NCBI GenBank assembly: GCA_027483995.1
Contig: JAIXTK010000116.1
Span: 1 to 54,181 of the forward strand
DNA: 54,181 bases
Source: Acetobacteraceae bacterium
Lineage (GTDB): Bacteria > Pseudomonadota > Alphaproteobacteria > Acetobacterales > Acetobacteraceae
Reading direction: 5' to 3'
In this document: piece after piece, positions 1 through 54,181 of the stretch
How positions within the stretch are numbered: the stretch's first letter is position 1
How the letters are laid out: each line of letters opens with the position of its first letter
Translations under genes and position numbers: made by a program
The notes under the pieces: model-generated
Database searches by the model: none
Told to the model about the DNA's origin: nothing
Seen by the model: only the letters and a program-made list of their open reading frames with translations

Positions 1-1091
<1,091 letters not shown>

Positions 1092-1116
1092 GCCATAAGC
1101 TCATCGCGATGCAAAC

Positions 1117-1142
1117 GGGGGCGGGCCGCAAGGCCCGCCCCC
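1117..1142. terminator. GC-rich hairpin between convergent genes (putative bidirectional terminator)
   Basis: GGGGGCGGGCC-GCAA-GGCCCGCCCCC, a perfect 11-bp stem between the katG stop (1089-1091) and the permease stop (1153-1155). No clear U-tract. Confidence 0.6.
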
Positions 1143-1152
1143 GAATGCTGTA

Positions 1153-2037
1153 CTACCCCTTCACCCCACCGGCGGTGAGCCCTTCCACCACGAACTTGCG
1201 CAGCAGCATCACCAACAGCACGGAGGGCAGCAGCGCCACCAGACAGATCGCCATCAGCAGGTTGAACACCACGAACGTGTCACCCACCAGGCTGGCGATC
1301 ACCACCGGGAGTGTCATGAACTCCGCCCGGTTGTTCAGGATCAGCGGCACCAGCAGGTCGTTCCACGCCACGATGAACACGATCGCGCCGTAGCTCGCCA
1401 AAGCCGGCGTCGACAAGGGCAGGGTGATCCGCAGGAACGCCGAGAACCGCGTGCAGCCGTCGATCCGCGCTGCCTCGTCCAGTTCCTTCGGGATGGAGGC
1501 GAAATACGGCACCAGGATCAGGATGCCGTACGGCAGCAGGAACCCGGTCAAGGCAATGATCACGCCCCAGACCGAGTTCAGCATGCCCAGCTTGCGGAAC
1601 ACCACATACAGCGGGATCATCAGCACGATCACCGGCACGAAGCGCGCGAACACGTTCACGCTCAGCAGCCACGCCGCCCAGCGCAGGCGCAGCTTCACGA
1701 TGGTATAGGCCGACAGCGAGGCAAAGATCAGCGTCAGCACCGTCACCGATACGCTGATCACGGTCGAGTTCCACAACGCGTGGTAGATCTTCTTCACGTT
1801 GTCCGGCAGGTAGGTTGCCAGTTCGAACACCTGCCCGCGCTGCTCGCCCTGGCTGATGATCACGCGGAAATTGTCGAAGGTGATCGGCCCCGGGATCACC
1901 GCCCGCGTATCGCCCGCCAGGCTGCGCTCCGCCTGCAGCGAGCCGATCACCACCGCGATCAACGGCAGCAGGATGAAGCCGATCACCACCACATTCGCCA
2001 GGTGCAGCAGGGCCTTCTGCCAAAGGGGCTTGCGCAT
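1153..2037 (-). CDS. carbohydrate ABC transporter permease (MalG/UgpE-like)
   Basis: ORF 1153..2037. Multi-TM protein with an EAA-loop-like segment IPKELDEAARIDGCTRFSAFLRITLP. Confidence 0.85.
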   Translation of the reverse strand: MRKPLWQKALLHLANVVVIGFILLPLIAVVIGSLQAERSLAGDTRAVIPGPITFDNFRVIISQGEQRGQVFELATYLPDNVKKIYHALWNSTVISVSVTVLTLIFASLSAYTIVKLRLRWAAWLLSVNVFARFVPVIVLMIPLYVVFRKLGMLNSVWGVIIALTGFLLPYGILILVPYFASIPKELDEAARIDGCTRFSAFLRITLPLSTPALASYGAIVFIVAWNDLLVPLILNNRAEFMTLPVVIASLVGDTFVVFNLLMAICLVALLPSVLLVMLLRKFVVEGLTAGGVKG

Positions 2038-2041
2038 CGGC

Positions 2042-2986
2042 CTAGTCCACCCGCCGGTACAGCAGCTTGACGTAGAGCAGCGCGAGTGCGGCCACGATCA
2101 GCGCCAGAATGAAGGCCGAAGCAGCACCCCCGCCAATGTCGAACGGCGGCGCGAAGCCCTTCTTGTAGCTGTACCAACTCGCCACCCAGGTCGCATCGCC
2201 TGGCCCGCCCTGCGTTACCGCCAGGATCTCGTCGAACACGGCCACCGAAAACGAGGTGCGCAGCACCAGCAACACCACGATCACCGGCATCAGCATCGGC
2301 AGGGTGATGTGCACGAAACGGTGCCATCCCCCCGCACCATCCACCGACGCCGCCTCGTAGAGCTCCTTGCTGATCCCCTGCAACGCCGCATGCACCAGCA
2401 ACACGGCAAACGGCAGCGTGCGCCAGATATACGGCACCGTCACCGCCAGCAGCGCAGTATCGGCATCGCCGGCCCAGTTGATCGGCGTATCGATCAGCCC
2501 GGCCGAGAACAGCAGCCGGTTCAGGAAGCCCTGCTTGAAGTTGTACATGAACGACCAGATCAGGCCGTTCGCGATCGGCGGCACCGCATAGGGCAGCAGG
2601 ATCAGGAACCGGGTCACCCGGCTGGTCCAGATATCCTGCTGGCTGATCAGGATGGCGATCGCCACCGCCGCCGCCACCTCCACCACCACCGTGATGGCGG
2701 TGAACACGAGCGTGTTGCCAAGCGACAGCAGGAACAACGGGTCGGTCAGCACCCGTTCGTAGTTGTCCAGCCCCACGAAGGGAAACACGCCCGAGCGCAG
2801 TTGCGGCAAGGAGACGCGGTGCAGGGAGAGGTAGCCGGCGTAGTAGATCGGGTAGGCCAGCACCAGCGCCAGAACCAGCAGCGTGGGCACGTTCATCACG
2901 AAGCCGAGCAGCCCGGGCGACAACTCACGCCCGAACCGATGCGCGGGAGCACTGCCCCCGCGCACGTCCTTCACTGTGGAGCGCAT
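2042..2986 (-). CDS. carbohydrate ABC transporter permease (MalF/UgpA-like)
   Basis: ORF 2042..2986. Multi-TM protein with EAA loop SKELYEAASVDGAGGWHRFVHITLP. Only a 4-nt gap to the downstream permease. Confidence 0.85.
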   Translation of the reverse strand: MRSTVKDVRGGSAPAHRFGRELSPGLLGFVMNVPTLLVLALVLAYPIYYAGYLSLHRVSLPQLRSGVFPFVGLDNYERVLTDPLFLLSLGNTLVFTAITVVVEVAAAVAIAILISQQDIWTSRVTRFLILLPYAVPPIANGLIWSFMYNFKQGFLNRLLFSAGLIDTPINWAGDADTALLAVTVPYIWRTLPFAVLLVHAALQGISKELYEAASVDGAGGWHRFVHITLPMLMPVIVVLLVLRTSFSVAVFDEILAVTQGGPGDATWVASWYSYKKGFAPPFDIGGGAASAFILALIVAALALLYVKLLYRRVD

Positions 2987-2996
2987 GGCGGCCGGA

Positions 2997-4367
2997 TCAG
3001 CCGCGCTGCACCTGGCGGATCGCCGCGATCAGATTGTCGCAGCAGGCATCGGCGGTAATCTGCCCGGTCAGCGCCTTCGACACCTCGATGTTCAGGCGGT
3101 CGCTCCAGGCGAAGTGCCACGGCTTGGACATCGAATTCACGACCTCGCCGATATAGGTGGTCTTGTTCCAGATCTCGAGGATCTTCGGCACGTCGCCATA
3201 GGGCGCCCAGCCCTTGGTGATGGTGTCGCTGGCCATCACAGACTTGAAGCCGGAGCCCAGCATCGCGTCACGCGCCAGGTTGCCCGCCTGGAAATACTGC
3301 CCATCCTTGGTGCGACCACCGAGGTATTGCAGCAGCTTCCACGCCCATTCCTTGTTCCGGTTGGCCGTGGTGAGGAAATACAGATGCGCGGTGCCGATGG
3401 TGCGGCCGTCGCCCGGGCTGTCCATCACCTTGGTCTTGCCGGCGGTGGGCGACTGCGTCGGGTCGTTCGCGATCTGCAGCGTGTAGTGGTGGTTGGGGCC
3501 GCGATACAGATTGGTCCCGGCGCTGAACGCCTTGGCCGAGCCGCCGAACTGCTGCTTCAGCGATTCCGGATCCGACAGGCCCTCGGTAAAGGTCTGAACC
3601 CAGAACTTCAGCGTCTCGCGCGCGATCGAGCCGGCGCCCAGCTGGTGGTTGCCCTGCTTGTCGAAGAACACGCCGCCGCGGTTCCAGGTCATCTGGATCC
3701 AGGTGCCCGGCAGCTGCTCCAGCCCCACGCCGGCCACCCAGAACAGCGGGTATTCCGAAATCTTGTCGCGCTTGGCCTTGCGCGCCTGGTCCAGCAGCTC
3801 GTCATAGGTCTTGAACGGCTCGAACTTCGCCTTCTCCAGCAGCGGCTCGAAGTAGTTCCACACCCAGGTGGCGGAGAAATACGGCAGCCCCATCAGCTTG
3901 CCGTTCTGAATCGCCACCGTCTTCATCATGTCGGTCATGTCGGCCACGTACTCGGCCGCGCCGGGCAGCCCGTCCAGCGGCTCCACCAGGCCCTGCGAGA
4001 TGAAGTTCGGGAAGGTGTAGGGGGCAGACTGCGAAACATCGATCGTCTCGCCGCCCGCGTACATCGACAGCAGCTTGGCCGGATGATCGTTGAAGGAGGA
4101 GATGGTGGTGTCGATCGAAACGCCCCAGTCATCCTTGAACTTCGCACCGAGCTTCGAATAGATGTCGCCATAGGTCCAGACGACGAAGTTCAGCTTATCG
4201 ACCTTGCTCTTCGGCATGTCGGCCCAGGTCCTGCCCTGCGCCAGCGCGGAGGCGCCGCCCATCCCGGCCAGGCCCAGTCCGCCGGCCCCCTGCAACAGCC
4301 CACGCCGCCCAAGGCCCGCACCAAGCCGGGAAAATCCAGTCATATTGTCACCCTTTTCCGCTCGCAT
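2997..4367 (-). CDS. ABC transporter substrate-binding protein (family 1, sugar type)
   Basis: ORF 2997..4367. Tat-like signal GRRGLLQGAGG...ALAQ. First gene of the SBP-permease-permease set. The alternative ATG at 4343 has the better SD. Confidence 0.85.
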   Translation of the reverse strand: MRAEKGDNMTGFSRLGAGLGRRGLLQGAGGLGLAGMGGASALAQGRTWADMPKSKVDKLNFVVWTYGDIYSKLGAKFKDDWGVSIDTTISSFNDHPAKLLSMYAGGETIDVSQSAPYTFPNFISQGLVEPLDGLPGAAEYVADMTDMMKTVAIQNGKLMGLPYFSATWVWNYFEPLLEKAKFEPFKTYDELLDQARKAKRDKISEYPLFWVAGVGLEQLPGTWIQMTWNRGGVFFDKQGNHQLGAGSIARETLKFWVQTFTEGLSDPESLKQQFGGSAKAFSAGTNLYRGPNHHYTLQIANDPTQSPTAGKTKVMDSPGDGRTIGTAHLYFLTTANRNKEWAWKLLQYLGGRTKDGQYFQAGNLARDAMLGSGFKSVMASDTITKGWAPYGDVPKILEIWNKTTYIGEVVNSMSKPWHFAWSDRLNIEVSKALTGQITADACCDNLIAAIRQVQRG

Positions 4368-4466
4368 CGCTGGCGCCGTTGCACCGAAATTTTCTTCGTC
4401 GCAAAACGTCCATCGCGGATCGCCGTCATGTCAACGACGATTTGGTGACGGAATGCTATCGCATCG

Positions 4467-5768
4467 TCATTGGGCAGGCCCGAGCTGCCGCTCCATCTCG
4501 CGCCGAACCTGCACCGCCGGCCCATCCATCGCCGCCACGTCATCCCAGGTGAGCACGGCGCCCCGGGCCACGCCGCGCCGCAGCGCCACGCGATGCGCCA
4601 GGCCGATCGGCAATGCGCCGGCCCGAAGGCTGTCCACCGCCGGCATCGCGCGGCCCCACACGGTGTAGCCGCCCTCGCCATCCAGCATCTCGCCCTGGCG
4701 CAGATCCCGCTTGGCGACCGCCACCACATCGGCACGGAATTCGCGGGACTGCCCCGTCGGCTCGCCGCGCAAAGCCGCCGACAGCACGGAGACGGAAAGC
4801 TCCAGCCCGATCAGGTGATAGGGCTTGTACATCGCGGCATACCGGCCGGAGGCATCGGTCTTCAGGCCATACTGCGCGAAGCAGGCGGCGGCGTAGTCCG
4901 TCGGCGCTTCGAACACCACGTAGACGCCCCAGCGCAGGTCGCGAAACACCGGCCGCCCATCCCGCTCCAGGCAGGAGACCACTTCCGCGATCCCCGCGCG
5001 CTCCAGCGCCCCGCCCGCCGCGCGCGGCCGCAGCACATGCGGCAAATCGTCCACCCCGCAGGGCGGAAAGGCGAGGCCGGCACTGGGAACATCCAGCCCG
5101 CAGGCATTGGCGATCGCCGCCATCTCGATCGCGGACTTCGTGCCGTCCAGGAACGAATTGAACATCTGCGGGTTCATCCCCGCCGCCTTCGCCGCCTCCG
5201 GCGTCAGGCCGTAATGGCTCCAGACATCGTCCGGCGTGACCTCGTGATAGGCCGGCAGATACTTCGTGCCCTTGCCCGCCGCCACCACGCGGAACCCGCT
5301 CGCCCGCGCCCAATCCACCAGCTCCGCCACCAGCGCCGGCTGGTCGCCATAGGCCATGGAATAGACCACGCCCGCCGCCCGCGCCTCCGCCGCCAGCAGC
5401 GGCCCGGCCAGCACATCGGCCTCCACGTTCACCATCACGATGTGCTTCCCGGCCGCGATCGCCGCGCGGGCATGCGCGATCCCCGCTGCAGGGCTGCCGG
5501 TGGCCTCCACCACCACCTCCACCCCATCCATCCCGATCAGGGCCGCCCCACTGTCCACAAACCGTGTCGCCGCCACGCGCGCCTCGTCCCAGCCCACAGC
5601 GCGCACCGCCGCCCGGGCCCGGTCTGGATCGAGGTCGGCAATCGCCGCCACCTCCAGGTTCGCGATGTGGGGCACCTGGGCCAGAAACATGGAGCCGAAC
5701 TTGCCGGCGCCGATGAGGCCGACGCGCACCGGTGTCTCGCGGGCGGCGAGCAGGGCATGGAGATTCAA
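4467..5768 (-). CDS. NAD(P)-binding oxidoreductase, homoserine-dehydrogenase-like with C-terminal SAF-type domain
   Basis: ORF 4467..5768 (TTG start, AAGGAG SD 7 nt upstream). N-terminal Rossmann motif VGLIGAGKFG. Family assignment is by recalled similarity; substrate unknown. Confidence 0.7.
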   Translation of the reverse strand: MNLHALLAARETPVRVGLIGAGKFGSMFLAQVPHIANLEVAAIADLDPDRARAAVRAVGWDEARVAATRFVDSGAALIGMDGVEVVVEATGSPAAGIAHARAAIAAGKHIVMVNVEADVLAGPLLAAEARAAGVVYSMAYGDQPALVAELVDWARASGFRVVAAGKGTKYLPAYHEVTPDDVWSHYGLTPEAAKAAGMNPQMFNSFLDGTKSAIEMAAIANACGLDVPSAGLAFPPCGVDDLPHVLRPRAAGGALERAGIAEVVSCLERDGRPVFRDLRWGVYVVFEAPTDYAAACFAQYGLKTDASGRYAAMYKPYHLIGLELSVSVLSAALRGEPTGQSREFRADVVAVAKRDLRQGEMLDGEGGYTVWGRAMPAVDSLRAGALPIGLAHRVALRRGVARGAVLTWDDVAAMDGPAVQVRREMERQLGPAQ

Positions 5769-5781
5769 GTGGAGACTCCTT

Positions 5782-5915
5782 TAAGCAAGGCTCTTCTTTT
5801 TCTGAAGAAAAAGAAGCAAAAAGACTTCATTCGCTTGCACCCGCGCTGGGCACCTAGCGCGGGCGCAAGAGAATAAAAGTTTTTTGGTTCTTTTTTTCAA
5901 AAAAGAACATTCTTA
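5782..5915 (+). repeat. AT-rich nested-palindrome intergenic element, copy 1 (complete, MITE/REP-like)
   Basis: Layout: TTAAGCAAGG, then hairpin A CTTCTTTTTC-TGAA-GAAAAAGAAG (5793-5816), CAAAAAGACTT, GC-rich centre, AAGTTTTTTGG, hairpin B GTTCTTTTTT-TC-AAAAAAGAAC, ATTCTTA. It fills the gap between two co-directional minus-strand genes. Confidence 0.85.
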
Positions 5916-6716
5916 CGCTGCCTTGGCTTGCGCCTTCTGCGCATAAGCTAACAAAGCCCCGTCCTCGCACGGCTCGATCGGCGTGAAATCCCGGTGCGCG
6001 ATGTATTCCGCCCGGGTTGGCGTGCGGATGTAGTTGGAACACGCGTTCAGCGTCAGGTACACGATCTTGCGCGGATACGGCGTGATGTTGCCGGCCGAGC
6101 CGTGCACCAGGTTGCCGTGGAACATCAGCAGCCCGCCCGGCTTGCCCACGGGCGTCACGATCCCGCCCTCGGCGACCAGCTTCGTCACGGTCGCCTCGTC
6201 CAGCGTCCAGAGCGGGTAGGAGGTGGTGCTCTTGTCGTGCCCGGCGGCGAGCGTGCCGTGGGTGTGGCTGCGCGGCACCAGCATCAGCGGGCCGTTGATG
6301 TGCATCACCTCGTCCAGGAACACCGCGATATTCATGGCCCGTGGCTCCGGCATGCCGTCATCACGTGCCCAGGTGCCGTAATCCTGGTGCCACTGCCACA
6401 CGTCCCCGGTGAAGGCCGACTTCGCGTTGATCTTGAACTGGTGCATGTACAGCTTCTCGCCGAACACCTGCTCGATCGGGCTGATCATGCGCGGGTGGCG
6501 CCCCAGCAGCCCGAAGGCCTCGTTGTACTGGTGCGCGGCGAAGGCCGTGCGGGGCGCGCCCGATTTCTCGCGCCAGATCTCCGGCCGGTTCGCGGCGTAG
6601 ATCGCCTCTGCCTCGTCGCGCAGAACCGCCACCTCCTCCGGGGTGAACAGCTCCGGCAGGAACAGGTAGCCCTCGCGGTGGAATGCCTCGATCTGCTGGG
6701 CCGAAAGCTCCATCAC
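5913..6716 (-). CDS. PhyH-family Fe(II)/2-oxoglutarate dioxygenase, ectoine-hydroxylase-like
   Basis: ORF 5913..6716. WQWHQDYGTWARDDGMP resembles the EctD/PhyH His-x-Asp signature; distal His in FHGNLVHGS. Confidence 0.8.
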   Translation of the reverse strand: MMELSAQQIEAFHREGYLFLPELFTPEEVAVLRDEAEAIYAANRPEIWREKSGAPRTAFAAHQYNEAFGLLGRHPRMISPIEQVFGEKLYMHQFKINAKSAFTGDVWQWHQDYGTWARDDGMPEPRAMNIAVFLDEVMHINGPLMLVPRSHTHGTLAAGHDKSTTSYPLWTLDEATVTKLVAEGGIVTPVGKPGGLLMFHGNLVHGSAGNITPYPRKIVYLTLNACSNYIRTPTRAEYIAHRDFTPIEPCEDGALLAYAQKAQAKAA

Positions 6717-6795
6717 GCCCTCCCTTGGTGCGTTTCGTTTTGCCCCCTACCCTTGCGGTCCCCGCACGGCCGGGTCAAGCAGGAAGGAACATGCC

Positions 6796-7950
6796 ATGGC
6801 AGCGCGCACCCTCGGTGTCGGCATCCTCGGCTGCGGCAACATCTCCGGCATCTACCTTCGCAACATGAAGCTGTTTGCCGGGCTGGAACTGCGCGCCTGC
6901 GCCAGCCGCACCCTGGCCAGCGCCCAGCGCGCCGCCGAGCCGCTCGGCCTGCCCGCCGTCACGGTGGCAGAGCTTCTGGCCCGGGAGGATATCGACATCG
7001 TCGTGAACCTCACGCCGCCCAACGACCACGCCGCGCTGACCCAGGCCGCGCTGGAAGCCGGCAAGCACGTCTATTCCGAGAAACCCCTCACGGTTTCCGT
7101 GGCGGATGCACAGCGCCTGATCAGCCTGGCCGGGAGCAACGGCCTCGCGCTGGGCTGCGCGCCGGATACGTTCCTGGGCGGCGGCCACCAGCTCTGCCGG
7201 CAGATCATCGACTCCGGCCGCATCGGCCGCGTTCTCGGCGGCACCGCGATGGTGCTGTCGCACGGCATGGAGCACTGGCACCCGGACCCGGAATTCTTCT
7301 TCAAGCCCGGCGGTGGTCCGGTGCTGGATCTCGGCCCCTACTACCTCACCGCGCTGGTGAACCTGCTTGGCCCCGTCGCCCGCGTTCAGGCCCATGGGCA
7401 GATCGGCCTGGCCGAGCGACACGTCACCGCTCCGGGGCCTCGCCATGGCCAGCGCATCAAGGTGGAAACCCTCACCCACGTGACCGCCCTGCTGGATTTC
7501 GCCGCCGGCCCGCAACTGACCCTCATGGCCAGCTGGGATATCTGGAAGAACGGCCACCCGCCGATCGAGCTGTATGGGACCGAAGGCTCGCTGCGCGTGC
7601 CGGATCCCAACTGGTTCGGTGGCACCCCCGAAGTGTCGGACCGCGACGGCCCCTGGCAGGCGCAGGAGAGCCACGCCATGCCCTTTGGCGCCAACAACTA
7701 TCGCGGCGCGCACTGGCCCGCGGAACGGCCGGACCAGGCCAACTACCGCGCGCTGGGCATCGCCGACCTCGCCGCCTCCGTTCGGGCCGGCACCCCGCAC
7801 CGCAGTTCCGCCCATCTCGCCTTGCACGTGCTGGAGGTGATGGACGCCATCCTGCAGGCCTGCGCCACCGCAGCCCCCATCACCCTCGCCCCTACCCTTG
7901 GCCGCCCTGCGCCCCTCGGTGCAGCGGAAGCCGCCGCCCTGCTTGCCTGA
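6796..7950 (+). CDS. Gfo/Idh/MocA family oxidoreductase
   Basis: ORF 6796..7950. N-terminal GILGCGNISG Rossmann motif and the EKP motif (VYSEKPL). Confidence 0.85.
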   Translation: MAARTLGVGILGCGNISGIYLRNMKLFAGLELRACASRTLASAQRAAEPLGLPAVTVAELLAREDIDIVVNLTPPNDHAALTQAALEAGKHVYSEKPLTVSVADAQRLISLAGSNGLALGCAPDTFLGGGHQLCRQIIDSGRIGRVLGGTAMVLSHGMEHWHPDPEFFFKPGGGPVLDLGPYYLTALVNLLGPVARVQAHGQIGLAERHVTAPGPRHGQRIKVETLTHVTALLDFAAGPQLTLMASWDIWKNGHPPIELYGTEGSLRVPDPNWFGGTPEVSDRDGPWQAQESHAMPFGANNYRGAHWPAERPDQANYRALGIADLAASVRAGTPHRSSAHLALHVLEVMDAILQACATAAPITLAPTLGRPAPLGAAEAAALLA

Positions 7951-7999
7951 CCGCGCCCGCCGCCGCACAGTCGCCCCGCGAACCAACCAGGAAACGCCC

Positions 8000-8596
8000 A
8001 TGAAACTCGCCTTCTCTGCCGCCAGCCCCTATGTCCGCAAGGTCATGGCGGTTGCCATCGCCCGCGGTGTCGACAGCCGCATCGAAAAGGCCAAGATCGG
8101 CACCACCGACCCCGCGCTGTTGGTGATGAACCCGCTCTCCAAGGTGCCCTCCCTGGTCACCGATGACGGCATGGCGCTGTATGACAGCCCGGTGATCTGC
8201 GAATACGTGGACAGCCTCGGCACCGGCCCCGGCACCTTCCCGGCCCCTGGCCCGGCCCGCTGGAACGCCCTGCGCCTGGCTGCCCTGGGCGACGGCATCA
8301 TGGATGCCAGCCAGCCGCGCCGCCGCGAACTCGCCCTGCCGCAGGATGAAGGCCGCACCACCTGGATCGAGCAGCAGAAGGGCAAGGTTGTCCGCTCGCT
8401 GGACGCGCTGGAAGCCGAAGCCGACACGCTGGGCCACCTCGCCACCTACGGTGAGATCACCGTTGCCTGCGCGCTGGGCTACCTGGATTTCCGCTTCCCG
8501 CATGAGCCCTGGCGCCCTGGCCACCCCAAGCTGACCGCCTGGTACGAGAAGGTCGTCGCCCTGCCCCCGATGGCGCAGACGATGCCGGTGGGCTGA
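8000..8596 (+). CDS. glutathione S-transferase family protein
   Basis: Inside ORF 7898..8596. Start moved to ATG 8000 (MKLAFSAASPYVRKV...). Thioredoxin-like N-domain with KVPSL. Confidence 0.8.
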   Translation: MKLAFSAASPYVRKVMAVAIARGVDSRIEKAKIGTTDPALLVMNPLSKVPSLVTDDGMALYDSPVICEYVDSLGTGPGTFPAPGPARWNALRLAALGDGIMDASQPRRRELALPQDEGRTTWIEQQKGKVVRSLDALEAEADTLGHLATYGEITVACALGYLDFRFPHEPWRPGHPKLTAWYEKVVALPPMAQTMPVG

Positions 8597-8690
8597 AGAA
8601 CGACGTCATCCGTTTGCGCCGGGGTTCGCTCCGGCGCAAACGAATGAAGGTTTTTTGGTTCTTTTTTTCAAAAAAGAACGCGCTTGCTTA
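8594..8690 (+). repeat. AT-rich nested-palindrome element, copy 2 (left part truncated)
   Basis: TGAAGAA-CGACGTCAT remnant, central hairpin GTTTGCGCCGGGG..CTCCGGCGCAAAC (8612-8641), GAATGAAGGTTTTTTGG, hairpin B, GCGCTTGCTTA. Lies between convergent genes. Confidence 0.8.
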
Positions 8691-9965
8691 CTTCGGCCGC
8701 GCCAAGGCCGCCGCCCATTTATGCTTCCAGTAGATCATCTGCGCCGGCGCCCGCCCCAGGGGCCCGCCCGCGAAGGGCAGCCCGAAGCGGCGGAACATCT
8801 GCCAGCGCGTATCGCCTTCGGTGATGGCCGACGCCAGCAGGGTGCCGGCCATGGTGGTGATCCCCATCCCCAGCCCGCCGAACCCCGTCGCCACCCAGCG
8901 GCCGGCCCCGATCGCGCCGATCATCGGCATGCGATGGCGCAGGTACGGCATCATCCCGCCCCAGGCGACCTCGACCTTGACCTTGTCGAGGTCCGGGTAG
9001 AACCACGCCATGTCCCGCCGCAGGGATTCCGTGAGCCAGGCATGGCTGGGCTTGAACGCCGCCACGCGGCCGCCCCAGAGCAGGCGCCCATCCTCCAGCG
9101 GCCGGTAGTAGTTGGTGGCGAAGCTGCGGTCGGCCAGCGAGATCTTGGTGCCGATCACTCGCGCCAGGTTCTCGCCGAGCGGCTCCGTCACCATGGTGTA
9201 GGTCGGCACCGGAATGGTGGCCATCGCCACCTTCCAGTCCAGCAGCCCGACATAGCCGCCGCCGGCCATCACCACCTGGTCGCACACCACCCGCCCGCGC
9301 GGCGTGCGCACCACCTGCCGCCCGCCCTGGCGGGACAGGCCCGTGGCCGGGCTTTCCTCATGCAGCCGTGCCCCCAGCCGGGCGGCGGCGGCGGCCGTGC
9401 CGCGGGTGAATTTCAGCGGGTTGAGGCTGAGGGCGGCCCTGTCCAGGATGCCATCGGAATAGCGCGTGGTGGCCAGGGTTTCGCGCACGGTCTGCCGTGA
9501 CCACACGATCAGGTCGCGGCCGAAGTCGCGGGCCATGAAATCGGCATAGCGGGCCATTTCGCCGTCATCCTCGGCCATGGCGAAGATCAGCCGGCCATCG
9601 ACCATCTCCCCCACGTCGATGCCGTACTGGGCGATGCGCCGGCGGATCAGCAGCAGGGCCTGAAGCGTCAGGCCATAGAGGTCGCGCGCATCCGGCAGCC
9701 CCACCTGGGCCACCAGGTCTTCCACCCGCGTGGGGTAGCCGGGCACCACGAAGCCGCCATTGCGGCCGGAGGCGCCCCAGCCGACGCGCTTGCGTTCCAG
9801 CAGCACCACGCTGCGCCCGCGTTCGGCGAGATCGAGTGCGGTGGCCAGGCCGGCCATGCCGCCGCCGATCACGCACACCTCGGCCTGCACCTCCCCATCC
9901 AGCGCCGGGTAGCGCTGCGCGGTGTCCACGGTGCGGGCGTAGTGGCTGTCCTCGTACGCGGTCAC
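8688..9965 (-). CDS. FAD-dependent oxidoreductase (gamma-glutamylputrescine oxidase / DadA-like family)
   Basis: ORF 8688..9965. Dinucleotide-binding motif [20 protein letters not shown]. Confidence 0.85.
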
Positions 9966-11005
9966 GACGTCACCACACGCAGCGCCGCCGGGTCTGCCGA
10001 AACACGCACTGCCGCACCCTGTTCGAAGCGGCGGCCATCGCGGTTGCCCACCCGCACCCGCACCACAAGCCCGTCCGCCAAGGCCACATGGTAGGTCGAA
10101 TCGGCCCCGTCATACACCAGCTGCGCCACCGTTCCGGCCAGGCCGGGGCCATCCGGCGCCATCATTGCCCGCTCCGGCCGCAGCACCAGCGTTGCCGCCT
10201 CCGGCCCATCCTCCGCGGCTTCCAGCTCGCCGCCCGCCACGGCGAATCGGCGCGCGCCCACCCGCCGTGCCGGCAGCAGGTTCGCCTCGCCGACGAAATC
10301 GGCCACGAACCGGCTCGCCGGCCGTTCATACACCTCGGCCGGGGTGCCCACCTGTTCCACCTTGCCCGCCCGCATCACCGCGATCCGGTCCGACAGGCTC
10401 AGCGCCTCGTGCTGGTCGTGCGTGACGAACACGAAGGTGATGCCGGTTGCCGCCTGCAGCCGCTTCAGTTCCAGCCGCATCTCGTTGCGCAGCTTCAGGT
10501 CCAGCGCCGACAGCGGCTCGTCCAGCAGCAGCAACCGGGGCGAGGCCGCCAGCGCCCGGGCCAGCGCCACGCGCTGCTGCTGCCCGCCGGACAGCTGGTT
10601 GGGCTTGCGCCCGCCCAGGCCGGCAAGCCGCACCAGCGCCAGCATCTCCTCCACCCGCGCGGCAATCTCCGCGCGCGACCGCTTCTGCATCTGCAGTGCG
10701 AAGGCCACGTTTTCCGCCACGGTCATGTGCGGGAACACGGCATAGCTCTGGAACACCGTGTTGACCGGCCGTCGGTGCGGCGGCAGCCCGTCCAGCGCCA
10801 TCCCGCCCAGCGTGATCGTGCCGGATTCCTGCGGCTCGAACCCCGCGATCGCCCGCAGCAGCGTTGTCTTGCCGCAGCCGGAGGGGCCGAGCAGCGTGAA
10901 GAATGCGCCCGCGGCGATGTCGAGGGAGACGCCGTCCAGCGCCCGCACGGCGCCGCCGAAAGTCTTGCGCAGATCGCGGCAGGCCAGCGCTCCCGCCGCC
11001 GCCAC
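9962..11005 (-). CDS. ABC transporter ATP-binding protein, PotA/PotG-like
   Basis: ORF 9962..11005. Walker [10 protein letters not shown], signature [10 protein letters not shown], Walker [13 protein letters not shown]. 4-nt overlap with the downstream oxidoreductase. Confidence 0.9.
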
Positions 11006-11007
11006 CG

Positions 11008-11313
11008 TCAGTGCGTCCAGTTCTCCGCCCGGCCGGCGCGGAAATTGTCGCTATAGGCCTTGGGCTTGATCACCTGCGCCTTCGGCAGTTCCACCACATG
11101 CGCAATGCCCTCGCGCTGCGCATAGGCCACCGCGTCCTCGCGGCTCTGGAACACCAGCTTCACCTGGGCCTGGGTGTCGGCGCTGCCGATCCAGCCCATC
11201 AGTGGGTCCGCCCGGCGTGCCTCGGCCGGCTCGAACTCCAGCACCCAGTCATCGGTCTTCGCCTTGCCGGACTGCATGGCATTCTTGGGGATCTGGTAGA
11301 TGCGCGCCCGCAT
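11008..11313 (-). CDS. ETC complex I subunit conserved-region protein (NDUFS4-like)
   Basis: ORF 11008..11319 (GTG). ATG 11313 is preferred because GAGGAG lies 5 nt upstream. Sequence [29 protein letters not shown]... is typical of the alphaproteobacterial NDUFS4 homologue. Confidence 0.8.
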
Positions 11314-11339
11314 GGCCACTCCTCGTCACAAACTCGATC

Positions 11340-11416
11340 TGGTCGGGGCGGCCGGACTCGAACCGGCGGCCTCGTGTACCCAAAACACGCGCGCTACCAG
11401 GCTGCGCCACGCCCCG
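11340..11416 (-). tRNA. tRNA-Pro (anticodon UGG)
   Basis: The reverse complement folds as a cloverleaf. Acceptor CGGGGCG/CGCCCCG, D arm GCGC-AGCCTGGTA-GCGC, anticodon arm CGTGT-TTTGGGT-ACACG, T arm GCCGG-TTCGAGT-CCGGC. Encoded ACCA 3' end; 77 nt. Confidence 0.93.
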
Positions 11417-11466
11417 TTCCCAGAACGGGCCGGAAGCTAGGCGCGAGACCCGCCCAGCGCAAGCAT

Positions 11467-11946
11467 TCAGCCGCCGGGCACCATGAAGATGGTGTGCGAA
11501 ACGCGGTCCCCTACCCGGATATCCAGCCGCTCGCAGGTTCCCGCAGCCACCTCCAGGGTCGCGCGCACCGGCACCATGCTGTCCACGATGGCCAGGCTCT
11601 GCGGCACCGTCCGCTCGGCGATGGTCTTGATGCGGCCGTCCTGCGCGATGAACACCATGTCCAGGCTCACGATGGTGTTGCGCATCCACATCTGGGAACG
11701 GCGTTCCTTGCCCCAGTCGAACAGCATCCCGCCATCCGCCGGCACACGCTGGCGGAACATCAGCCCGATCGATTGCTGCGCCGGCTCCAGCGCCATCTCC
11801 ACCATGAAGTAGTACGTCTTGCCGCGCCCGGTCACGATGCTCAGCCGTTCCTTGCGCAACTCGGGCTGCGGCCCGTCCTGTGCGGCCGCCACCTGCGGCA
11901 CCATCAGGGCCCCCAGGCCCAGCAACAGCCCTCGACGTACCATCAT
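11467..11946 (-). CDS. DUF192-domain protein with signal peptide
   Basis: C-terminal 159 codons of ORF 11467..12468, starting at ATGATG 11946 ([23 protein letters not shown]...). The upstream part of the ORF is Ala/Gly/Arg-rich shadow sequence that overlaps the deacetylase gene. Confidence 0.75.
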
Positions 11947-13049
11947 GCGAACTCCTCCAACGCCAGCGCAGCCAGCCGCCTGATCTCCTCGCGCACCAGG
12001 CCCTCGCGCGGCGCATCGCGCAGCGTTTCCAGCCAATGCGCCGGCGGCCGTCGCCCGGCCACACGAGCATAGTGCAATTCGCCCAGCACCGCCGAAGCCT
12101 CTGGAGTCGCCCGATCCGGAATCTCGATCCCGTTCAGCGTCGCCCAGATTCCCGCCCAGCAGCGCCCGGCCGAGAACGGATTGTAGCCCCCGCCCCCGGT
12201 CACCACCAGCCGCGGCGCCAGCCCCATCACCGCGCGCACCACCTGGAAATGCGCGTTGTTGGAGAGGGACAGCTTCGCCAGCGGGTCCTCCTCCAGCGCA
12301 TCCGCCCCTGCCTGCAGCATGATCGCCTGGGGCTGGAACCGCTCGATCAGCGGCAGGATCGCCTCGTGCAGCAGCCAGCGCATCTCGCTGTCGTTGAAGC
12401 CCTGCGGCACCGGGAAGTTTCGCGCCAGGCCGCCTGCCCGGTCTTCCGCCAGCCCGGTATGCGGCCACCGCCCGGCCTCATGCACGGAGAGGGTGAACAC
12501 CCGGTCGTCGTCATGGAACGCGTCCTGCACGCCATCGCCATGATGCGCATCGATATCCAGGTAGACGATCCGGCCCAGCCCGGCCGCCAGCCACTCCGAG
12601 ATGCCCAGCACGCAATCATTCAGGAAGCAGAACCCGCTGGCCCGGTCCGGCCGCCCGTGATGCGTGCCGCCGCCGGGGCAATGCACCACGCCGCCCGGCA
12701 GCACCGTCCGGCACGCCAGCGCCACCCCGCCGGCGGAGGTGGCCGGCCGGCGGAACATCTCGCGGAAAATCGGGTTGCCCGCCGCCCCCAGCGCATGGCG
12801 CGCCCGCACCGCGTCGGAGACCGCCTGCTCCGCCTCCGCCTGCTTCAGGGCCGCGACATAATCGGGCGTGTGGAACCGGTGCAGCAGGCCGTCCCCGGCC
12901 AGCTGCGCCTCCAGGAACCGGGCCTCCTCCATCCACCCCATCGCCCGCACCAGGTCGGTGCACACGGACACCCGCGGCACCGCCAGCGGGTGCTTCGGCC
13001 CGTAGCTGGACCGGCGATAGATCTCGCTGCCGACGTAGAACGGCCTCAC
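11943..13049 (-). CDS. histone-deacetylase-family protein (AcuC-like deacetylase)
   Basis: ORF 11943..13049. Active-site region DIDAHHGDGVQDAF. 4-nt overlaps with both neighbours. Confidence 0.85.
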   Translation of the reverse strand: MRPFYVGSEIYRRSSYGPKHPLAVPRVSVCTDLVRAMGWMEEARFLEAQLAGDGLLHRFHTPDYVAALKQAEAEQAVSDAVRARHALGAAGNPIFREMFRRPATSAGGVALACRTVLPGGVVHCPGGGTHHGRPDRASGFCFLNDCVLGISEWLAAGLGRIVYLDIDAHHGDGVQDAFHDDDRVFTLSVHEAGRWPHTGLAEDRAGGLARNFPVPQGFNDSEMRWLLHEAILPLIERFQPQAIMLQAGADALEEDPLAKLSLSNNAHFQVVRAVMGLAPRLVVTGGGGYNPFSAGRCWAGIWATLNGIEIPDRATPEASAVLGELHYARVAGRRPPAHWLETLRDAPREGLVREEIRRLAALALEEFA

Positions 13050-13954
13050 GAAGCCGTCGGCAGCACCGTCGTCACGATCGATGCGTCCAGCGCCTCATAG
13101 TCGTGCAGCCCGATCGTCTCGTAGAGCTCGGCGCGGGTCTGCATCCGGTCCACCATGTTCTGCGTGCCGCCATCGCGCTTGATCGCCGCATACAGGTCCG
13201 AACTCGCCTTGGCCGAGACGCGCATGGAGCTCACCGGCCAGATCACCATCGCGTAGCCCATCGCCTCGAACTCGCTGGCGGTGAAGAACGGGGTGCGGCC
13301 GAACTCCGTCATGTTGGCCAGCAGCGGCGCCTTCACCCGGCTGGCGAATTCGCGGAACATCTCGGCGGAGGTCATCGCCTCCGGGAAGATCGCATCGGCG
13401 CCGGCCTCCAGGTACAGCTTGGCCCGCGCCACCGCCCCGTCCATCCCCTCGCTCGCCGCCGCATCGGTGCGCGCGATCACGTACAGGTGCCGCCGCGCCT
13501 TGCGTGCGGCGGCCACCTTGGCCGCCATGTCGTGCGCGTCAGCCAGCTTCTTGTCGTTCAGGTGGCCGCATTTCTTCGGCAGCAGCTGGTCCTCGATATG
13601 CACCGCGCCGGCACCGGCATCCTCGAAGCTGCGCACCATGTGCATCACGTTCAGCGCCTCGCCGTAGCCGGTATCCCCATCCACCAGCAGCGGCAGGCCG
13701 GAGGCCCGGGCCACCTGGCGCACGAAGAAGCACACCTCGTCCACCGTGATCATGCCGACATCGGGAATGCCCATGCTGGCCGTCATCGCCGCACCCGACA
13801 GGTACAGCCCCTCGAACCCCGCGCGCCTGGCCTGCAGCGCCGCCATGCCGTTATGCGCGCCCGGCAACTGGGCAATTCCACCCCGCTCCACCAGGCGGCG
13901 GAACCGCACTCCGGCGGGCTCATGCGGCAGGTCATCGGCGATCAAATAGGGCAT
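13046..13954 (-). CDS. isocitrate lyase/PEP mutase family protein (methylisocitrate lyase-like)
   Basis: ORF 13046..13954. Family signature IEDQLLPKKCGHLNDKKL. Confidence 0.85.
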   Translation of the reverse strand: MPYLIADDLPHEPAGVRFRRLVERGGIAQLPGAHNGMAALQARRAGFEGLYLSGAAMTASMGIPDVGMITVDEVCFFVRQVARASGLPLLVDGDTGYGEALNVMHMVRSFEDAGAGAVHIEDQLLPKKCGHLNDKKLADAHDMAAKVAAARKARRHLYVIARTDAAASEGMDGAVARAKLYLEAGADAIFPEAMTSAEMFREFASRVKAPLLANMTEFGRTPFFTASEFEAMGYAMVIWPVSSMRVSAKASSDLYAAIKRDGGTQNMVDRMQTRAELYETIGLHDYEALDASIVTTVLPTAS

Positions 13955-14072
13955 GAAGCGGTCTCCCTTGGCGGAACGGGGGCGGCGCCCCAGCTATATG
14001 GGCCGGGCGTCGGTTGCACGCCCTCCCCCCTATAAGTAACTTCCGCCCCGCGCAACGGAGAACGGCAGCAAC

Positions 14073-14699
14073 ATGGACATGTCCGGCGAGCGGCGGATCA
14101 CCGCGCCGCGCGAAAAGGTGTGGGCCGCCCTCAATGACCCCCTGGTCCTCAAGGCCTCCATCCCCGGCTGCGACACGCTGGAGAAGCTTTCGGAGACCGA
14201 GCTGAAGGCCACCGCCTCGATCAAGATCGGCCCCATCGCCGCCAAGTTCGCCGGCAAGGTGCAGCTGCTGGATCTCGATCCCCCCAACGGCTACCGCATC
14301 GAGGGTGAAGGCCAAGGCGGCGTGGCCGGCTTCGCCAAGGGCGGCGCCAGCGTGCGCCTCGTGCAGGACGGGGCCGATACCATCCTCTCCTACGACGTGA
14401 AGGCCAATGTCGGCGGCAAGATCGCCCAGCTCGGCGCCCGCCTGATCGACGCCACCGCCAAGCAGATGGCCGACGCCTTCTTCGACCGCTTCGCCGCCCA
14501 GGTGGCCACCGCGGAACCCGAAGCCGCCGCCGAAGCCACGCCCGCACCCGCCGCCGCCCCGGCCCCAGCCCCGGCCGCCCCCACCATCTCGCTGCTGGAT
14601 CTCATCCCGCGCGAGCCCGGCGGCCTGCCGATCACCGCCTGGATCGGCATCGCGCTGTTCATCCCCGTGGCCCTGCTGCTGCTCAAGGGCTTCTTCTGA
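14073..14699 (+). CDS. coxG: CoxG-like SRPBCC protein with C-terminal Ala/Pro linker and TM anchor
   Basis: ORF 14073..14699. The N-terminal 150 aa are CoxG-type (MDMSGERRITAPREKVWAALNDP...). The tail is ...[14 protein letters not shown]... followed by a hydrophobic helix. Confidence 0.8.
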   Translation: MDMSGERRITAPREKVWAALNDPLVLKASIPGCDTLEKLSETELKATASIKIGPIAAKFAGKVQLLDLDPPNGYRIEGEGQGGVAGFAKGGASVRLVQDGADTILSYDVKANVGGKIAQLGARLIDATAKQMADAFFDRFAAQVATAEPEAAAEATPAPAAAPAPAPAAPTISLLDLIPREPGGLPITAWIGIALFIPVALLLLKGFF

Positions 14700-15598
14700 T
14701 GACCCTCCCGGCCACCGTCGCCGACACCGTCGCCCTGCTCGAAGCCGGCGGCTACGTCGCCGACACCGCACTCGCCACCACCGTGCACCTCGCCATGACC
14801 ATGGAACGCCCGCTGTTCCTGGAAGGCGAGCCCGGCACCGGCAAGACCGAGATCGCCAAGGTGCTCGCCGGCGGCCTCAACCGCCGCCTGGTCCGCCTGC
14901 AATGCTACGACGGCCTGGACCTCGCCGCGGCAGCCTATGAGTGGGACCACGCCCGCCAGCTCATGGCCATCCGCATCGCCGAAGCCACCGGCACGGCCGA
15001 CCGCCAGTCCCTCGCCAGCGACATCTACGCCCGCGAATACCTGCAATCGCGCCCGCTGCTCTCGGCCATCGACCCGGACCAGCCCCCCGCCGTGCTGCTG
15101 ATCGACGAGCTGGACCGCGCCGACGAACCCTTCGAGGCCTTCCTGCTGGAGCTGCTGGCCGACTTCCAGATCACCGTTCCGGAATACGGCACCATCCACG
15201 CCAAGACGAAGCCCGTGGTGGTCCTCACCTCCAACCGCACCCGCGAAGTGCACGACGCCATCCGCCGCCGCTGCCTCTACCACTGGGTGGACTACCCCGA
15301 CGCCAAACGCGAACGCGCCATCCTCGCCCGCAAGGCCCCGCACGTGCAGCCCAGGCTGGCGGCGGAAATCGTTGCCTTCGTGCAGAAAATCCGCGGCCAG
15401 GACCTGTTCAAGCAACCCGGCGTCGCCGAAAGCATCGACTGGGCCGGCGCACTCACCTACCTCAACCAAACCGAACTCACCCCCGGCGCGGTCGATGAAA
15501 CCCTGGGCGTGCTGCTGAAATACCAGGACGATATCGCCAAGATCAAAGGCGCGGAGGCGGCGCGGTTGGTGACGGAAGCCAAGGCGGCGGCGGACTAA
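14699..15598 (+). CDS. coxD: MoxR-family AAA+ ATPase (CoxD-like)
   Basis: ORF 14699..15598. Walker A GEPGTGKTE, Walker B LLIDELDRA. TGATG overlap with coxG. Confidence 0.9.
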   Translation: MTLPATVADTVALLEAGGYVADTALATTVHLAMTMERPLFLEGEPGTGKTEIAKVLAGGLNRRLVRLQCYDGLDLAAAAYEWDHARQLMAIRIAEATGTADRQSLASDIYAREYLQSRPLLSAIDPDQPPAVLLIDELDRADEPFEAFLLELLADFQITVPEYGTIHAKTKPVVVLTSNRTREVHDAIRRRCLYHWVDYPDAKRERAILARKAPHVQPRLAAEIVAFVQKIRGQDLFKQPGVAESIDWAGALTYLNQTELTPGAVDETLGVLLKYQDDIAKIKGAEAARLVTEAKAAAD

Positions 15599-15753
15599 GG
15601 AAGGACTTCTTTTTGTGAACAAAAAGAAGCAAAAAAACTTCATGACCTGCGCTGGGGATAACCTCCCTCGCGCCCGTGGAGTCACGCCGCCGCCATCAGC
15701 AAACGAACAAAGTTTTTTTGCTTCTTTTTGTTCACAAAAAGAAGGCCTTGCTG
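15596..15753. repeat. AT-rich nested-palindrome element, copy 3 (both ends A-type, perfect 35-bp terminal inverted repeats)
   Basis: 15606-15640, CTTCTTTTTGTGAACAAAAAGAAGCAAAAAAACTT, is the exact reverse complement of 15710-15744. Each TIR contains a 10-bp hairpin. It fills the coxD-coxE gap. Confidence 0.9.
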
Positions 15754-16959
15754 ATGTCTGACCTGACGGCAAAAGGCCTCCTGTCCCTCAACATCCTCAA
15801 CTTCGCCCGCCTCCTGCGCCGCGCCGGCCTGCCGATCGGCCCCGCCGACATGCTCGCCGCCCAGGATGCCATGACCCGCATCGACATCGGCCGCCGCGCC
15901 CAGGTGCATACCGCCTTGCGCGCCACCATGGTGCATCGCCACGAGCACCAGGACATGTTCGACCAGGCCTTCAAGCTCTACTGGCGGGCCAAGGAGAACA
16001 ACGAAGTCCTGGAGATGCTGGACAAGCTGGCCGGCCCCAAGCCCCCGCCGGAGAAGGCCCCGCCCGGCTCCCGCCGCCTCGCGGAGGCCCTGGCCGCCAA
16101 GCAGGAGAAGCCCACGCCGCCGGAGGAAGCCCGCGAGGAGATCGACGCGGTGCTGACCGTCTCCGAGCGTGAGCACCTGCAAACCATGGATTTCGAGGCG
16201 ATGAGCGCGGCCGAGATCGAGAACGCCAAGCGCGAGATCGCCCGCCTGCACCTGCCGCTGGACCAGAAGCGCACCCGCCGCACAAGGCCCGACGCCAACG
16301 GCCCGCGCATCGACCTGCGCGCCACCATCCGCGCCAGCTTGCGCACCGGCGGCGAGATCTTCGACCTCGCCCGCACCCGCAAGGTCACCAAGCCGCCGCC
16401 CTTGGTGGTGCTGTGCGACATCAGCGGCAGCATGGCCCGCTACGCCCAGATATTGCTGCACTTCCTCCACGCCGTGGCCAATGATCGCGACCGCGTGCAC
16501 ACCTTCCTCTTCGGCACCCGCCTCTCCAACATCTCCCGCCAGCTTCGCCACCGGGACCCGGAAGTGGCCTTCCAACTCGTCTCGCAGATCGTGCCCGACT
16601 GGTCCGGCGGCACGCGCATCGGGGAGGCGCTGGCCGCCTTCAACCAGCAATGGTCCCGCCGCGTGCTGGGCCAGGGCGCCATGGTGCTGCTGGTGACGGA
16701 TGGGCTGGATCGCGATGGCGCGGCCGGCCTGTCGGAGAACATGGAGCGCCTGCACAAATCCTGCTCCCGCCTGGTCTGGCTCAACCCGCTCTTGCGCTGG
16801 GATGGGTTCGAGCCGAAATCGCAGGGCATCCGCGCGATGCTGCCGCATGTCGACGAATTCCGAACCGTGCATAATCTCGCCAGCCTGCGCGCCCTGGTCG
16901 CCTCGCTCTCGGCACCGCCCGATTTGCGCGCGATGGACCGATGGAGGATAGCCGCATGA
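15754..16959 (+). CDS. coxE: VWA-domain protein (CoxE-like)
   Basis: Inside ORF 15676..16959. ATG 15754 is chosen because the upstream codons are repeat-derived (KVFLLLFVHKKK). MIDAS motif VVLCDISGSMARY. Confidence 0.85.
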   Translation: MSDLTAKGLLSLNILNFARLLRRAGLPIGPADMLAAQDAMTRIDIGRRAQVHTALRATMVHRHEHQDMFDQAFKLYWRAKENNEVLEMLDKLAGPKPPPEKAPPGSRRLAEALAAKQEKPTPPEEAREEIDAVLTVSEREHLQTMDFEAMSAAEIENAKREIARLHLPLDQKRTRRTRPDANGPRIDLRATIRASLRTGGEIFDLARTRKVTKPPPLVVLCDISGSMARYAQILLHFLHAVANDRDRVHTFLFGTRLSNISRQLRHRDPEVAFQLVSQIVPDWSGGTRIGEALAAFNQQWSRRVLGQGAMVLLVTDGLDRDGAAGLSENMERLHKSCSRLVWLNPLLRWDGFEPKSQGIRAMLPHVDEFRTVHNLASLRALVASLSAPPDLRAMDRWRIAA

Positions 16960-17300
16960 CCGCCACCCCCGATTCCCCCACCCCTGATTCAGACGACATT
17001 CTCACCACCGCCGCCGCCTGGGTCGCCCAGGGCGAGCAGGTTGCCATCGCCACCGTCACGGAAACCTGGGGTTCCTCCCCCCGCCCCGCCGGCAGCCAGC
17101 TGGCCGTCACCAGGTCGGGCCGCATGGCCGGCTCCGTGAGCGGCGGCTGCATCGAGGGCGCGGTGGCCGAGATCGCCATGAAGACCATCGAAACCGGCAT
17201 GCCGCAGCTGATGGATTTCGGCATCACCGATGAACGCGCCTGGGAAGTGGGCCTGGCCTGCGGCGGCAAGCTCAAGGTGTTCGTGGAGAAGCTCTCGTGA
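16956..17300 (+). CDS. XdhC/CoxI-family protein, N-terminal-domain half
   Basis: ORF 16941..17300. ATG 16956 gives an ATGA overlap with the coxE stop and has GGAGGA 7 nt upstream. XdhC_CoxI-type sequence ...GSSPRPAGSQLAV...GSVSGGCIEG. Confidence 0.8.
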   Translation: MTATPDSPTPDSDDILTTAAAWVAQGEQVAIATVTETWGSSPRPAGSQLAVTRSGRMAGSVSGGCIEGAVAEIAMKTIETGMPQLMDFGITDERAWEVGLACGGKLKVFVEKLS

Positions 17301-18007
17301 CCCCGGAAACCCTCAAGGCCCTCACCGAGGCCCGCGCCGCCAAGCGCCCCATCGTCGTGGCCACGAAGCTGCCCAGTGGCGAACAACGCCTCCTGCCTGA
17401 TCCCTCGGCGCCGGCCGAACTCGCCGCTGCCGCCACCAAGGCACTCGACCGCGACGAATCCGGCACCCACGTGATCGGCAACGAAACCTGGTTCCTCCAC
17501 GCCTACAACCCGCCGCTGCGCCTGATCATCGTCGGCGCCGTGCACATCGCCCAGGCCCTGGTGCCGATGGCCGCGCATCTTGGCCTCGCGGTGGTGGTGG
17601 TGGATCCGCGCCGCTCCTTCGCGACCGAGGAACGCTTCCCCAACGTCACCGTCAGCTCCGAATGGCCGGATGACGCGATGGACGAGCTGAAGCCCGATGT
17701 CCGCACCGCAATCGTCACCCTCACCCACGACCCGAAGCTGGACGACCCGGCGCTGGACCGCGCGCTGAAGTCGCCGGCCTTCTACATCGGCGCGCTCGGC
17801 AGCCGCCGCACCCATGCCCGCCGCGTCGCGCGCCTGAAGGAACTTGGCCACACGGACGAAGCCATCGCCCGCATCAAGGGCCCGGTCGGCCTCGATATCG
17901 GCGCCATCACCGCCCCGGAAATCGCGGTGTCCATCCTCGCGGAATTCGTCGCCGCCCGCCGCAATGGCGGCCTCGCGCCCAAGCAGGCCGAGAAGCAAGC
18001 CGCGTGA
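17297..18007 (+). CDS. XdhC-family protein, C-terminal Rossmann-like half
   Basis: ORF 17297..18007 (GTG, GTGA overlap). LIIVGAVHIAQAL...THDPKLDDPAL is typical of the XdhC C-domain. Confidence 0.8.
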   Translation: MTPETLKALTEARAAKRPIVVATKLPSGEQRLLPDPSAPAELAAAATKALDRDESGTHVIGNETWFLHAYNPPLRLIIVGAVHIAQALVPMAAHLGLAVVVVDPRRSFATEERFPNVTVSSEWPDDAMDELKPDVRTAIVTLTHDPKLDDPALDRALKSPAFYIGALGSRRTHARRVARLKELGHTDEAIARIKGPVGLDIGAITAPEIAVSILAEFVAARRNGGLAPKQAEKQAA

Positions 18008-19662
18008 TCTTCGCCAGCTTTCCGCTTGGCGAGGCGGAAGGCGCCGTCCTCGCCCACTCGCACCGCACCCCCAGCCGTGTCCTGAAAAAGGGCACGGTGC
18101 TGGACCAGGCCGCCATCGTCGCGCTGGCCGCCGCCGGCAAGACGGAGATCATCGCAGCCCGCTTCGAGGAAGGCGACGTGCCGGAGAACGAGGCCGCCGC
18201 CCGCCTTGCCGCCGCCATTGCCGCCCCGCGCATCTCCGCCGGCCGCGCCAATACCGGCCGCGCCAATCTGCATGCCGACAGCGCCGGCCTGTTCATCGTC
18301 GACCCCGCCCACCTCACCCGCCTCAACCGGCTCGACGAATCGCTCACCCTGGCCACCCTGGCAGACAACACGGTGGTCGCCCCCGGCGACATGCTCGCCA
18401 CCATCAAGGTCATCCCCTTCGCCGTCCCGGGCGCCGTGCTGGAGCAGGCCGAAGCCCTCGCGCGCGCCGAAGGTCCCCCCTTCGCGCTCCATCCCTTCCG
18501 CAAGCTCAAGGTCGGCCTGGTCCTGTCGGAACTGCCGGGCCTCAAGGAATCCGTCCTGGCCGGCACCATCGAGGCGACGGAAGCCCGCATCCATGCCCTT
18601 GGCGGCACCATGCTCCCCGCCCGCCGCTGCCCCCACACCACCAGCGCCATCGCCGCCGCCCTGCGCGAGATGCTGGCAGAGGGCGCCGACCTCCTCCTCG
18701 TCGCCGGCGCCTCCGCCACGGTCGATCGCCGCGATGTCGGCCCGGCCGGCGTTGTTGCCGCGGGCGGCCGCATCGTCCATTTCGGCATGCCGGTCGACCC
18801 CGGCAACCTCATCTGCACCTGCGACCTCGATGGCCGCCCCGCCCTCGTCCTCCCCGGCTGCGCCCGCTCGCCGAAGCTGAACGGCATTGATTGCGTCCTG
18901 CGCCGCCTCTTCGCCGGCCTGCCGGTGGATGCCGACGCCCTGGCCGCCATGGGCCTTGGCGGCCTGCTGAAGGACACGGATGCCCGCCCCCTCCCAAGGG
19001 CCAAGGCTGCCGGCAAGCCAGAGGCCCCGGCACCGGCCCCCAAATCCACCATCGCCGCCGTGGTGCTGGCCGCCGGCAAATCCACCCGCATGGCCCCGTT
19101 CAACAAGCTGCTGGTCACCGACAAGGCCGGCAAGCCGATGATCGCCCGCACGGTGGACAACGTGCTCTCCTCCGGCGCACGCCCCGTCATCGTGGTCACC
19201 GGCCACCATGCCGAGGAGATCAAGGCCGCACTCGCCGGCCGCCCCGTTACCTACATCCCCAGCCCCCAGTACGAAGCCGGCCTCTCCGAAAGCCTCAAAT
19301 CCGGCATCGCCGCCGTGCCCCCCGAAGCCCGCGCCGCCATCGTCTGCCTCGGCGACATGCCGCTGGTCACCGGGCGGATCATCGACCGCCTGCTCGCCGC
19401 GCACGATGCCGATGAAGGCCGCCTCATCGCCGTGCCCACCCACCAGGGCCAGCTCGGCAACCCCATCCTGTGGGACCGCAGCTTCTTCCCCAGCCTCCTG
19501 GCCATGACCGGCGACGGCGGCGGCGGGCGCCGCATCATCCGCGAAAACGCCGAGCAGGTCGCCGAAATCGACGTCAACGACGACGCCGTGTTGCGCGACT
19601 TCGACACCCCCGAAAGCCTCGCCACCCTGCCCCCGCGCCTCAGGCCGCCCGATGTCGCCTAG
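18004..19662 (+). CDS. molybdopterin-binding (MoeA/CinA-like) domain fused to MobA/MocA-like nucleotidyltransferase
   Basis: ORF 18004..19662 (GTG, GTGA overlap). The C-terminal half has AAVVLAAGKSTRM, the NTP-transferase P-loop of the MobA/MocA family. The N-terminal half is MoCF-binding-like. Confidence 0.75.
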   Translation: MIFASFPLGEAEGAVLAHSHRTPSRVLKKGTVLDQAAIVALAAAGKTEIIAARFEEGDVPENEAAARLAAAIAAPRISAGRANTGRANLHADSAGLFIVDPAHLTRLNRLDESLTLATLADNTVVAPGDMLATIKVIPFAVPGAVLEQAEALARAEGPPFALHPFRKLKVGLVLSELPGLKESVLAGTIEATEARIHALGGTMLPARRCPHTTSAIAAALREMLAEGADLLLVAGASATVDRRDVGPAGVVAAGGRIVHFGMPVDPGNLICTCDLDGRPALVLPGCARSPKLNGIDCVLRRLFAGLPVDADALAAMGLGGLLKDTDARPLPRAKAAGKPEAPAPAPKSTIAAVVLAAGKSTRMAPFNKLLVTDKAGKPMIARTVDNVLSSGARPVIVVTGHHAEEIKAALAGRPVTYIPSPQYEAGLSESLKSGIAAVPPEARAAIVCLGDMPLVTGRIIDRLLAAHDADEGRLIAVPTHQGQLGNPILWDRSFFPSLLAMTGDGGGGRRIIRENAEQVAEIDVNDDAVLRDFDTPESLATLPPRLRPPDVA

Positions 19663-20119
19663 CTGGCGCCCCATGGCACCCGAAGACCTCGACTCCGTCG
19701 AGCGCCTCGGCAACACCATCCACCAGGCCCATCCCGAACGCCCGGAAGTCTTCGCCGAACGCCTGCGCCTCTGCCCCGAAGGCTGCCACGCGCTTGGAAA
19801 CCTCGACGGCTACATCATCAGCCACCCCTGGACGCTGGGCAGCCCGCCACCGCTCGATACCCTCCTCGGCGCCCTGCCCGCGCAGCCAGACACCTGGTAC
19901 ATCCACGACCTGGCACTGCACGAACGCGCCCGCGGGACCGGCGCCGCACCGGCCATCGTGGCTCAGTTAGCCGCCGCCCATGCCCTGCCCCTATCCCTGA
20001 TCGCCGTCGGCCGCTCGCCCGGCTTCTGGGCGCGGCAAGGCTTTGTTCCGGCCACGCTGCCGCAGGGCAAGCTCGCCTCCTATGGGGACGGCGCGACCTA
20101 CATGGTCAGAAGAAAGTAA
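19652..20119 (+). CDS. GNAT-family N-acetyltransferase (putative)
   Basis: ORF 19652..20119. Acetyl-CoA motif-A-like HERARGTGAAPAIV. 11-nt overlap with the upstream gene. Confidence 0.65.
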   Translation: MSPSWRPMAPEDLDSVERLGNTIHQAHPERPEVFAERLRLCPEGCHALGNLDGYIISHPWTLGSPPPLDTLLGALPAQPDTWYIHDLALHERARGTGAAPAIVAQLAAAHALPLSLIAVGRSPGFWARQGFVPATLPQGKLASYGDGATYMVRRK

Positions 20120-20241
20120 GAGTCTTCTTTTTCTGAAGAAAAAGAAGCAAAAAGACTTTACTCGTTCGCCGGCCATTGCGGCCGAGGCGCAGGTCCCAAA
20201 AGTTTTTTGGTTCTTTTTTTCAAAAAAGAACCGCTTGCTTC
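20117..20241 (+). repeat. AT-rich nested-palindrome element, copy 4 (complete)
   Basis: GTAAGAGT, hairpin A, CAAAAAGACTTTA, GC-rich centre (CGCCGGCCATTGCGGCCGAGGCG), AAAAGTTTTTTGG, hairpin B, CGCTTGCTTC. Lies between convergent genes. Confidence 0.85.
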
Positions 20242-20243
20242 CC

Positions 20244-20483
20244 TCAGGGGCACTCACACCCAGGCGTAGGCCCGCTTTCGGCCTTCACCACATGGTGGTC
20301 GATCCACTCCGCCACCAGCCGCCGCGCCTCGTTCACCGAGGCCTCCGGGTGATGGATCCGGTACAGCGTCGTGCAGGCCCGGAACGCCGAGGGGTCGTCA
20401 TTCCCCAGCGCCGTCAGGTCCCGATACGCCGTCACCACGGCCCGCTCGCAGTTGCGTGCGATATGGCTGAAATCCCGGCCCAT
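20244..20483 (-). CDS. hypothetical small protein (79 aa)
   Basis: ORF 20244..20483. High GC3 and a GGAG SD before the ATG. No family recognised. Confidence 0.55.
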   Translation of the reverse strand: MGRDFSHIARNCERAVVTAYRDLTALGNDDPSAFRACTTLYRIHHPEASVNEARRLVAEWIDHHVVKAESGPTPGCECP

Positions 20484-20495
20484 GCCTCGCTCCTA

Positions 20496-20514
20496 ATTGC
20501 GACTCACTCGCAAT
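20496..20514. promoter_or_regulatory. perfect 7-5-7 palindrome ATTGCGA-CTCAC-TCGCAAT upstream of the small ORF
   Basis: Read directly from the sequence. It lies 13-31 nt upstream of ATG 20483 on the minus strand. Candidate operator or RNA hairpin. Confidence 0.3.
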
Positions 20515-20571
20515 ACCGGAAGTATAGAGCCAACCGCCCCCGCGAATCAACGCGAAGGCGGCGCCCGCCGG

Positions 20572-21642
20572 TCAGCCCGCCGCCACGATCTCCGCGATCG
20601 CCTTGCCCACCTCGACGGTCCCGGCCTGGCCGCCCATGTCCCGCGTCCGCGGCCCGCCCTCGCGCAGCAGCGTCTCGATCGCATCCACGATCGCCTTCGC
20701 CGCCACCGGCTCGCCCAGATGCTCCAGCATCATGGCACCGGACCAGATCTGCCCGATCGGGTTGCAGATCCACCGCCCCGCGATATCGGGCGCCGAGCCA
20801 TGCACCGGCTCGAACATGGAGGGATGCTTGCGCTCCGGGTTGATGTTCGCCGAGGGCGCGATCCCGATCGAACCGGCCACCGCAGGCCCCAGATCGGAAA
20901 GAATATCCCCGAACAAATTGCTGCCCACCACCACATCGAACCAATCGGGGTGCTGCACGAAATGCGCGCACAGGATGTCGATATGGTACTGGTCCGTCGT
21001 CACGCCGGGATAGTTCTTGCTCATCAGCGCGAACCGCTCATCCCAGTACGGCATGGTGTGGATGATGCCGTTGGACTTCGTAGCCGAGGTCACCTTCTTG
21101 CGCGGCCGCGTCATCGCCAGCTCGAACGCGTATTTCAGGATCCGGTCCACCCCGGTCCGGCTCATGATCGTCAGCTGGCTGGCGAACTCGCGGTCCGTGC
21201 CCTCGAAATGCCGCCCACCGCTGCTGGAATACTCGCCCTCGGTGTTCTCCCGCACCACGTAGAAGTCGATATCCTTCTCCGTCCGTCCCGCCAGCGGCGT
21301 CACCGCGCCGGGCATCAGCCGGCACGGCCGCAGGTTCACATACTGGTCGAACTGGCGACGGAACGGGATCAGCAGCCCCCACAGGGAGATATGGTCCGGC
21401 ACCCCCGGCCAGCCCACCGCGCCCAGGAAGATCGAGTCGGCCTCGCGCACCATGTCCAGCCCGTCGGGCGGCATCATCGCCCCGGTCTGCTTGTAGGTCT
21501 CGCAAGACCAGTCGTAGTGGTCCAGCTTCAGCTGGAACCCGAACCGCCGCGCCGCCGCATCCAGCACCCGCAGCCCTTCGGGCGTGGTTTCCTTGCCGAT
21601 CCCGTCCCCCGGAATCACCGCCAGCCGATAGGTCTTGCTCAT
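20572..21642 (-). CDS. tartrate dehydrogenase/decarboxylase / D-malate dehydrogenase (isocitrate/isopropylmalate dehydrogenase family)
   Basis: ORF 20572..21672, with start moved to ATG 21642 (MSKTYRLAVIPGDGIGKE...). Family-typical ...NLFGDILSDLG. Confidence 0.85.
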   Translation of the reverse strand: MSKTYRLAVIPGDGIGKETTPEGLRVLDAAARRFGFQLKLDHYDWSCETYKQTGAMMPPDGLDMVREADSIFLGAVGWPGVPDHISLWGLLIPFRRQFDQYVNLRPCRLMPGAVTPLAGRTEKDIDFYVVRENTEGEYSSSGGRHFEGTDREFASQLTIMSRTGVDRILKYAFELAMTRPRKKVTSATKSNGIIHTMPYWDERFALMSKNYPGVTTDQYHIDILCAHFVQHPDWFDVVVGSNLFGDILSDLGPAVAGSIGIAPSANINPERKHPSMFEPVHGSAPDIAGRWICNPIGQIWSGAMMLEHLGEPVAAKAIVDAIETLLREGGPRTRDMGGQAGTVEVGKAIAEIVAAG

Positions 21643-21685
21643 GGATGCGTTCCCCACTCTCGTGGGATGCACTTATGCCGCAGAG

Positions 21686-22780
21686 CTAGTCGAGCGCAAA
21701 CCGCCGCCGTATCTCCGCAGCCACTCGCCCGGCCTCGTCCAGCGGCGGCCGCGGCCAGCGCGCGATCGAATTCCCCAGCGGCCGCGCATGCCCCGCCTGG
21801 TACAGCGTCTCCGCGAACCGAAGGTGCCGCGGCCCCGCCAGCTCCGGGCAAGCCACATACACCGCCGCCTGGCTCGCGCACGCCTCGGAGATCATGGAGA
21901 TCGAATCCGCCGTCACCACCACCGCATCGGCACTGGAAAGGAACCCCTGGTAGGGATTCTCTCCCGGCTCGCCCCAGCGGTAGATTAGGTGCAGCGCGGG
22001 CGAGAGCCCGGCCGAAAGCGCCTCGGTCGCCTCCTTGCCGGTCCGGCGGGAGGTCGTGGCCAGCACCGCGCCCCCGCGCGCCGCCACCATCCGCGCCACC
22101 TGCTTGCCCAGCGCGTGCGCCATGGCCGGCGGCATATCCATGCCGCGCACCGGCCCGCCCAGCAGCAGCGCCACCCGCGGCTTCGGCAGGTGCGCCAGCC
22201 GCTCCTCCCACTGCCCGCGCGCCTGCTCCAGGATCAGCGGAGACACGCGATGCGGCGCCCCCAGCACCGGAAACACATTGGGCGCCGGCGCCGGCCGGTC
22301 GTGCTCGGGGATCACCAGCAGGTCGAACATGGAATGCCGCAGCAACCCGCCCAGGCCGGGGTTCATGCAATGCACCAGCCGGCAGCCGAACTGGCGCTTC
22401 ATCCACAGCGCCACCGCGCCGGAACGCCGCCCGGCCGAAATCACCAGCTCCGGCCGCGGCGGCACCGTCACCACCTGCCCATCCACCACAAGCGGCGGCA
22501 GCGACACCCCCGCCGTGCTGCGCGCCAGCTCCGCCGCAATCCGCCGCGCCGGTTGCCGCAGCCCCGCCAGCGAGCCGCCGGGCACCAGCCCCGCCAGATG
22601 CGCCGTCCACGGGTTCCACATCATCGGCACCCGCCGGAACGGCACCCCCAGCCGCTCCGCGATCCCGATCGCCTGGTTCGCCGTCCCGGTCCGCGGATCG
22701 TCCAGCACCCACACCCGCGCCTGCGGCACCTGTGCCGCCCCATCCGCCGCAGCCTCCGCCGCGCGCTGCACCTCAGGCAT
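21686..22780 (-). CDS. ELM1/DUF1022-family protein (putative glycosyltransferase-like)
   Basis: ORF 21686..22915, with ATG 22780 chosen (MPEVQRAAE...VWVLDDPRTGTANQAIGIAERLG). Family assignment is by recalled similarity. Confidence 0.7.
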   Translation of the reverse strand: MPEVQRAAEAAADGAAQVPQARVWVLDDPRTGTANQAIGIAERLGVPFRRVPMMWNPWTAHLAGLVPGGSLAGLRQPARRIAAELARSTAGVSLPPLVVDGQVVTVPPRPELVISAGRRSGAVALWMKRQFGCRLVHCMNPGLGGLLRHSMFDLLVIPEHDRPAPAPNVFPVLGAPHRVSPLILEQARGQWEERLAHLPKPRVALLLGGPVRGMDMPPAMAHALGKQVARMVAARGGAVLATTSRRTGKEATEALSAGLSPALHLIYRWGEPGENPYQGFLSSADAVVVTADSISMISEACASQAAVYVACPELAGPRHLRFAETLYQAGHARPLGNSIARWPRPPLDEAGRVAAEIRRRFALD

Positions 22781-22845
22781 GGACCACTCCACGCAATGGA
22801 CGAACCGGCAGGGGAGGGCTAGGAACGCCCAAATTGGCGTGACGC

Positions 22846-23589
22846 ATGGGGAGACCCCGGATGGAAAAGCTGCACATGACGGACTGGGACCGCGACGCCG
22901 CCCTGACCACGGCACGCATACTGCTTGAGATCAAGGCGGTGAACTTCCGACCGGAGGACCCCTATACGCTGACATCGGGCTGGAAGTCGCCCGTGTATAT
23001 CGATTGCCGTCGTATCATCTACTTCCCCCGCGCGCGCGCCAAAATTTGTGAACTCGCCGTCGAGAAGATCGGCCGCCACATCGGCTTCGAATCCATCGAG
23101 GCGATCGCCGGCGGCGAAACGGCGGGCATCCCCTTCGCCGCCTGGATCGCCGACCGCATGGCCGCCCCCATGGCCTATGTCCGCAAGAAGCCCAAGGGCT
23201 TCGGCCGCAATGCTCTCATCGAAGGCGATGTGCCGGAGGGCAAGAACACCCTGCTGGTGGAGGATCTCACCACCGATGGCGGCAGCAAGATCCAGTTCTG
23301 CCAGGCCCTGCGCGATGCCGGCGCCATCTGCGACCACACCTTCGTCGTCTTCTTCTACGGCGTCTTCCCGGGCGGGTTCGACACGCTGAAGAAGATGAAC
23401 ATCACGCTCCACCACCTCGCCACCTGGTGGGACGTGCTGGAAGCCTGCAAGGACCGCCCGTATTTCTCCGACAGCGCCCTGTCCGAGGTTCGCCGCTTCC
23501 TGGAAAACCCCGTCGCCTGGTCCGCCGCCCATGGTGGCGTCGCCAGCCAGGAGGAAGCGATGGCCCGCAAGGGCCTCAAGACCGAATAG
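22846..23589 (+). CDS. pyrE: orotate phosphoribosyltransferase
   Basis: ORF 22846..23589. PRPP-binding motif LLVEDLTTDGGS. The alternative ATG 22861 has GGGGAGA 6 nt upstream. Confidence 0.9.
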   Translation: MGRPRMEKLHMTDWDRDAALTTARILLEIKAVNFRPEDPYTLTSGWKSPVYIDCRRIIYFPRARAKICELAVEKIGRHIGFESIEAIAGGETAGIPFAAWIADRMAAPMAYVRKKPKGFGRNALIEGDVPEGKNTLLVEDLTTDGGSKIQFCQALRDAGAICDHTFVVFFYGVFPGGFDTLKKMNITLHHLATWWDVLEACKDRPYFSDSALSEVRRFLENPVAWSAAHGGVASQEEAMARKGLKTE

Positions 23590-23596
23590 CCGCCCC

Positions 23597-23618
23597 GGCC
23601 CGGCCGCAAAGCCGGGCC
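23597..23618 (+). terminator. hairpin after pyrE (weak terminator candidate)
   Basis: GGCCCGGC-CGCAAA-GCCGGGCC, 8 nt after the TAG. No U-tract. Confidence 0.4.
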
Positions 23619-23674
23619 ATCGCCCCCCGTCACACCCTGTTGATGCCCCCTCGGCCTTGCGCGAACCCATTTTG

Positions 23675-23703
23675 TTGCAATATCGTTCTTTTACGATTAT
23701 GCA
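23675..23703 (+). promoter_or_regulatory. sigma70-like promoter candidate
   Basis: TTGCAA (23675-23680), 17-nt spacer, TATGCA (23698-23703), in an AT-rich patch 18 nt upstream of ATG 23721. Confidence 0.3.
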
Positions 23704-23720
23704 TACAGAAGGAGCCCGCC

Positions 23721-24116
23721 ATGTTCCGCGCAACCCTCGCCCTCGCCGCCCTTCTCCTCTCCCCCCATCCCGCCCCCGCCGCCAGCCCGCACGACGGCAC
23801 CTGGAAGGGCACCTACCGCACCATCCGCAACGACAATTCCGGCGCCTGCGACAAGCTGGACAACGACCGCGTCTCCATCACCGTCGCCGATGGCAAGTTC
23901 ACCCGCCGATGGGGCGGCAACCCCATCGAGGTTACCGTCGCAGCAGACGGCGCCGTCTCGGGCTCCGGCAACAACAGGCTCGCAAAACGATCAGACGGCG
24001 GAGACAACAACCGCTCCATCTCGTTCATTGGCCGCATCACCAACGGCGTCATGGAAGGCGAATACGGCCACGCCCGCTGCGCCGTCCGCTTCAACCTCCG
24101 CAAGGAAGGCCCATAG
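23721..24116 (+). CDS. hypothetical secreted protein (131 aa)
   Basis: Inside ORF 23427..24116. ATG 23721 is preceded by AGGAG. Signal peptide MFRATLALAALLLSPHPAPAA. Confidence 0.6.
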   Translation: MFRATLALAALLLSPHPAPAASPHDGTWKGTYRTIRNDNSGACDKLDNDRVSITVADGKFTRRWGGNPIEVTVAADGAVSGSGNNRLAKRSDGGDNNRSISFIGRITNGVMEGEYGHARCAVRFNLRKEGP

Positions 24117-24219
24117 GCGACGCAGCCCGCCATCGTCTCGGCAACGTCACGCGGCTGCCAAGGCGGCGCAACACCCCGTCGCTAGGAAGGGCCCGCCCCC
24201 TCCAGCACAGGATTCCGCC

Positions 24220-25149
24220 ATGCTCACCCGCCGCACCATCGGCAGCGCCCTCGGCGCCTCCACCCTGCTCGCCCAGTTCACCGGCGCGCCCCGCCCGGCC
24301 ACCGCGCAGACCGCCACCCCCGGCGCCCCCCTCTTCCGCTTCGGCATCGTCTCAGACCCGCAATACGCCGCCGTCGCCCCGCGCCGCACCCGCTTCTACG
24401 GCAACTCGCTCTGGAAGCTCACCGACGCGGTCGACTACTTCAACACCCAGGACGTCGCCTTCGTCACCACCCTCGGCGATATCATCGAACGCCACTGGAC
24501 CAGCTACGACGCCATTCTGCCGATCTACGACCGCCTCAAGCACCCGCATTTCTTCGTCCTCGGCAACCACGATTACGAAGTCGGCGCCGACTACCTCGCC
24601 TCCGTCCACCGCGTCACCGGCCTCAAGCGCGCCTATTACGACTTCCCCGCCGGCGGCCACCGCTTCATCGTGCTCGACGGCAACGACATCAGCCTCTTCG
24701 CCAACGCCCCCGGCAGCGAAAAGCACAAGCTCGCCGCCACCCGCTACGAAGCCCTGAAGGCAAAGGGCGCGGCCAACGCCCAAACCTGGAACGGCAGCGT
24801 CAGCGAGGAACAGTACAAATTCCTCGAAGCCACCTTCACCGCCGCCGAGCGCGCCGGCGAGAAGGTGATCGTCCTCGGCCACTACCCGATCTTCCCCGCC
24901 AACGAGCACAACATGTGGGACAGCGAGCGCCTGCTCGAACTGTTCACCGCGCAGAAAAGCTTCCAGGCCTATTTCTGCGGCCACAACCACGCCGGCAACT
25001 ATGGCGAGCTGAAGGGCCGCCACTTCGTCAACATGAAGGGCATGGTGGAAACCGCCGCCACCACCGCCTACGCCACCGTCAGCTTCTTCGCCGACCGCAT
25101 CGAGGTGGCCGGCCACGGCGTTGAAACCAGCCGCATTCTCAAGGTCTGA
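24220..25149 (+). CDS. metallophosphoesterase with Tat-type signal
   Basis: Inside ORF 23890..25149, starting at ATG 24220 (MLTRRTIGSALGAS...). Motifs GIVSDPQY, LGDIIE, LGNHDYE, GHNH. Confidence 0.8.
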   Translation: MLTRRTIGSALGASTLLAQFTGAPRPATAQTATPGAPLFRFGIVSDPQYAAVAPRRTRFYGNSLWKLTDAVDYFNTQDVAFVTTLGDIIERHWTSYDAILPIYDRLKHPHFFVLGNHDYEVGADYLASVHRVTGLKRAYYDFPAGGHRFIVLDGNDISLFANAPGSEKHKLAATRYEALKAKGAANAQTWNGSVSEEQYKFLEATFTAAERAGEKVIVLGHYPIFPANEHNMWDSERLLELFTAQKSFQAYFCGHNHAGNYGELKGRHFVNMKGMVETAATTAYATVSFFADRIEVAGHGVETSRILKV

Positions 25150-25162
25150 TCGCCCGCAACAA

Positions 25163-25184
25163 GGCCGGGGCGGCAGCCCCGGCC
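25163..25184. terminator. GC hairpin between convergent genes
   Basis: GGCCGGGG-CGGCAG-CCCCGGCC between stop 25147-25149 (+) and stop 25184-25186 (-). Confidence 0.5.
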
Positions 25185-26080
25185 TACCCTTGCCCCAGCA
25201 CCTGCGCCGCCAGCCGCTCGATCGCCGGATCCACCTTGTACATGTGCCGGTACTGCAGCACCTGCTTGGCCACCAGCCGCAGCCGGGACGCGAAATCGTG
25301 AAACGCCAGTGGCGGCAGCAGCGGCTGGTTCATCGGCGCCACATCCGCCCGCTGGAACTCGAACGCCATCGAAACCCGGCTCTCCCCACCCCGCGGAGAG
25401 GTCCGGCTGCCCCAGTGCACCACCGCCTGGTTCCACATGAACACATCGCCCGCCTCGCCCGGCAGCGCCCGGATCGCGGCATGCTCGAAGCGCCACTCCT
25501 TCTCCTCGGGCGTGTTGTAGGTCGGGTCCAGATGCGCCGGCACGATATACATGCACCCGTTCAGCGGCGTGGCGCGCGAGAGCGGCATCCAGGTAGTGAT
25601 CGATTTCGGCATCCCGTCCGGCAGCAGCGAATGCCGGTCCTTGTCCCGGTGCGGCCGCCACCCGGCATCGCCGCGCTGCGGATCCACGTTCCACACCCAG
25701 AAATCCGGCAGCGCCATGTACTCGCCCAGCAACCCGCGATAGATCGGGCTCAGCCGGTAGAACGGCAGCCAGAACTCGTCGTACAGGAACGCGAACACCG
25801 GGCTCAGCCCCGCCCGGTCCAGCGCCCGCACCGTATTGGCCATCAGCGCCAGGTCGAGCCCCCAGGTGATCGAGCTGGCCTGGAAATATCCCTCCGCCCG
25901 CACCATCGCCCGGATCGCCGCCATGTCGGCCTCGCCCGGCGCGATCGCGCTCAGCCCCTGCACCATGGCGGGGTCGCCCACATGCAGCCCCGGCGCGAAA
26001 TCCTGCCAGAATCGCGGGTCGCCCAGGTCGCGCGTCCCGGTCGCCACCACCGTCGCCGGAGTCGTCAGGCTGAAGGACAT
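25184..26080 (-). CDS. PhyH-family dioxygenase-like protein
   Basis: ORF 25184..26080. WRPHRDKD His-x-Asp region and distal VVHWGS. Confidence 0.7.
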   Translation of the reverse strand: MSFSLTTPATVVATGTRDLGDPRFWQDFAPGLHVGDPAMVQGLSAIAPGEADMAAIRAMVRAEGYFQASSITWGLDLALMANTVRALDRAGLSPVFAFLYDEFWLPFYRLSPIYRGLLGEYMALPDFWVWNVDPQRGDAGWRPHRDKDRHSLLPDGMPKSITTWMPLSRATPLNGCMYIVPAHLDPTYNTPEEKEWRFEHAAIRALPGEAGDVFMWNQAVVHWGSRTSPRGGESRVSMAFEFQRADVAPMNQPLLPPLAFHDFASRLRLVAKQVLQYRHMYKVDPAIERLAAQVLGQG

Positions 26081-26135
26081 GGCAAACCTCTTGCGAACCC
26101 CCGCAGGCTAATGCGCGCAGCGTCCGGCTTCAACG

Positions 26136-26681
26136 TTACACGCGCTCGCTGGCCGCAATCGCCACCCGGCACCCCGCCTTGATCGCCGCCGACAGCAGCC
26201 GATATCCCGGCGCCTGTTCCGCCTCATGCGCCAGCCCGATATCGCGATGCTCCAGCTCCTCCTCCCGGAATCGCTCGATCACCTCGCGCAGCTCCGCCTC
26301 ATCCTCCCCCAGGGAAGCGGCCTGCGCCGCATAGTGCTCGTCGATCGCCTCTTCCACCGCCACCGTGCAGGCCATCGCCGCCCGCTCGCCCAGCAGCGCC
26401 GTCGCCGCCCCCAGCGCGAACCCGGCCAGGTGCCAGAACGGCAGCAGCGCCGTCGGCCGCACCCGCCGCCGCGCGATCATGGCCGCGAAGGTATCCAGGT
26501 GAACCTGCTCCTGCGCCTGCATGTGCCGGATCAGGTCGCCCTTCGGCCCCCGCCCCAGCACCGCCAGCTGCCCCTGGTAGATGCGCTTGGCCCCGTATTC
26601 CCCGGCATGATCCACCCGGATCATCCGCGCCAGTTTCGCCCGCCGCGCCCGGTCCCCCGGCAACCCGCCCATCCCAGCCAT
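26136..26681 (-). CDS. coq7: demethoxyubiquinone hydroxylase Coq7 family
   Basis: ORF 26136..26714. Di-iron carboxylate motifs (DHAGEYGA, QAQEQVHL, VEEAIDEHY, REEELEHRD). ATG 26681 gives a 1-nt TGATG overlap with the dsbB-like stop; the longer start at 26714 is also possible. Confidence 0.85.
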   Translation of the reverse strand: MAGMGGLPGDRARRAKLARMIRVDHAGEYGAKRIYQGQLAVLGRGPKGDLIRHMQAQEQVHLDTFAAMIARRRVRPTALLPFWHLAGFALGAATALLGERAAMACTVAVEEAIDEHYAAQAASLGEDEAELREVIERFREEELEHRDIGLAHEAEQAPGYRLLSAAIKAGCRVAIAASERV

Positions 26682-27169
26682 CACACCCTCCCGTCCCGCC
26701 ACCGCGCCAGCCACAGCCCCATCCCGCCGGCCACTGCCATCGAGAACACCAGGCTCATCAGCGCCATGGAAACCGGCAGCCCCGGCACCAGATACGCCGG
26801 TTCGTCACATGGCTTGGCCGGCCGTTCCGGCAACCCCGCCAGCCCTGCCCCGGGCGTGAACCGCGCCACGCACTCGGCCAGCGGGCTCGGCCACCACCCG
26901 GCCTCCACCCCCACATGCACCCCGGCAATCGCCACACTCGCCACCAGTGCCACGACCATCCCGGCGCCGCACAGCGGCTTCAGCCGATCGGGCACCACCA
27001 GCCCCAGCAGCCCGAACCCCATCGCCACCCGATACGGCCAGCGCCCCAGCAGGCACAGCGCACAGGGCACCAGCCCGCCAAACCACTCGCTGCCCCGCGC
27101 GGTCAACAGCGCCGCCACCACCAGAACGGTGGCAAGCCCAAAGGCCCGGCAAGGGGTCATCTTCAGCAT
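26681..27169 (-). CDS. disulfide bond formation protein B family
   Basis: C-terminal 162 codons of ORF 26681..27388 (MLKMTPCRAFGL...). Four TM segments; CALCLLGRWPY CxxC plus a second Cys pair. Confidence 0.75.
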   Translation of the reverse strand: MLKMTPCRAFGLATVLVVAALLTARGSEWFGGLVPCALCLLGRWPYRVAMGFGLLGLVVPDRLKPLCGAGMVVALVASVAIAGVHVGVEAGWWPSPLAECVARFTPGAGLAGLPERPAKPCDEPAYLVPGLPVSMALMSLVFSMAVAGGMGLWLARWRDGRV

Positions 27170-27266
27170 GGCCCCCCTATGCTCCCGCAAGCCACCCCGG
27201 ATCAAGCGCACCCGTTGCCCACCCCCGCCCCCCTGCCTAAGGTCCCGCCAAACAGGAGAACGCCGC

Positions 27267-27896
27267 ATGCTGAAACTCTGGGGCCGCACCACGTCCAGCA
27301 ACGTCATGAAGGTCCTCTGGCTGCTGGAGGAACTGCACCTCCCGTACCAGCGCATCGACGCCGGCGGCGCCTTCGGCCAGACCGACACGCCGGACTACCG
27401 CAGCATGAACCCCCTCGGCCTGGTCCCCAGCCTGGAAGACGGCGAGATCCGCCTGTTCGAGAGCAACGCCATCCTGCGCTTCCTCTGCAACGCCCACGCG
27501 CCGGCCACCCCGCTCTACCCCACCGCGCCGGCCGCCCGCGCCCAGGTCGAATCCTGGATGGATTTCCAGCAAACCGCCCAGTCCCGCCCCGCCAGCACCA
27601 TCTTCCTCGGCCTCATCCGCACGCCGCCGGAACAGCGCGACACCGCCGCCATCGCCGCCGCGGTCACGGAACTCGCCCGCATCTGGTCCATCTGCGCCAA
27701 CCAGGCCCAGGGCAAGGGCGGCTTCCTCTGCGGCCCCAGCCTCACCCTGGCCGACATCGCCTTCGCCCCGCATCTGCACCGCTGGTTCCACATGCCCATC
27801 GAGAACCGGCCCGAAGTACCGGGCCTGCGCGCCTGGTACGACCGGATGGCGCCCCAGGCGGGCTTCCAGAAGCACGTCGCGGTCAAGGTGGAGTAA
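27267..27896 (+). CDS. glutathione S-transferase
   Basis: Inside ORF 26226..27896. ATG 27267 is preceded by AGGAGA. MLKLWGRTTSSNVMKVLWLLEEL..., LVPSLEDGE, ESNAILRFL. Confidence 0.85.
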   Translation: MLKLWGRTTSSNVMKVLWLLEELHLPYQRIDAGGAFGQTDTPDYRSMNPLGLVPSLEDGEIRLFESNAILRFLCNAHAPATPLYPTAPAARAQVESWMDFQQTAQSRPASTIFLGLIRTPPEQRDTAAIAAAVTELARIWSICANQAQGKGGFLCGPSLTLADIAFAPHLHRWFHMPIENRPEVPGLRAWYDRMAPQAGFQKHVAVKVE

Positions 27897-27972
27897 GGAA
27901 GCGTCTTCTTTTTCTGAAGAAAAAGAAGCAAAAAGACTTCACTTGTTTGCGCCGGGCCCTCCCGGCGCAAAC
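27894..27972 (+). repeat. AT-rich nested-palindrome element, copy 5 (right part missing)
   Basis: GTAAGGAAGCGT, hairpin A, CAAAAAGACTTCA, perfect 12-bp central hairpin GTTTGCGCCGGG-CCCT-CCCGGCGCAAAC (27945-27972). No hairpin B. Confidence 0.8.
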
Positions 27973-27987
27973 AGAGAGCTCCCTAAA

Positions 27988-29172
27988 TCAATAAACCGCT
28001 TTCAGCGCCGAGCTCATCGTCGCGCAGAACCCCGCGAACACGCCGGCGATCTGTCCCGTCGTCGGCGCCACCATCGCCACCCCGGTCCCGCCCGTCAGCG
28101 TCTTCAACTGGTTGGCATAGGTGGTCCGCTGGCTGGCCGTCGTACTGCCGGAATAATAGATCGTGCTGATCGAGATGCCCTCATTGCGCGCCAGCGTCGC
28201 CTGGTTGGTCGTCGCGGTCCACAGATTGGCATCGGTGCAGTTGTTGCTGCAGATACCCGTGGTCGCCGTATCGGTCAGGAACACGCCATCCGCCTTGGTG
28301 TAGGTCCGGGTGGCCGCATTCGGCACACCATCGGTGATGATCACGATGTTCTTGCGTGTGCCGTTATAGGCCGCTGCCTTGAACTGCTGCCGCGCCGAAT
28401 AGAGCGCCGAGGCCACGTTCGATCCGCTGCACGCAGGGGCCCCGGAGTTGCCGCAGGATCTCAGCGTGTCGATCTTGGTCGACAGCGTCGTGAAGTTGGT
28501 CGAAGCCTGGCTCAGCGGCTGGAAGATGGCGGAAAGACCGGTATGCGTCGTGATGCCGAACTGGCTCGCGCTGCCCGCCGCCGTGCGCACGCAATCCAGG
28601 ATCGCCTTGTCCGCCGCGCGCTGGTTGGCGATGGCAGAGGAGAAGGAGCCGGAAAGATCGTTGGTGATGATCGTGTTCCAGGTCTGCCCGGTGCCATAGC
28701 TGGCCACCGCCACCGTCTCGTATGTCCTGGAAGCAACGCCACCCAATGTCGGCATCAGGCTGGTGATCGCGTTGCCGTTCGCGGTGGAGGAAAGCCCGGT
28801 CACCCGCACCGCATCGGGGCTCGTGCTGCCCGTCGCCAGCGGCGTGAACACCTGCGTCGTCGCGTTCCAGTTGCCCAGCACCACGTTGGCGGCCGGCACG
28901 ATCGTGCCATAGGTCAAGGTCGGCATGTTGGCCGCGGCGATGGTCTGCGCGGCAGAGACAATCTCGGTCGATGAATTGGTGCCGGAGGCATAATAGGTCG
29001 AAATCTTCGCCGCCGCCGCCAGCGCCGCCGCCTGCGTGGTCTGGCGCTGCAGCAGGCCGCGATAATGCTGGCTCACCTGGTTCACCGCCAGCCCGCCGAT
29101 CCCCGCCAGCAACGCCAGGGTCATCGCCGCCAGCACGCCCACGCTGCCACGCCGGTTCATCATCGGGCTCAT
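27988..29172 (-). CDS. TadG-like N-terminus fused to VWA domain (pilus-assembly/adhesin-like)
   Basis: C-terminal 394 codons of ORF 27988..29553, starting at ATG 29172 (MSPMMNRRGSVGVLAAMTLALLAGIGG). MIDAS DLSGSFS; IVIITDGVPN. Rich in Thr/Ser/Ala/Asn. Confidence 0.75.
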   Translation of the reverse strand: MSPMMNRRGSVGVLAAMTLALLAGIGGLAVNQVSQHYRGLLQRQTTQAAALAAAAKISTYYASGTNSSTEIVSAAQTIAAANMPTLTYGTIVPAANVVLGNWNATTQVFTPLATGSTSPDAVRVTGLSSTANGNAITSLMPTLGGVASRTYETVAVASYGTGQTWNTIITNDLSGSFSSAIANQRAADKAILDCVRTAAGSASQFGITTHTGLSAIFQPLSQASTNFTTLSTKIDTLRSCGNSGAPACSGSNVASALYSARQQFKAAAYNGTRKNIVIITDGVPNAATRTYTKADGVFLTDTATTGICSNNCTDANLWTATTNQATLARNEGISISTIYYSGSTTASQRTTYANQLKTLTGGTGVAMVAPTTGQIAGVFAGFCATMSSALKAVY

Positions 29173-29702
29173 GCGCAGGTCCCCTCCTTCATCATCACCG
29201 CCGTCGCTGTCACCGTCTTGCCCAGCAGCACGCCCAGCCGGTCCCCGGTGGTGGTCTTGTTGAATCCGGTGGCCTGGATGCGCACCGTCACGCTCGGTAC
29301 CGCGCAGTTCTGCGATGCCGTCACGGTGAAGGTCGCCCAGGTCGGCAGGCCCTGGCAGGCGTAGTACTCCACCGTGGTGGTGGCCAGGCTGCCGCTGCAC
29401 ACCGTGGTCGCCGTGGCGGTGGCCCCGGCGATGGCCCCGGTGGCGAAGTTCTTCACCTGCCCGGTCGCCATCATGCGCGCCGCCAGCTGGGCCGTGTTCT
29501 GGGCGTTGGAGCGAGTCATCAGCGCCGCGTTCACGCCGATGAAGCCGAAGCACATCAGCAGGAAGGGCGGCATCACCAGCGCGAATTCCAGCGCCACCGT
29601 GCCGCGCCGATTGCGCCGTAGAAGCTGCAATCCAAGAGGCACCCGGCGCAATGCGGCCAGCAACCCTGAAACAAAACCAAGTCGCTTTACAATTCTTGAC
29701 AT
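29169..29702 (-). CDS. TadE-like (Flp pseudopilin-like) protein
   Basis: ORF 29169..29702. RRNRRGTVALEFALVMPPFLLM matches the TadE N-terminal G/xxxxEF processing-type motif. No SD before ATG 29702, so a downstream GTG/TTG start is possible. Confidence 0.7.
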   Translation of the reverse strand: MSRIVKRLGFVSGLLAALRRVPLGLQLLRRNRRGTVALEFALVMPPFLLMCFGFIGVNAALMTRSNAQNTAQLAARMMATGQVKNFATGAIAGATATATTVCSGSLATTTVEYYACQGLPTWATFTVTASQNCAVPSVTVRIQATGFNKTTTGDRLGVLLGKTVTATAVMMKEGTCA

Positions 29703-29866
29703 GATCTGTTAATTCTTCATCAATGACTTAATGTAACACCGTTCATACTCGGTAAACTCTTTCATAAAAGTTTCAGTCCTTACACTGATCCGACAATCAG
29801 GTTTCAAAACCTCGCCAGCCCGCCGAGCACCCCGGCCCGTCCGGCACCGTACGGAGTCGAAAGCTC

Positions 29867-29895
29867 TTGAACACCGGCGGTGAGTTATATATATT
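29867..29895 (+). promoter_or_regulatory. sigma70-like promoter candidate giving a leaderless transcript
   Basis: TTGAAC (29867-29872), 17-nt spacer, TATATT (29890-29895). The ATG of the downstream ORF is 7 nt after the -10, and there is no SD. Confidence 0.35.
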
Positions 29896-29901
29896 CACCG
29901 A

Positions 29902-30480
29902 ATGTCATCCGCAGCCCCGAAATCGGAGCAGGCGATCACGGCCGCGCCCCCCATGGCGCCGCCGGCCGCGCTGCCGCCCCCCTTCGCCACCCTGGCGGCG
30001 GAGCTGCGTCTGCATGCCAGCGATCGCGCGCAGGATTTCGGCCCCATCGCGGCCATCCAGGCCCTGATCCTGGCCCTCCTCGCCCGCCTCCTCGGCCGGC
30101 TCGACGGCATGTTCCAGCGCTGGCAGCAGGGCCAGCTCCCCCCGCCCGCGCCCTTGCGCACCCGCACACGCACCACCGCGGCACCGGCCCCGCGCCCGAA
30201 GGCTCCGTCAGAACCCGCCCGGAATCCGTTCACCTGGGCCGATCCGGGCCCCATCCGCCCCCCGTCCCGCCAGGCCGCGCCCGTACCCAGCGGGCCGCCC
30301 GGGATCCGCGCGCACCCGGCACGGCAAGGCATCATCCGGCGCCCGCACGCCCAGCCCACGGTCACGCCGCACGTCTGCGCGCCGGCCGCAACCCCGGCGC
30401 CGCCCATCCCGTACCGCGTCAGCTTTCAAAAACCGGTCCAGCGAGCCCGGCTCAGCTGCGCGCTATTTGTTGCGATATAG
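29902..30480 (+). CDS. hypothetical proline-rich protein (192 aa)
   Basis: ORF 29902..30480. This frame has near-uniform G/C third positions, unlike the overlapping 29880..30749 and minus-strand frames. One amphipathic helix (IAAIQALILALLARLLGRLDGMF) then a Pro-rich tail. No family recognised. Confidence 0.5.
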   Translation: MSSAAPKSEQAITAAPPMAPPAALPPPFATLAAELRLHASDRAQDFGPIAAIQALILALLARLLGRLDGMFQRWQQGQLPPPAPLRTRTRTTAAPAPRPKAPSEPARNPFTWADPGPIRPPSRQAAPVPSGPPGIRAHPARQGIIRRPHAQPTVTPHVCAPAATPAPPIPYRVSFQKPVQRARLSCALFVAI

Positions 30481-30492
30481 TATTATTACACG

Positions 30493-31314
30493 TTAGCGAT
30501 CCGCGCCCGCGTACAACACCTTGTCCAGCCGGTCCAACGCCTCGTCATATGCCGCCACCGCCTCCGGCGCGTAGTCCGCCGCCGGCACGGGTTCGTTATC
30601 AAAATGCCCATACCGGTCCACGCCGCGCACCAGGAACGCGCTCGTTCGCGGCCCGCTCACCTGCTTCACATAGGTCGGAATGTAACGGATTGCGTACCCG
30701 ATCCGCCGCTCCGCGCTCCGGTTCGCCTCCGACCCGTGAAAAATCCTGACATGATGCAGGCTCATCTCCCCGGGCCGCAGCACCACGTCCACCGCCTGCG
30801 AACGGTCCACCTCCACCGCGATCTCCTGCCCCCGGCTCAGCAGATTCCCCGGCGCGAAGGTGTCCTTGTGCGCCACCTGGTCCGCCGTCTGCGTGCCGGG
30901 GATCACCTGCATGCACCCGCTCTCCGGCGTGCTCGGCGTGAACGCGATCCACGCCGTCACCACATCCGGATGCGAAAGCCCCCAATAGGTCGAATCCTGG
31001 TGCCAGGAGATGAACGCCCCATCGCCCGCGTTCTTGGTGAAGAACCCGCCATTCCAGCAGATGATGTCCGGCCCGATCAGGCTTTCCACCGCATCCAGCA
31101 CCGCCGTGTTGCGCACGATGTCGTTCAGCCACGGCGTCAGCATGTGCAGCTTCTGGTTCCGCCGCTTCGGGATGCGCCCGTCCCAGCGCGCCTCCATCAC
31201 CTCCAGCTGCCGCACCGCCTCGGCCGCATCCGCCTCCGACATCACCCGGATCGGAAACAGGATCCCATCCCGCTCATACGCCGCCGCCTGCTCCGCCGAC
31301 AAAGACCCCGCCAT
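30493..31314 (-). CDS. PhyH-family Fe(II)/2-oxoglutarate dioxygenase
   Basis: ORF 30493..31362. ATG 31314 has GGGGAGGG 5 nt upstream. ISWHQDSTYW His-x-Asp and distal RIFHGSEAN. Confidence 0.8.
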   Translation of the reverse strand: MAGSLSAEQAAAYERDGILFPIRVMSEADAAEAVRQLEVMEARWDGRIPKRRNQKLHMLTPWLNDIVRNTAVLDAVESLIGPDIICWNGGFFTKNAGDGAFISWHQDSTYWGLSHPDVVTAWIAFTPSTPESGCMQVIPGTQTADQVAHKDTFAPGNLLSRGQEIAVEVDRSQAVDVVLRPGEMSLHHVRIFHGSEANRSAERRIGYAIRYIPTYVKQVSGPRTSAFLVRGVDRYGHFDNEPVPAADYAPEAVAAYDEALDRLDKVLYAGADR

Positions 31315-31431
31315 CGCACCCTCCCCAACCATTCCCCACAGCCTGACGACCGCGCCTCCCACCCGTCAAGCCAATGGACAACCCGCCCCCCATTGCCGAA
31401 ACTCCGCCCCAACAAACCGAGGAAACGACAA

Positions 31432-33015
31432 ATGACGGGCATCACCCGCCGCGGCCTCATGGCCACTGCCGCCACATCGCTGGCCGCCCCCGCCCTCGCC
31501 CAGTCGGAACGCACCCGCGTCCTGCGCTTCATCCCGCAGATCGACCTCGTCTTCCTCGACCCCGTCTTCTCCATGACCAACATCACCCGCAACCACGCGG
31601 GCCTGGTGTTCGACCGCCTCTACAGCGCCGACAACGCGCTGCGCGCCCACCCCCAGATGGCCGAAGGCCACACCATCGACAATGACGGCCTCCGCTGGAC
31701 CATCAAGCTGCGCGACGGCCTCCGATTCCACGATGGCGAACCCGTCCTCGCCCGCGATGCCGTCGCCTCCCTGCGCCGCTGGGGCAAGCGCGACGTGCTG
31801 GGCATCGAGCTGATGGCCGCCACCGACGAACTCTCGGCCCCGGACGACCGCACGATCGTCTTCCGCCTCAAGCGCCCCTTCCCCCTGCTGGCGGAGGCAC
31901 TGGCCAAGCCCGGCGCGAACATGAGCGCGATCATGCCCGCCCGCCTCGCCGAAACCGACCCGTTCAAGCAGATCACCGAGATGGTCGGCAGCGGCCCGTT
32001 CAAATACGTCGCCAACGAACGCCTCCAGGGCGTGCGCAACGTCTACGAAAAATTCCACGGCTACGTCCCCCGCCAGGGTGGCACCCCCAACGGCGATAGC
32101 GGCCCCAAGATCGTCCACTTCGAGCGCATCGTCTGGACCACCATGCCCGACCAGGGCACCGCCCTGGTCGCCATGCAGAAGGGCGAGCAGGATTGGTGGG
32201 AATACGCCGCCCAGGACCTGCTGCCGATCGTCAGGCGCGACCGCAACCTGCGCTCCGGCGTGCTGGAGAAGCTCGGCAACTTCGCCTTCGTCCGCTTCAA
32301 CCACACCCAGCCGCCGTTCAACAATCCGGAGATACGCCGCGTCATCCTGCGCGCGGTGAACCAGGAGGATTTCACCGCCGCCATCGCCGGCGGCGAGCCC
32401 GACCTGCAGAACGCCTCCGCTGCCTTCTTCCCGCCCGGCACGCCCGACCATTCCGATGCGGGCCTGGAAACCCTGCGCCCCCGCTACACCAACGCCCAGG
32501 CCAAGGCCGCCCTGGAGGCCGCCGGCTACAAGGGCGAGAAGATCGTCTGCATCGTTCCCGGCGACTACCCCAACCTCAAGGCCGCCAGCGAGGTGCTGGC
32601 CGACATGCTGAAGCGCATCGGCATCAACCTCGACGTCGTCACCACCGATTGGGCAACCATGACCACCCGCGTCATCAAGCGCGACCTGCCGAACGAGGGC
32701 GGCTTCCACCTGCACATGCTGAACGTGCCCGGCCTCTCGGTCGCCTCGCCGCTGGTCAACTCCCGCGTCCGCGGCGTCGCCGCCAACGAATCCGGCTGGT
32801 ACAACAGCCCGCGCTACGAAGCCCTGCGCGCGGAATGGATGCTCAGCCCAGACCTCGCCACCCGCCAGCGCCTGGCCGGCGAGATCCAGCGCGAGTTCGT
32901 GCAGAGCGTGCCCATGGCCCCCTGCGGCGTCACCTACCAGCCCGCCGCCTGGCGCGCCGACCTCGATGGCGTGCTGGAAGGCGTGCCGAAGTTCTGGAAC
33001 GTCAAGCGCGTCTAG
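31432..33015 (+). CDS. ABC transporter substrate-binding protein, family 5 (peptide/opine type)
   Basis: Inside ORF 30604..33015, starting at ATG 31432 after GAGGAA. Tat-type signal MTGITRRGLMATAATSLAAPALAQ. Confidence 0.85.
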   Translation: MTGITRRGLMATAATSLAAPALAQSERTRVLRFIPQIDLVFLDPVFSMTNITRNHAGLVFDRLYSADNALRAHPQMAEGHTIDNDGLRWTIKLRDGLRFHDGEPVLARDAVASLRRWGKRDVLGIELMAATDELSAPDDRTIVFRLKRPFPLLAEALAKPGANMSAIMPARLAETDPFKQITEMVGSGPFKYVANERLQGVRNVYEKFHGYVPRQGGTPNGDSGPKIVHFERIVWTTMPDQGTALVAMQKGEQDWWEYAAQDLLPIVRRDRNLRSGVLEKLGNFAFVRFNHTQPPFNNPEIRRVILRAVNQEDFTAAIAGGEPDLQNASAAFFPPGTPDHSDAGLETLRPRYTNAQAKAALEAAGYKGEKIVCIVPGDYPNLKAASEVLADMLKRIGINLDVVTTDWATMTTRVIKRDLPNEGGFHLHMLNVPGLSVASPLVNSRVRGVAANESGWYNSPRYEALRAEWMLSPDLATRQRLAGEIQREFVQSVPMAPCGVTYQPAAWRADLDGVLEGVPKFWNVKRV

Positions 33016-33026
33016 TTGCGACAGAA

Positions 33027-33052
33027 GGGGTGCGGCGATACCGTCGCACCCC
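33027..33052 (+). terminator. hairpin between the SBP gene and the FecCD permease gene
   Basis: GGGGTGCG-10 nt-CGCACCCC. No U-tract. It ends 4 nt before ATG 33057. Confidence 0.35.
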
Positions 33053-33056
33053 TGCG

Positions 33057-34076
33057 ATGAACAACATCCTCTCCTCCCCGCGCCTGCTGCTTGGCGCCTC
33101 GGCGCTTGGCGTGCTGGGGCTGTTCCTGCTGTCCTTCCTCGTTGGCCCCTACCCGATCCCGCCCGGCACCGTGCTGCGCATCTTCCTCGCCCAGTTCTCC
33201 CTGGCGGAACGGCACTGGTCGGACGCGATGGAGATGGTGGTGCTGGACGTGCGCTTCCCCCGCATCGCCGGCGCCCTGCTGGTCGGCGCGGCACTGGCCT
33301 GCGCCGGTGCCGCCTACCAGAACCTGTTCCGCAACCCGCTGGTCTCCCCCGGCGTGCTCGGCGTCTCCTCCGGCGCCGGCTTCGGCGCGGCACTCGGCAT
33401 CCTGCTCGGCCTGCCCGGGGCCGCCATCCAGGGTATGGCCTTCGCCCTCGGCCTTGTCGCCGTCGCCCTCACCGTCTGGCTCGGCCGCTCCTTTGACCGG
33501 CACGCCACGCTGGTGCTGGTGGTGGCCGGCCTCGTCGTCTCCGCCTTCTTCCAGGCGCTGGTCTCGCTCACCAAGATCGTGGCCGACCCGCTGAACCAGC
33601 TGCCCTCGATCACCTTCTGGCTCCTCGGCGGCCTGGCCCGCACCACGCCCGCCACCCTGCTCGGCGCCCTGGTGCCGATTGCGGCGGCCGGCATCGTGCT
33701 GCACGCCCTGCGCTGGCAGGTCCATGCGCTCGCCGCCGGGGAGGATGAGGCCCGCGCGCTGGGCGTCGATGTCCGCCGCGTTCGCATCATCCTGATCGTC
33801 GCCGCCACGCTGATGACGGCGGCGGCCACCAGCCTGTGCGGCATCGTCGGCTGGGTGGGCCTGCTGATCCCGCACATCGTGCGCATGCTGGTCGGCCCCG
33901 GCTTCGCCATCGTGCTGCCGATGTCCGCCCTCCTCGGCGGCGGGTTCCTTTTGGGCATGGACAACCTCGCCCGCATGGCCGGCACGGTGGAGGTGCCGCT
34001 GGGCATCCTCACCAGCCTGATCGGCGCCCCGTTCTTCGCCCTCGTGCTCGCACGCACCAGAAGGCAGTGGTTCTGA
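33057..34076 (+). CDS. iron-chelate/cobalamin-type ABC permease (FecCD family)
   Basis: Inside ORF 32193..34076, starting at ATG 33057 (MNNILSSPRLLLGASALGVLG...). About 9-10 TM segments; family-typical ...GWVGLLIPHIVR. Confidence 0.9.
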   Translation: MNNILSSPRLLLGASALGVLGLFLLSFLVGPYPIPPGTVLRIFLAQFSLAERHWSDAMEMVVLDVRFPRIAGALLVGAALACAGAAYQNLFRNPLVSPGVLGVSSGAGFGAALGILLGLPGAAIQGMAFALGLVAVALTVWLGRSFDRHATLVLVVAGLVVSAFFQALVSLTKIVADPLNQLPSITFWLLGGLARTTPATLLGALVPIAAAGIVLHALRWQVHALAAGEDEARALGVDVRRVRIILIVAATLMTAAATSLCGIVGWVGLLIPHIVRMLVGPGFAIVLPMSALLGGGFLLGMDNLARMAGTVEVPLGILTSLIGAPFFALVLARTRRQWF

Positions 34077-34861
34077 TGCTGGAGGTCACCAACCTCCGCT
34101 TCGCCTGGCCCAACGGGCAGACGGTGCTGGAGGATGTCTCCTTCACCGCCAACGCCGGCGTACCGCTCGCCCTGCTTGGCCCCAACGGCACCGGCAAGAC
34201 CACGCTGCTGCGCTGCCTGCTCGGCCTGGAACGCCCGCAATCCGGGCGGGTGATCGTGGCCGGCCAGGACCTCGCCGCCCTGTCGCGCACCGAAGCCGCC
34301 CGCCTGGTTGCCTATGTGCCGCAGGCCAGCGCCACCGCCTTCGCCTTCCGCGTCGCCGATATCGTGCTGATGGGCCGCACCCCGCATCTCGGCTTCATGG
34401 CCGCCCCCACCCCGGCCGACCGCCGCGCCGCGGACGATGCCATGATCCGCCTCGGCATCGCCGACCTCGCCCAACGCGCCTTCGACGAACTCTCGGGCGG
34501 CGAGCGCCAACTCGTGCTGGTGGCGAGGGCACTCGCCCAGGGCGCGAAGCTGCTGGTGCTGGACGAGCCCTGCGCCAGCCTCGACCTCGCCCGCCAGATG
34601 CGCATCCTCGCCGTGCTGCGCGACCTCGCCGCCGCCGGCTATGCCATCCTGCTCACCACCCATTTGCCCGACCACGCCTTCCTGCTCGGCGGCACAGCGG
34701 CGCTGCTGAAGGAGGGCCGCCTACTCGGCCCGGCCGCGCCCACCGAACTGCTCACCGCCCCCACGCTGGAGGCACTCTACGGCACGCCGATCGAGGTGGT
34801 CGCCCTGACCGAGGGCCGCGCCCGCGGGCAGGTGCTGTGCGTGCCCGTGATGCCATGCTGA
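34076..34861 (+). CDS. ABC transporter ATP-binding protein (FecE/FhuC/BtuD type)
   Basis: Inside ORF 33836..34861. ATG 34076 overlaps the permease stop (TGATG). GPNGTGKTT, LSGGERQ, LLVLDEP. Confidence 0.9.
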   Translation: MLEVTNLRFAWPNGQTVLEDVSFTANAGVPLALLGPNGTGKTTLLRCLLGLERPQSGRVIVAGQDLAALSRTEAARLVAYVPQASATAFAFRVADIVLMGRTPHLGFMAAPTPADRRAADDAMIRLGIADLAQRAFDELSGGERQLVLVARALAQGAKLLVLDEPCASLDLARQMRILAVLRDLAAAGYAILLTTHLPDHAFLLGGTAALLKEGRLLGPAAPTELLTAPTLEALYGTPIEVVALTEGRARGQVLCVPVMPC

Positions 34862-35844
34862 CCCGCCGCACGCTGATCGCCGCCACCCTGCCGCTGCCGG
34901 CCATGGCGCAGGGCCGCACCGTTACCGACATGGCCCGCCGCCGCGTTGCATTGCCCGCCAGCATCGCCCGCGTGGTCACCCTCGGCTCGCTGCCGGTGCT
35001 GAACAGCTTCGTCTATGCCATGGGCGAAGGGGCCACGATCGTGAACGGCCTGGCCGATTTCGCCCGCCCGCGCTGGAAGTTCCAGACCGAGTTCGCCCCG
35101 CAGGTCGCCCGCCAGCCCAACATGCAGCTGCCCACCCGCGAACCGAACGTGGAGGCGATCCTGCTCGCCCGGCCCGACGTGGTGCTGACCATGCACCGCG
35201 AGAGCATCGCCCTGCTGGAAGGCCGCGGCATCCCGGTGGTGTTCCTCGCCTGGCAGAAGCCGGAGGACGTGAAAGCCTGCATGGCAGTGTTGGGCGATGT
35301 GTTCGGCAAGCCGGAGCAAGCCCGGGCCTACACCGCCTATTTCGACCGCACCATCGCCCGCGTCGCCGCCGCCGTGCAGGGCGCCGCGAAACCCCGCGTG
35401 CTCTACCTGCAGCCCGATACCCTGACCCAGCCGCGCCTGATCGCGGAATGGTGGATCCCGGCCGCCGGCGGCACCAGCGTTTCCGACGACGGCCGCAGCA
35501 CCGAAAGCCGGACCTTCACGCTGGAGCAGGTGGTGCTGTGGAACCCCGACATCCTGATCGTGACCGACCCCAGGGATGTGGCCTACGTCCGCAACCACGC
35601 CGTGCTCGGCCGGCTGAAGGCAGCCCGGGCTGGGAAGGTGTTCGTGGTGCCCGTCGGCGCGCACACCTGGTCCAACCGCACCTCGGAACAGCCGCTGACG
35701 GTGCTGTGGGCCGCCAGCGTGTTCCATCCCGGCCGGATGACATCGATCGACCTCGTGGCGGAAACCCGCGGTTTCTACCGCGACGTCTTCGGCCACGCGC
35801 TGAGCGACGCGCAGGTGGGCGAGATCCTCAGCGGGACGATGTAG
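34855..35844 (+). CDS. periplasmic binding protein (iron-siderophore/cobalamin class)
   Basis: ORF 34837..35844. ATG 34855 (MLTRRTLIAATLPLPAMAQG) overlaps the ATPase stop by 7 nt. Confidence 0.8.
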   Translation: MLTRRTLIAATLPLPAMAQGRTVTDMARRRVALPASIARVVTLGSLPVLNSFVYAMGEGATIVNGLADFARPRWKFQTEFAPQVARQPNMQLPTREPNVEAILLARPDVVLTMHRESIALLEGRGIPVVFLAWQKPEDVKACMAVLGDVFGKPEQARAYTAYFDRTIARVAAAVQGAAKPRVLYLQPDTLTQPRLIAEWWIPAAGGTSVSDDGRSTESRTFTLEQVVLWNPDILIVTDPRDVAYVRNHAVLGRLKAARAGKVFVVPVGAHTWSNRTSEQPLTVLWAASVFHPGRMTSIDLVAETRGFYRDVFGHALSDAQVGEILSGTM

Positions 35845-37222
35845 CGCCGCTGACCGTCACGCCATCCTGCGGCCGCAGCGTGCGGATGCCGGGAATGGCC
35901 AGCAGCGGGATCACAGCCGCCAGCAGGAACACGGTGCGGAAATCCTCCGCCGGCAGCACCGTCTCCGAGCCCGCGACGATGGCGAGCAGGCTGGCGCCGG
36001 CGGAGATGCCGATGCCCATCGTCAGCTGCTGGATGCCACCGCCAAGACTTGTCGCCTTGGACAACCCCTCGGACGGCATGTCGGCGTAGGTCAGGGTCTG
36101 CAGCGTGTTGAACTGGATGTTGCGGATCATGCCGAACACCAGCACCCAGCCGGCGATGAGCCAATGCGACGTGCCCTGGTCCAGCAGCGCGAACCCCGCC
36201 ATGCCCGCCGCACTGGCCAGGGTGTTCCAGAACAACAACCGGTCGAACCCCAAAGCGCGCAGCAGCTTCAGCGCGATGGTGCGCGCGGCGATGGTGCCGA
36301 GCGACATGACGAAGGTGAGCGAGCCGGAGACCACCGGTGAGAGCCCGAAGCCCAGCTGCAGCATCAGCGGCAGCAGGAACGGCACCGCGTTCATGCCAAT
36401 GCGCGTCAGCCCGCCCCACAGCAGCGCCACGCGAAAGCTGCGCACCCGCATCTGGCGGAAATCCAGCGCCGCATTGGGCCGCACCAGGCTCCAGCGCACA
36501 TAGGCGACGATCAGCAGCGCTGCGATTGCCAGCAAGCCGAGATCGACCGCGATGGGCAGGAAGCCGCGCCCGAGGCCGAACAGCCCGGTTTGCAGACACA
36601 GCATGGCGATGCCCACCATGGCGAAGCCCGGCGCATCGAATTTGGTCGGCGGTGCGGCATCCACCTCCTTCACGTGGCGCCAGGCGAGCCACATGCCCAG
36701 CAGGCAGAACGGCACGTTCACCACGAAGATCCAGCGCCAGCTTGCGTGTTCCGCGATCAGCCCGCCGATCAGCGGGCCCATGGTGGGGCCGATCACGGAC
36801 GGGATGTTCATGTAGCTGATGGCGGTGGCGAACTCGCTGCGCGGGAAGCTGCGCAGCAGGATCAGCCGGCCCACCGGCGCCATCAGCGCGCCACCGAAGC
36901 CCTGCACCGCGCGGGCGGCCACCAGCATGGGGAAGTTCTGCGCCAACCCGCTGGCCAGCGAGCCCAGCGCGAAGATGCCCACCGCCGCGGTGAAGGTGGC
37001 GCGCATGCCGAACCGGTCCGCCACCCAGCCAGACACCGGGATGAACACGGCGGCCGAGAGCAGGTAGGCGGTCAGCGCCAGGTTGAGGCGCAGCGGGGTC
37101 TCGCCCAGCCCTTCGGCCATGGCGGGGATGGCGGTGGCGATGATGGTGCTGTCCAACCCCTCCAGAAAGAAGGCGAAGGCCACCACCAGCGGGACCATCA
37201 TGCGGGGGGGAATGAGCGGCAC
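35828..37222 (-). CDS. MFS transporter (DHA2/EmrB-like, 14-TM type)
   Basis: ORF 35828..37222. Many TM segments and the MFS motif [10 protein letters not shown]. Its 3' end overlaps the convergent binding-protein gene by 17 nt. Confidence 0.85.
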
Positions 37223-37302
37223 CGGGCGAGGGCAGCGCGAAACGCGACAGGCGTCAACCTCCGTGGCAAAGTGTCATGACCGAGACGGAGGAGACGAACG
37301 CA

Positions 37303-38052
37303 ATGAGCAAGATCGCACTGGTAACGGGCGGCGGCAGCGGCGTGGGCCGCGCGGCGGCGCTGGCGCTGCTGGGCGCCGGCTGGACCGTGGTGCTGGCCGG
37401 GCGGCGCGCCGATGCGCTGCAGGAAACCGCGAGCCTGGCGGGCACCCAAGGGACCCGCACCCTGTGCGTGCCGACCGACGTGACCCAGCCGGAGGCGGTG
37501 GACGCGCTGTTCGCCGAGATCAAGGCCAAGTATGGCCGGCTGGACCTGGTGTTCAACAATGCCGGCGGCAACGTGCCGAGCACCAATTTCGGCGACTTCA
37601 CCTGGGAGCAATGGACCCAGGTGGTGGCGGTGAACCTCAACGGCTGTTTCCTGATCGCCAACCGCGCCTTCCAGATGATGCGCGACCAGACCCCCCAGGG
37701 CGGGCGGATCATCAACAACGGCTCGATCTCCGCGCACACGCCGCGGCCGGGCTCGGCGGCCTATACCTCCACCAAGCACGCGATCACCGGCCTCACGAAG
37801 GCGATCGCGCTCGATGGCCGCAACTACGACATCGCCTGCGGCCAGATCGACATCGGCAATGCCGCGACCCCGATGACGGCGCGAATGGCCAAGGGCGTGC
37901 CGCAGCCGGACGGGACCACCCGCGTGGAGCCGACCATGGATTCCGGCAATGTGGGCAAGACCATCCTCTACATGGCCGAGCTGGACGCCGACGCGAACGC
38001 GCTATTCGTGGTGGTGAAGGCAAGCAAGATGCCGTTCGAGGGGCGCGGCTAG
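37303..38052 (+). CDS. SDR-family oxidoreductase
   Basis: ORF 37276..38052. ATG 37303 has GGAGGAG 8 nt upstream. [19 protein letters not shown]. Confidence 0.85.
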
Positions 38053-38185
38053 GGAAGCAAGGAAGCAAAGGGGTCACAGAGAACACAGAGGTCCACAGAG
38101 GGGCATGGAGAAGAAAATCACGATCTGCTTCTCTGTGCCCCTCCGTGGCCCTCTGTGTTCTCTGTGACCACTTCGCTTTAGCCTA
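38050..38185. repeat. long imperfect palindromic element spanning stop-to-stop between convergent genes
   Basis: Arms 38063-38113 and 38128-38178 are complementary at 45 of 51 positions. The loop is AAAATCACGATCTG. The arms are built of tandem units ending in CACAGAG. Flanked by TAG (38050-38052) and CTA (38183-38185). Confidence 0.85.
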
Positions 38186-40477
38186 AACGCACAACAGAAC
38201 GGACACCGATTGCCCCGCCGGCACATGCACCGGCGCCCCGCACACCTCGATATCGATCGCGCTCCCCTGCTCGATCTCCAGCGTCGCCTGCGCCGGGTCC
38301 AGCCGCACGCGCAGCCGGCTGCCGTGCCAGTGGAGTGCGAAGGCGAGGCTGGTCCAGGCCGCGGGCAGGCGGGGGTTGAGGCGCAGCGTGCCGGTTTGCC
38401 AGGAGGCGCCGGCGAAGCCGAGCACCGCGGCCTGCCAGACGCCGCCGAGAGCCGCGATATGCACGCCACCGGCGCTGCTGCCGGGCTTGCCCTCCATGTC
38501 CGGCAGGTAGGCCTGGCGGAAGTGGCGCAGCGCCTGGGCGGTATGGCCGAGACGGGCGGCGACCACGGCGTGCAGCGCGGCGCTGAGCGAGCTTTCGTGG
38601 GTGTTGAGGGGTTCGTAGTAGTCGTAGCTGGCGCGCAGCGTTTCCGGTGGGACGGCATCGGGCAGCAGGGCAAGCAGGGCGACCACGTCCGCCTGCTTGG
38701 CGATCTGGGTGTGCTGGGCGCGGCCACGCACCAGGGCGGCGGCCTCCGCCCCCGTGGTGCCGTGCAGATCGACCCGGGGCAGCTGGAAGAAGCCGCGGAA
38801 CTGCTCGATCAGGCCGGTCGCGGGGTCGTGCGGGATCACCAGCGCATCGGCGGCGCGCCGCCAGGCGGCGGGTTCGGCCTCGGCCAAGGCGAGGCGGGTG
38901 GCGAGGGCGGCATGGGCGGCGGGGCGGCGCGCCCGGAGCAGGGCCAGGGCCTCGGCGGCGCTGCGCAGGCAGTGTGCGGCCATGGCGTTGGTGAAGGCGT
39001 TGTCGTCCACCAGCTCATGGTACTCGTCCGGCCCGATCACGCCGGAGATGTGCAGGCTGCCATCGGGCGAAGGCTCGGCGCGGCTGGCCCAGAAGCGGGC
39101 GCAGTCTGCCATGATCTCGGCGCCGGCCTCTGCGAGGAAATCCGTGTCGTCGGTGGCCAGGATGTGGTTCCAGACGGCATAGGCGATATCGGCGGTGATG
39201 TGCTGTTCCTGGGTGCCGGTTTGCACGGGAACGGGAATGCCGTCGGCGCCCAGGATAGTGGGGGGCGTGGCCTCCGCGCCGGTATCGGCGGATTCCCAGG
39301 CGAACATCGCACCCCGGTAGCCCAACGACGCGGCGCGGGCGCGGGCGGCCGGCAGGGTGCGGTGGCGATAAAGCAGCAGGGCGCGCGCCGCTTCGGGCCA
39401 GGTGAGGGTGTAGAAGGGCAGCAGGTAGATCTCGGTGTCCCAGAAGACATGGCCGAGATAGCTGTCCCCGGTCATGGCGCGGGCACCGATGGAAACCGCG
39501 GGGTCGGCGGGGTTGGCCGCGCTGACCAGGTGGTAGGCGGCGAAGCGCAGCGCCTGCTGGGCGCCGGGATCGCCGGCGATGTCCACGGCGCACTCCCGCC
39601 AGCGATCGTCCCAGGCGGCTTCGTGGGCGGCGAGCAGCGCGCGCCAGGGCGGGGCGGCGGCGCGGGCGGCGATGGCGCGCGGGGCCGGATCGTCGGCGCG
39701 CGAATCGGCGCGGGCGGCGGCGACGACGCGGTGGAATTCCATCATCTCGCCGGGCTTGGTGGTCCAGCGCCAGGTGTGGCCGAACGGGGTGTCGGTTTCG
39801 GGCACAAGCTCCGTATCGCCGCGCCGCAGGGATGCCCGCGTGGCCAGCGCCACGCTGTGCGGGGCATGTTCGGCGCGCCAGACCGAGAGGCCGGCCTCCA
39901 GCCTGGCGAGCCCAAGCCCCGTGCCGGCCGGGTCTGGCAGGGCATCGAGCGCGAGGGCGAGCCCGCCCCGGCTGGCCACGATCTGGACCACCTGCAGCGC
40001 CAGCGCCGGGGCGTGGCGGGCGGCGAGGCGCAATGTGCGCAGGTGCAGCACCGTGCCGTCCGCGCATTCGTGGCGCCATTCGGAGAGCAGCAGGCCGCGC
40101 CGCAGGTCGAGCGTACGGGACATGTCGGCCCCCTGGCGCAGGCGCACCAGCGTGCCATCCACCGACAGGCGCAGGCGCAGCCAATCGGGCGCGGGCATGG
40201 CCACGGGGATCGGCGGCTCGATATCCGGCACGTCGAACAGGCCGGCCACGTAGCAGCGCGGCCAGGAGATGGGGCGGAAGGTGGTGATCCAGCTGGTCCA
40301 GAACGCGGCACGGCCGAGATCACGCGCGCCGCGCATTGCCAGCAGGCCATTGGCGGTGGTGAAGCGGGATTCGATATCGGCCTCGCGGGCCGGTTCCAGG
40401 CCATCGGCGTGCATGTGCCAGCCGGGCGCCGGCTGCGCCCAGGCGGGGTCTTCGATCGGGAAGCCGGCATCGTTCAT
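38183..40477 (-). CDS. glycoside hydrolase family 65 (kojibiose/trehalose/maltose phosphorylase-like)
   Basis: ORF 38183..40477. GH65 catalytic-domain signature GHVFWDTEIYLLPFY. About 760 aa, typical for the family. Confidence 0.85.
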   Translation of the reverse strand: MNDAGFPIEDPAWAQPAPGWHMHADGLEPAREADIESRFTTANGLLAMRGARDLGRAAFWTSWITTFRPISWPRCYVAGLFDVPDIEPPIPVAMPAPDWLRLRLSVDGTLVRLRQGADMSRTLDLRRGLLLSEWRHECADGTVLHLRTLRLAARHAPALALQVVQIVASRGGLALALDALPDPAGTGLGLARLEAGLSVWRAEHAPHSVALATRASLRRGDTELVPETDTPFGHTWRWTTKPGEMMEFHRVVAAARADSRADDPAPRAIAARAAAPPWRALLAAHEAAWDDRWRECAVDIAGDPGAQQALRFAAYHLVSAANPADPAVSIGARAMTGDSYLGHVFWDTEIYLLPFYTLTWPEAARALLLYRHRTLPAARARAASLGYRGAMFAWESADTGAEATPPTILGADGIPVPVQTGTQEQHITADIAYAVWNHILATDDTDFLAEAGAEIMADCARFWASRAEPSPDGSLHISGVIGPDEYHELVDDNAFTNAMAAHCLRSAAEALALLRARRPAAHAALATRLALAEAEPAAWRRAADALVIPHDPATGLIEQFRGFFQLPRVDLHGTTGAEAAALVRGRAQHTQIAKQADVVALLALLPDAVPPETLRASYDYYEPLNTHESSLSAALHAVVAARLGHTAQALRHFRQAYLPDMEGKPGSSAGGVHIAALGGVWQAAVLGFAGASWQTGTLRLNPRLPAAWTSLAFALHWHGSRLRVRLDPAQATLEIEQGSAIDIEVCGAPVHVPAGQSVSVLLCV

Positions 40478-41142
40478 GCAGCGGGACCTTGGGGCAGAAG
40501 GACGAGGGCGGCAGGATCATCCAGCGTGGCCACCACACAGGTGGGGCCGGCAGCCAGCAGCGGGGCGGCATCACCCTTGCGGGCCACGGCCAGGCTGGCC
40601 ATGCCGGCAGCGCGTGCGGCGGCAATGCCGGCGGGTGCGTCTTCCAGAACCAGACAGTGCGCGGGGGCCATGCCGAGTTCCGCGGCGGCGCGCAGAAAGA
40701 GATCCGGCGCGGGCTTGCCGTGCGCCACGCCGCGGCCGGAGAGATCGGCGTGGAACAGGCGGGCCAGGTTGGCACTGGCCAGAATGGCCGAGGCGTTCTT
40801 CGAGGAGGACGCGGCAGCGATGCGCAGCCCGGCGGCGCGGGCGGCCTCCAGGAAGCGCACGGCATCGGCGAACACGGTGAAGGCGCCGGCCGCGACCAAG
40901 GCGAGGAAGCGCGCCTGCTTGGCGGCGGCGTAGGCCGCCACCTCGGCCTCGGCCATGATGCCGTGGGCGGCCAGAGCGGCGCGGGCGCCATCGAACCGCG
41001 GCTTGCCGGCGACCAACGCGGCATAGGCAGCTGGGGTGAGCACGGTGCCGGGGTAGCGTTGGGCCAGCGCCTCGCGCCAGGCGCGCTCGTGCGGGGTGTC
41101 GATCACCACGCCGTCGATGTCGACGATCACGGCGGTGATCAA
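40474..41142 (-). CDS. pgmB: beta-phosphoglucomutase-like HAD-IA hydrolase
   Basis: ORF 40474..41142 (TTG start). DIDGVVIDT nucleophile motif and SSSKNA. 4-nt overlap with the GH65 gene. Confidence 0.8.
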   Translation of the reverse strand: MITAVIVDIDGVVIDTPHERAWREALAQRYPGTVLTPAAYAALVAGKPRFDGARAALAAHGIMAEAEVAAYAAAKQARFLALVAAGAFTVFADAVRFLEAARAAGLRIAAASSSKNASAILASANLARLFHADLSGRGVAHGKPAPDLFLRAAAELGMAPAHCLVLEDAPAGIAAARAAGMASLAVARKGDAAPLLAAGPTCVVATLDDPAALVLLPQGPAA

Positions 41143-41269
41143 GGAAGGAAGGCCTTCTTTTTCTGAAGAAAAAGAAGCAAAAAGACTTTTATTTGTTTGC
41201 GCCCGGCCTCCCCGACCAGCAAGCGAATGAAAGTTTTTTGGTTCTTTTTTTCAAAAAAGAACATGCTTA
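41141..41269 (+). repeat. AT-rich nested-palindrome element, copy 6 (complete)
   Basis: AAGGAAGGAAGGC, hairpin A (41154-41177), CAAAAAGACTTTT, centre, GAATGAAAGTTTTTTGG, hairpin B (41241-41262), ATGCTTA. It fills the arfB-pgmB gap. Confidence 0.85.
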
Positions 41270-41683
41270 CTCACTGGGCGGCCGCCGCGCCGCCTTGATG
41301 CCGGAGCGATTTTTTTTCGCGTCCAGGCGCCGTTCCTTGGAGCCGAGCGTGGGCCGTGTGGCGCGGCGCTTGATGGGCACCACCGTGGCGCGGCGGATCA
41401 GCTCGAACAGGATTTCCCGCGCCGCGCTTCGGTTGCGGTCCTGGCTGCGGAATTCCTGGGCGGTGATCACGATCACGCCATCCTGCGTGGCGCGGTGGCC
41501 GGCGAGCTTCAGCAGGCGGATGGCGACATCGTCGGGCAGGTTGGGGGACCGGCGCGCATCGAAGCGCAGCTGCACCGCGGTGCTCACCTTGTTGACGTTC
41601 TGGCCGCCGGGGCCAGAGGCGCGGATGAAGCTTTCCTCCAGCTCGCGCTCATCAAGCTGGATGCGGTGGGTAACGGGGATCAT
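41267..41683 (-). CDS. arfB: alternative ribosome-rescue factor ArfB (peptidyl-tRNA hydrolase, class I RF-like)
   Basis: ORF 41267..41683. GGQ motif ASGPGGQNVNKV and a basic C-terminal tail. Confidence 0.9.
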   Translation of the reverse strand: MIPVTHRIQLDERELEESFIRASGPGGQNVNKVSTAVQLRFDARRSPNLPDDVAIRLLKLAGHRATQDGVIVITAQEFRSQDRNRSAAREILFELIRRATVVPIKRRATRPTLGSKERRLDAKKNRSGIKAARRPPSE

Positions 41684-41686
41684 GGG

Positions 41687-41723
41687 TCTCTCCTGCGGCC
41701 GTTCTACACGACCGCAGGAGAGA
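41687..41723 (-). promoter_or_regulatory. perfect 12-bp hairpin whose 3' arm contains the arfB SD
   Basis: On the mRNA strand: TCTCTCCTGCGG-13 nt-CCGCAGGAGAGA-CCC-ATG. It lies between the SDR stop (41730) and the arfB ATG (41683). Confidence 0.5.
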
Positions 41724-41729
41724 AGGCAG

Positions 41730-42518
41730 CTACTCGCCGCCGCCGGTGGCCGGCTGGCCGGTGGTAACGCCGCCGTCGATCACGAAGGTCTGGCCGGTGG
41801 TGAAGCTGCCGGAGGGGGAGGCGAGGAACACGGCGGCACCCGCGATCTCATCCGGCTCGCCGATGCGCTGCAGCGGGGTGGTCTTGCTGCGGGTCTTTTC
41901 CTTCACGGGGTCTTCCCACAGCGCCTTGGCGAAGTCGGTGCGGATCAGGCCCGGGGCGATGGCGTTGGCGCGGATATTGTCCGGCCCGTATTCCACGCAG
42001 AGGTTGCGCACCAGCGCCATGTCCGCCGCCTTGGAGATGGCATAGACGCCCAGATGCGTGCTGCCGCGCAGGCCGCCGATGGAGGAGACCACGATCATGG
42101 AGCCGCCGCCGCGCTGCTTCATGCTGGGGGCCGCCATGTGGCACAGCCAGTGGTTGGAGCGGACGTTGTAGTTCATCACCCGGTCCCACGCCTCGTCCGG
42201 CAGGTTCTGCGACAGGCCGTAGAACGGGTTCACCGCGGCGTTGCAGACCATGATGTCGATGCCGCCATAGGTGGCGATGGCGAAATCCACCAGCGCCTGC
42301 AGCTCTTCCTTGCGGCCGATGTTGCACACCTTGGTGGCGGCGGTACCGCCCTTGGCGATGATCTCGTTGGTGACGAGATCGCAGGCATCCTGCTTGCGGG
42401 AGGAGACGACGACCTTGGCGCCGTGCTCGGCCATGCGCAGGGCGATGGCCTTGCCGATGCCCTTGCTGGAGCCGGTGATGACGGCAACCTTGCCGGTGAG
42501 ATCAAAAAGCGACGACAT
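41730..42518 (-). CDS. SDR-family oxidoreductase
   Basis: ORF 41730..42560. ATG 42518 (MSSLFDLTGKVAVITGSSKGIG) is preceded by GGAGGA. NAAV, YAISKAA. Confidence 0.85.
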   Translation of the reverse strand: MSSLFDLTGKVAVITGSSKGIGKAIALRMAEHGAKVVVSSRKQDACDLVTNEIIAKGGTAATKVCNIGRKEELQALVDFAIATYGGIDIMVCNAAVNPFYGLSQNLPDEAWDRVMNYNVRSNHWLCHMAAPSMKQRGGGSMIVVSSIGGLRGSTHLGVYAISKAADMALVRNLCVEYGPDNIRANAIAPGLIRTDFAKALWEDPVKEKTRSKTTPLQRIGEPDEIAGAAVFLASPSGSFTTGQTFVIDGGVTTGQPATGGGE

Positions 42519-42587
42519 GGGCGTTCCTCCGCGAAGTTCGTTGAGGGGAGGAAAGCGCAAAGCAGAGCGGTGCGCCAGCCCCGGCGC

Positions 42588-43796
42588 CTAGAGCAGCGCC
42601 AGCGCCACCAGGATGGTCAGCACCGTCAGCGGCGCGCCGGCCATGAGGTAGGTCCAGAAGCCGATCTCCACGCCGCGCGCCCGTGCCCGCTGCACCACGA
42701 TGAGGTTGGCGACCGATCCCACCAGGGTGAGGTTGCCGGCCAGGGTGGCGGTGGCGGCCACCACCGTCCAGGCGCGGGCGGGGTCTGGCAGCGTGGCGAC
42801 GAAGGGCCTCAGCACCAGCACCGCCGGCACGTTGCTGACGATGTTGGAGAGCGCGGCGGTAGCGAGACCCAGCGTGGGCATGTGGTGCGGGCCGAGGCCG
42901 GCGATGGCGGCGATGCGCTCCGGCGTCAGCACCGCGCGTTCCAGCCCCGCCACCACCACGAACAGCCCGGCGAACATCACCAGCAGCGGCCAGTCGATCT
43001 CGGCATAGATGCGCGCGGGCTTCACGCGGCGCGTGGCCAGCAGCACGGCGCCGGCCACCAGCGCGGCCTCGGCCGGCGGCACCCCGGCGAAGAAGGCGGC
43101 GGCCATCAGCAGCGCCACCACGGAGGTCTTGCGCAGCAGCTTGCGGTCGGTGCGCCAGGGCGGCGGCTCGGCGGAGAGGCGCGCGGCTGTCAGGAACTCG
43201 CCGCGCCAGAGCAGGGCCAGCAACGCGATGGTGAGAAACAACCCGATCGCGGCAACAGGGGCCATGCTGGCGGCGAATTGCGCGTAGGGAATGCCGGAGA
43301 GGCTGCCCACGATCATGTTCTGCGGGTTGCCGGTGAGCGTGGCGGCCCCGCCAATATTGGCGGCGAGCGGGATCGCCAGAACATAGGGCACGGGGTTGCG
43401 GCGCAGATGCAGCACGATATCGAGCACCAGCGGCGTCAGCACGATGCAGATCGTGTCGTTCACCAGGAAGGCGCTGAGCACGCCCGACAGCACCACGATG
43501 GCGGCGAGCAGCGGCAGCGGGTGGCGCGCCCGTGCCACGGCCCAGGCGGTGGCGAGCGCGAAGAACCCGGCGAGGCGCAGATGCGCCACCACGATCATCA
43601 TGCCCAGCAGCAGCGCGATCGTGTTCCAGTCGATGGCGCGGTAGGCCGCCTCCAGCGGAATGGCGCCGGTGGCGACCATCAGCGCGCCGCCCAGCAGCGC
43701 GGCGCCGATGCGGTCGATGCGCAGGCCCGGCAGTCGCCCGAAGGCGACCACGGCATAGGTGGCGGCGAAGATCGTGATCGTCAGCACAGGAAGCAT
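42588..43796 (-). CDS. anion permease of the ArsB/NhaD-CitMHS (SLC13-like) superfamily
   Basis: ORF 42588..43859. ATG 43796 is chosen because the upstream codons are repeat-derived (KVFWFFFSKKN). Polytopic membrane protein. Confidence 0.8.
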   Translation of the reverse strand: MLPVLTITIFAATYAVVAFGRLPGLRIDRIGAALLGGALMVATGAIPLEAAYRAIDWNTIALLLGMMIVVAHLRLAGFFALATAWAVARARHPLPLLAAIVVLSGVLSAFLVNDTICIVLTPLVLDIVLHLRRNPVPYVLAIPLAANIGGAATLTGNPQNMIVGSLSGIPYAQFAASMAPVAAIGLFLTIALLALLWRGEFLTAARLSAEPPPWRTDRKLLRKTSVVALLMAAAFFAGVPPAEAALVAGAVLLATRRVKPARIYAEIDWPLLVMFAGLFVVVAGLERAVLTPERIAAIAGLGPHHMPTLGLATAALSNIVSNVPAVLVLRPFVATLPDPARAWTVVAATATLAGNLTLVGSVANLIVVQRARARGVEIGFWTYLMAGAPLTVLTILVALALL

Positions 43797-43912
43797 GTTC
43801 TTTTTTGAAAAAAAGAACCAAAAAACTTTTCTCCCCTGGTGTCCAGGGGCCCCGCCCAAAACGGCTAAAGTCTTTTTGCTTCTTTTTCTTCAGAAAAAGA
43901 AGGCCTTGCTTA
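43790..43912 (-). repeat. AT-rich nested-palindrome element, copy 7 (complete, inverted orientation)
   Basis: The reverse complement reads GTAAGCAAGGC, hairpin A, CAAAAAGACTTTA, GC-rich centre (GGGGCCCCTGGACACCAGGGG), AAAAGTTTTTTGG, hairpin B, ATGCTTCC. It fills the copA-permease gap. Confidence 0.85.
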
Positions 43913-46060
43913 CTGCGGCTTCCACCGCCGCAACGACAGCGCATTCAGCACCACGCTCACGCTCGAAAGCGCCATGGCCCCGCCGGCCAGCATCGGGTCC
44001 AGGAAGCCGGCCGCGGCGACGGGAATGCCCAGCACGTTGTAGGCGAAGGCCCAGAACAGCCCCTGGCGCAGCTTGGCCCAGGTCCGGCGGGAAAGGTCGA
44101 TGGCATCGGCCACCAAAGCCGGGTCACCGCGCATCAGCGTGATGCCGGCGGCGTGCATCGCCACATCGGTGCCGGTGCCCATGGCGAAGCCGACATCGGC
44201 GGCGGCCAGGGCGGGGGCGTCGTTCACCCCATCGCCCACCATGGCCACCACGCCACCTTCTGCGCGCAGGGCGGCCACGTGGGCGGCCTTGTCGGCTGGC
44301 AGCACCTCGGCCTGCACATCATCGATGCCCAGCGCCAGGGCGGCGGTGCGGGCGGCGGCCTTGGTGTCGCCGCTGATCAGCACGGTGCGGATGCCCATCG
44401 CCTTCAGCCGGGCGATGGCGGCCGCGGCGGTGGGCTTCACTGCGTCGCCGAAGCCCAGCAGGGCCAGGGTTTCCCCGTCGGCGGTGGCCAGCCAGGCGAG
44501 GCTGCGGCCCTCGGCGGAAAGAGCCGCCTCGGCCTCGGCGAGCGCGCCGGGGGTAGCACCGGTTTCGTCCAGCAGGCGGCGGCTGCCGAGCACCAGCCGG
44601 CGGCCCTCCACCACGCCTTCCACGCCGCGGCCCGGCAGGGCGCGGACGGCTCCGGCGGCGGGGATGACCACGCCGTGTGCCGCCTCGATCACCGCGCGGG
44701 CCAGCGGGTGCTCGCTGCCGGATTGCAATGCGGCGGCCAGGCGCAGCACCTCCTCCTCCGAAACGCCGGGCGCGGGGTGCAGCGCCAGCAGGCGCGGGTG
44801 GCCTTCCGTCAGCGTGCCGGTCTTGTCGAAGGCCACCGTGGTGACGGCATGGGCGCCTTCCAGCGCGGCGGCATCGCGGATCAGGATGCCGCGGCGTGCC
44901 GCCACGCCGGTGCCGACCATGATGGCCGTCGGCGTGGCCAGCCCCATGGCGCAGGGGCAGGCGATCACCAGCACCGCCACGGCATGGATCACCGCCGGCA
45001 CCACATCGCCGCCGATCAGCCACCAGCCGAGGAAGGTCGCGGCCGCGATCGCCACCACCACCGGCACGAACACGGCACTCACGCGATCGGCCAGGCGCTG
45101 GATCGGCGGCTTGGTGGCCTGCGCGTCCTCCACCAGCCGGATCATTCGGGCGAGCACGCTTTCCGCGCCGACCGAGGTGGCGCGCACCAGCAGCCGCGCC
45201 TCGCCGTTGATCGCCCCACCGGTCACGCGCTCACCCGGCGCCTTGGCCACCGGCAGGCTCTCGCCGGTCAGCAGGCTTTCATCCACGCTGCCGGTGCCGT
45301 CCTCCACCACGCCATCGGCGGCGATGCGCTCGCCGGGGCGGATCACCAGCACATCGCCGGCGCGCAGGCTGGCGGTGGGCACTTCCTGCTCCGTGCCATC
45401 GCGCATGATGCGCGCGGTTTCCGGGCGCAGCGCGGCCAGTGCCTCGATCGCCGCGGTGGTGCGGGCGCGGGCGCGATGCTCCAGGAAGCGGCCGAGCATC
45501 ACCAGCGTGATCACCACGCTGGCGCCCTCGAAATACAGCTCCATCGTGTACTCGGGCCAGGCGACGATCATCTCGCCGGTGGAGAGGGCGAAGGCCGCCG
45601 TGGTGCCCAGCGCCACCAGCACATCCATGCTGGCGCTGCCGCCGCGCAGGCTCTTCCAGGCCGCCACGTAGAACCGGGCGCCGAAACCGAACTGCACCGG
45701 CAGGGCGAGCAGGAACTGCACCCAGGGCGGCAACATCAGCACGTGGCCATAGCCGAACGGATCGGCCAGCATCGGCAGCACCAGCGGCAGCGTCAGCAGC
45801 GCGGCCACCAGCACCGGCCAGAGCGGATCGGGCTTGGCGTGCTTCACCTGCGCCACCGGCACGGCGGTATAGCCGGCGCGGGAGACGGCTTCCGTCAGCG
45901 CCTCCAGCTTCACCTCGGCATCGGCATGCACACGGGCGCGGTTGGTGGCCAGGTTCACCTCCGCCGCCGCCACGCCCGGCACGCGCTTCAGCACCTTTTC
46001 CACGCGCGTGACGCAGGCGGCGCAGGTCATGCCCTCGATGCCGAGATCGATCTCCGCCAT
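43910..46060 (-). CDS. copA: copper-translocating P1B-type ATPase
   Basis: ORF 43910..46204. ATG 46060 (MAEIDLGIEGMTCAACV...) follows GAGGAG. CPC (ACPCAMGLATP), DKTGTLT, GDGVNDAP. Confidence 0.9.
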   Translation of the reverse strand: MAEIDLGIEGMTCAACVTRVEKVLKRVPGVAAAEVNLATNRARVHADAEVKLEALTEAVSRAGYTAVPVAQVKHAKPDPLWPVLVAALLTLPLVLPMLADPFGYGHVLMLPPWVQFLLALPVQFGFGARFYVAAWKSLRGGSASMDVLVALGTTAAFALSTGEMIVAWPEYTMELYFEGASVVITLVMLGRFLEHRARARTTAAIEALAALRPETARIMRDGTEQEVPTASLRAGDVLVIRPGERIAADGVVEDGTGSVDESLLTGESLPVAKAPGERVTGGAINGEARLLVRATSVGAESVLARMIRLVEDAQATKPPIQRLADRVSAVFVPVVVAIAAATFLGWWLIGGDVVPAVIHAVAVLVIACPCAMGLATPTAIMVGTGVAARRGILIRDAAALEGAHAVTTVAFDKTGTLTEGHPRLLALHPAPGVSEEEVLRLAAALQSGSEHPLARAVIEAAHGVVIPAAGAVRALPGRGVEGVVEGRRLVLGSRRLLDETGATPGALAEAEAALSAEGRSLAWLATADGETLALLGFGDAVKPTAAAAIARLKAMGIRTVLISGDTKAAARTAALALGIDDVQAEVLPADKAAHVAALRAEGGVVAMVGDGVNDAPALAAADVGFAMGTGTDVAMHAAGITLMRGDPALVADAIDLSRRTWAKLRQGLFWAFAYNVLGIPVAAAGFLDPMLAGGAMALSSVSVVLNALSLRRWKPQ

Positions 46061-46206
46061 GGCCGCGTTCTCCTCAACCTGTCTGCAAGTGGCCCCAGCA
46101 ACACCCTGATGCATCTGCGCCGCTGGCGGGCCAGCCTTGCAGGTGCGACGATGCCATAGACAGCGGCAGGCAGTACCCTGCCTTGATGCATCGCAAGGAG
46201 ACACCG

Positions 46207-46404
46207 ATGGCCCGGTTCACGGTTCCCGACATGACCTGCGGCGGCTGCGTGAAGGCCATCACCGGCGCCGTGCAGCGCCTGGACCCCAAGGCGACGGTGA
46301 AGACCGACCTGGAGACGCATCTGGTGGAGATCGACTCCACCCAGCCGGCAGCCGCGCTGATGGACGCGATCGACGCTGCCGGCTTCACCCCGAAGGCCGC
46401 CTGA
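46207..46404 (+). CDS. copZ: heavy-metal-associated domain protein (CopZ-like chaperone)
   Basis: ORF 46183..46404, starting at ATG 46207 after AAGGAGA. MTCGGCV metal-binding motif. Confidence 0.8.
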   Translation: MARFTVPDMTCGGCVKAITGAVQRLDPKATVKTDLETHLVEIDSTQPAAALMDAIDAAGFTPKAA

Positions 46405-46407
46405 CCC

Positions 46408-47592
46408 ATGACGGGCGGACCGCTGGCCGGATTGCGGGTGATCGACCTCACCCAGGTGGTGCTGGGCCCGATGGGCACGCAGATCCTGGGCGATGCCGGC
46501 GCCGATGTGGTGAAGGTGGAGCCCCCGGCCGGGGACATGACCCGCTTCATCGGCCCGCGCCGCAGCGAGGGCATGGCGGCCTATTTCGCCAACCTCAACC
46601 GCAACAAGCGCAGCGTGGTGCTGGACCTGAAGCGCCCGGCGGCGCACGCAGCGCTGATGCGGCTGGTGGAAGGGGCGGATGTGTTCGTGCACAACATGCG
46701 CCTTTCGGCCGCAGCCCGGCTCGGGCTCGACTACGAGAGCCTCGCGAAGGTGAACCCGCGCATCATCCACGCCTGCGCCACCGGCTTCCGCCCCGGCAGC
46801 AGCCGGGAGGAAGACCCGGCCTATGACGACATCATCCAGGGCATGGGCGGGCTTGCCCATCTCAACGGCCGTGGCGCCCAGGCGGATGGGCCGCGCTACG
46901 TGCCCAGCGTGCTGGCGGACAAGCTGACCGGCCATGTGCTCGCCAGTTCCATCGCCATGGCGCTGTACGCCCGCGAACGCATAGGGCACGGCCAGGCGGT
47001 GCATGTGCCGATGATGGACACGCTGGTGAGCTTCCTGCTGCCGGAGCACATGTGGGGCCATTCCATCGGCCAGCCGGAACTCGGCATCGGCTACCCCCGC
47101 ATGCTCACGCCGGATCGCCGCCCCTTCGCCACCAAGGACGGTTTCATGTGCGTGATGGTCGCCACCCACGCGCAATGGACCCGGCTGTTCGCCCTGTTTG
47201 GCCAGGCGGCGCTGATGCAAGACCCGCGCTTCGCCACCGGCAGTGCGCGCTCAGACAATATCGAAGCCGCCTACGCCATCGTCACGGAAGGCATGAAGCA
47301 GCGCACCAACGCCGAATGGCTGGTGCTGCTGCGCGAGGCCGACCTGCCGCATGGCCCCGCCAACTCGCTGGAAGACCTGCTGGCCGACGACTACCTGAAC
47401 GAGATCGGCTTCTTTCCGCGCATGGCCCATCCCACCGAGGGCGAGATGACGCTGGTGGGCATCCCCGTAAGCTACCACGGCACCCCCGCCAGCATCCGCC
47501 GCCTCGCCCCGCATCTGGGCGAACACACGCGCGAGGTGCTGGAGCAGGCAGGCCTCGCCGCAGCCGAGATCGAAGCGGCCATGGCCACATGA
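46408..47592 (+). CDS. family III CoA-transferase (CaiB/BaiF)
   Basis: ORF 46408..47592. N-terminal GLRVIDLTQVVLGPMGTQILGDAGADVVKVEPP is typical of the family. Confidence 0.85.
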   Translation: MTGGPLAGLRVIDLTQVVLGPMGTQILGDAGADVVKVEPPAGDMTRFIGPRRSEGMAAYFANLNRNKRSVVLDLKRPAAHAALMRLVEGADVFVHNMRLSAAARLGLDYESLAKVNPRIIHACATGFRPGSSREEDPAYDDIIQGMGGLAHLNGRGAQADGPRYVPSVLADKLTGHVLASSIAMALYARERIGHGQAVHVPMMDTLVSFLLPEHMWGHSIGQPELGIGYPRMLTPDRRPFATKDGFMCVMVATHAQWTRLFALFGQAALMQDPRFATGSARSDNIEAAYAIVTEGMKQRTNAEWLVLLREADLPHGPANSLEDLLADDYLNEIGFFPRMAHPTEGEMTLVGIPVSYHGTPASIRRLAPHLGEHTREVLEQAGLAAAEIEAAMAT

Positions 47593-48350
47593 ACCGCCGC
47601 GCCCTGCTGGCCGCCGGTGCGCTCGCCCTGGCCGGCGCCGCCCCTGCCCCGCGCGCCCCGCTCGCGGCCACGCCGCTGTCGCGCATGGATGCGAAATGGT
47701 GGGCCGAGCGCCACGCCGCCAAGCTGCGCGAGCTGAAGGCCGGGCGCGTGGACCTGCTGTGGATCGGCGATTCCATCACGCAGGATTGGGAGAAATCCGG
47801 CCCGCCCGCCTGGCAGGATTTCGCGCCGGTGTGGCAGCGCTACTACGGCGGCCGCCACGCGGTGAATTTGGGCTTCAAGGGTGATGCCACCGCCCACCTG
47901 CTCTGGCGCCTGCGCAATGGCCAGCTCACCCAGGCCAAGGGGGCCGTTCTGCTGATCGGCGCCAACAATTTCGGCCGGCTGCGCTGGAGCGTGGAGGATT
48001 CGCTGAAAGGCCACGATGCCTGCGTGGCCGAAATCCGCCGCCAGTTGCCCAAGCTGGTGGTCATCTCCGTGCTGCCCAGCGACCGCGGCGACTGGACCAG
48101 GGAGGCCACGCGCGGCATGAACGCCGGCCTCGCCCAGCGCTACGCCGGCGGGAAAGTGCCGGGGATCGCCTATGTGGACGCCACGCCGCTGTTCGAACGC
48201 AACGGCGAGATCGACCGCGACCAGTTCTACGACAAGCTGCTGCGCCCGCCCGAACCTTCCATCCACCCCACCGCCCAGGCCCATGCCCGCCTCGCTGCGT
48301 TGATCGAGCCGCAGGTGGCCGCCATGCTGGGCGACAGGACACGGAGCTGA
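47589..48350 (+). CDS. SGNH/GDSL hydrolase-type esterase with signal peptide
   Basis: Inside ORF 47052..48350. ATG 47589 overlaps the upstream stop (ATGA). LWIGDSIT block I and LIGANN block III. Confidence 0.75.
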   Translation: MNRRALLAAGALALAGAAPAPRAPLAATPLSRMDAKWWAERHAAKLRELKAGRVDLLWIGDSITQDWEKSGPPAWQDFAPVWQRYYGGRHAVNLGFKGDATAHLLWRLRNGQLTQAKGAVLLIGANNFGRLRWSVEDSLKGHDACVAEIRRQLPKLVVISVLPSDRGDWTREATRGMNAGLAQRYAGGKVPGIAYVDATPLFERNGEIDRDQFYDKLLRPPEPSIHPTAQAHARLAALIEPQVAAMLGDRTRS

Positions 48351-48352
48351 CC

Positions 48353-49717
48353 ATGCCAACCATCGCCGAACAGCTGGGCGCCTATGCCGAGCATGAACTC
48401 ACCGCCCCCTTGTCGGATGAGGTGCGCCACCACACCCGCCGCGCCGTGATCGACTGGTTCGCAGCCCTGCTGCCAGGCGCCCTGCTCGACCCCGCGACGA
48501 TGCTCACCGCGGCGCTGGCCGATGAGGTCGGCCACGGCCGCGCCATCGTCTATGGCCGCAACCTGCCCGCCAGCCTGCGCGCCGCCGCGCTCATCAACGC
48601 CACCGCCAGCCACACCATCGAGTTCGACGACATCTTCCGGGACGCCGTGTATCACCCCGGCTGCCCCGTCATCGGCGCTGCCCTGGCCGCTGCGCAAGCG
48701 AAGGGCGCCACCGGCGAGCAACTGCTGCGCGCCATCGTGGTGGGCTACGAAATCTCCACCCGCATCGGCGTGGCGGTGCAGCCCTCCCACTACCGGTTCT
48801 GGCACACCACCGGCACCATCGGCACGTTCGGCGCAGCCGCCGCGGTGGCCTCCGTCCTGAAGCTGGATGCCACCCGAACCGCCCACGCCCTGGCCAATGC
48901 CGGCACCTTCGCCGCCGCCCTGCAACAGGCCTTCCGCTCCGATGCCATGAGCAAGCCGCTGCACGCCGGCCACGCCGCGGATGCCGGCGCCATGGCCGCC
49001 CTCGGCGCCGCCCAGGGCATGACCGGCGCGCTGGATGTGCTGGAAGGTGCCGCCGGCTTCGGCGCCGCGATGAGCGTGAACCCCGACTGGTCGAAAGCCA
49101 CGGACGGGCTCGGCACGCGCTACAACATCACGCAGATGACCTTCAAGAACCACGGCTGCTGCGGCCACGCCTTCGCCGCCATCGACGGCGCCCTGGCCCT
49201 GCAACGTGCCCACGGCTTCACCCACGACCAGGTGGCCCGCATCACCGTCGGCGGCTACCGCGCCACGCTGGACGTGACCGGCCGCAACCAGGTCGCCACC
49301 GCCTTCGAAGGCCGCTTCAGCACCCCCTTCACCGTTGCCACCGCCCTCGTGCACGGCAATGTCCGCCTCGCCGCCTTCGAGCCCGCCCGCCTCGCCGACC
49401 CCGACACCCAGGCGCTGATGGCGAAAACCACCGTGGTGCTGGACCCCACCTGCGACGCCGCCTTCCCCGGCGCCCGCTCCGCCATCGTCACCATCGAACT
49501 CGCCGACGGCCGCACCCTGCGCCACCACCAAACCACCCGCCACGGCGACCCGGACGACCCGCTGACCGACGCCGAACTCACCGACAAGTTCTACGAACTC
49601 ACCACGCCGGCCATCGGCCGCCCCGCTGCCGAAACCCTGCTCGCCCAGCTCTGGCAGATCGACCAACTGCCCGACACACGCCTCGCGCCGGTAACACTGG
49701 CCCGCGCGGCGGAGTGA
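48353..49717 (+). CDS. MmgE/PrpD family protein
   Basis: ORF 48353..49717. About 450 aa, with family-typical HTIEFDD and FWHTTGTIGTFGAAA. Confidence 0.85.
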   Translation: MPTIAEQLGAYAEHELTAPLSDEVRHHTRRAVIDWFAALLPGALLDPATMLTAALADEVGHGRAIVYGRNLPASLRAAALINATASHTIEFDDIFRDAVYHPGCPVIGAALAAAQAKGATGEQLLRAIVVGYEISTRIGVAVQPSHYRFWHTTGTIGTFGAAAAVASVLKLDATRTAHALANAGTFAAALQQAFRSDAMSKPLHAGHAADAGAMAALGAAQGMTGALDVLEGAAGFGAAMSVNPDWSKATDGLGTRYNITQMTFKNHGCCGHAFAAIDGALALQRAHGFTHDQVARITVGGYRATLDVTGRNQVATAFEGRFSTPFTVATALVHGNVRLAAFEPARLADPDTQALMAKTTVVLDPTCDAAFPGARSAIVTIELADGRTLRHHQTTRHGDPDDPLTDAELTDKFYELTTPAIGRPAAETLLAQLWQIDQLPDTRLAPVTLARAAE

Positions 49718-49943
49718 AGGCCGGGGGCTTCCGCCCCTGGCGCCGCATTCACCAAACGCTGCATCAAGCCAAGAGCGGCGGTTGCCGCTTTGGCTGCGTC
49801 GGGCATTCCGGTGACAAGGCCGGCCGCCTGCACGCAGACCAGCACCCCGTCCGGCCGCGGCGCCGGCACTGCGTCTCGCCACGGGTGGATTGCCGGCCCT
49901 CGATGGCTATGATCCCCGCAAACACGAACTGCCTGGAGCCACC

Positions 49944-51596
49944 ATGCTCGGACTTTTCCGGATCGCCGGCCTCGCGGCGCTCCTCTGCTGGGGTGCCGCC
50001 CCCGCCGCAGCCCAACCGCGCGACACCGTCACCATCGGCATGGCCCAGTTCCCGCCGGACATGCACCCCTACATCACCAACACCAGCATCAAGGAATACG
50101 TCGCCAACGCCGCCCGCCGGACCATGACCGGCTTCGATCGCGACGGCACCGTCATCTGCCGGATCTGCACCGAGGTGCCCTCGCTCGCCAATGGCCGCGC
50201 CAAGGTCGTCACCCGCCCGGACGGCACCCAGGGCATGGAGGTTCGCTTCACCCTCCTTCCCGACCTGTTCTGGGCCGACGGCGCGCCGGTCACCGCCCGC
50301 GACGTCGCCTTCTCCTTCGAGGTTGGCCAGGCCTTCTCCCCCTCCCCCACCGTCGACAAGGTGGAGGCCGCCTCGGCGCAGGACGTGGTCATCCACCTCA
50401 AGCGCGTGCGCTACGATTTCGACCGCTCCGCCCCCATGCCTCTGCCGGAACACATCGAGGGCCCGATCTTCCGCGGCGCCGCCAACCCGCTCGACTACGG
50501 CCAGAAATCGGCCTTCAACCGCCGCCCGGAGGAACCCGGCCTCTGGTTCGGCCCCTACCGCATCGCCCGCTTCAAGCCGAACGAATCCGTCACCCTCGTG
50601 CCCAACCCGCACTGGAAAGGCAGCAAGCCGCGCTTCCGCGAGGTGACAATGCGGCTGGTCGAGAACACCTCGGCCCTTCAGGCCAACCTCCTGTCCGGCG
50701 ATGTCGATCTCGTGGCCCCCGGCAATCTCGGCCTCACCCTTGATCAGGTGAACGCCATGTCGAAGTCGCAGGGCAGCCGCTTCGACTTCACCTTCATCCC
50801 CTCCTTCACGTCCTACGAGCACCTGGCGCTGAACCTCGACAACCCGCTGCTCGCCGATCGCCGCGTGCGCCAGGCCATGGCCATGGCGATCGACCGCAAG
50901 ACCCTTGTCGCCCGCCTGTTCGAGAACAAGCAGGACGTGGCCGACAGCTTCAAGCACCCGACCCAGTTCGGCTGGGACGACAGCGTCCGCCGCTGGCCCT
51001 ACGACCCCCGCGCCGCCCGCGCCCTGCTCGCCGAAGCCGGCTTCAAGCCGGGGCCCGACGGCATCCTGGTCAACCCCGCCGGCGAGCGCCTGTCGATCGA
51101 CCTCGTCACCACCTCGGGCAACCGCATGCGCGAGCTGGTGCAGCAGGTGCTGCAGACCCAGTACAAGGCCATCGGCATCGAGATCGTGGTGAAGAACGAG
51201 CCCGCGCGCGTGATGTTCGGCGAATCCCTGCGCAAGCGCAGCTACAAGGGCGCGGTCATGTTCATGTCCGACCCGCCGATGGACTACGTGCCGATCTACG
51301 TCTTCCACAGCGAGTGGATCCCCACCGCCGCCAACAACTGGACCGGCCAGAACTACATGGGCTTCCGCAACCCCGGCATGGACGAAGCGCTCGATGCCGC
51401 CTGGGCCGAGCTCGATCCCGCTAGGCGCAAGGCCTTGTGGAAGCGCATCCTCGACATCGCCGCCGAGGAAGTGCCGGAGGTGAACCTGTTCTTCGGCGCG
51501 CAGGCCATCGTCACGCCGAAATGGATCACCGGCGTGGTCCAGCACGAGCGCTTCGGCTCGCCCACCACCTGGATCGAGGACTGGGCGACGAAGTAA
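49944..51596 (+). CDS. ABC transporter substrate-binding protein, family 5 (peptide type)
   Basis: Inside ORF 49890..51596, starting at ATG 49944 after GGAG. Signal peptide MLGLFRIAGLAALLCWGAAPAAAQ. Confidence 0.85.
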   Translation: MLGLFRIAGLAALLCWGAAPAAAQPRDTVTIGMAQFPPDMHPYITNTSIKEYVANAARRTMTGFDRDGTVICRICTEVPSLANGRAKVVTRPDGTQGMEVRFTLLPDLFWADGAPVTARDVAFSFEVGQAFSPSPTVDKVEAASAQDVVIHLKRVRYDFDRSAPMPLPEHIEGPIFRGAANPLDYGQKSAFNRRPEEPGLWFGPYRIARFKPNESVTLVPNPHWKGSKPRFREVTMRLVENTSALQANLLSGDVDLVAPGNLGLTLDQVNAMSKSQGSRFDFTFIPSFTSYEHLALNLDNPLLADRRVRQAMAMAIDRKTLVARLFENKQDVADSFKHPTQFGWDDSVRRWPYDPRAARALLAEAGFKPGPDGILVNPAGERLSIDLVTTSGNRMRELVQQVLQTQYKAIGIEIVVKNEPARVMFGESLRKRSYKGAVMFMSDPPMDYVPIYVFHSEWIPTAANNWTGQNYMGFRNPGMDEALDAAWAELDPARRKALWKRILDIAAEEVPEVNLFFGAQAIVTPKWITGVVQHERFGSPTTWIEDWATK

Positions 51597-51605
51597 CCAA
51601 TCGCC

Positions 51606-52532
51606 CTATCGGGGATCGGTCCGCGGATCGAACGCCGTCTGCAGCCCGTCGCCCAGGAAGTTGATCGCCACCACCGAGATCAGGATCAGCAGGCCCGGAT
51701 ACACGGCCAGCGCCGGCGCCGTGGTGATCAGCTCCTGCGCATTGCTCAACATGCTGCCCCAGGACGTGCCCGGCGGCTGGATACCCACGCCCAGGAAGCT
51801 CAGCGCGGATTCCGACAGGATCACCCGCCCCATCGCCAGCGTCGTCGCCACGATCACCGGCGTGATCGCGTTCGGCAGGATATGCACCCGCAGCATCCAG
51901 AACGGGCTTGCCCCCTGCGCCCGGGCGGCGAGCACAAATTCCCGCTCGTTCAGCGCCAGCGTCGCCGCCCGCACCAGCCGCGCCACCCCGGTCCAGCCCA
52001 GCAGCACCACGATCACCACGATGCGCCAATAGCCCGCCGAGCCCGAACGGATGAACTCCTGGCTGAACCCCAGCTTCGTCAGATCCAGCGCCGCCAGGAT
52101 GATCAGCAGCGGCAGCGCCGGCAGCGAGATCATGAAATCCGTCAGCCGCATCAGGATCATGTCTGTCCGCCCGCGGAAATACCCCGCCGCAGCACCGATC
52201 AGCGTGCCGAGCATCGAGGCGCCGATCGCCCCCATCAGCCCGATCGTGAGCGACACCTGGCCACCGCGCATCAGCCGCGCCAGCTCATCCCGCCCGGCAT
52301 CGTCCGCGCCGAGCCAGTGCTTGTCCGATGGCGGATCGAAGCGCCCCAGCAGGTCGGTCTCGATCCCGCTCACATCGCGCCACTGCTCATAGAGCGGCGC
52401 CGCGAAGCTCAGCGCCATCAGCAGCGCCAGCATCGCCGCCCCCGCCAGCGCCGGCCGGTCCTGCCGCAGCCGCCGCCAGCGCAGCTGCCAGACGGAGACC
52501 GCCTCCTCCCGCATCACCGCCGAGGCGCTCAT
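51606..52532 (-). CDS. ABC transporter permease (DppC/OppC-like)
   Basis: ORF 51606..52532. Multi-TM protein with EAA-type loop EREFVLAARAQGASPFWMLRVHILPN. Confidence 0.85.
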   Translation of the reverse strand: MSASAVMREEAVSVWQLRWRRLRQDRPALAGAAMLALLMALSFAAPLYEQWRDVSGIETDLLGRFDPPSDKHWLGADDAGRDELARLMRGGQVSLTIGLMGAIGASMLGTLIGAAAGYFRGRTDMILMRLTDFMISLPALPLLIILAALDLTKLGFSQEFIRSGSAGYWRIVVIVVLLGWTGVARLVRAATLALNEREFVLAARAQGASPFWMLRVHILPNAITPVIVATTLAMGRVILSESALSFLGVGIQPPGTSWGSMLSNAQELITTAPALAVYPGLLILISVVAINFLGDGLQTAFDPRTDPR

Positions 52533-53491
52533 CGCCGCCGCCCCCCCAGCGAGATGCGCGGATCAAGCCGCGTGTAGGCAATGTCCGCCCCGATATTCGC
52601 CACCAGGATGGTCGCCGTGGTGAACAGCAGGCACACCAGGGCGAGGTTGTAGTCGTTGCCCATGATCGCCTCCAGGATCAGCCGCCCCATCCCGCGCCAG
52701 GCGAAGATGCTTTCGGTCAGCAGCGCGCCGGAGAACAGATTGCCCATGCCCAGCGCGATGATCGTCACCACGGGGATCATGGCGTTGCGCAGCGCGTGGC
52801 GCAGCACCAGCCGCGTGGGGCTCACCCCCTTGGCGCGCGCGGTGCGGATATAGTCCTGCCCCAGCACCTCGATCATCGCCGCGCGGGCATAGCGCGCGGG
52901 CCCGCCGATCTCCACGATCACCAGCGTCAGCACCGGCATCGCCAGGTGCCGCACCCAGCCCCAGGTCCCGTCCTCCGGCTTCGGCATGCCGCCCGCCGGC
53001 AGCCAGCCCAGCGTCACCGCGAACAGGTAGATCATCAGCAGCCCGAGCCAGAAGGTCGGCACCGAAATCCCGATGAACGCGAACAGGCTGATCAGCCTGT
53101 CCACCAGCGAGCCGCGCCGCAGTGCGGCGATCGTGCCCAGCGTCACCGCGATCACCGTGGCGATGGCGAATGCAATCCCGGTCAGGATGATGGTGTTGCC
53201 CAGCGCCGGCATCACGATCTCCAGCACCGGCCGATGCTGGATGCGCGAGAAGCCGAGATCGCCCTGCACCGCCGCCACGAGCCAGGTCCAGTAGCGCACC
53301 GGGATCGGCGTATCCACGCCGTAGATCTTGCGCAGATGCGCCACGTCCTCCGGCGTCGCATCCGGGTTCGCCGACAGCAGCAGGTCCAGCGGATCGCCGG
53401 GCATCAGCCCGATCAGCGCGAAGATCACGAACGACTTCACCACCAGCACCACGAAGGCCGCGGCCAGCCGGTTGCCGAGAAAACGCATCAT
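52529..53491 (-). CDS. ABC transporter permease (DppB/OppB-like)
   Basis: ORF 52529..53593, with ATGATG 53491 chosen (MMRFLGNRLAAAFVVLVV...PGDP). QDYIRTARAKGVS loop. 4-nt overlaps on both sides. Confidence 0.85.
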   Translation of the reverse strand: MMRFLGNRLAAAFVVLVVKSFVIFALIGLMPGDPLDLLLSANPDATPEDVAHLRKIYGVDTPIPVRYWTWLVAAVQGDLGFSRIQHRPVLEIVMPALGNTIILTGIAFAIATVIAVTLGTIAALRRGSLVDRLISLFAFIGISVPTFWLGLLMIYLFAVTLGWLPAGGMPKPEDGTWGWVRHLAMPVLTLVIVEIGGPARYARAAMIEVLGQDYIRTARAKGVSPTRLVLRHALRNAMIPVVTIIALGMGNLFSGALLTESIFAWRGMGRLILEAIMGNDYNLALVCLLFTTATILVANIGADIAYTRLDPRISLGGRRR

Positions 53492-54181
53492 GCGCCCACA
53501 CCCTCCGTCAGCGGATGATGGCAGGCGACGCCATGCCCCGGCCCGACCGGTCCCAAGGCCACAGATGACAGAATGGGCACATCCCGCCGGCACACATCGC
53601 TGGCCCGGGCACAGCGCGGATGGAACGCGCAGCCCGGCGGCGGCGCCATCGGGCTCGGGATGTCGCCCTGCAGCGCCCGCCCCGGCACCCGCCGCCCTGT
53701 GCCGATCCGCGGCACGCTGTCGAGCAGCGCGCGGGTGTAGGGATGGGCCGGCCGCGTGAACAGCGCGTCGCGCGGCGCCACTTCCACCACCCGGCCGAGA
53801 TACATCGCCGCCACCCGGTCGGCGAGGTGATGCACCGCCGCGAGATCGTGGCTGATCAGCAGGTAGGAAACGCCCACCCGGTCGCGCAGCTCCGCCATCA
53901 GGTTCAGGATCTGGCTCTGGATCGACACGTCGAGCGCCGAGAGCGGCTCGTCGGCGATGATCACCCGCGGCTGCGGCGCCAATGCGCGGGCGATCGCGAT
54001 GCGCTGCCGCTGCCCGCCGCTGAACTGGTGCGGATAGCGGTTGGCCGCATCTGCCGGCAGCCCCACCAGCCCCAGCAGCTCCGACACCCGCGCCCGATGC
54101 TCCGCCAGGCCGCCCAGCCGATGGATGCGCAGCGGCTCGGCGATGATGTCGAACACCGGCAGCCGCGGATCGAGCGAGCCG
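53488..54181 (-). CDS. ABC transporter ATP-binding protein (DppF/OppF-like), N-terminus outside window
   Basis: ORF 53488..54156, and the frame continues to the window end. [28 protein letters not shown]-terminal oligopeptide-type domain GCAFHPRCARA. Walker A lies beyond nt 54181. Confidence 0.85.
   Translation of the reverse strand, partial: GSLDPRLPVFDIIAEPLRIHRLGGLAEHRARVSELLGLVGLPADAANRYPHQFSGGQRQRIAIARALAPQPRVIIADEPLSALDVSIQSQILNLMAELRDRVGVSYLLISHDLAAVHHLADRVAAMYLGRVVEVAPRDALFTRPAHPYTRALLDSVPRIGTGRRVPGRALQGDIPSPMAPPPGCAFHPRCARASDVCRRDVPILSSVALGPVGPGHGVACHHPLTEGVGA

Follow-up and report, generated by a model that had tools for sequence, protein, structure and literature searches.

A mosaic intergenic repeat of Acetobacteraceae and their phages with conserved AT-rich hairpin arms, a candidate portable bidirectional terminator

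Background

Repeats of the BIME/REP type in enterobacteria and pseudomonads are intergenic mosaics of palindromic modules that occur in many copies, both after stop codons and inside operons, that lack target-site duplications, and for which roles in mRNA 3'-end protection and termination have been proposed. The element described here is comparable in these respects. REPs, however, are GC-rich palindromes of 20-40 nt that bear a GTAG or CGTC tag and are linked to RAYTs, whereas the conserved palindromes of the element are AT-rich 24-mers without such tags, its GC hairpin is variable, and no RAYT was found in the window, that is, the whole 54-kb stretch of DNA that was analysed.

ERIC/IRU sequences (about 127 bp) are similar to the element in length, in being imperfect palindromes of transcribed intergenic regions common to the genera of a whole family, and in an RNA hairpin fold affecting mRNA fate. 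ERIC is reported to duplicate TA on insertion. It is conserved over its full length, whereas the element combines conserved arms with a hypervariable centre and no duplication was found; neither sequence nor Rfam similarity links the two. The Correia elements of Neisseria (CREE/NEMIS) are likewise MITE-like, about 100-155 bp long and located at gene ends and inside operons, with terminator activity of their own and inverted-repeat ends that form RNA stems. They differ in having terminal inverted repeats of 26 bp, a TA duplication and a conserved interior; the element instead carries local hairpins at its termini around a variable interior, and no duplication is detectable. RIME1 and RIME2 are intergenic mosaics of large palindromes, about 100-110 bp long, and are alphaproteobacterial like the element. 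By description they are set apart from the element in belonging to a different order (Rhizobiales) and having a different, GC-rich sequence. They are named as Rhizobium-specific intergenic mosaic elements in PMC2573895.

The BOX element of Streptococcus pneumoniae offers a further parallel, being intergenic and non-autonomous with conserved end modules, a variable middle and no known transposase; its boxB middle is, however, a repeated conserved module and not unique sequence, its host is of low GC content, and there is no sequence relation. PATEs of the IS200/IS605 type share the subterminal hairpins at both ends and the absence of target duplication, but their ends are not inverted repeats and they insert 3' of a conserved target of 4-5 nt. 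Finally, bidirectional Rho-independent terminators have the same succession of A-tract, GC hairpin and T-tract and lie between convergent genes and at operon ends, yet ordinary terminators are not repeated, and lack 35-nt flanking modules that recur across genera with covarying hairpins of their own.

The element is of the REP/BIME/ERIC/RIME kind, and no earlier description was found in Rfam or in the literature searched, in agreement with the preliminary description, which had recognised no named family. At the gathering threshold only a tRNA in the window matches Rfam, and an E-value scan of the first unit returned only generic long-hairpin matches, far below the thresholds.

Copies and architecture

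Three parts make up the half-element: a degenerate purine arm (AAGSAAGRnT), a 10-bp AT hairpin whose TGAA loop is conserved, and an A-tract. In a full unit two such halves face each other in inverted orientation across a variable hairpin, in the order degenerate purine arm, AT hairpin A, A-tract, variable hairpin, T-tract, AT hairpin B and pyrimidine arm. The variable hairpin has a median of 50 nt and the whole unit about 120 bases. An nhmmer profile of half-elements finds 12 in the window, which form 5 full units and 2 solo halves (8636-8690 and 27893-27949 by the profile). All seven copies claimed in the preliminary description were recovered at their positions, and that inventory is complete, the profile adding no further half-elements in the window. 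The copies are as follows.

5782..5915, + strand: full unit 1; purine arm 5782-5792, hairpin A and A-tract 5793-5827, centre hairpin 5828-5876 (dG -33 kcal/mol), T-tract and hairpin B 5877-5908, pyrimidine arm 5909-5915; between co-directional (-) genes (PhyH gene stop 5913, DRL oxidoreductase start ~5768)
8594..8690, + strand: solo half (I13); centre hairpin 8606-8647, T-tract and hairpin B 8648-8679, pyrimidine arm to the TTA stop of the (-) DAO gene; arms 17 nt, 94% complementary; convergent neighbours GST (+) and DAO (-)
15596..15753, no strand assigned: full unit 3; A' at both ends (15606-15640 and 15710-15744, exact reverse complements), centre 69 nt; inside the cox accessory operon (coxD stop TAA 15596, coxE start ATG 15754)
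20117..20241, + strand: full unit 4; A 20124-20158, centre 20159-20199, B 20200-20231; convergent neighbours
27894..27972, + strand: solo half; purine arm with TAA stop, hairpin A and A-tract 27905-27939, GC hairpin 27945-27972; convergent neighbours
41141..41269, + strand: full unit 6; A 41154-41188, centre 41189-41230, B 41231-41262; between co-directional (-) genes (ArfB-like gene stop 41267, HAD hydrolase start ~41142)
43790..43912, - strand: full unit 7, inverted; B 43797-43828, centre 43829-43867, A 43868-43902; between co-directional (-) genes (P-type ATPase stop 43910, CitMHS transporter start ~43808)

The A module CTTCTTTTTCTGAAGAAAAAGAAGCAAAAAGACTT, with 10 G+C by count in its 35 nt as had been claimed, has 7 matches in the window at up to 3 mismatches, 5 of them exact, and the B module AAGTTTTTTGGTTCTTTTTTTCAAAAAAGAAC has 5; for both, 0 are expected in shuffles. 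The conserved palindromes are CTTCTTTTTC-TGAA-GAAAAAGAAG and GTTCTTTTTT-TC-AAAAAAGAAC, both AT-rich, and inspection bears out the description of GAAGAAAAAGAAG as a mirror repeat. The two halves of a unit form an imperfect inverted repeat, giving the element terminal inverted repeats, and the outermost 10-12 nt are only a degenerate purine/pyrimidine consensus. The modular layout proposed earlier needs correcting in two points: the copy at 15596-15753 has the A' variant at both ends, and the centres of copies 3 and 4 are weak hairpins. Besides full A-centre-B and A-centre-A units, the arrangements found include solo halves, back-to-back junctions of B and A, and alternative right arms. Every window copy is intergenic, as first reported, and the outer ends overlap flanking stop codons (TAA at 5913, 8688, 15596, 20117, 27894, 41267 and 43910).

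Distribution and position relative to genes

More than 117 genomic stretches and 29 IMG/VR contigs carry the element, and among the matches listed almost all carrier stretches are labelled Acetobacteraceae or Rhodospirillales. Modules of 24-35 nt, including exact 24-35-mers across genera, are common to Roseomonas, Gluconacetobacter, Asaia, Acidocella, Neokomagataea and other Acetobacteraceae, and modules also occur in phage structural operons, while control loci totalling 533 kb held 0 half-elements, as against 12 in the 54-kb window. The element family is real and taxon-restricted, being family-wide in the Acetobacteraceae and occurring also in their phages.

Among 104 units, 37 lie between convergent genes, 61 in tandem and 4 in divergent contexts, with 2 unclassed, and 98 of the 102 classifiable units adjoin at least one gene 3' end. 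The distance from stop codon to module is broad, mostly 1-20 nt, and TAA makes up 37% of the stops within 20 nt of a module, compared with a background of 9.5%. Orientation relative to transcription is unbiased (24 vs 27), as would be expected of a symmetric device.

Folding and selection on the arms

The preliminary description had proposed two alternative folds, namely small local hairpins or one long AU-rich stem. The local AT hairpins are backed by covariation: 99.1% of cells are paired and 6 pairs show compensatory changes, a result that 0 of 500 shuffles reach. The long stem is thermodynamically possible, but the differences between A and B systematically mismatch it and no covariation supports it. 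Comparison of the copies shows that selection keeps the two local AT hairpins and not the long stem. The hairpins also have an invariant C4:G21 pair, fixed T5/A5 run lengths and the conserved TGAA loop. Bases of the centre covary within elements (6.95 vs 5.98 +/- 0.11) and the centres fold with a mean z of -2.2, and about 40% of them are not clean single hairpins.

What happens to a copy after insertion can be followed between coxD and coxE, where unit 3 has orthologous copies in four relatives (L143, L147, L148 and L150), which have in common a locus-specific right-arm variant. At this one orthologous site, compared over five genomes, the arms are 93-100% and the centre 48-81% identical; in the same comparison the first and second codon positions of coxE are 90-96% and the third positions 68-80% identical. 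The comparison shows that, once in place, the AT-hairpin arms are under purifying selection and that the centre drifts neutrally. In conservation the arms surpass nonsynonymous codon positions, and the element is therefore not just selfish DNA.

The preliminary description had missed this conservation of the arms at a vertically inherited site.

The element as a candidate terminator

With a probability of roughly one half, the element may be regarded as a family-wide structured intergenic mosaic repeat that would serve as a portable intrinsic terminator working in both directions and as a 3'-end hairpin; most likely, the unit would be a portable two-way stop signal for transcription. The central hairpin, closed by CUU/AAG, runs straight into a U-rich tract on either strand, and the elements are the source of almost all the U-tracts available in a genome of 69% GC. 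In the window, 17 of the 18 A/T runs of 6 or more, and 36 of the 42 of 5 or more, lie within elements, which make up 1.6% of its length. The criteria for an intrinsic terminator (dG <= -10, a stem no more than 2 nt away from the U-tract, and 7 or more U among the 12 nt that follow) are passed on the forward strand by 66% of 93 units and on the reverse strand by 57%, so that the resemblance to a bidirectional terminator noted earlier is upheld. A generic terminator scanner misses the units because its rule permits only a 0-2-nt spacer.

Several observations sit less comfortably with a terminator. Many units lie in very tight tandem junctions, such as coxD-coxE and the terminase-portal-capsid-sheath operons of phages, where a strong terminator would be costly; the downstream gene often starts 20-60 nt past the module with a Shine-Dalgarno sequence of its own, and the centre hairpin is equally strong in convergent and tandem contexts, which also counts against termination, as do the centres that are not clean single hairpins. 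In addition, the function of a U-tract alone does not explain the invariant base pair, the fixed run lengths and the conserved loop of the AT hairpins. If the AT hairpins acted as structure-specific recognition modules for a trans-acting factor, either a mobilising enzyme or an RNA- or DNA-binding host protein, their sequence conservation beyond the needs of a U-tract would be explained. The literature searched yielded neither RNA 3' ends nor measured termination for the element sequence.

Mobility and competing explanations

Empty orthologous sites, which had been suggested as a check, were found for unit 3 in one relative (L235) and for unit 4 in two others (L148 and L143), which have in its place 10-12 nt with the stop codon among them. 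The site of unit 1 is occupied by an unrelated GC-rich spacer in L147, and that of the solo half at 27894..27972 by three REP-like GC hairpins in L044. Where the window carries 4 units, its syntenic relatives carry 1; the centres fall into genome-specific subfamilies, and in one genome (L006) two copies with unrelated flanks match each other at 100% over 119 nt, the identity ending at module boundaries and not at the outer arms. The whole A-to-B unit is copied to new sites beside gene 3' ends without a target-site duplication: among 116 units, identical 2-, 3- or 4-mers are not enriched at any symmetric pair of offsets. A Pfam scan of 46 ORF products of the window found no transposase, integrase, HUH/Y1 enzyme or RAYT. 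The claim of a dispersed, modular, non-autonomous family of the MITE/REP/BIME kind, with no transposase nearby, is supported, with more than 117 carrier stretches and empty orthologous sites.

One rival, which we consider unlikely, is a REP/BIME- or IS200/IS605-PATE-like element whose folded AT hairpins are recognised by a single-strand-specific HUH (Y1) enzyme that moves it, the conservation of the hairpins reflecting this recognition. The terminal hairpins are indeed the conserved, covarying feature, and the absence of a detected duplication, the mosaic architecture, the solo halves, the back-to-back B-A junctions and the alternative right arms are all in keeping with such an enzyme; a 2013 survey found the classical CGTC REPs to be missing from the Acetobacteraceae (PMC3733652), so the niche may be open. 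Against such an element, however, the hairpins lack a GTAG or CGTC tag and are AT-rich 24-mers, unlike the GC-rich REPs, and the ends with their flanks are inverted repeats, which the left and right ends of IS200/IS605 are not. In the 5' flank only a degenerate purine consensus stands in place of a sharp 4-5-nt target, position -1 being T in 55-69% of units, the window ORF products scanned include no Y1 enzyme, and recognition for mobility leaves purifying selection on a fixed copy unexplained.

Somewhat less likely again is a purely selfish MITE of the DDE type, derived for example from IS630 or IS5/IS1031, that inserts at TA, TNA or YTAR and has no host function, with stop codons as the few places that a GC-rich genome would tolerate. 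The inverted-repeat ends, the noncoding length of about 120 nt, the insertion polymorphism at orthologous sites and the excess of TAA near modules fit such an origin, as do three empty/filled junctions whose boundary is the stop codon's TA (TAG in the empty state, TAAG in the filled one); the outer arm GGAAGG presumably resembles IS5-type ends. An IS630-type insertion with TA duplication is nevertheless not supported, there being no direct repeat of 2-4 nt at any fixed offset and a stop-to-module distance that varies over 1-20 nt. Moreover, the outermost bases are the least conserved, the identical L006 copies stop short of them, and no A..B pair in 1.17 Mb encloses a transposase-sized insert (250-4000 bp), nor is a transposase among the window ORF products scanned; arms that exceed nonsynonymous positions in conservation in situ are unexpected for a decaying selfish copy. 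With no target-site duplication in 116 units and no transposase among the ORF products scanned, the element is not a classical MITE.

A third explanation, to which we give a low probability, holds that the units are protein-binding sites at the DNA level, such as a signal for nucleoid association, segregation or DNA uptake, whose uniformity a conserved host protein or biased uptake would maintain, and that the terminator features are incidental. It would account for exact 24-35-mers across genera, for arms conserved in situ and for the lack of orientation bias; the wobble-type exceptions in the hairpins are likewise without strand bias (4 UG vs 4 CA), and by inspection each half holds three repeats of about 10 nt similar to GAAAAAGAAG, with A-tracts phased at about 10-11 bp and no TpA steps. 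Compensatory changes, however, preserve base-pairing and not a fixed half-site sequence, the unit is copied whole with its variable centre, and the strict association with gene 3' ends (98/102 units) is not something that a chromosome-structuring or uptake site needs. We know of no natural competence system in the Acetobacteraceae, which speaks weakly against an uptake signal.

The synteny of the coxD-coxE copy in five genomes might suggest locus-specific regulatory sequence or look-alike native terminators and not a dispersed family, a highly improbable reading that is refuted by the hundreds of modules that many genera, and phages too, carry at unrelated loci, by empty orthologous sites and by identical copies in unrelated flanks.

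An integron attC site was also rejected: no integrase domain occurs among the window ORF products scanned, AAAGAAC/GTTCTTT misfits the R''/R' core consensus (RYYYAAC / GTTRRRY) by inspection, and the neighbours are housekeeping genes in both orientations.

Copies and anatomy of the element

The element is a mosaic repeat, mobile, non-autonomous and restricted in its taxonomic range, and selection conserves its local AT hairpins. The preliminary description had proposed seven dispersed copies, and all seven were found where it had placed them. The 35-nt A module has seven matches in the window with at most three mismatches, five of them exact, and the 32-nt B module has five, with none for either in shuffled sequence. 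A half-element profile built from sequences of other genomes and then run on the window returned exactly 12 half-elements, that is, five full units and the solo halves 8636-8690 and 27893-27949. Within a window of about 69% GC, every copy is intergenic, and the outer ends overlap the stop codons of flanking genes. The 46 window ORF products, scanned with Pfam, are metabolic and transport proteins that include no transposase, integrase or HUH enzyme. No sigma-70 promoter was apparent by eye within the modules, nor did a promoter scanner run on the 5-25 kb region find one at the four elements covered there. The only part of the window to reach an Rfam gathering score is a tRNA-Pro (TGG) at 11340-11416 on the minus strand.

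A Hamming scan of loci from 147 sources (1.17 Mb in all) provided 116 distinct full units, with a modal length of 110-120 nt. Each begins with a degenerate purine arm (AAGSAAGRnT), hairpin A (CTTCTTTTTC-TGAA-GAAAAAGAAG) and CAAAAAGACTT, continues with a centre (median 50 nt), and ends with AAGTTTTTTG, hairpin B (GTTCTTTTTT-TC-AAAAAAGAAC) and a pyrimidine arm. Units scarcely differ in their A and B modules but differ greatly in the hypervariable centre, which is nonetheless usually a hairpin. Centres have 56% GC, a mean MFE of -16.5 kcal/mol and a mean z of -2.2, and 59% of them fold as a single end-to-end hairpin; their bases are more complementary within an element than between elements (6.95 versus 5.98 +/- 0.11). 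Treated as an element-specific stem, the outer arms displayed no covariation within elements (7.24 versus 6.99 +/- 0.13), and their profile does not depend on the direction of the neighbouring gene.

Other arrangements include solo halves, units with A at both ends, B-A modules back to back, and alternative right arms, and many apparent solo halves have diverged partner arms on closer look. At L012:4712-4782 and L017:4124-4196, two of the loci fetched from other sources, an A module starts 4-6 nt past the end of a B module, with both directed toward their own outer sequences, and this inside-out arrangement shows that half-elements can combine independently. In Novacetimonas maltaceti (L135:4321-4470) the right-arm hairpin GAAGCTTTTTTCAAAAAGCTTC is a fully compensated variant, and the centre there is AT-rich.

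Selection on the arms and the maintained fold

Unit 3 (15596-15753) is found at the coxD-coxE junction both of the window and of four relatives (L143, L147, L148 and L150). At this one orthologous site in five genomes, the 70 nt of the AT-rich arms are 93-100% identical, the unit 3 centre is 48-81% identical, and the codon positions of coxE in the same genomes are 90-96% (first and second) and 68-80% (third) identical. A rare right-arm variant of unit 3 is common to the four relatives, which speaks for vertical descent under purifying selection and against homogenisation to the genomic consensus.

Two folds had been envisaged earlier, namely two small AT hairpins plus the central hairpin, or one long AU-rich stem in which the left half pairs with the right. 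RNAalifold, applied to 49 units, recovered the two local AT hairpins and nothing else. In these hairpins 99.1% of cells are paired, six pairs have compensatory changes, and the covariation score is 0.086. Shuffles give 0.023, none of 500 reached the observed score, and slid controls fell well short of it. The long stem, in contrast, showed no covariation (0.031 versus 0.033), and 44-47 of the 49 units have mismatches at three of its pairs (14-136, 23-127 and 37-115). Thus the first of the two folds is the one that evolution maintains, and the second finds no support in covariation. The pairing exceptions are strand-symmetric (4 UG versus 4 CA), a symmetry that does not tell RNA and DNA apart.

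Position at gene ends and likeness to terminators

Among 104 units, 61 lie between tandem genes, 37 between convergent genes and 4 between divergent genes, with 2 unclassed. The distance from stop codon to module varies widely; it is mostly 1-20 nt and most often 7-8 nt. TAA accounts for 37% of the stops within 20 nt of a module versus 9.5% in the background, so the purine arm often provides the stop codon. In tandem contexts the downstream gene often starts 20-60 nt past the module with its own Shine-Dalgarno sequence, so that there is no room for a separate promoter. Orientation shows no preference relative to transcription (24 versus 27). The idea that solo halves are oriented to terminate the incoming gene was rejected, there being no clear asymmetry.

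The resemblance to a bidirectional terminator that had been remarked on earlier is borne out at the level of sequence: the centre is closed by CUU/AAG and passes directly into a U-rich tract on either strand, and three features, a dG of -10 or lower, a stem at most 2 nt from the tract and 7 or more U among the 12 nt that follow, occur together in 66% of 93 units for the forward strand and in 57% for the reverse. Moreover, the elements make up 1.6% of the bases of the window and hold 36 of its 42 A/T runs of at least 5 and 17 of its 18 runs of at least 6. The single run of 6 or more outside them is a T8 at 41310-41317, which reads A8 on the coding strand and lies close to the 3' end of a gene for an ArfB-like protein with an RF-1 domain (41267-41683, minus strand), whose product had no record in an exact-protein look-up. 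A simple strong-terminator reading is nevertheless at odds with the many units that lie within operons and with the equal stability of centres across contexts, as centre hairpins in operons were no weaker than those between convergent genes (p = 0.25-0.67). That the modules are simply DNA-binding sites would account for their conservation and fits in part, but it sits poorly with the compensatory changes and the bias toward 3' ends.

Evidence for mobility

Unit 4 (20117-20241) is missing in the close relatives L148 (CoxE 95% identical) and L143, where 10-12 nt including the stop codon stand instead; the adjoining gene ends in R-R-K-stop in the window versus R-R-L-stop in the relatives. At the site of unit 1 (5782-5915), L147 has an unrelated GC-rich spacer, and the coxD-coxE junction of L235 (CoxE 76% identical) is 4 nt long. 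Across the part syntenic with 14-21 kb of three relatives, the window has four units and the relatives have one. Phage contig L006 has two copies that differ in their flanks yet show 100% identity along a 119-nt stretch running from CTTC to GAAC. Centres group into genome-specific subfamilies. No 2-4-nt direct repeat was enriched at any symmetric fixed offset as a target-site duplication would be, and no A..B pair with a gene-sized insert was found among pairs 250-4000 bp apart in 1.17 Mb; the sole candidate for an autonomous element, L042, proved to be an ordinary unit with a diverged arm.

A mechanism of the REP/BIME or IS200/IS605 type would match the hairpins and the missing duplication, and thus fits in part, but the tags, base composition and inverted symmetry do not match, and no such enzyme was seen among the 46 window ORF products. 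The missing target-site duplication, the weakly conserved termini and the conservation in situ make a plain DDE MITE less likely.

The two solo halves are separated by 19 kb, and their centres (8606-8647 and 27945-27972) have stems that are almost identical (GTTTGCGCCGG/CCGGCGCAAAC), in a centre-B ... A-centre layout that resembles attL/attR. An integrated 19-kb island between them was rejected, as relatives are syntenic across the left junction.

Distribution

A 24-nt degenerate A pattern matched 29 IMG/VR contigs and more than 117 genomic stretches; it required the A core to match exactly and would for that reason have passed over lineages whose consensus has diverged. The named carriers among the matches listed are Acetobacteraceae (Gluconacetobacter, Novacetimonas, Asaia, Neokomagataea, Endosaccharibacter, Acidocella, Roseomonas/Pseudoroseomonas, Rhodovarius and Rhodovastum), some with a GC content of only 51-58%. 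Half-elements were absent from 80 control loci of other taxa (533 kb in all), which came from a metagenome scan for orthologues of the CitMHS gene; these relatives, 57-70% identical, are too distant for empty-site analysis. A plasmid BLAST returned just two matches, both Pseudoroseomonas, the low-complexity filter probably being limiting. Three element-bearing contigs of 72-74% GC (L072, L136 and L145) come from MAGs labelled Janthinobacterium lividum and are probably mis-binned Acetobacteraceae contigs; the element, which flagged them, is a sharp taxonomic marker. Two IMG/VR contigs (L006:5525-11197 and L007:4567-8871) are genuine phage structural modules. By PHROGs they encode both terminase subunits (small and large), the portal, the major head protein and the tail sheath, and each has three units placed between these co-directional late genes.

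Possible function and significance

The element is of the intergenic palindromic repeat kind. It has no Rfam match, and a literature search with exact sequence strings and keywords found no description of it; CGTC REPs were reported absent from Acetobacteraceae in a REP survey (PMC3733652). Judged from sequence, the element may act as a portable bidirectional terminator or 3'-end hairpin, with AT hairpins that a putative factor would recognise. A more specific proposal, to which we assign a probability of roughly one in five, is that these hairpins are the cognate sites of a putative Acetobacteraceae-specific trans-acting factor, and that the element is a domesticated, self-spreading 'terminator cassette' kept by host-level selection. 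In GC-rich genomes and the phages that infect them, such a cassette would equip gene ends with a ready-made hairpin, with a U-tract on either strand and, in many cases, with a new TAA stop codon. It would fill, via a different mechanism, the role that REPs have elsewhere.

Members of the Acetobacteraceae are industrial producers of acetic acid and cellulose, and also opportunistic pathogens, such as Roseomonas. To our knowledge, little is known of their transcript ends. If the units are their main source of canonical terminators, they would define operon boundaries and could be taken over without change as terminator parts that are compact, native to the host and bidirectional. The repeat moves, and once it is fixed its arms are more constrained than protein sequence while the centre drifts freely. 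It therefore offers a clean system in which to study how mobile repeats come to benefit their hosts. The AT hairpins also offer a concrete bait in the search for the putative factor.

Other repeats at the same junctions

A different palindrome, with arms as follows, lies at 38053-38180 between convergent SDR and GH65 genes.

38063-38119 and 38122-38178: arms of a 116-nt near-perfect palindrome, 86% complementary

It starts directly after a TAG stop with GGAAGCAAGGAAGCAAAGG and ends with ..CACTTCGCTTTAG; its purine/pyrimidine outer arms are the same as those of the AT-rich element, and its core is unrelated, the core 20-mer occurring in none of 235 fetched loci. A GC-rich palindromic repeat (GGCGGGGGCTCCGCCCCTCGACCCCGCTGGGGCC...) stands at the coxD-coxE junction in one relative and at the orthologous site of unit 1 in another (L233:1-190 and L147:3275-3414), followed in L233 by the pyrimidine arm CTTGCCTTTCTTCC. 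Different repeat families are drawn to the same junctions, and in the MAG SJ470 three tandem REP-like hairpins (GGCGGTCAGTGGACCGCC) are found at L044:4090-4200, the orthologous site of unit 5 (the solo half at 27894-27972).

Follow-up and report, generated by a model that had tools for sequence, protein, structure and literature searches.

The closest described counterparts of the elements reported here are the REP, BIME and REPIN sequences of proteobacteria, which are GTAG- or CGTC-tagged (Di Nocera et al. 2013, PMC3733652; Bertels and Rainey 2011, PMC3116915). REP termini that supply stop codons have already been published (PMC3733652), and one REP survey reported CGTC-tagged REPs as missing from the Acetobacteraceae (PMC3733652). 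According to the passage of PMC12306157 that cites Liang et al. 2015, translation is affected by E. coli REPs that lie no more than 15 nt from a stop codon.

The window, which is the whole 54,181-nt stretch of Acetobacteraceae DNA analysed here, contains seven copies of a small AT-rich palindromic repeat that a scan of public genomes found to be spread across the Acetobacteraceae, with at least 119 loci, nearly all from this family. Two nearly perfect AT-rich hairpins of 22–24 nt, in a host genome of 69% GC, lie in opposing orientation on either side of a variable GC-rich hairpin, and each outer end of the element is a ragged purine-rich tail, with (N)AAG(N)AAG as the sequence of one strand and CTT as that of the other. 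The seven copies in the window are marked by 12 hairpin modules (shuffled sequence, 0), and the inner distance of facing modules is 47–79 nt; among the matches listed, at least 34 facing pairs have inner distances of 47–113 nt, and singletons occur as well. The hairpin variants are perfect palindromes, and the foot pair is C-G in 129, G-C in 105 and unpaired in 4 of 238 cases among the matches listed. The elements fold into three hairpins (z-scores -2.6 to -5.4), the centre being a stable GC stem with A- and T-tracts on its flanks and T-runs that start 3–12 nt after the stem; a terminator consensus scan flagged only two element-derived sites. In an intrinsic (Rho-independent) terminator the U-tract comes immediately after the GC-rich stem. 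In an Rfam search of the window only tRNA exceeded the gathering threshold, and the element gave generic hairpin matches well below it. The copies belong to a family of non-autonomous palindromic repeats with the architecture of a REP doublet (REPIN) or a MITE.

The pattern resembles that of known REP-type repeats. As in REPs, short palindromic units are organized mostly as inverted doublets around a spacer, are present in very many copies and are conserved across a whole bacterial family; they lie less than 20 bp from gene 3' ends, between convergent or same-direction genes and not between divergent ones (28 tandem, 11 convergent and 0 divergent among the classifiable elements in the matches listed), and their termini may supply stop codons. 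Unlike in REPs, the hairpins are AT-rich, a ragged (NAAG)n tail replaces the GTAG or CGTC tag, and the stop supplied is mostly TAA, composed of a native T and the AA of the element. In REP systems a single-copy RAYT (Y1 transposase) gene has the same REPs at its flanks; about 1 Mb of loci contained a single RAYT (L049, 2587-3126), which is flanked by ordinary GC-rich GTAG REPs and not by element modules.

Other mobile or repeated sequences share part of this design. Correia and Tc1-IS630 MITEs are similar in size (about 130–160 bp), in their inverted-repeat arms, in occupying intergenic sites and operon junctions and in having ends that can create expression signals, but the present elements have ragged ends, no TA duplication and no related transposase in the loci listed. 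The IS5 family and Tourist/PIF-type MITEs use 3-bp TNA/TWA or 4-bp YTAR targets; one CTAG empty site and the stop-like triplets that flank about half of the tandem copies on both sides recall these elements, whereas the often unequal flanks (TAA..TGA) do not, and about 1 Mb of loci contained no parent element. Palindrome-associated elements derived from IS200/IS605 move by HUH single-strand transposition, insert without target duplication 3' of a fixed tetra- or pentanucleotide and have subterminal hairpins and asymmetric ends. In the family described here too, each end has a subterminal hairpin, a target duplication cannot be demonstrated and a short, weak motif precedes the insertion point, but the two ends are symmetric and no Y1 transposase is associated with the element in the loci listed. 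The MIRUs of Mycobacterium tuberculosis, reportedly described by Supply et al. in 1997, are said to be tandem direct repeats with small ORFs; they likewise occupy intercistronic operon junctions and extend into the stop and start codons of the adjoining genes, whereas the present elements are palindromic doublets.

The copies in the window, with the stop codons at their ends, are as follows.

5782..5915, minus strand: copy 1, complete; in gene orientation a B-type hairpin, GC-rich centre and A-type hairpin; its proximal end makes TAA 5913-5915(-) of the PhyH gene 5913-6716(-)
8600..8690, minus strand: copy 2, half element; GC-rich centre hairpin 8606-8647 and B-type hairpin 8658-8679; its end makes TAA 8688-8690(-) of the FAD oxidoreductase gene 8688-9965(-)
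15596..15755, plus strand: copy 3, complete; an A-type hairpin at each end; TAA 15596-15598(+) of CoxD/MoxR 14699-15598, made of native T and element AA
20117..20246, plus strand: copy 4, complete, between convergent genes; TAA 20117-20119(+) ends the GNAT-like ORF 19652-20119(+)
27894..27968, plus strand: copy 5, half element; A-type hairpin and GC-rich centre hairpin; TAA 27894-27896(+) is the stop of the GST gene
41143..41269, minus strand: copy 6, complete; ArfB 41267-41683(-) stops at TAA 41267-41269(-)
43788..43912, minus strand: copy 7, complete; CopA 43910-46204(-) stops at TAA 43910-43912(-)
38050..38185, plus strand: eighth element, with TAG...TAG at its flanks; the element itself spans 38053-38182

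In the eighth element the palindromic core, whose arms are 57 nt long, differs from that of the seven copies, but the purine-rich (NAAG)n tails are the same. It is flush with TAG 38050-38052, the stop of 37276-38052(+), and on its far side with the stop CTA 38183-38185 of the convergent gene 38183-40477(-). The earlier note on this DNA overlooked this element, the TGA at the right end of copy 4 and the ATG at the left end of copy 7.

Direct reading of the sequence confirmed the seven TAA stops reported earlier, all in frame with real genes; in each case the triplet is the first stop met in frame by an ORF whose GC3 is of the coding type. The gene names proposed in the earlier note agree with Pfam matches in six of the seven proteins (PhyH, DAO, AAA/MoxR, GST, RF-1 and E1-E2 ATPase), whereas the GNAT ORF has no Pfam match in the window; its orthologues in L125 and L126 carry PF00583. 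By our own ORF calls, TAA is used as a stop 10 times in the window, seven of these being element termini and the others lying at 26136, 30493 and 51594-6, which reproduces the earlier tabulation. Under random frames, seven of seven element stops in frame has a probability of 4.6e-4 in the window, and TAA is enriched at element-adjacent stops relative to the rest of the window (Fisher p = 4e-6).

This enrichment extends beyond the window. Among the matches listed, a stop lies 5–25 nt before the hairpin in 71 of 84 gene-facing element ends, while the frame reads through to a TGA in the loop in three of the 84. TAA accounts for 41% of the stops near elements (42/102) versus 12% elsewhere (61/495; p = 1.3e-10), and for 74% (28/38) of those located 5–12 nt from the hairpin, within the same matches. 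The first TAAG motif met in the tail is in frame with the incoming gene in all 34 cases among the matches listed, and a T before AAG is rare at listed ends that face gene starts; GTAAG was seen solely where an element end abuts a stop codon. On plasmids of Pseudoroseomonas cervicalis annotated by PGAP, the matched element region begins 5–7 nt after the CDS stop, and this annotation is independent support for the position of the element at CDS ends.

The distal end of copy 1 reads CTTGCTT and then AA; after it come a new Shine-Dalgarno sequence (SD), AAGGAG, and the TTG at which 4467-5768(-) starts. The native TGA is kept beyond copy 3 at 15753-15755, within the TGATG that bears the coxE start. 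The other end of copy 4 is flush with the TGA at 20244-20246 (minus strand) that ends 20244-20492(-). The HAD hydrolase 40474-41142(-) starts at a TTG that overlaps the distal end of copy 6, CCTTCCT followed by TGA, and the distal end of copy 7, GAACATGCTT, provides the ATG 43794-43796(-) of the transporter 42588-43796(-). Some copies carry, at the outward end, the start codon of the next gene or an SD-like GAAGG. At the half element copy 2, the convergent gene 7898-8596(+) has its TGA stop 9 nt before the centre stem, and the arrangement at this site is identical in the relative L125.

Element-free counterparts of these sites were found in relatives at 81–94% amino-acid identity, which are not sister strains, and element loss or later remodelling may have occurred at the compared sites. 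The clearest case is coxD, where the empty site GACTGATGCC in L122, L123 and L124 reads GCC GAC TGATG CCT, without TA, and the filled site (element in parentheses) reads GAC T(AAGGAAGG...CCTTGC)TGATG; it is a clean insertion with nothing deleted. The stop falls at the same codon in PhyH of L140 (GCG GCG GCG TGA, in a GTGA start overlap), in GST of L052 (GTG GAG TAG), in ArfB of L137 (ATC GAC TGA) and in the GNAT-like gene of L126, where a native TAA and the convergent stop are 3 nt apart (TAA CCT TCA). The native stop of CopA in a relative is a TAG located one codon downstream of the stop in the window. The two genes that flank the eighth element have stops that overlap on CTAG in L137, and the filled site is now TAG...TAG. 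The stop thus occupies the exact native codon in five of six tested window genes and in both genes flanking the eighth element. These comparisons support the earlier proposal of insertion at the stop codon itself for PhyH, CoxD, GST, ArfB and the GNAT-like gene, CopA deviating by one codon, and no orthologue shows a distant native stop.

The alignments of filled and empty sites show an element placed at the stop codon: the native stop (TGA, TAG or TAA) keeps its first T, directly after which comes the AAG end, so that native T and element AA now end the gene in TAA. Native stops in relatives are TGA for PhyH, CoxD and ArfB, TAG for GST and CopA, and TAA only for the GNAT-like gene; because they are mostly not TAA, the TAA was made at the junction and was not a targeted native codon. 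A tail that starts with GA or AG gives TGA or TAG as the new stop. At the far end, GA, AA or AG comes after the final T of the CTT tail and a stop-like triplet reappears; by a partly manual reading, 8 of the 10 tandem copies whose TAA is flush show this (p = 5e-5), and the far junction is TGA, not TA, in six tandem copies. Many target junctions are tight, among them operon overlaps (TGATG, GTGA) and convergent stops that share CTAG; this would account for elements that are flush with genes on both sides, which is partly shown.

Some junctions are less regular. Spacer sequence of 33 nt and three codons of L137 are missing at copy 7, with CopA shorter by one codon; the last two codons before copy 4 are unlike those of L126; and 14 extra nt with the new SD lie beyond copy 1. 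Judged from these alignments, the three junctions are not simple insertions. Breakpoints are ambiguous by 1–3 nt because the tail boundaries are ragged. The 4 nt upstream of the junction read NAGT in 8 of 14 cases, a weak motif, and exact flank repeats of 5–6 nt (9 observed versus about 4 expected) are only suggestive among the matches listed; this comparison found no consistent target duplication at element flanks.

Insertion at the stop codon with retention of the T, by a non-autonomous family resembling a REP doublet or MITE, is probably the best explanation overall. The element would enter either just after the T of the stop, ahead of its two purines, or with a 1–3 bp duplication of the stop. 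It may be mobilised in trans by an enzyme with a specificity near 'T followed by purines', and copies near 3' ends may be retained where a hairpin after the stop is tolerated or useful; candidate uses are mRNA 3'-end protection, a terminator-like GC stem, or modulation of termination as with E. coli REPs. No transposase, parent IS or RAYT linked to the element was found in about 1 Mb of loci, nor any transposase between distant facing modules in the loci listed.

A bolder version of stop-codon insertion, which we entertain only tentatively, is that an enzyme or host process recognises stop codons as such and inserts between the T and the two purines a unit with portable expression signals. The stop-completing AAG end would then point inward and the SD-like or ATG-bearing end outward. 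If true, overlapping junctions (TGATG, GTGA, CTAG) could be colonised with neither gene inactivated, and both this target specificity and a 'junction-compatible' design would be undescribed for bacterial repeats.

Unlikely, in our view, is an IS5-family MITE (IS1031- or IS427-like) with a TNA or YTAR target and a 3-bp duplication, in which the stop codon is the duplication and the proximal copy later became TAA by a G-to-A change. Acetic acid bacteria typically carry elements of the IS1031 group, and the element tails begin with GGAAGG, which we take to be like the IS5 inverted repeat. Identical stop triplets occur at both ends of six elements (TAA..TAA in copy 1 and L005, TGA..TGA in L001 and L114, TAG..TAG in L053 and the eighth element), a match of 6/11 versus about 25% expected if the first bases of the element were independent of the native stop, and the empty site CTAG of the eighth element is a YTAR sequence. 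However, the other 5 of 11 pairs are discordant, with a proximal TAA each time (copies 3, 6, L013, L113 and L103), TAG is not a TNA sequence, and neither an IS5-type transposase nor a full-length element bearing such ends was seen in about 1 Mb of loci. Because TAA makes up 74% of the closest stops and native stops are mostly TGA, this mechanism requires repeated directional conversion.

It is improbable that selection alone, and not targeting, produced the pattern, with elements inserting anywhere and being kept where a hairpin after the stop is useful or harmless, the spacer then being deleted and an in-frame N-to-T change within one of the NAAG units making the stop. The benefit could, for example, lie in stabilising mRNA 3' ends, in bidirectional termination or in modulating termination, as could suit the GC stem between A- and T-tracts and the effect on translation of E. 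coli REPs at most 15 nt from a stop codon. As the tail has a period of 4 nt, any given frame contains one of three successive NAAG units, and a single mutation can thus create TAA. The extra changes or missing spacer at copies 1, 4 and 7 also fit this explanation, as do modules that are invariant among four relatives in which the centre varies. Against it, a new stop should wander over several codons, whereas five of six genes stop on the exact native codon; the CoxD site has no deletion; the GA, AA or AG at the far end is left unexplained; and insertions elsewhere in spacers should be neutral, yet are rare.

The model put forward in the earlier note, a Tc1/IS630- or Correia-type MITE that duplicates a TA target, prefers TAA/TAG stops and regenerates TA+A, is very improbable: TA[AG...CT]TA can be written for copy 1, L005, L053, L103 and the eighth element at CTAG, and TAA or TAG results when TA is joined to the element's first purine, but the mechanism fails because half of the native stops are TGA (PhyH, CoxD, ArfB), and the CoxD empty site lacks TA, six tandem copies have TGA at the far junction and no IS630-type transposase was seen in the loci listed.

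Both this repeat family and the exact junction rule appear undescribed. The published observation on REPs and stop codons is extended to the Acetobacteraceae, and the junction rule can be stated to the base, with support from real empty sites. For annotation, stops redefined by these elements from TGA or TAG to TAA are to be expected, the last one to three codons may be shortened or altered, and new start codons may arise. Should insertion truly target stop codons, these repeats would offer a tractable way to study how a mobile sequence locates the ends of genes and how a hairpin 5–12 nt after the stop affects termination and mRNA stability.

In L126, the coxD-coxE junction holds a different copy, with a TAG stop, GCTTA flanks and a centre that cannot be aligned, which suggests that this junction has been used repeatedly. 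The relatives L124 and L137 have no elements in the 21 kb examined in each, in contrast to the window and its near relatives, which are rich in copies. This contrast among close relatives lends itself to easy comparative work.

The seven repeats of the window, all read directly, are AT-rich and conspicuous in a stretch with a G+C content of 69%. They lie at the stop codons of the genes for PhyH (copy 1), an FAD oxidoreductase (copy 2), CoxD/MoxR (copy 3), a GNAT-like protein (copy 4), GST (copy 5), ArfB (copy 6) and CopA (copy 7). The repeat unit of these copies consists of one or two nearly perfect palindromic hairpins of the following types:

A-type hairpin: CTTCTTTTTCTGAAGAAAAAGAAG
B-type hairpin: GTTCTTTTTTGAAAAAAAGAAC

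The inner side of each hairpin in the window copies adjoins the motif CAAAAA(G)ACTT. Five copies are formed by two facing hairpins across a variable GC-rich stem-loop, and copies 2 and 5 are half elements with one hairpin and the centre. A single degenerate pattern matched all 12 hairpin modules of the window and gave no match in 100 shuffles. Among the matches listed, every module carries a ragged purine-rich tail of one to four (N)AAG units on its outer flank, and facing modules are separated by 47–79 nt, with a mode of 57–60. At five loci (L020, L026, L076, L097 and L108) modules abut one another directly, so that the arrays are nested or tandem instead of the common doublet.

The hairpins of the listed matches are perfect Watson-Crick palindromes; variants differ by symmetrical, compensatory changes, and G-T wobble is absent. 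This pattern points to a constraint on the DNA itself or on both strands (an enzyme or protein site or a cruciform, for example), rather than on a one-strand RNA fold. A comparison of copy 6 in four relatives shows invariant modules and tails, and variation in one third of the centre columns. Each element is predicted to fold into three hairpins (z-scores between -2.6 and -5.4). On either strand, the central GC stem has A-rich sequence on its 5' side and T-rich sequence on its 3' side; this terminator-like structure departs from the canonical consensus.

The earlier note had placed an in-frame TAA stop at one end of each copy and had counted ten TAA stops in the window, seven of them at element ends. 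Direct reading bears out all seven triplets, and our own ORF set gives the same counts. Each triplet closes, as its first in-frame stop, an ORF whose codon-position GC is of the coding type. Six of the seven adjoining products contain the expected Pfam domain; the 'GNAT' product of the window has no Pfam match, and its orthologues carry PF00583. All seven element TAA triplets are in frame (p = 4.6e-4), and TAA is enriched at element ends within the window (p = 4e-6). Copy 4 has a further feature that the earlier note overlooked: its opposite end is flush with the TGA (20244–20246) of the convergent gene.

A search of species-representative genomes for the hairpin pattern gave at least 119 loci, nearly all in Acetobacteraceae. 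Carriers among the matches listed include Acidiphilium, Acidocella, Roseomonas/Pseudoroseomonas, Gluconacetobacter, Asaia, Rhodovastum, Endosaccharibacter and many MAGs. A few matches (loci L021, L031, L040 and others) come from contigs assigned to Rikenellaceae, Oscillospiraceae or Clostridia MAGs; these may be AT-rich matches by chance, or the contigs may be mis-binned. In the listed matches a stop lies 5–25 nt before the hairpin in 71 of the 84 modules with an incoming coding ORF, and three of the 84 are read through to a TGA in the hairpin loop. The classifiable elements among these matches have 28 same-direction, 11 convergent and no divergent neighbour pairs. Two Pseudoroseomonas cervicalis plasmids, annotated independently by PGAP, show the same arrangement of gene end and hairpin. 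The family leaves no trace in 21 kb each of the relatives L124 and L137, as against seven copies in 38 kb of the window, so copy number changes fast between lineages.

Stop-codon usage in the listed matches depends on proximity to the element. Away from elements, TGA accounts for 58%, TAG for 30% and TAA for 12% of stops (n = 495); at stops no more than 45 nt from an element, the share of TAA is 41% (42/102; p = 1.3e-10), and it is used in 28 of the 38 stops lying 5–12 nt from the hairpin. The TAAG met first by an incoming ORF is in frame in 34 of 34 cases, and the seven remaining tail TAAGs are all downstream of an earlier stop. Because ends that face gene starts rarely carry a T before AAG, the T is not a fixed part of the element and occurs where it makes a stop. 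The pattern of repeats that complete stop codons is real, general and far beyond chance.

An additional palindrome, overlooked in the earlier note, is present in the window:

38053–38182: eighth element, 57-nt arms, a GC-richer and different core, (NAAG)n tails as in copies 1–7

It is flush with the TAG of the gene at 37276–38052 (plus strand) and is separated by 5 nt from the TAG of the gene at 38183–40477 (minus strand). The relatives L134 and L135 carry the element; L137 does not, and its two stops overlap on CTAG. At the same site, the relative L136 carries about 980 nt of unrelated DNA (15690–16674) that starts with a similar tail (TAG CATGAAGCGAAGCGGG).

Orthologous regions were taken from relatives with 81–97% amino-acid identity, and the comparison covers copies 1 and 3–7 and the eighth element.

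Empty sites in relatives and the corresponding filled sites in the window
Copy 1 (PhyH): relative GCG GCG TGA, with a GTGA start overlap; window GCA GCG TAA; same codon
Copy 3 (CoxD): relative GCC GAC TGATG CCT, coxD TGA overlapping coxE ATG; window GCG GAC T AAGGAAGG...GGCCTTGC TGATG TCT; same codon, no loss
Copy 4 (GNAT-like): relative CGC CTC TAA CCT TCA, convergent stops 3 nt apart; window AGA AAG TAA ... TCA; same codon, last two codons differ
Copy 5 (GST): relative GTG GAG TAG; window GTG GAG TAA; same codon
Copy 6 (ArfB): relative ATC GAC TGA; window AGT GAG TAA; same codon
Copy 7 (CopA): relative CCG GCG GGC TAG; window CCG CAG TAA; one codon shorter
Eighth element: relative TTC TAG CC, convergent stops overlapping on CTAG; window TAG[...]C TAG CC; same codon

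In five of the six compared copies and in the eighth element the junction falls on the native stop codon, which supports the core claim of the earlier note that insertion occurs at the stop codon itself. At the copy 7 site, 33 nt of spacer are missing from the window, together with three codons at the N-terminal end of the next gene. The native stops of the six copies are TGA (three), TAG (two) and TAA (one); the present stop is TAA in all seven AT-rich copies of the window, copy 2 included. In L126, a 94% relative, a different copy fills the coxD-coxE junction; its stop is TAG, both of its flanks read GCTTA and its centre cannot be aligned, so that this junction seems to have been used more than once. 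An all-against-all flank comparison of the 119 loci listed gave no new filled/empty pairs, and PLSDB plasmids yielded two annotated copies in Pseudoroseomonas cervicalis with no empty homologues.

The far junctions were read by eye in tandem copies with a flush TAA, oriented with the upstream gene. The CTT tail ends in a T that precedes GA, AA or AG in eight of ten such copies among the matches listed, against a chance expectation of 3/16 (p = 5e-5 from this manual reading). The purines are AA in copy 1 and locus L005, GA in copies 3 and 6 and loci L013 and L113, and AG in loci L103 and L053. The far-end triplets in these matches are TGA (six), TAA (two) and TAG (two), which mirrors background stop usage, unlike the near-end TAA. 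The simplest description of the junction is T[AAG ... CTT]RR: the working stop would be formed by the native T and the element's AA, and the old stop would be re-formed at the far side from the element's last T and the displaced purines. A 3-bp duplication of the stop codon agrees with six concordant pairs among the matches listed and requires a G-to-A change in the proximal copy of the five discordant pairs. The TA duplication proposed in the earlier note, as in IS630/Tc1 and Correia-type elements, agrees only with sites having a native TAA or TAG stop and is contradicted by those with a native TGA. Exact flank repeats of 5–6 nt show a mild excess in the matches (9 against about 4 expected).

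No mobiliser candidate was found between modules, at the only RAYT detected or in the L136 insert. Among the matches listed, the intervals between facing modules 1.0–1.4 kb apart, and between all module pairs 350–1600 nt apart, hold ordinary genes and no transposase. With E. coli RayT and IS200 TnpA as tblastn queries, one RAYT was found in these matches; it lies in the region 2500–3175 of locus L049 and is 50% identical to E. coli RayT. Because GC-rich GTAG REPs (GTAGGGTGGGGTGC...) in inverted orientation flank this gene, a link of this RAYT to the AT-rich element was rejected; L049 holds a classical REP-RAYT system coexisting with the element in one MAG. The L136 insert was rejected as an autonomous element for want of a transposase-like ORF. 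An integron attC analogue was considered on the grounds that attC sites contain stop codons; it was dropped, since the copies are dispersed among core genes and occur in either orientation. Rfam gave no match to the element at the gathering threshold and only generic hairpins at the E-value threshold. The literal element sequence was not found in the searchable literature, and keyword searches there returned no described Acetobacteraceae MITE or REP.

The phenomenon is of a known kind, that of REP-like repeats whose ends supply stop codons; the new parts are the element family, a sharper junction rule and a putative mobilising activity. The position of the element relative to ORFs and their 3' ends resembles that of the REP families described by Di Nocera et al. 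(PMC3733652), which are mostly between convergent and unidirectional ORFs and less than 20 bp from ORF 3' ends. The present family differs in its AT-rich hairpins, in (NAAG)n tails in place of a GTAG or CGTC tag, in its TAA product and, among the matches listed, in having no RAYT link. According to PMC3733652, CGTC repeats are missing in Acetobacteraceae. Ribosome stalling at E. coli REPs no more than 15 nt from a stop is attributed to Liang et al. (2015) where that study is cited in PMC12306157.

Further observations concern the surroundings of individual copies. The far end of copy 7, GAACATGCTT (43788–43800), holds the ATG (43794–43796) of the next gene, which the earlier note had overlooked. 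The gene started there encodes a CitMHS/ArsB-type transporter (42588–43796, minus strand), and in relatives without copy 7 it starts three codons earlier or has a different N-terminus. In L134 and L136 a gene for a 221-aa methyltransferase (9330–9995 in both) lies between CopA and the transporter, at the exact site that copy 7 occupies in the window and L135. Copy 1 is separated at its far end from the TTG start of the downstream gene (window 5759–5785) by 14 nt (AAAGGAGTCTCCAC), which contain a good Shine-Dalgarno sequence and have no counterpart in the empty site of the relative L140, where both genes overlap by GTGA. The relative L052 carries three tandem GGCGGTCAGTGGACCGCC hairpin repeats (4130–4215) after the GST stop, at the site of copy 5. 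The sole Rfam match at gathering score in the window is a tRNA gene at 11343–11416 on the minus strand.
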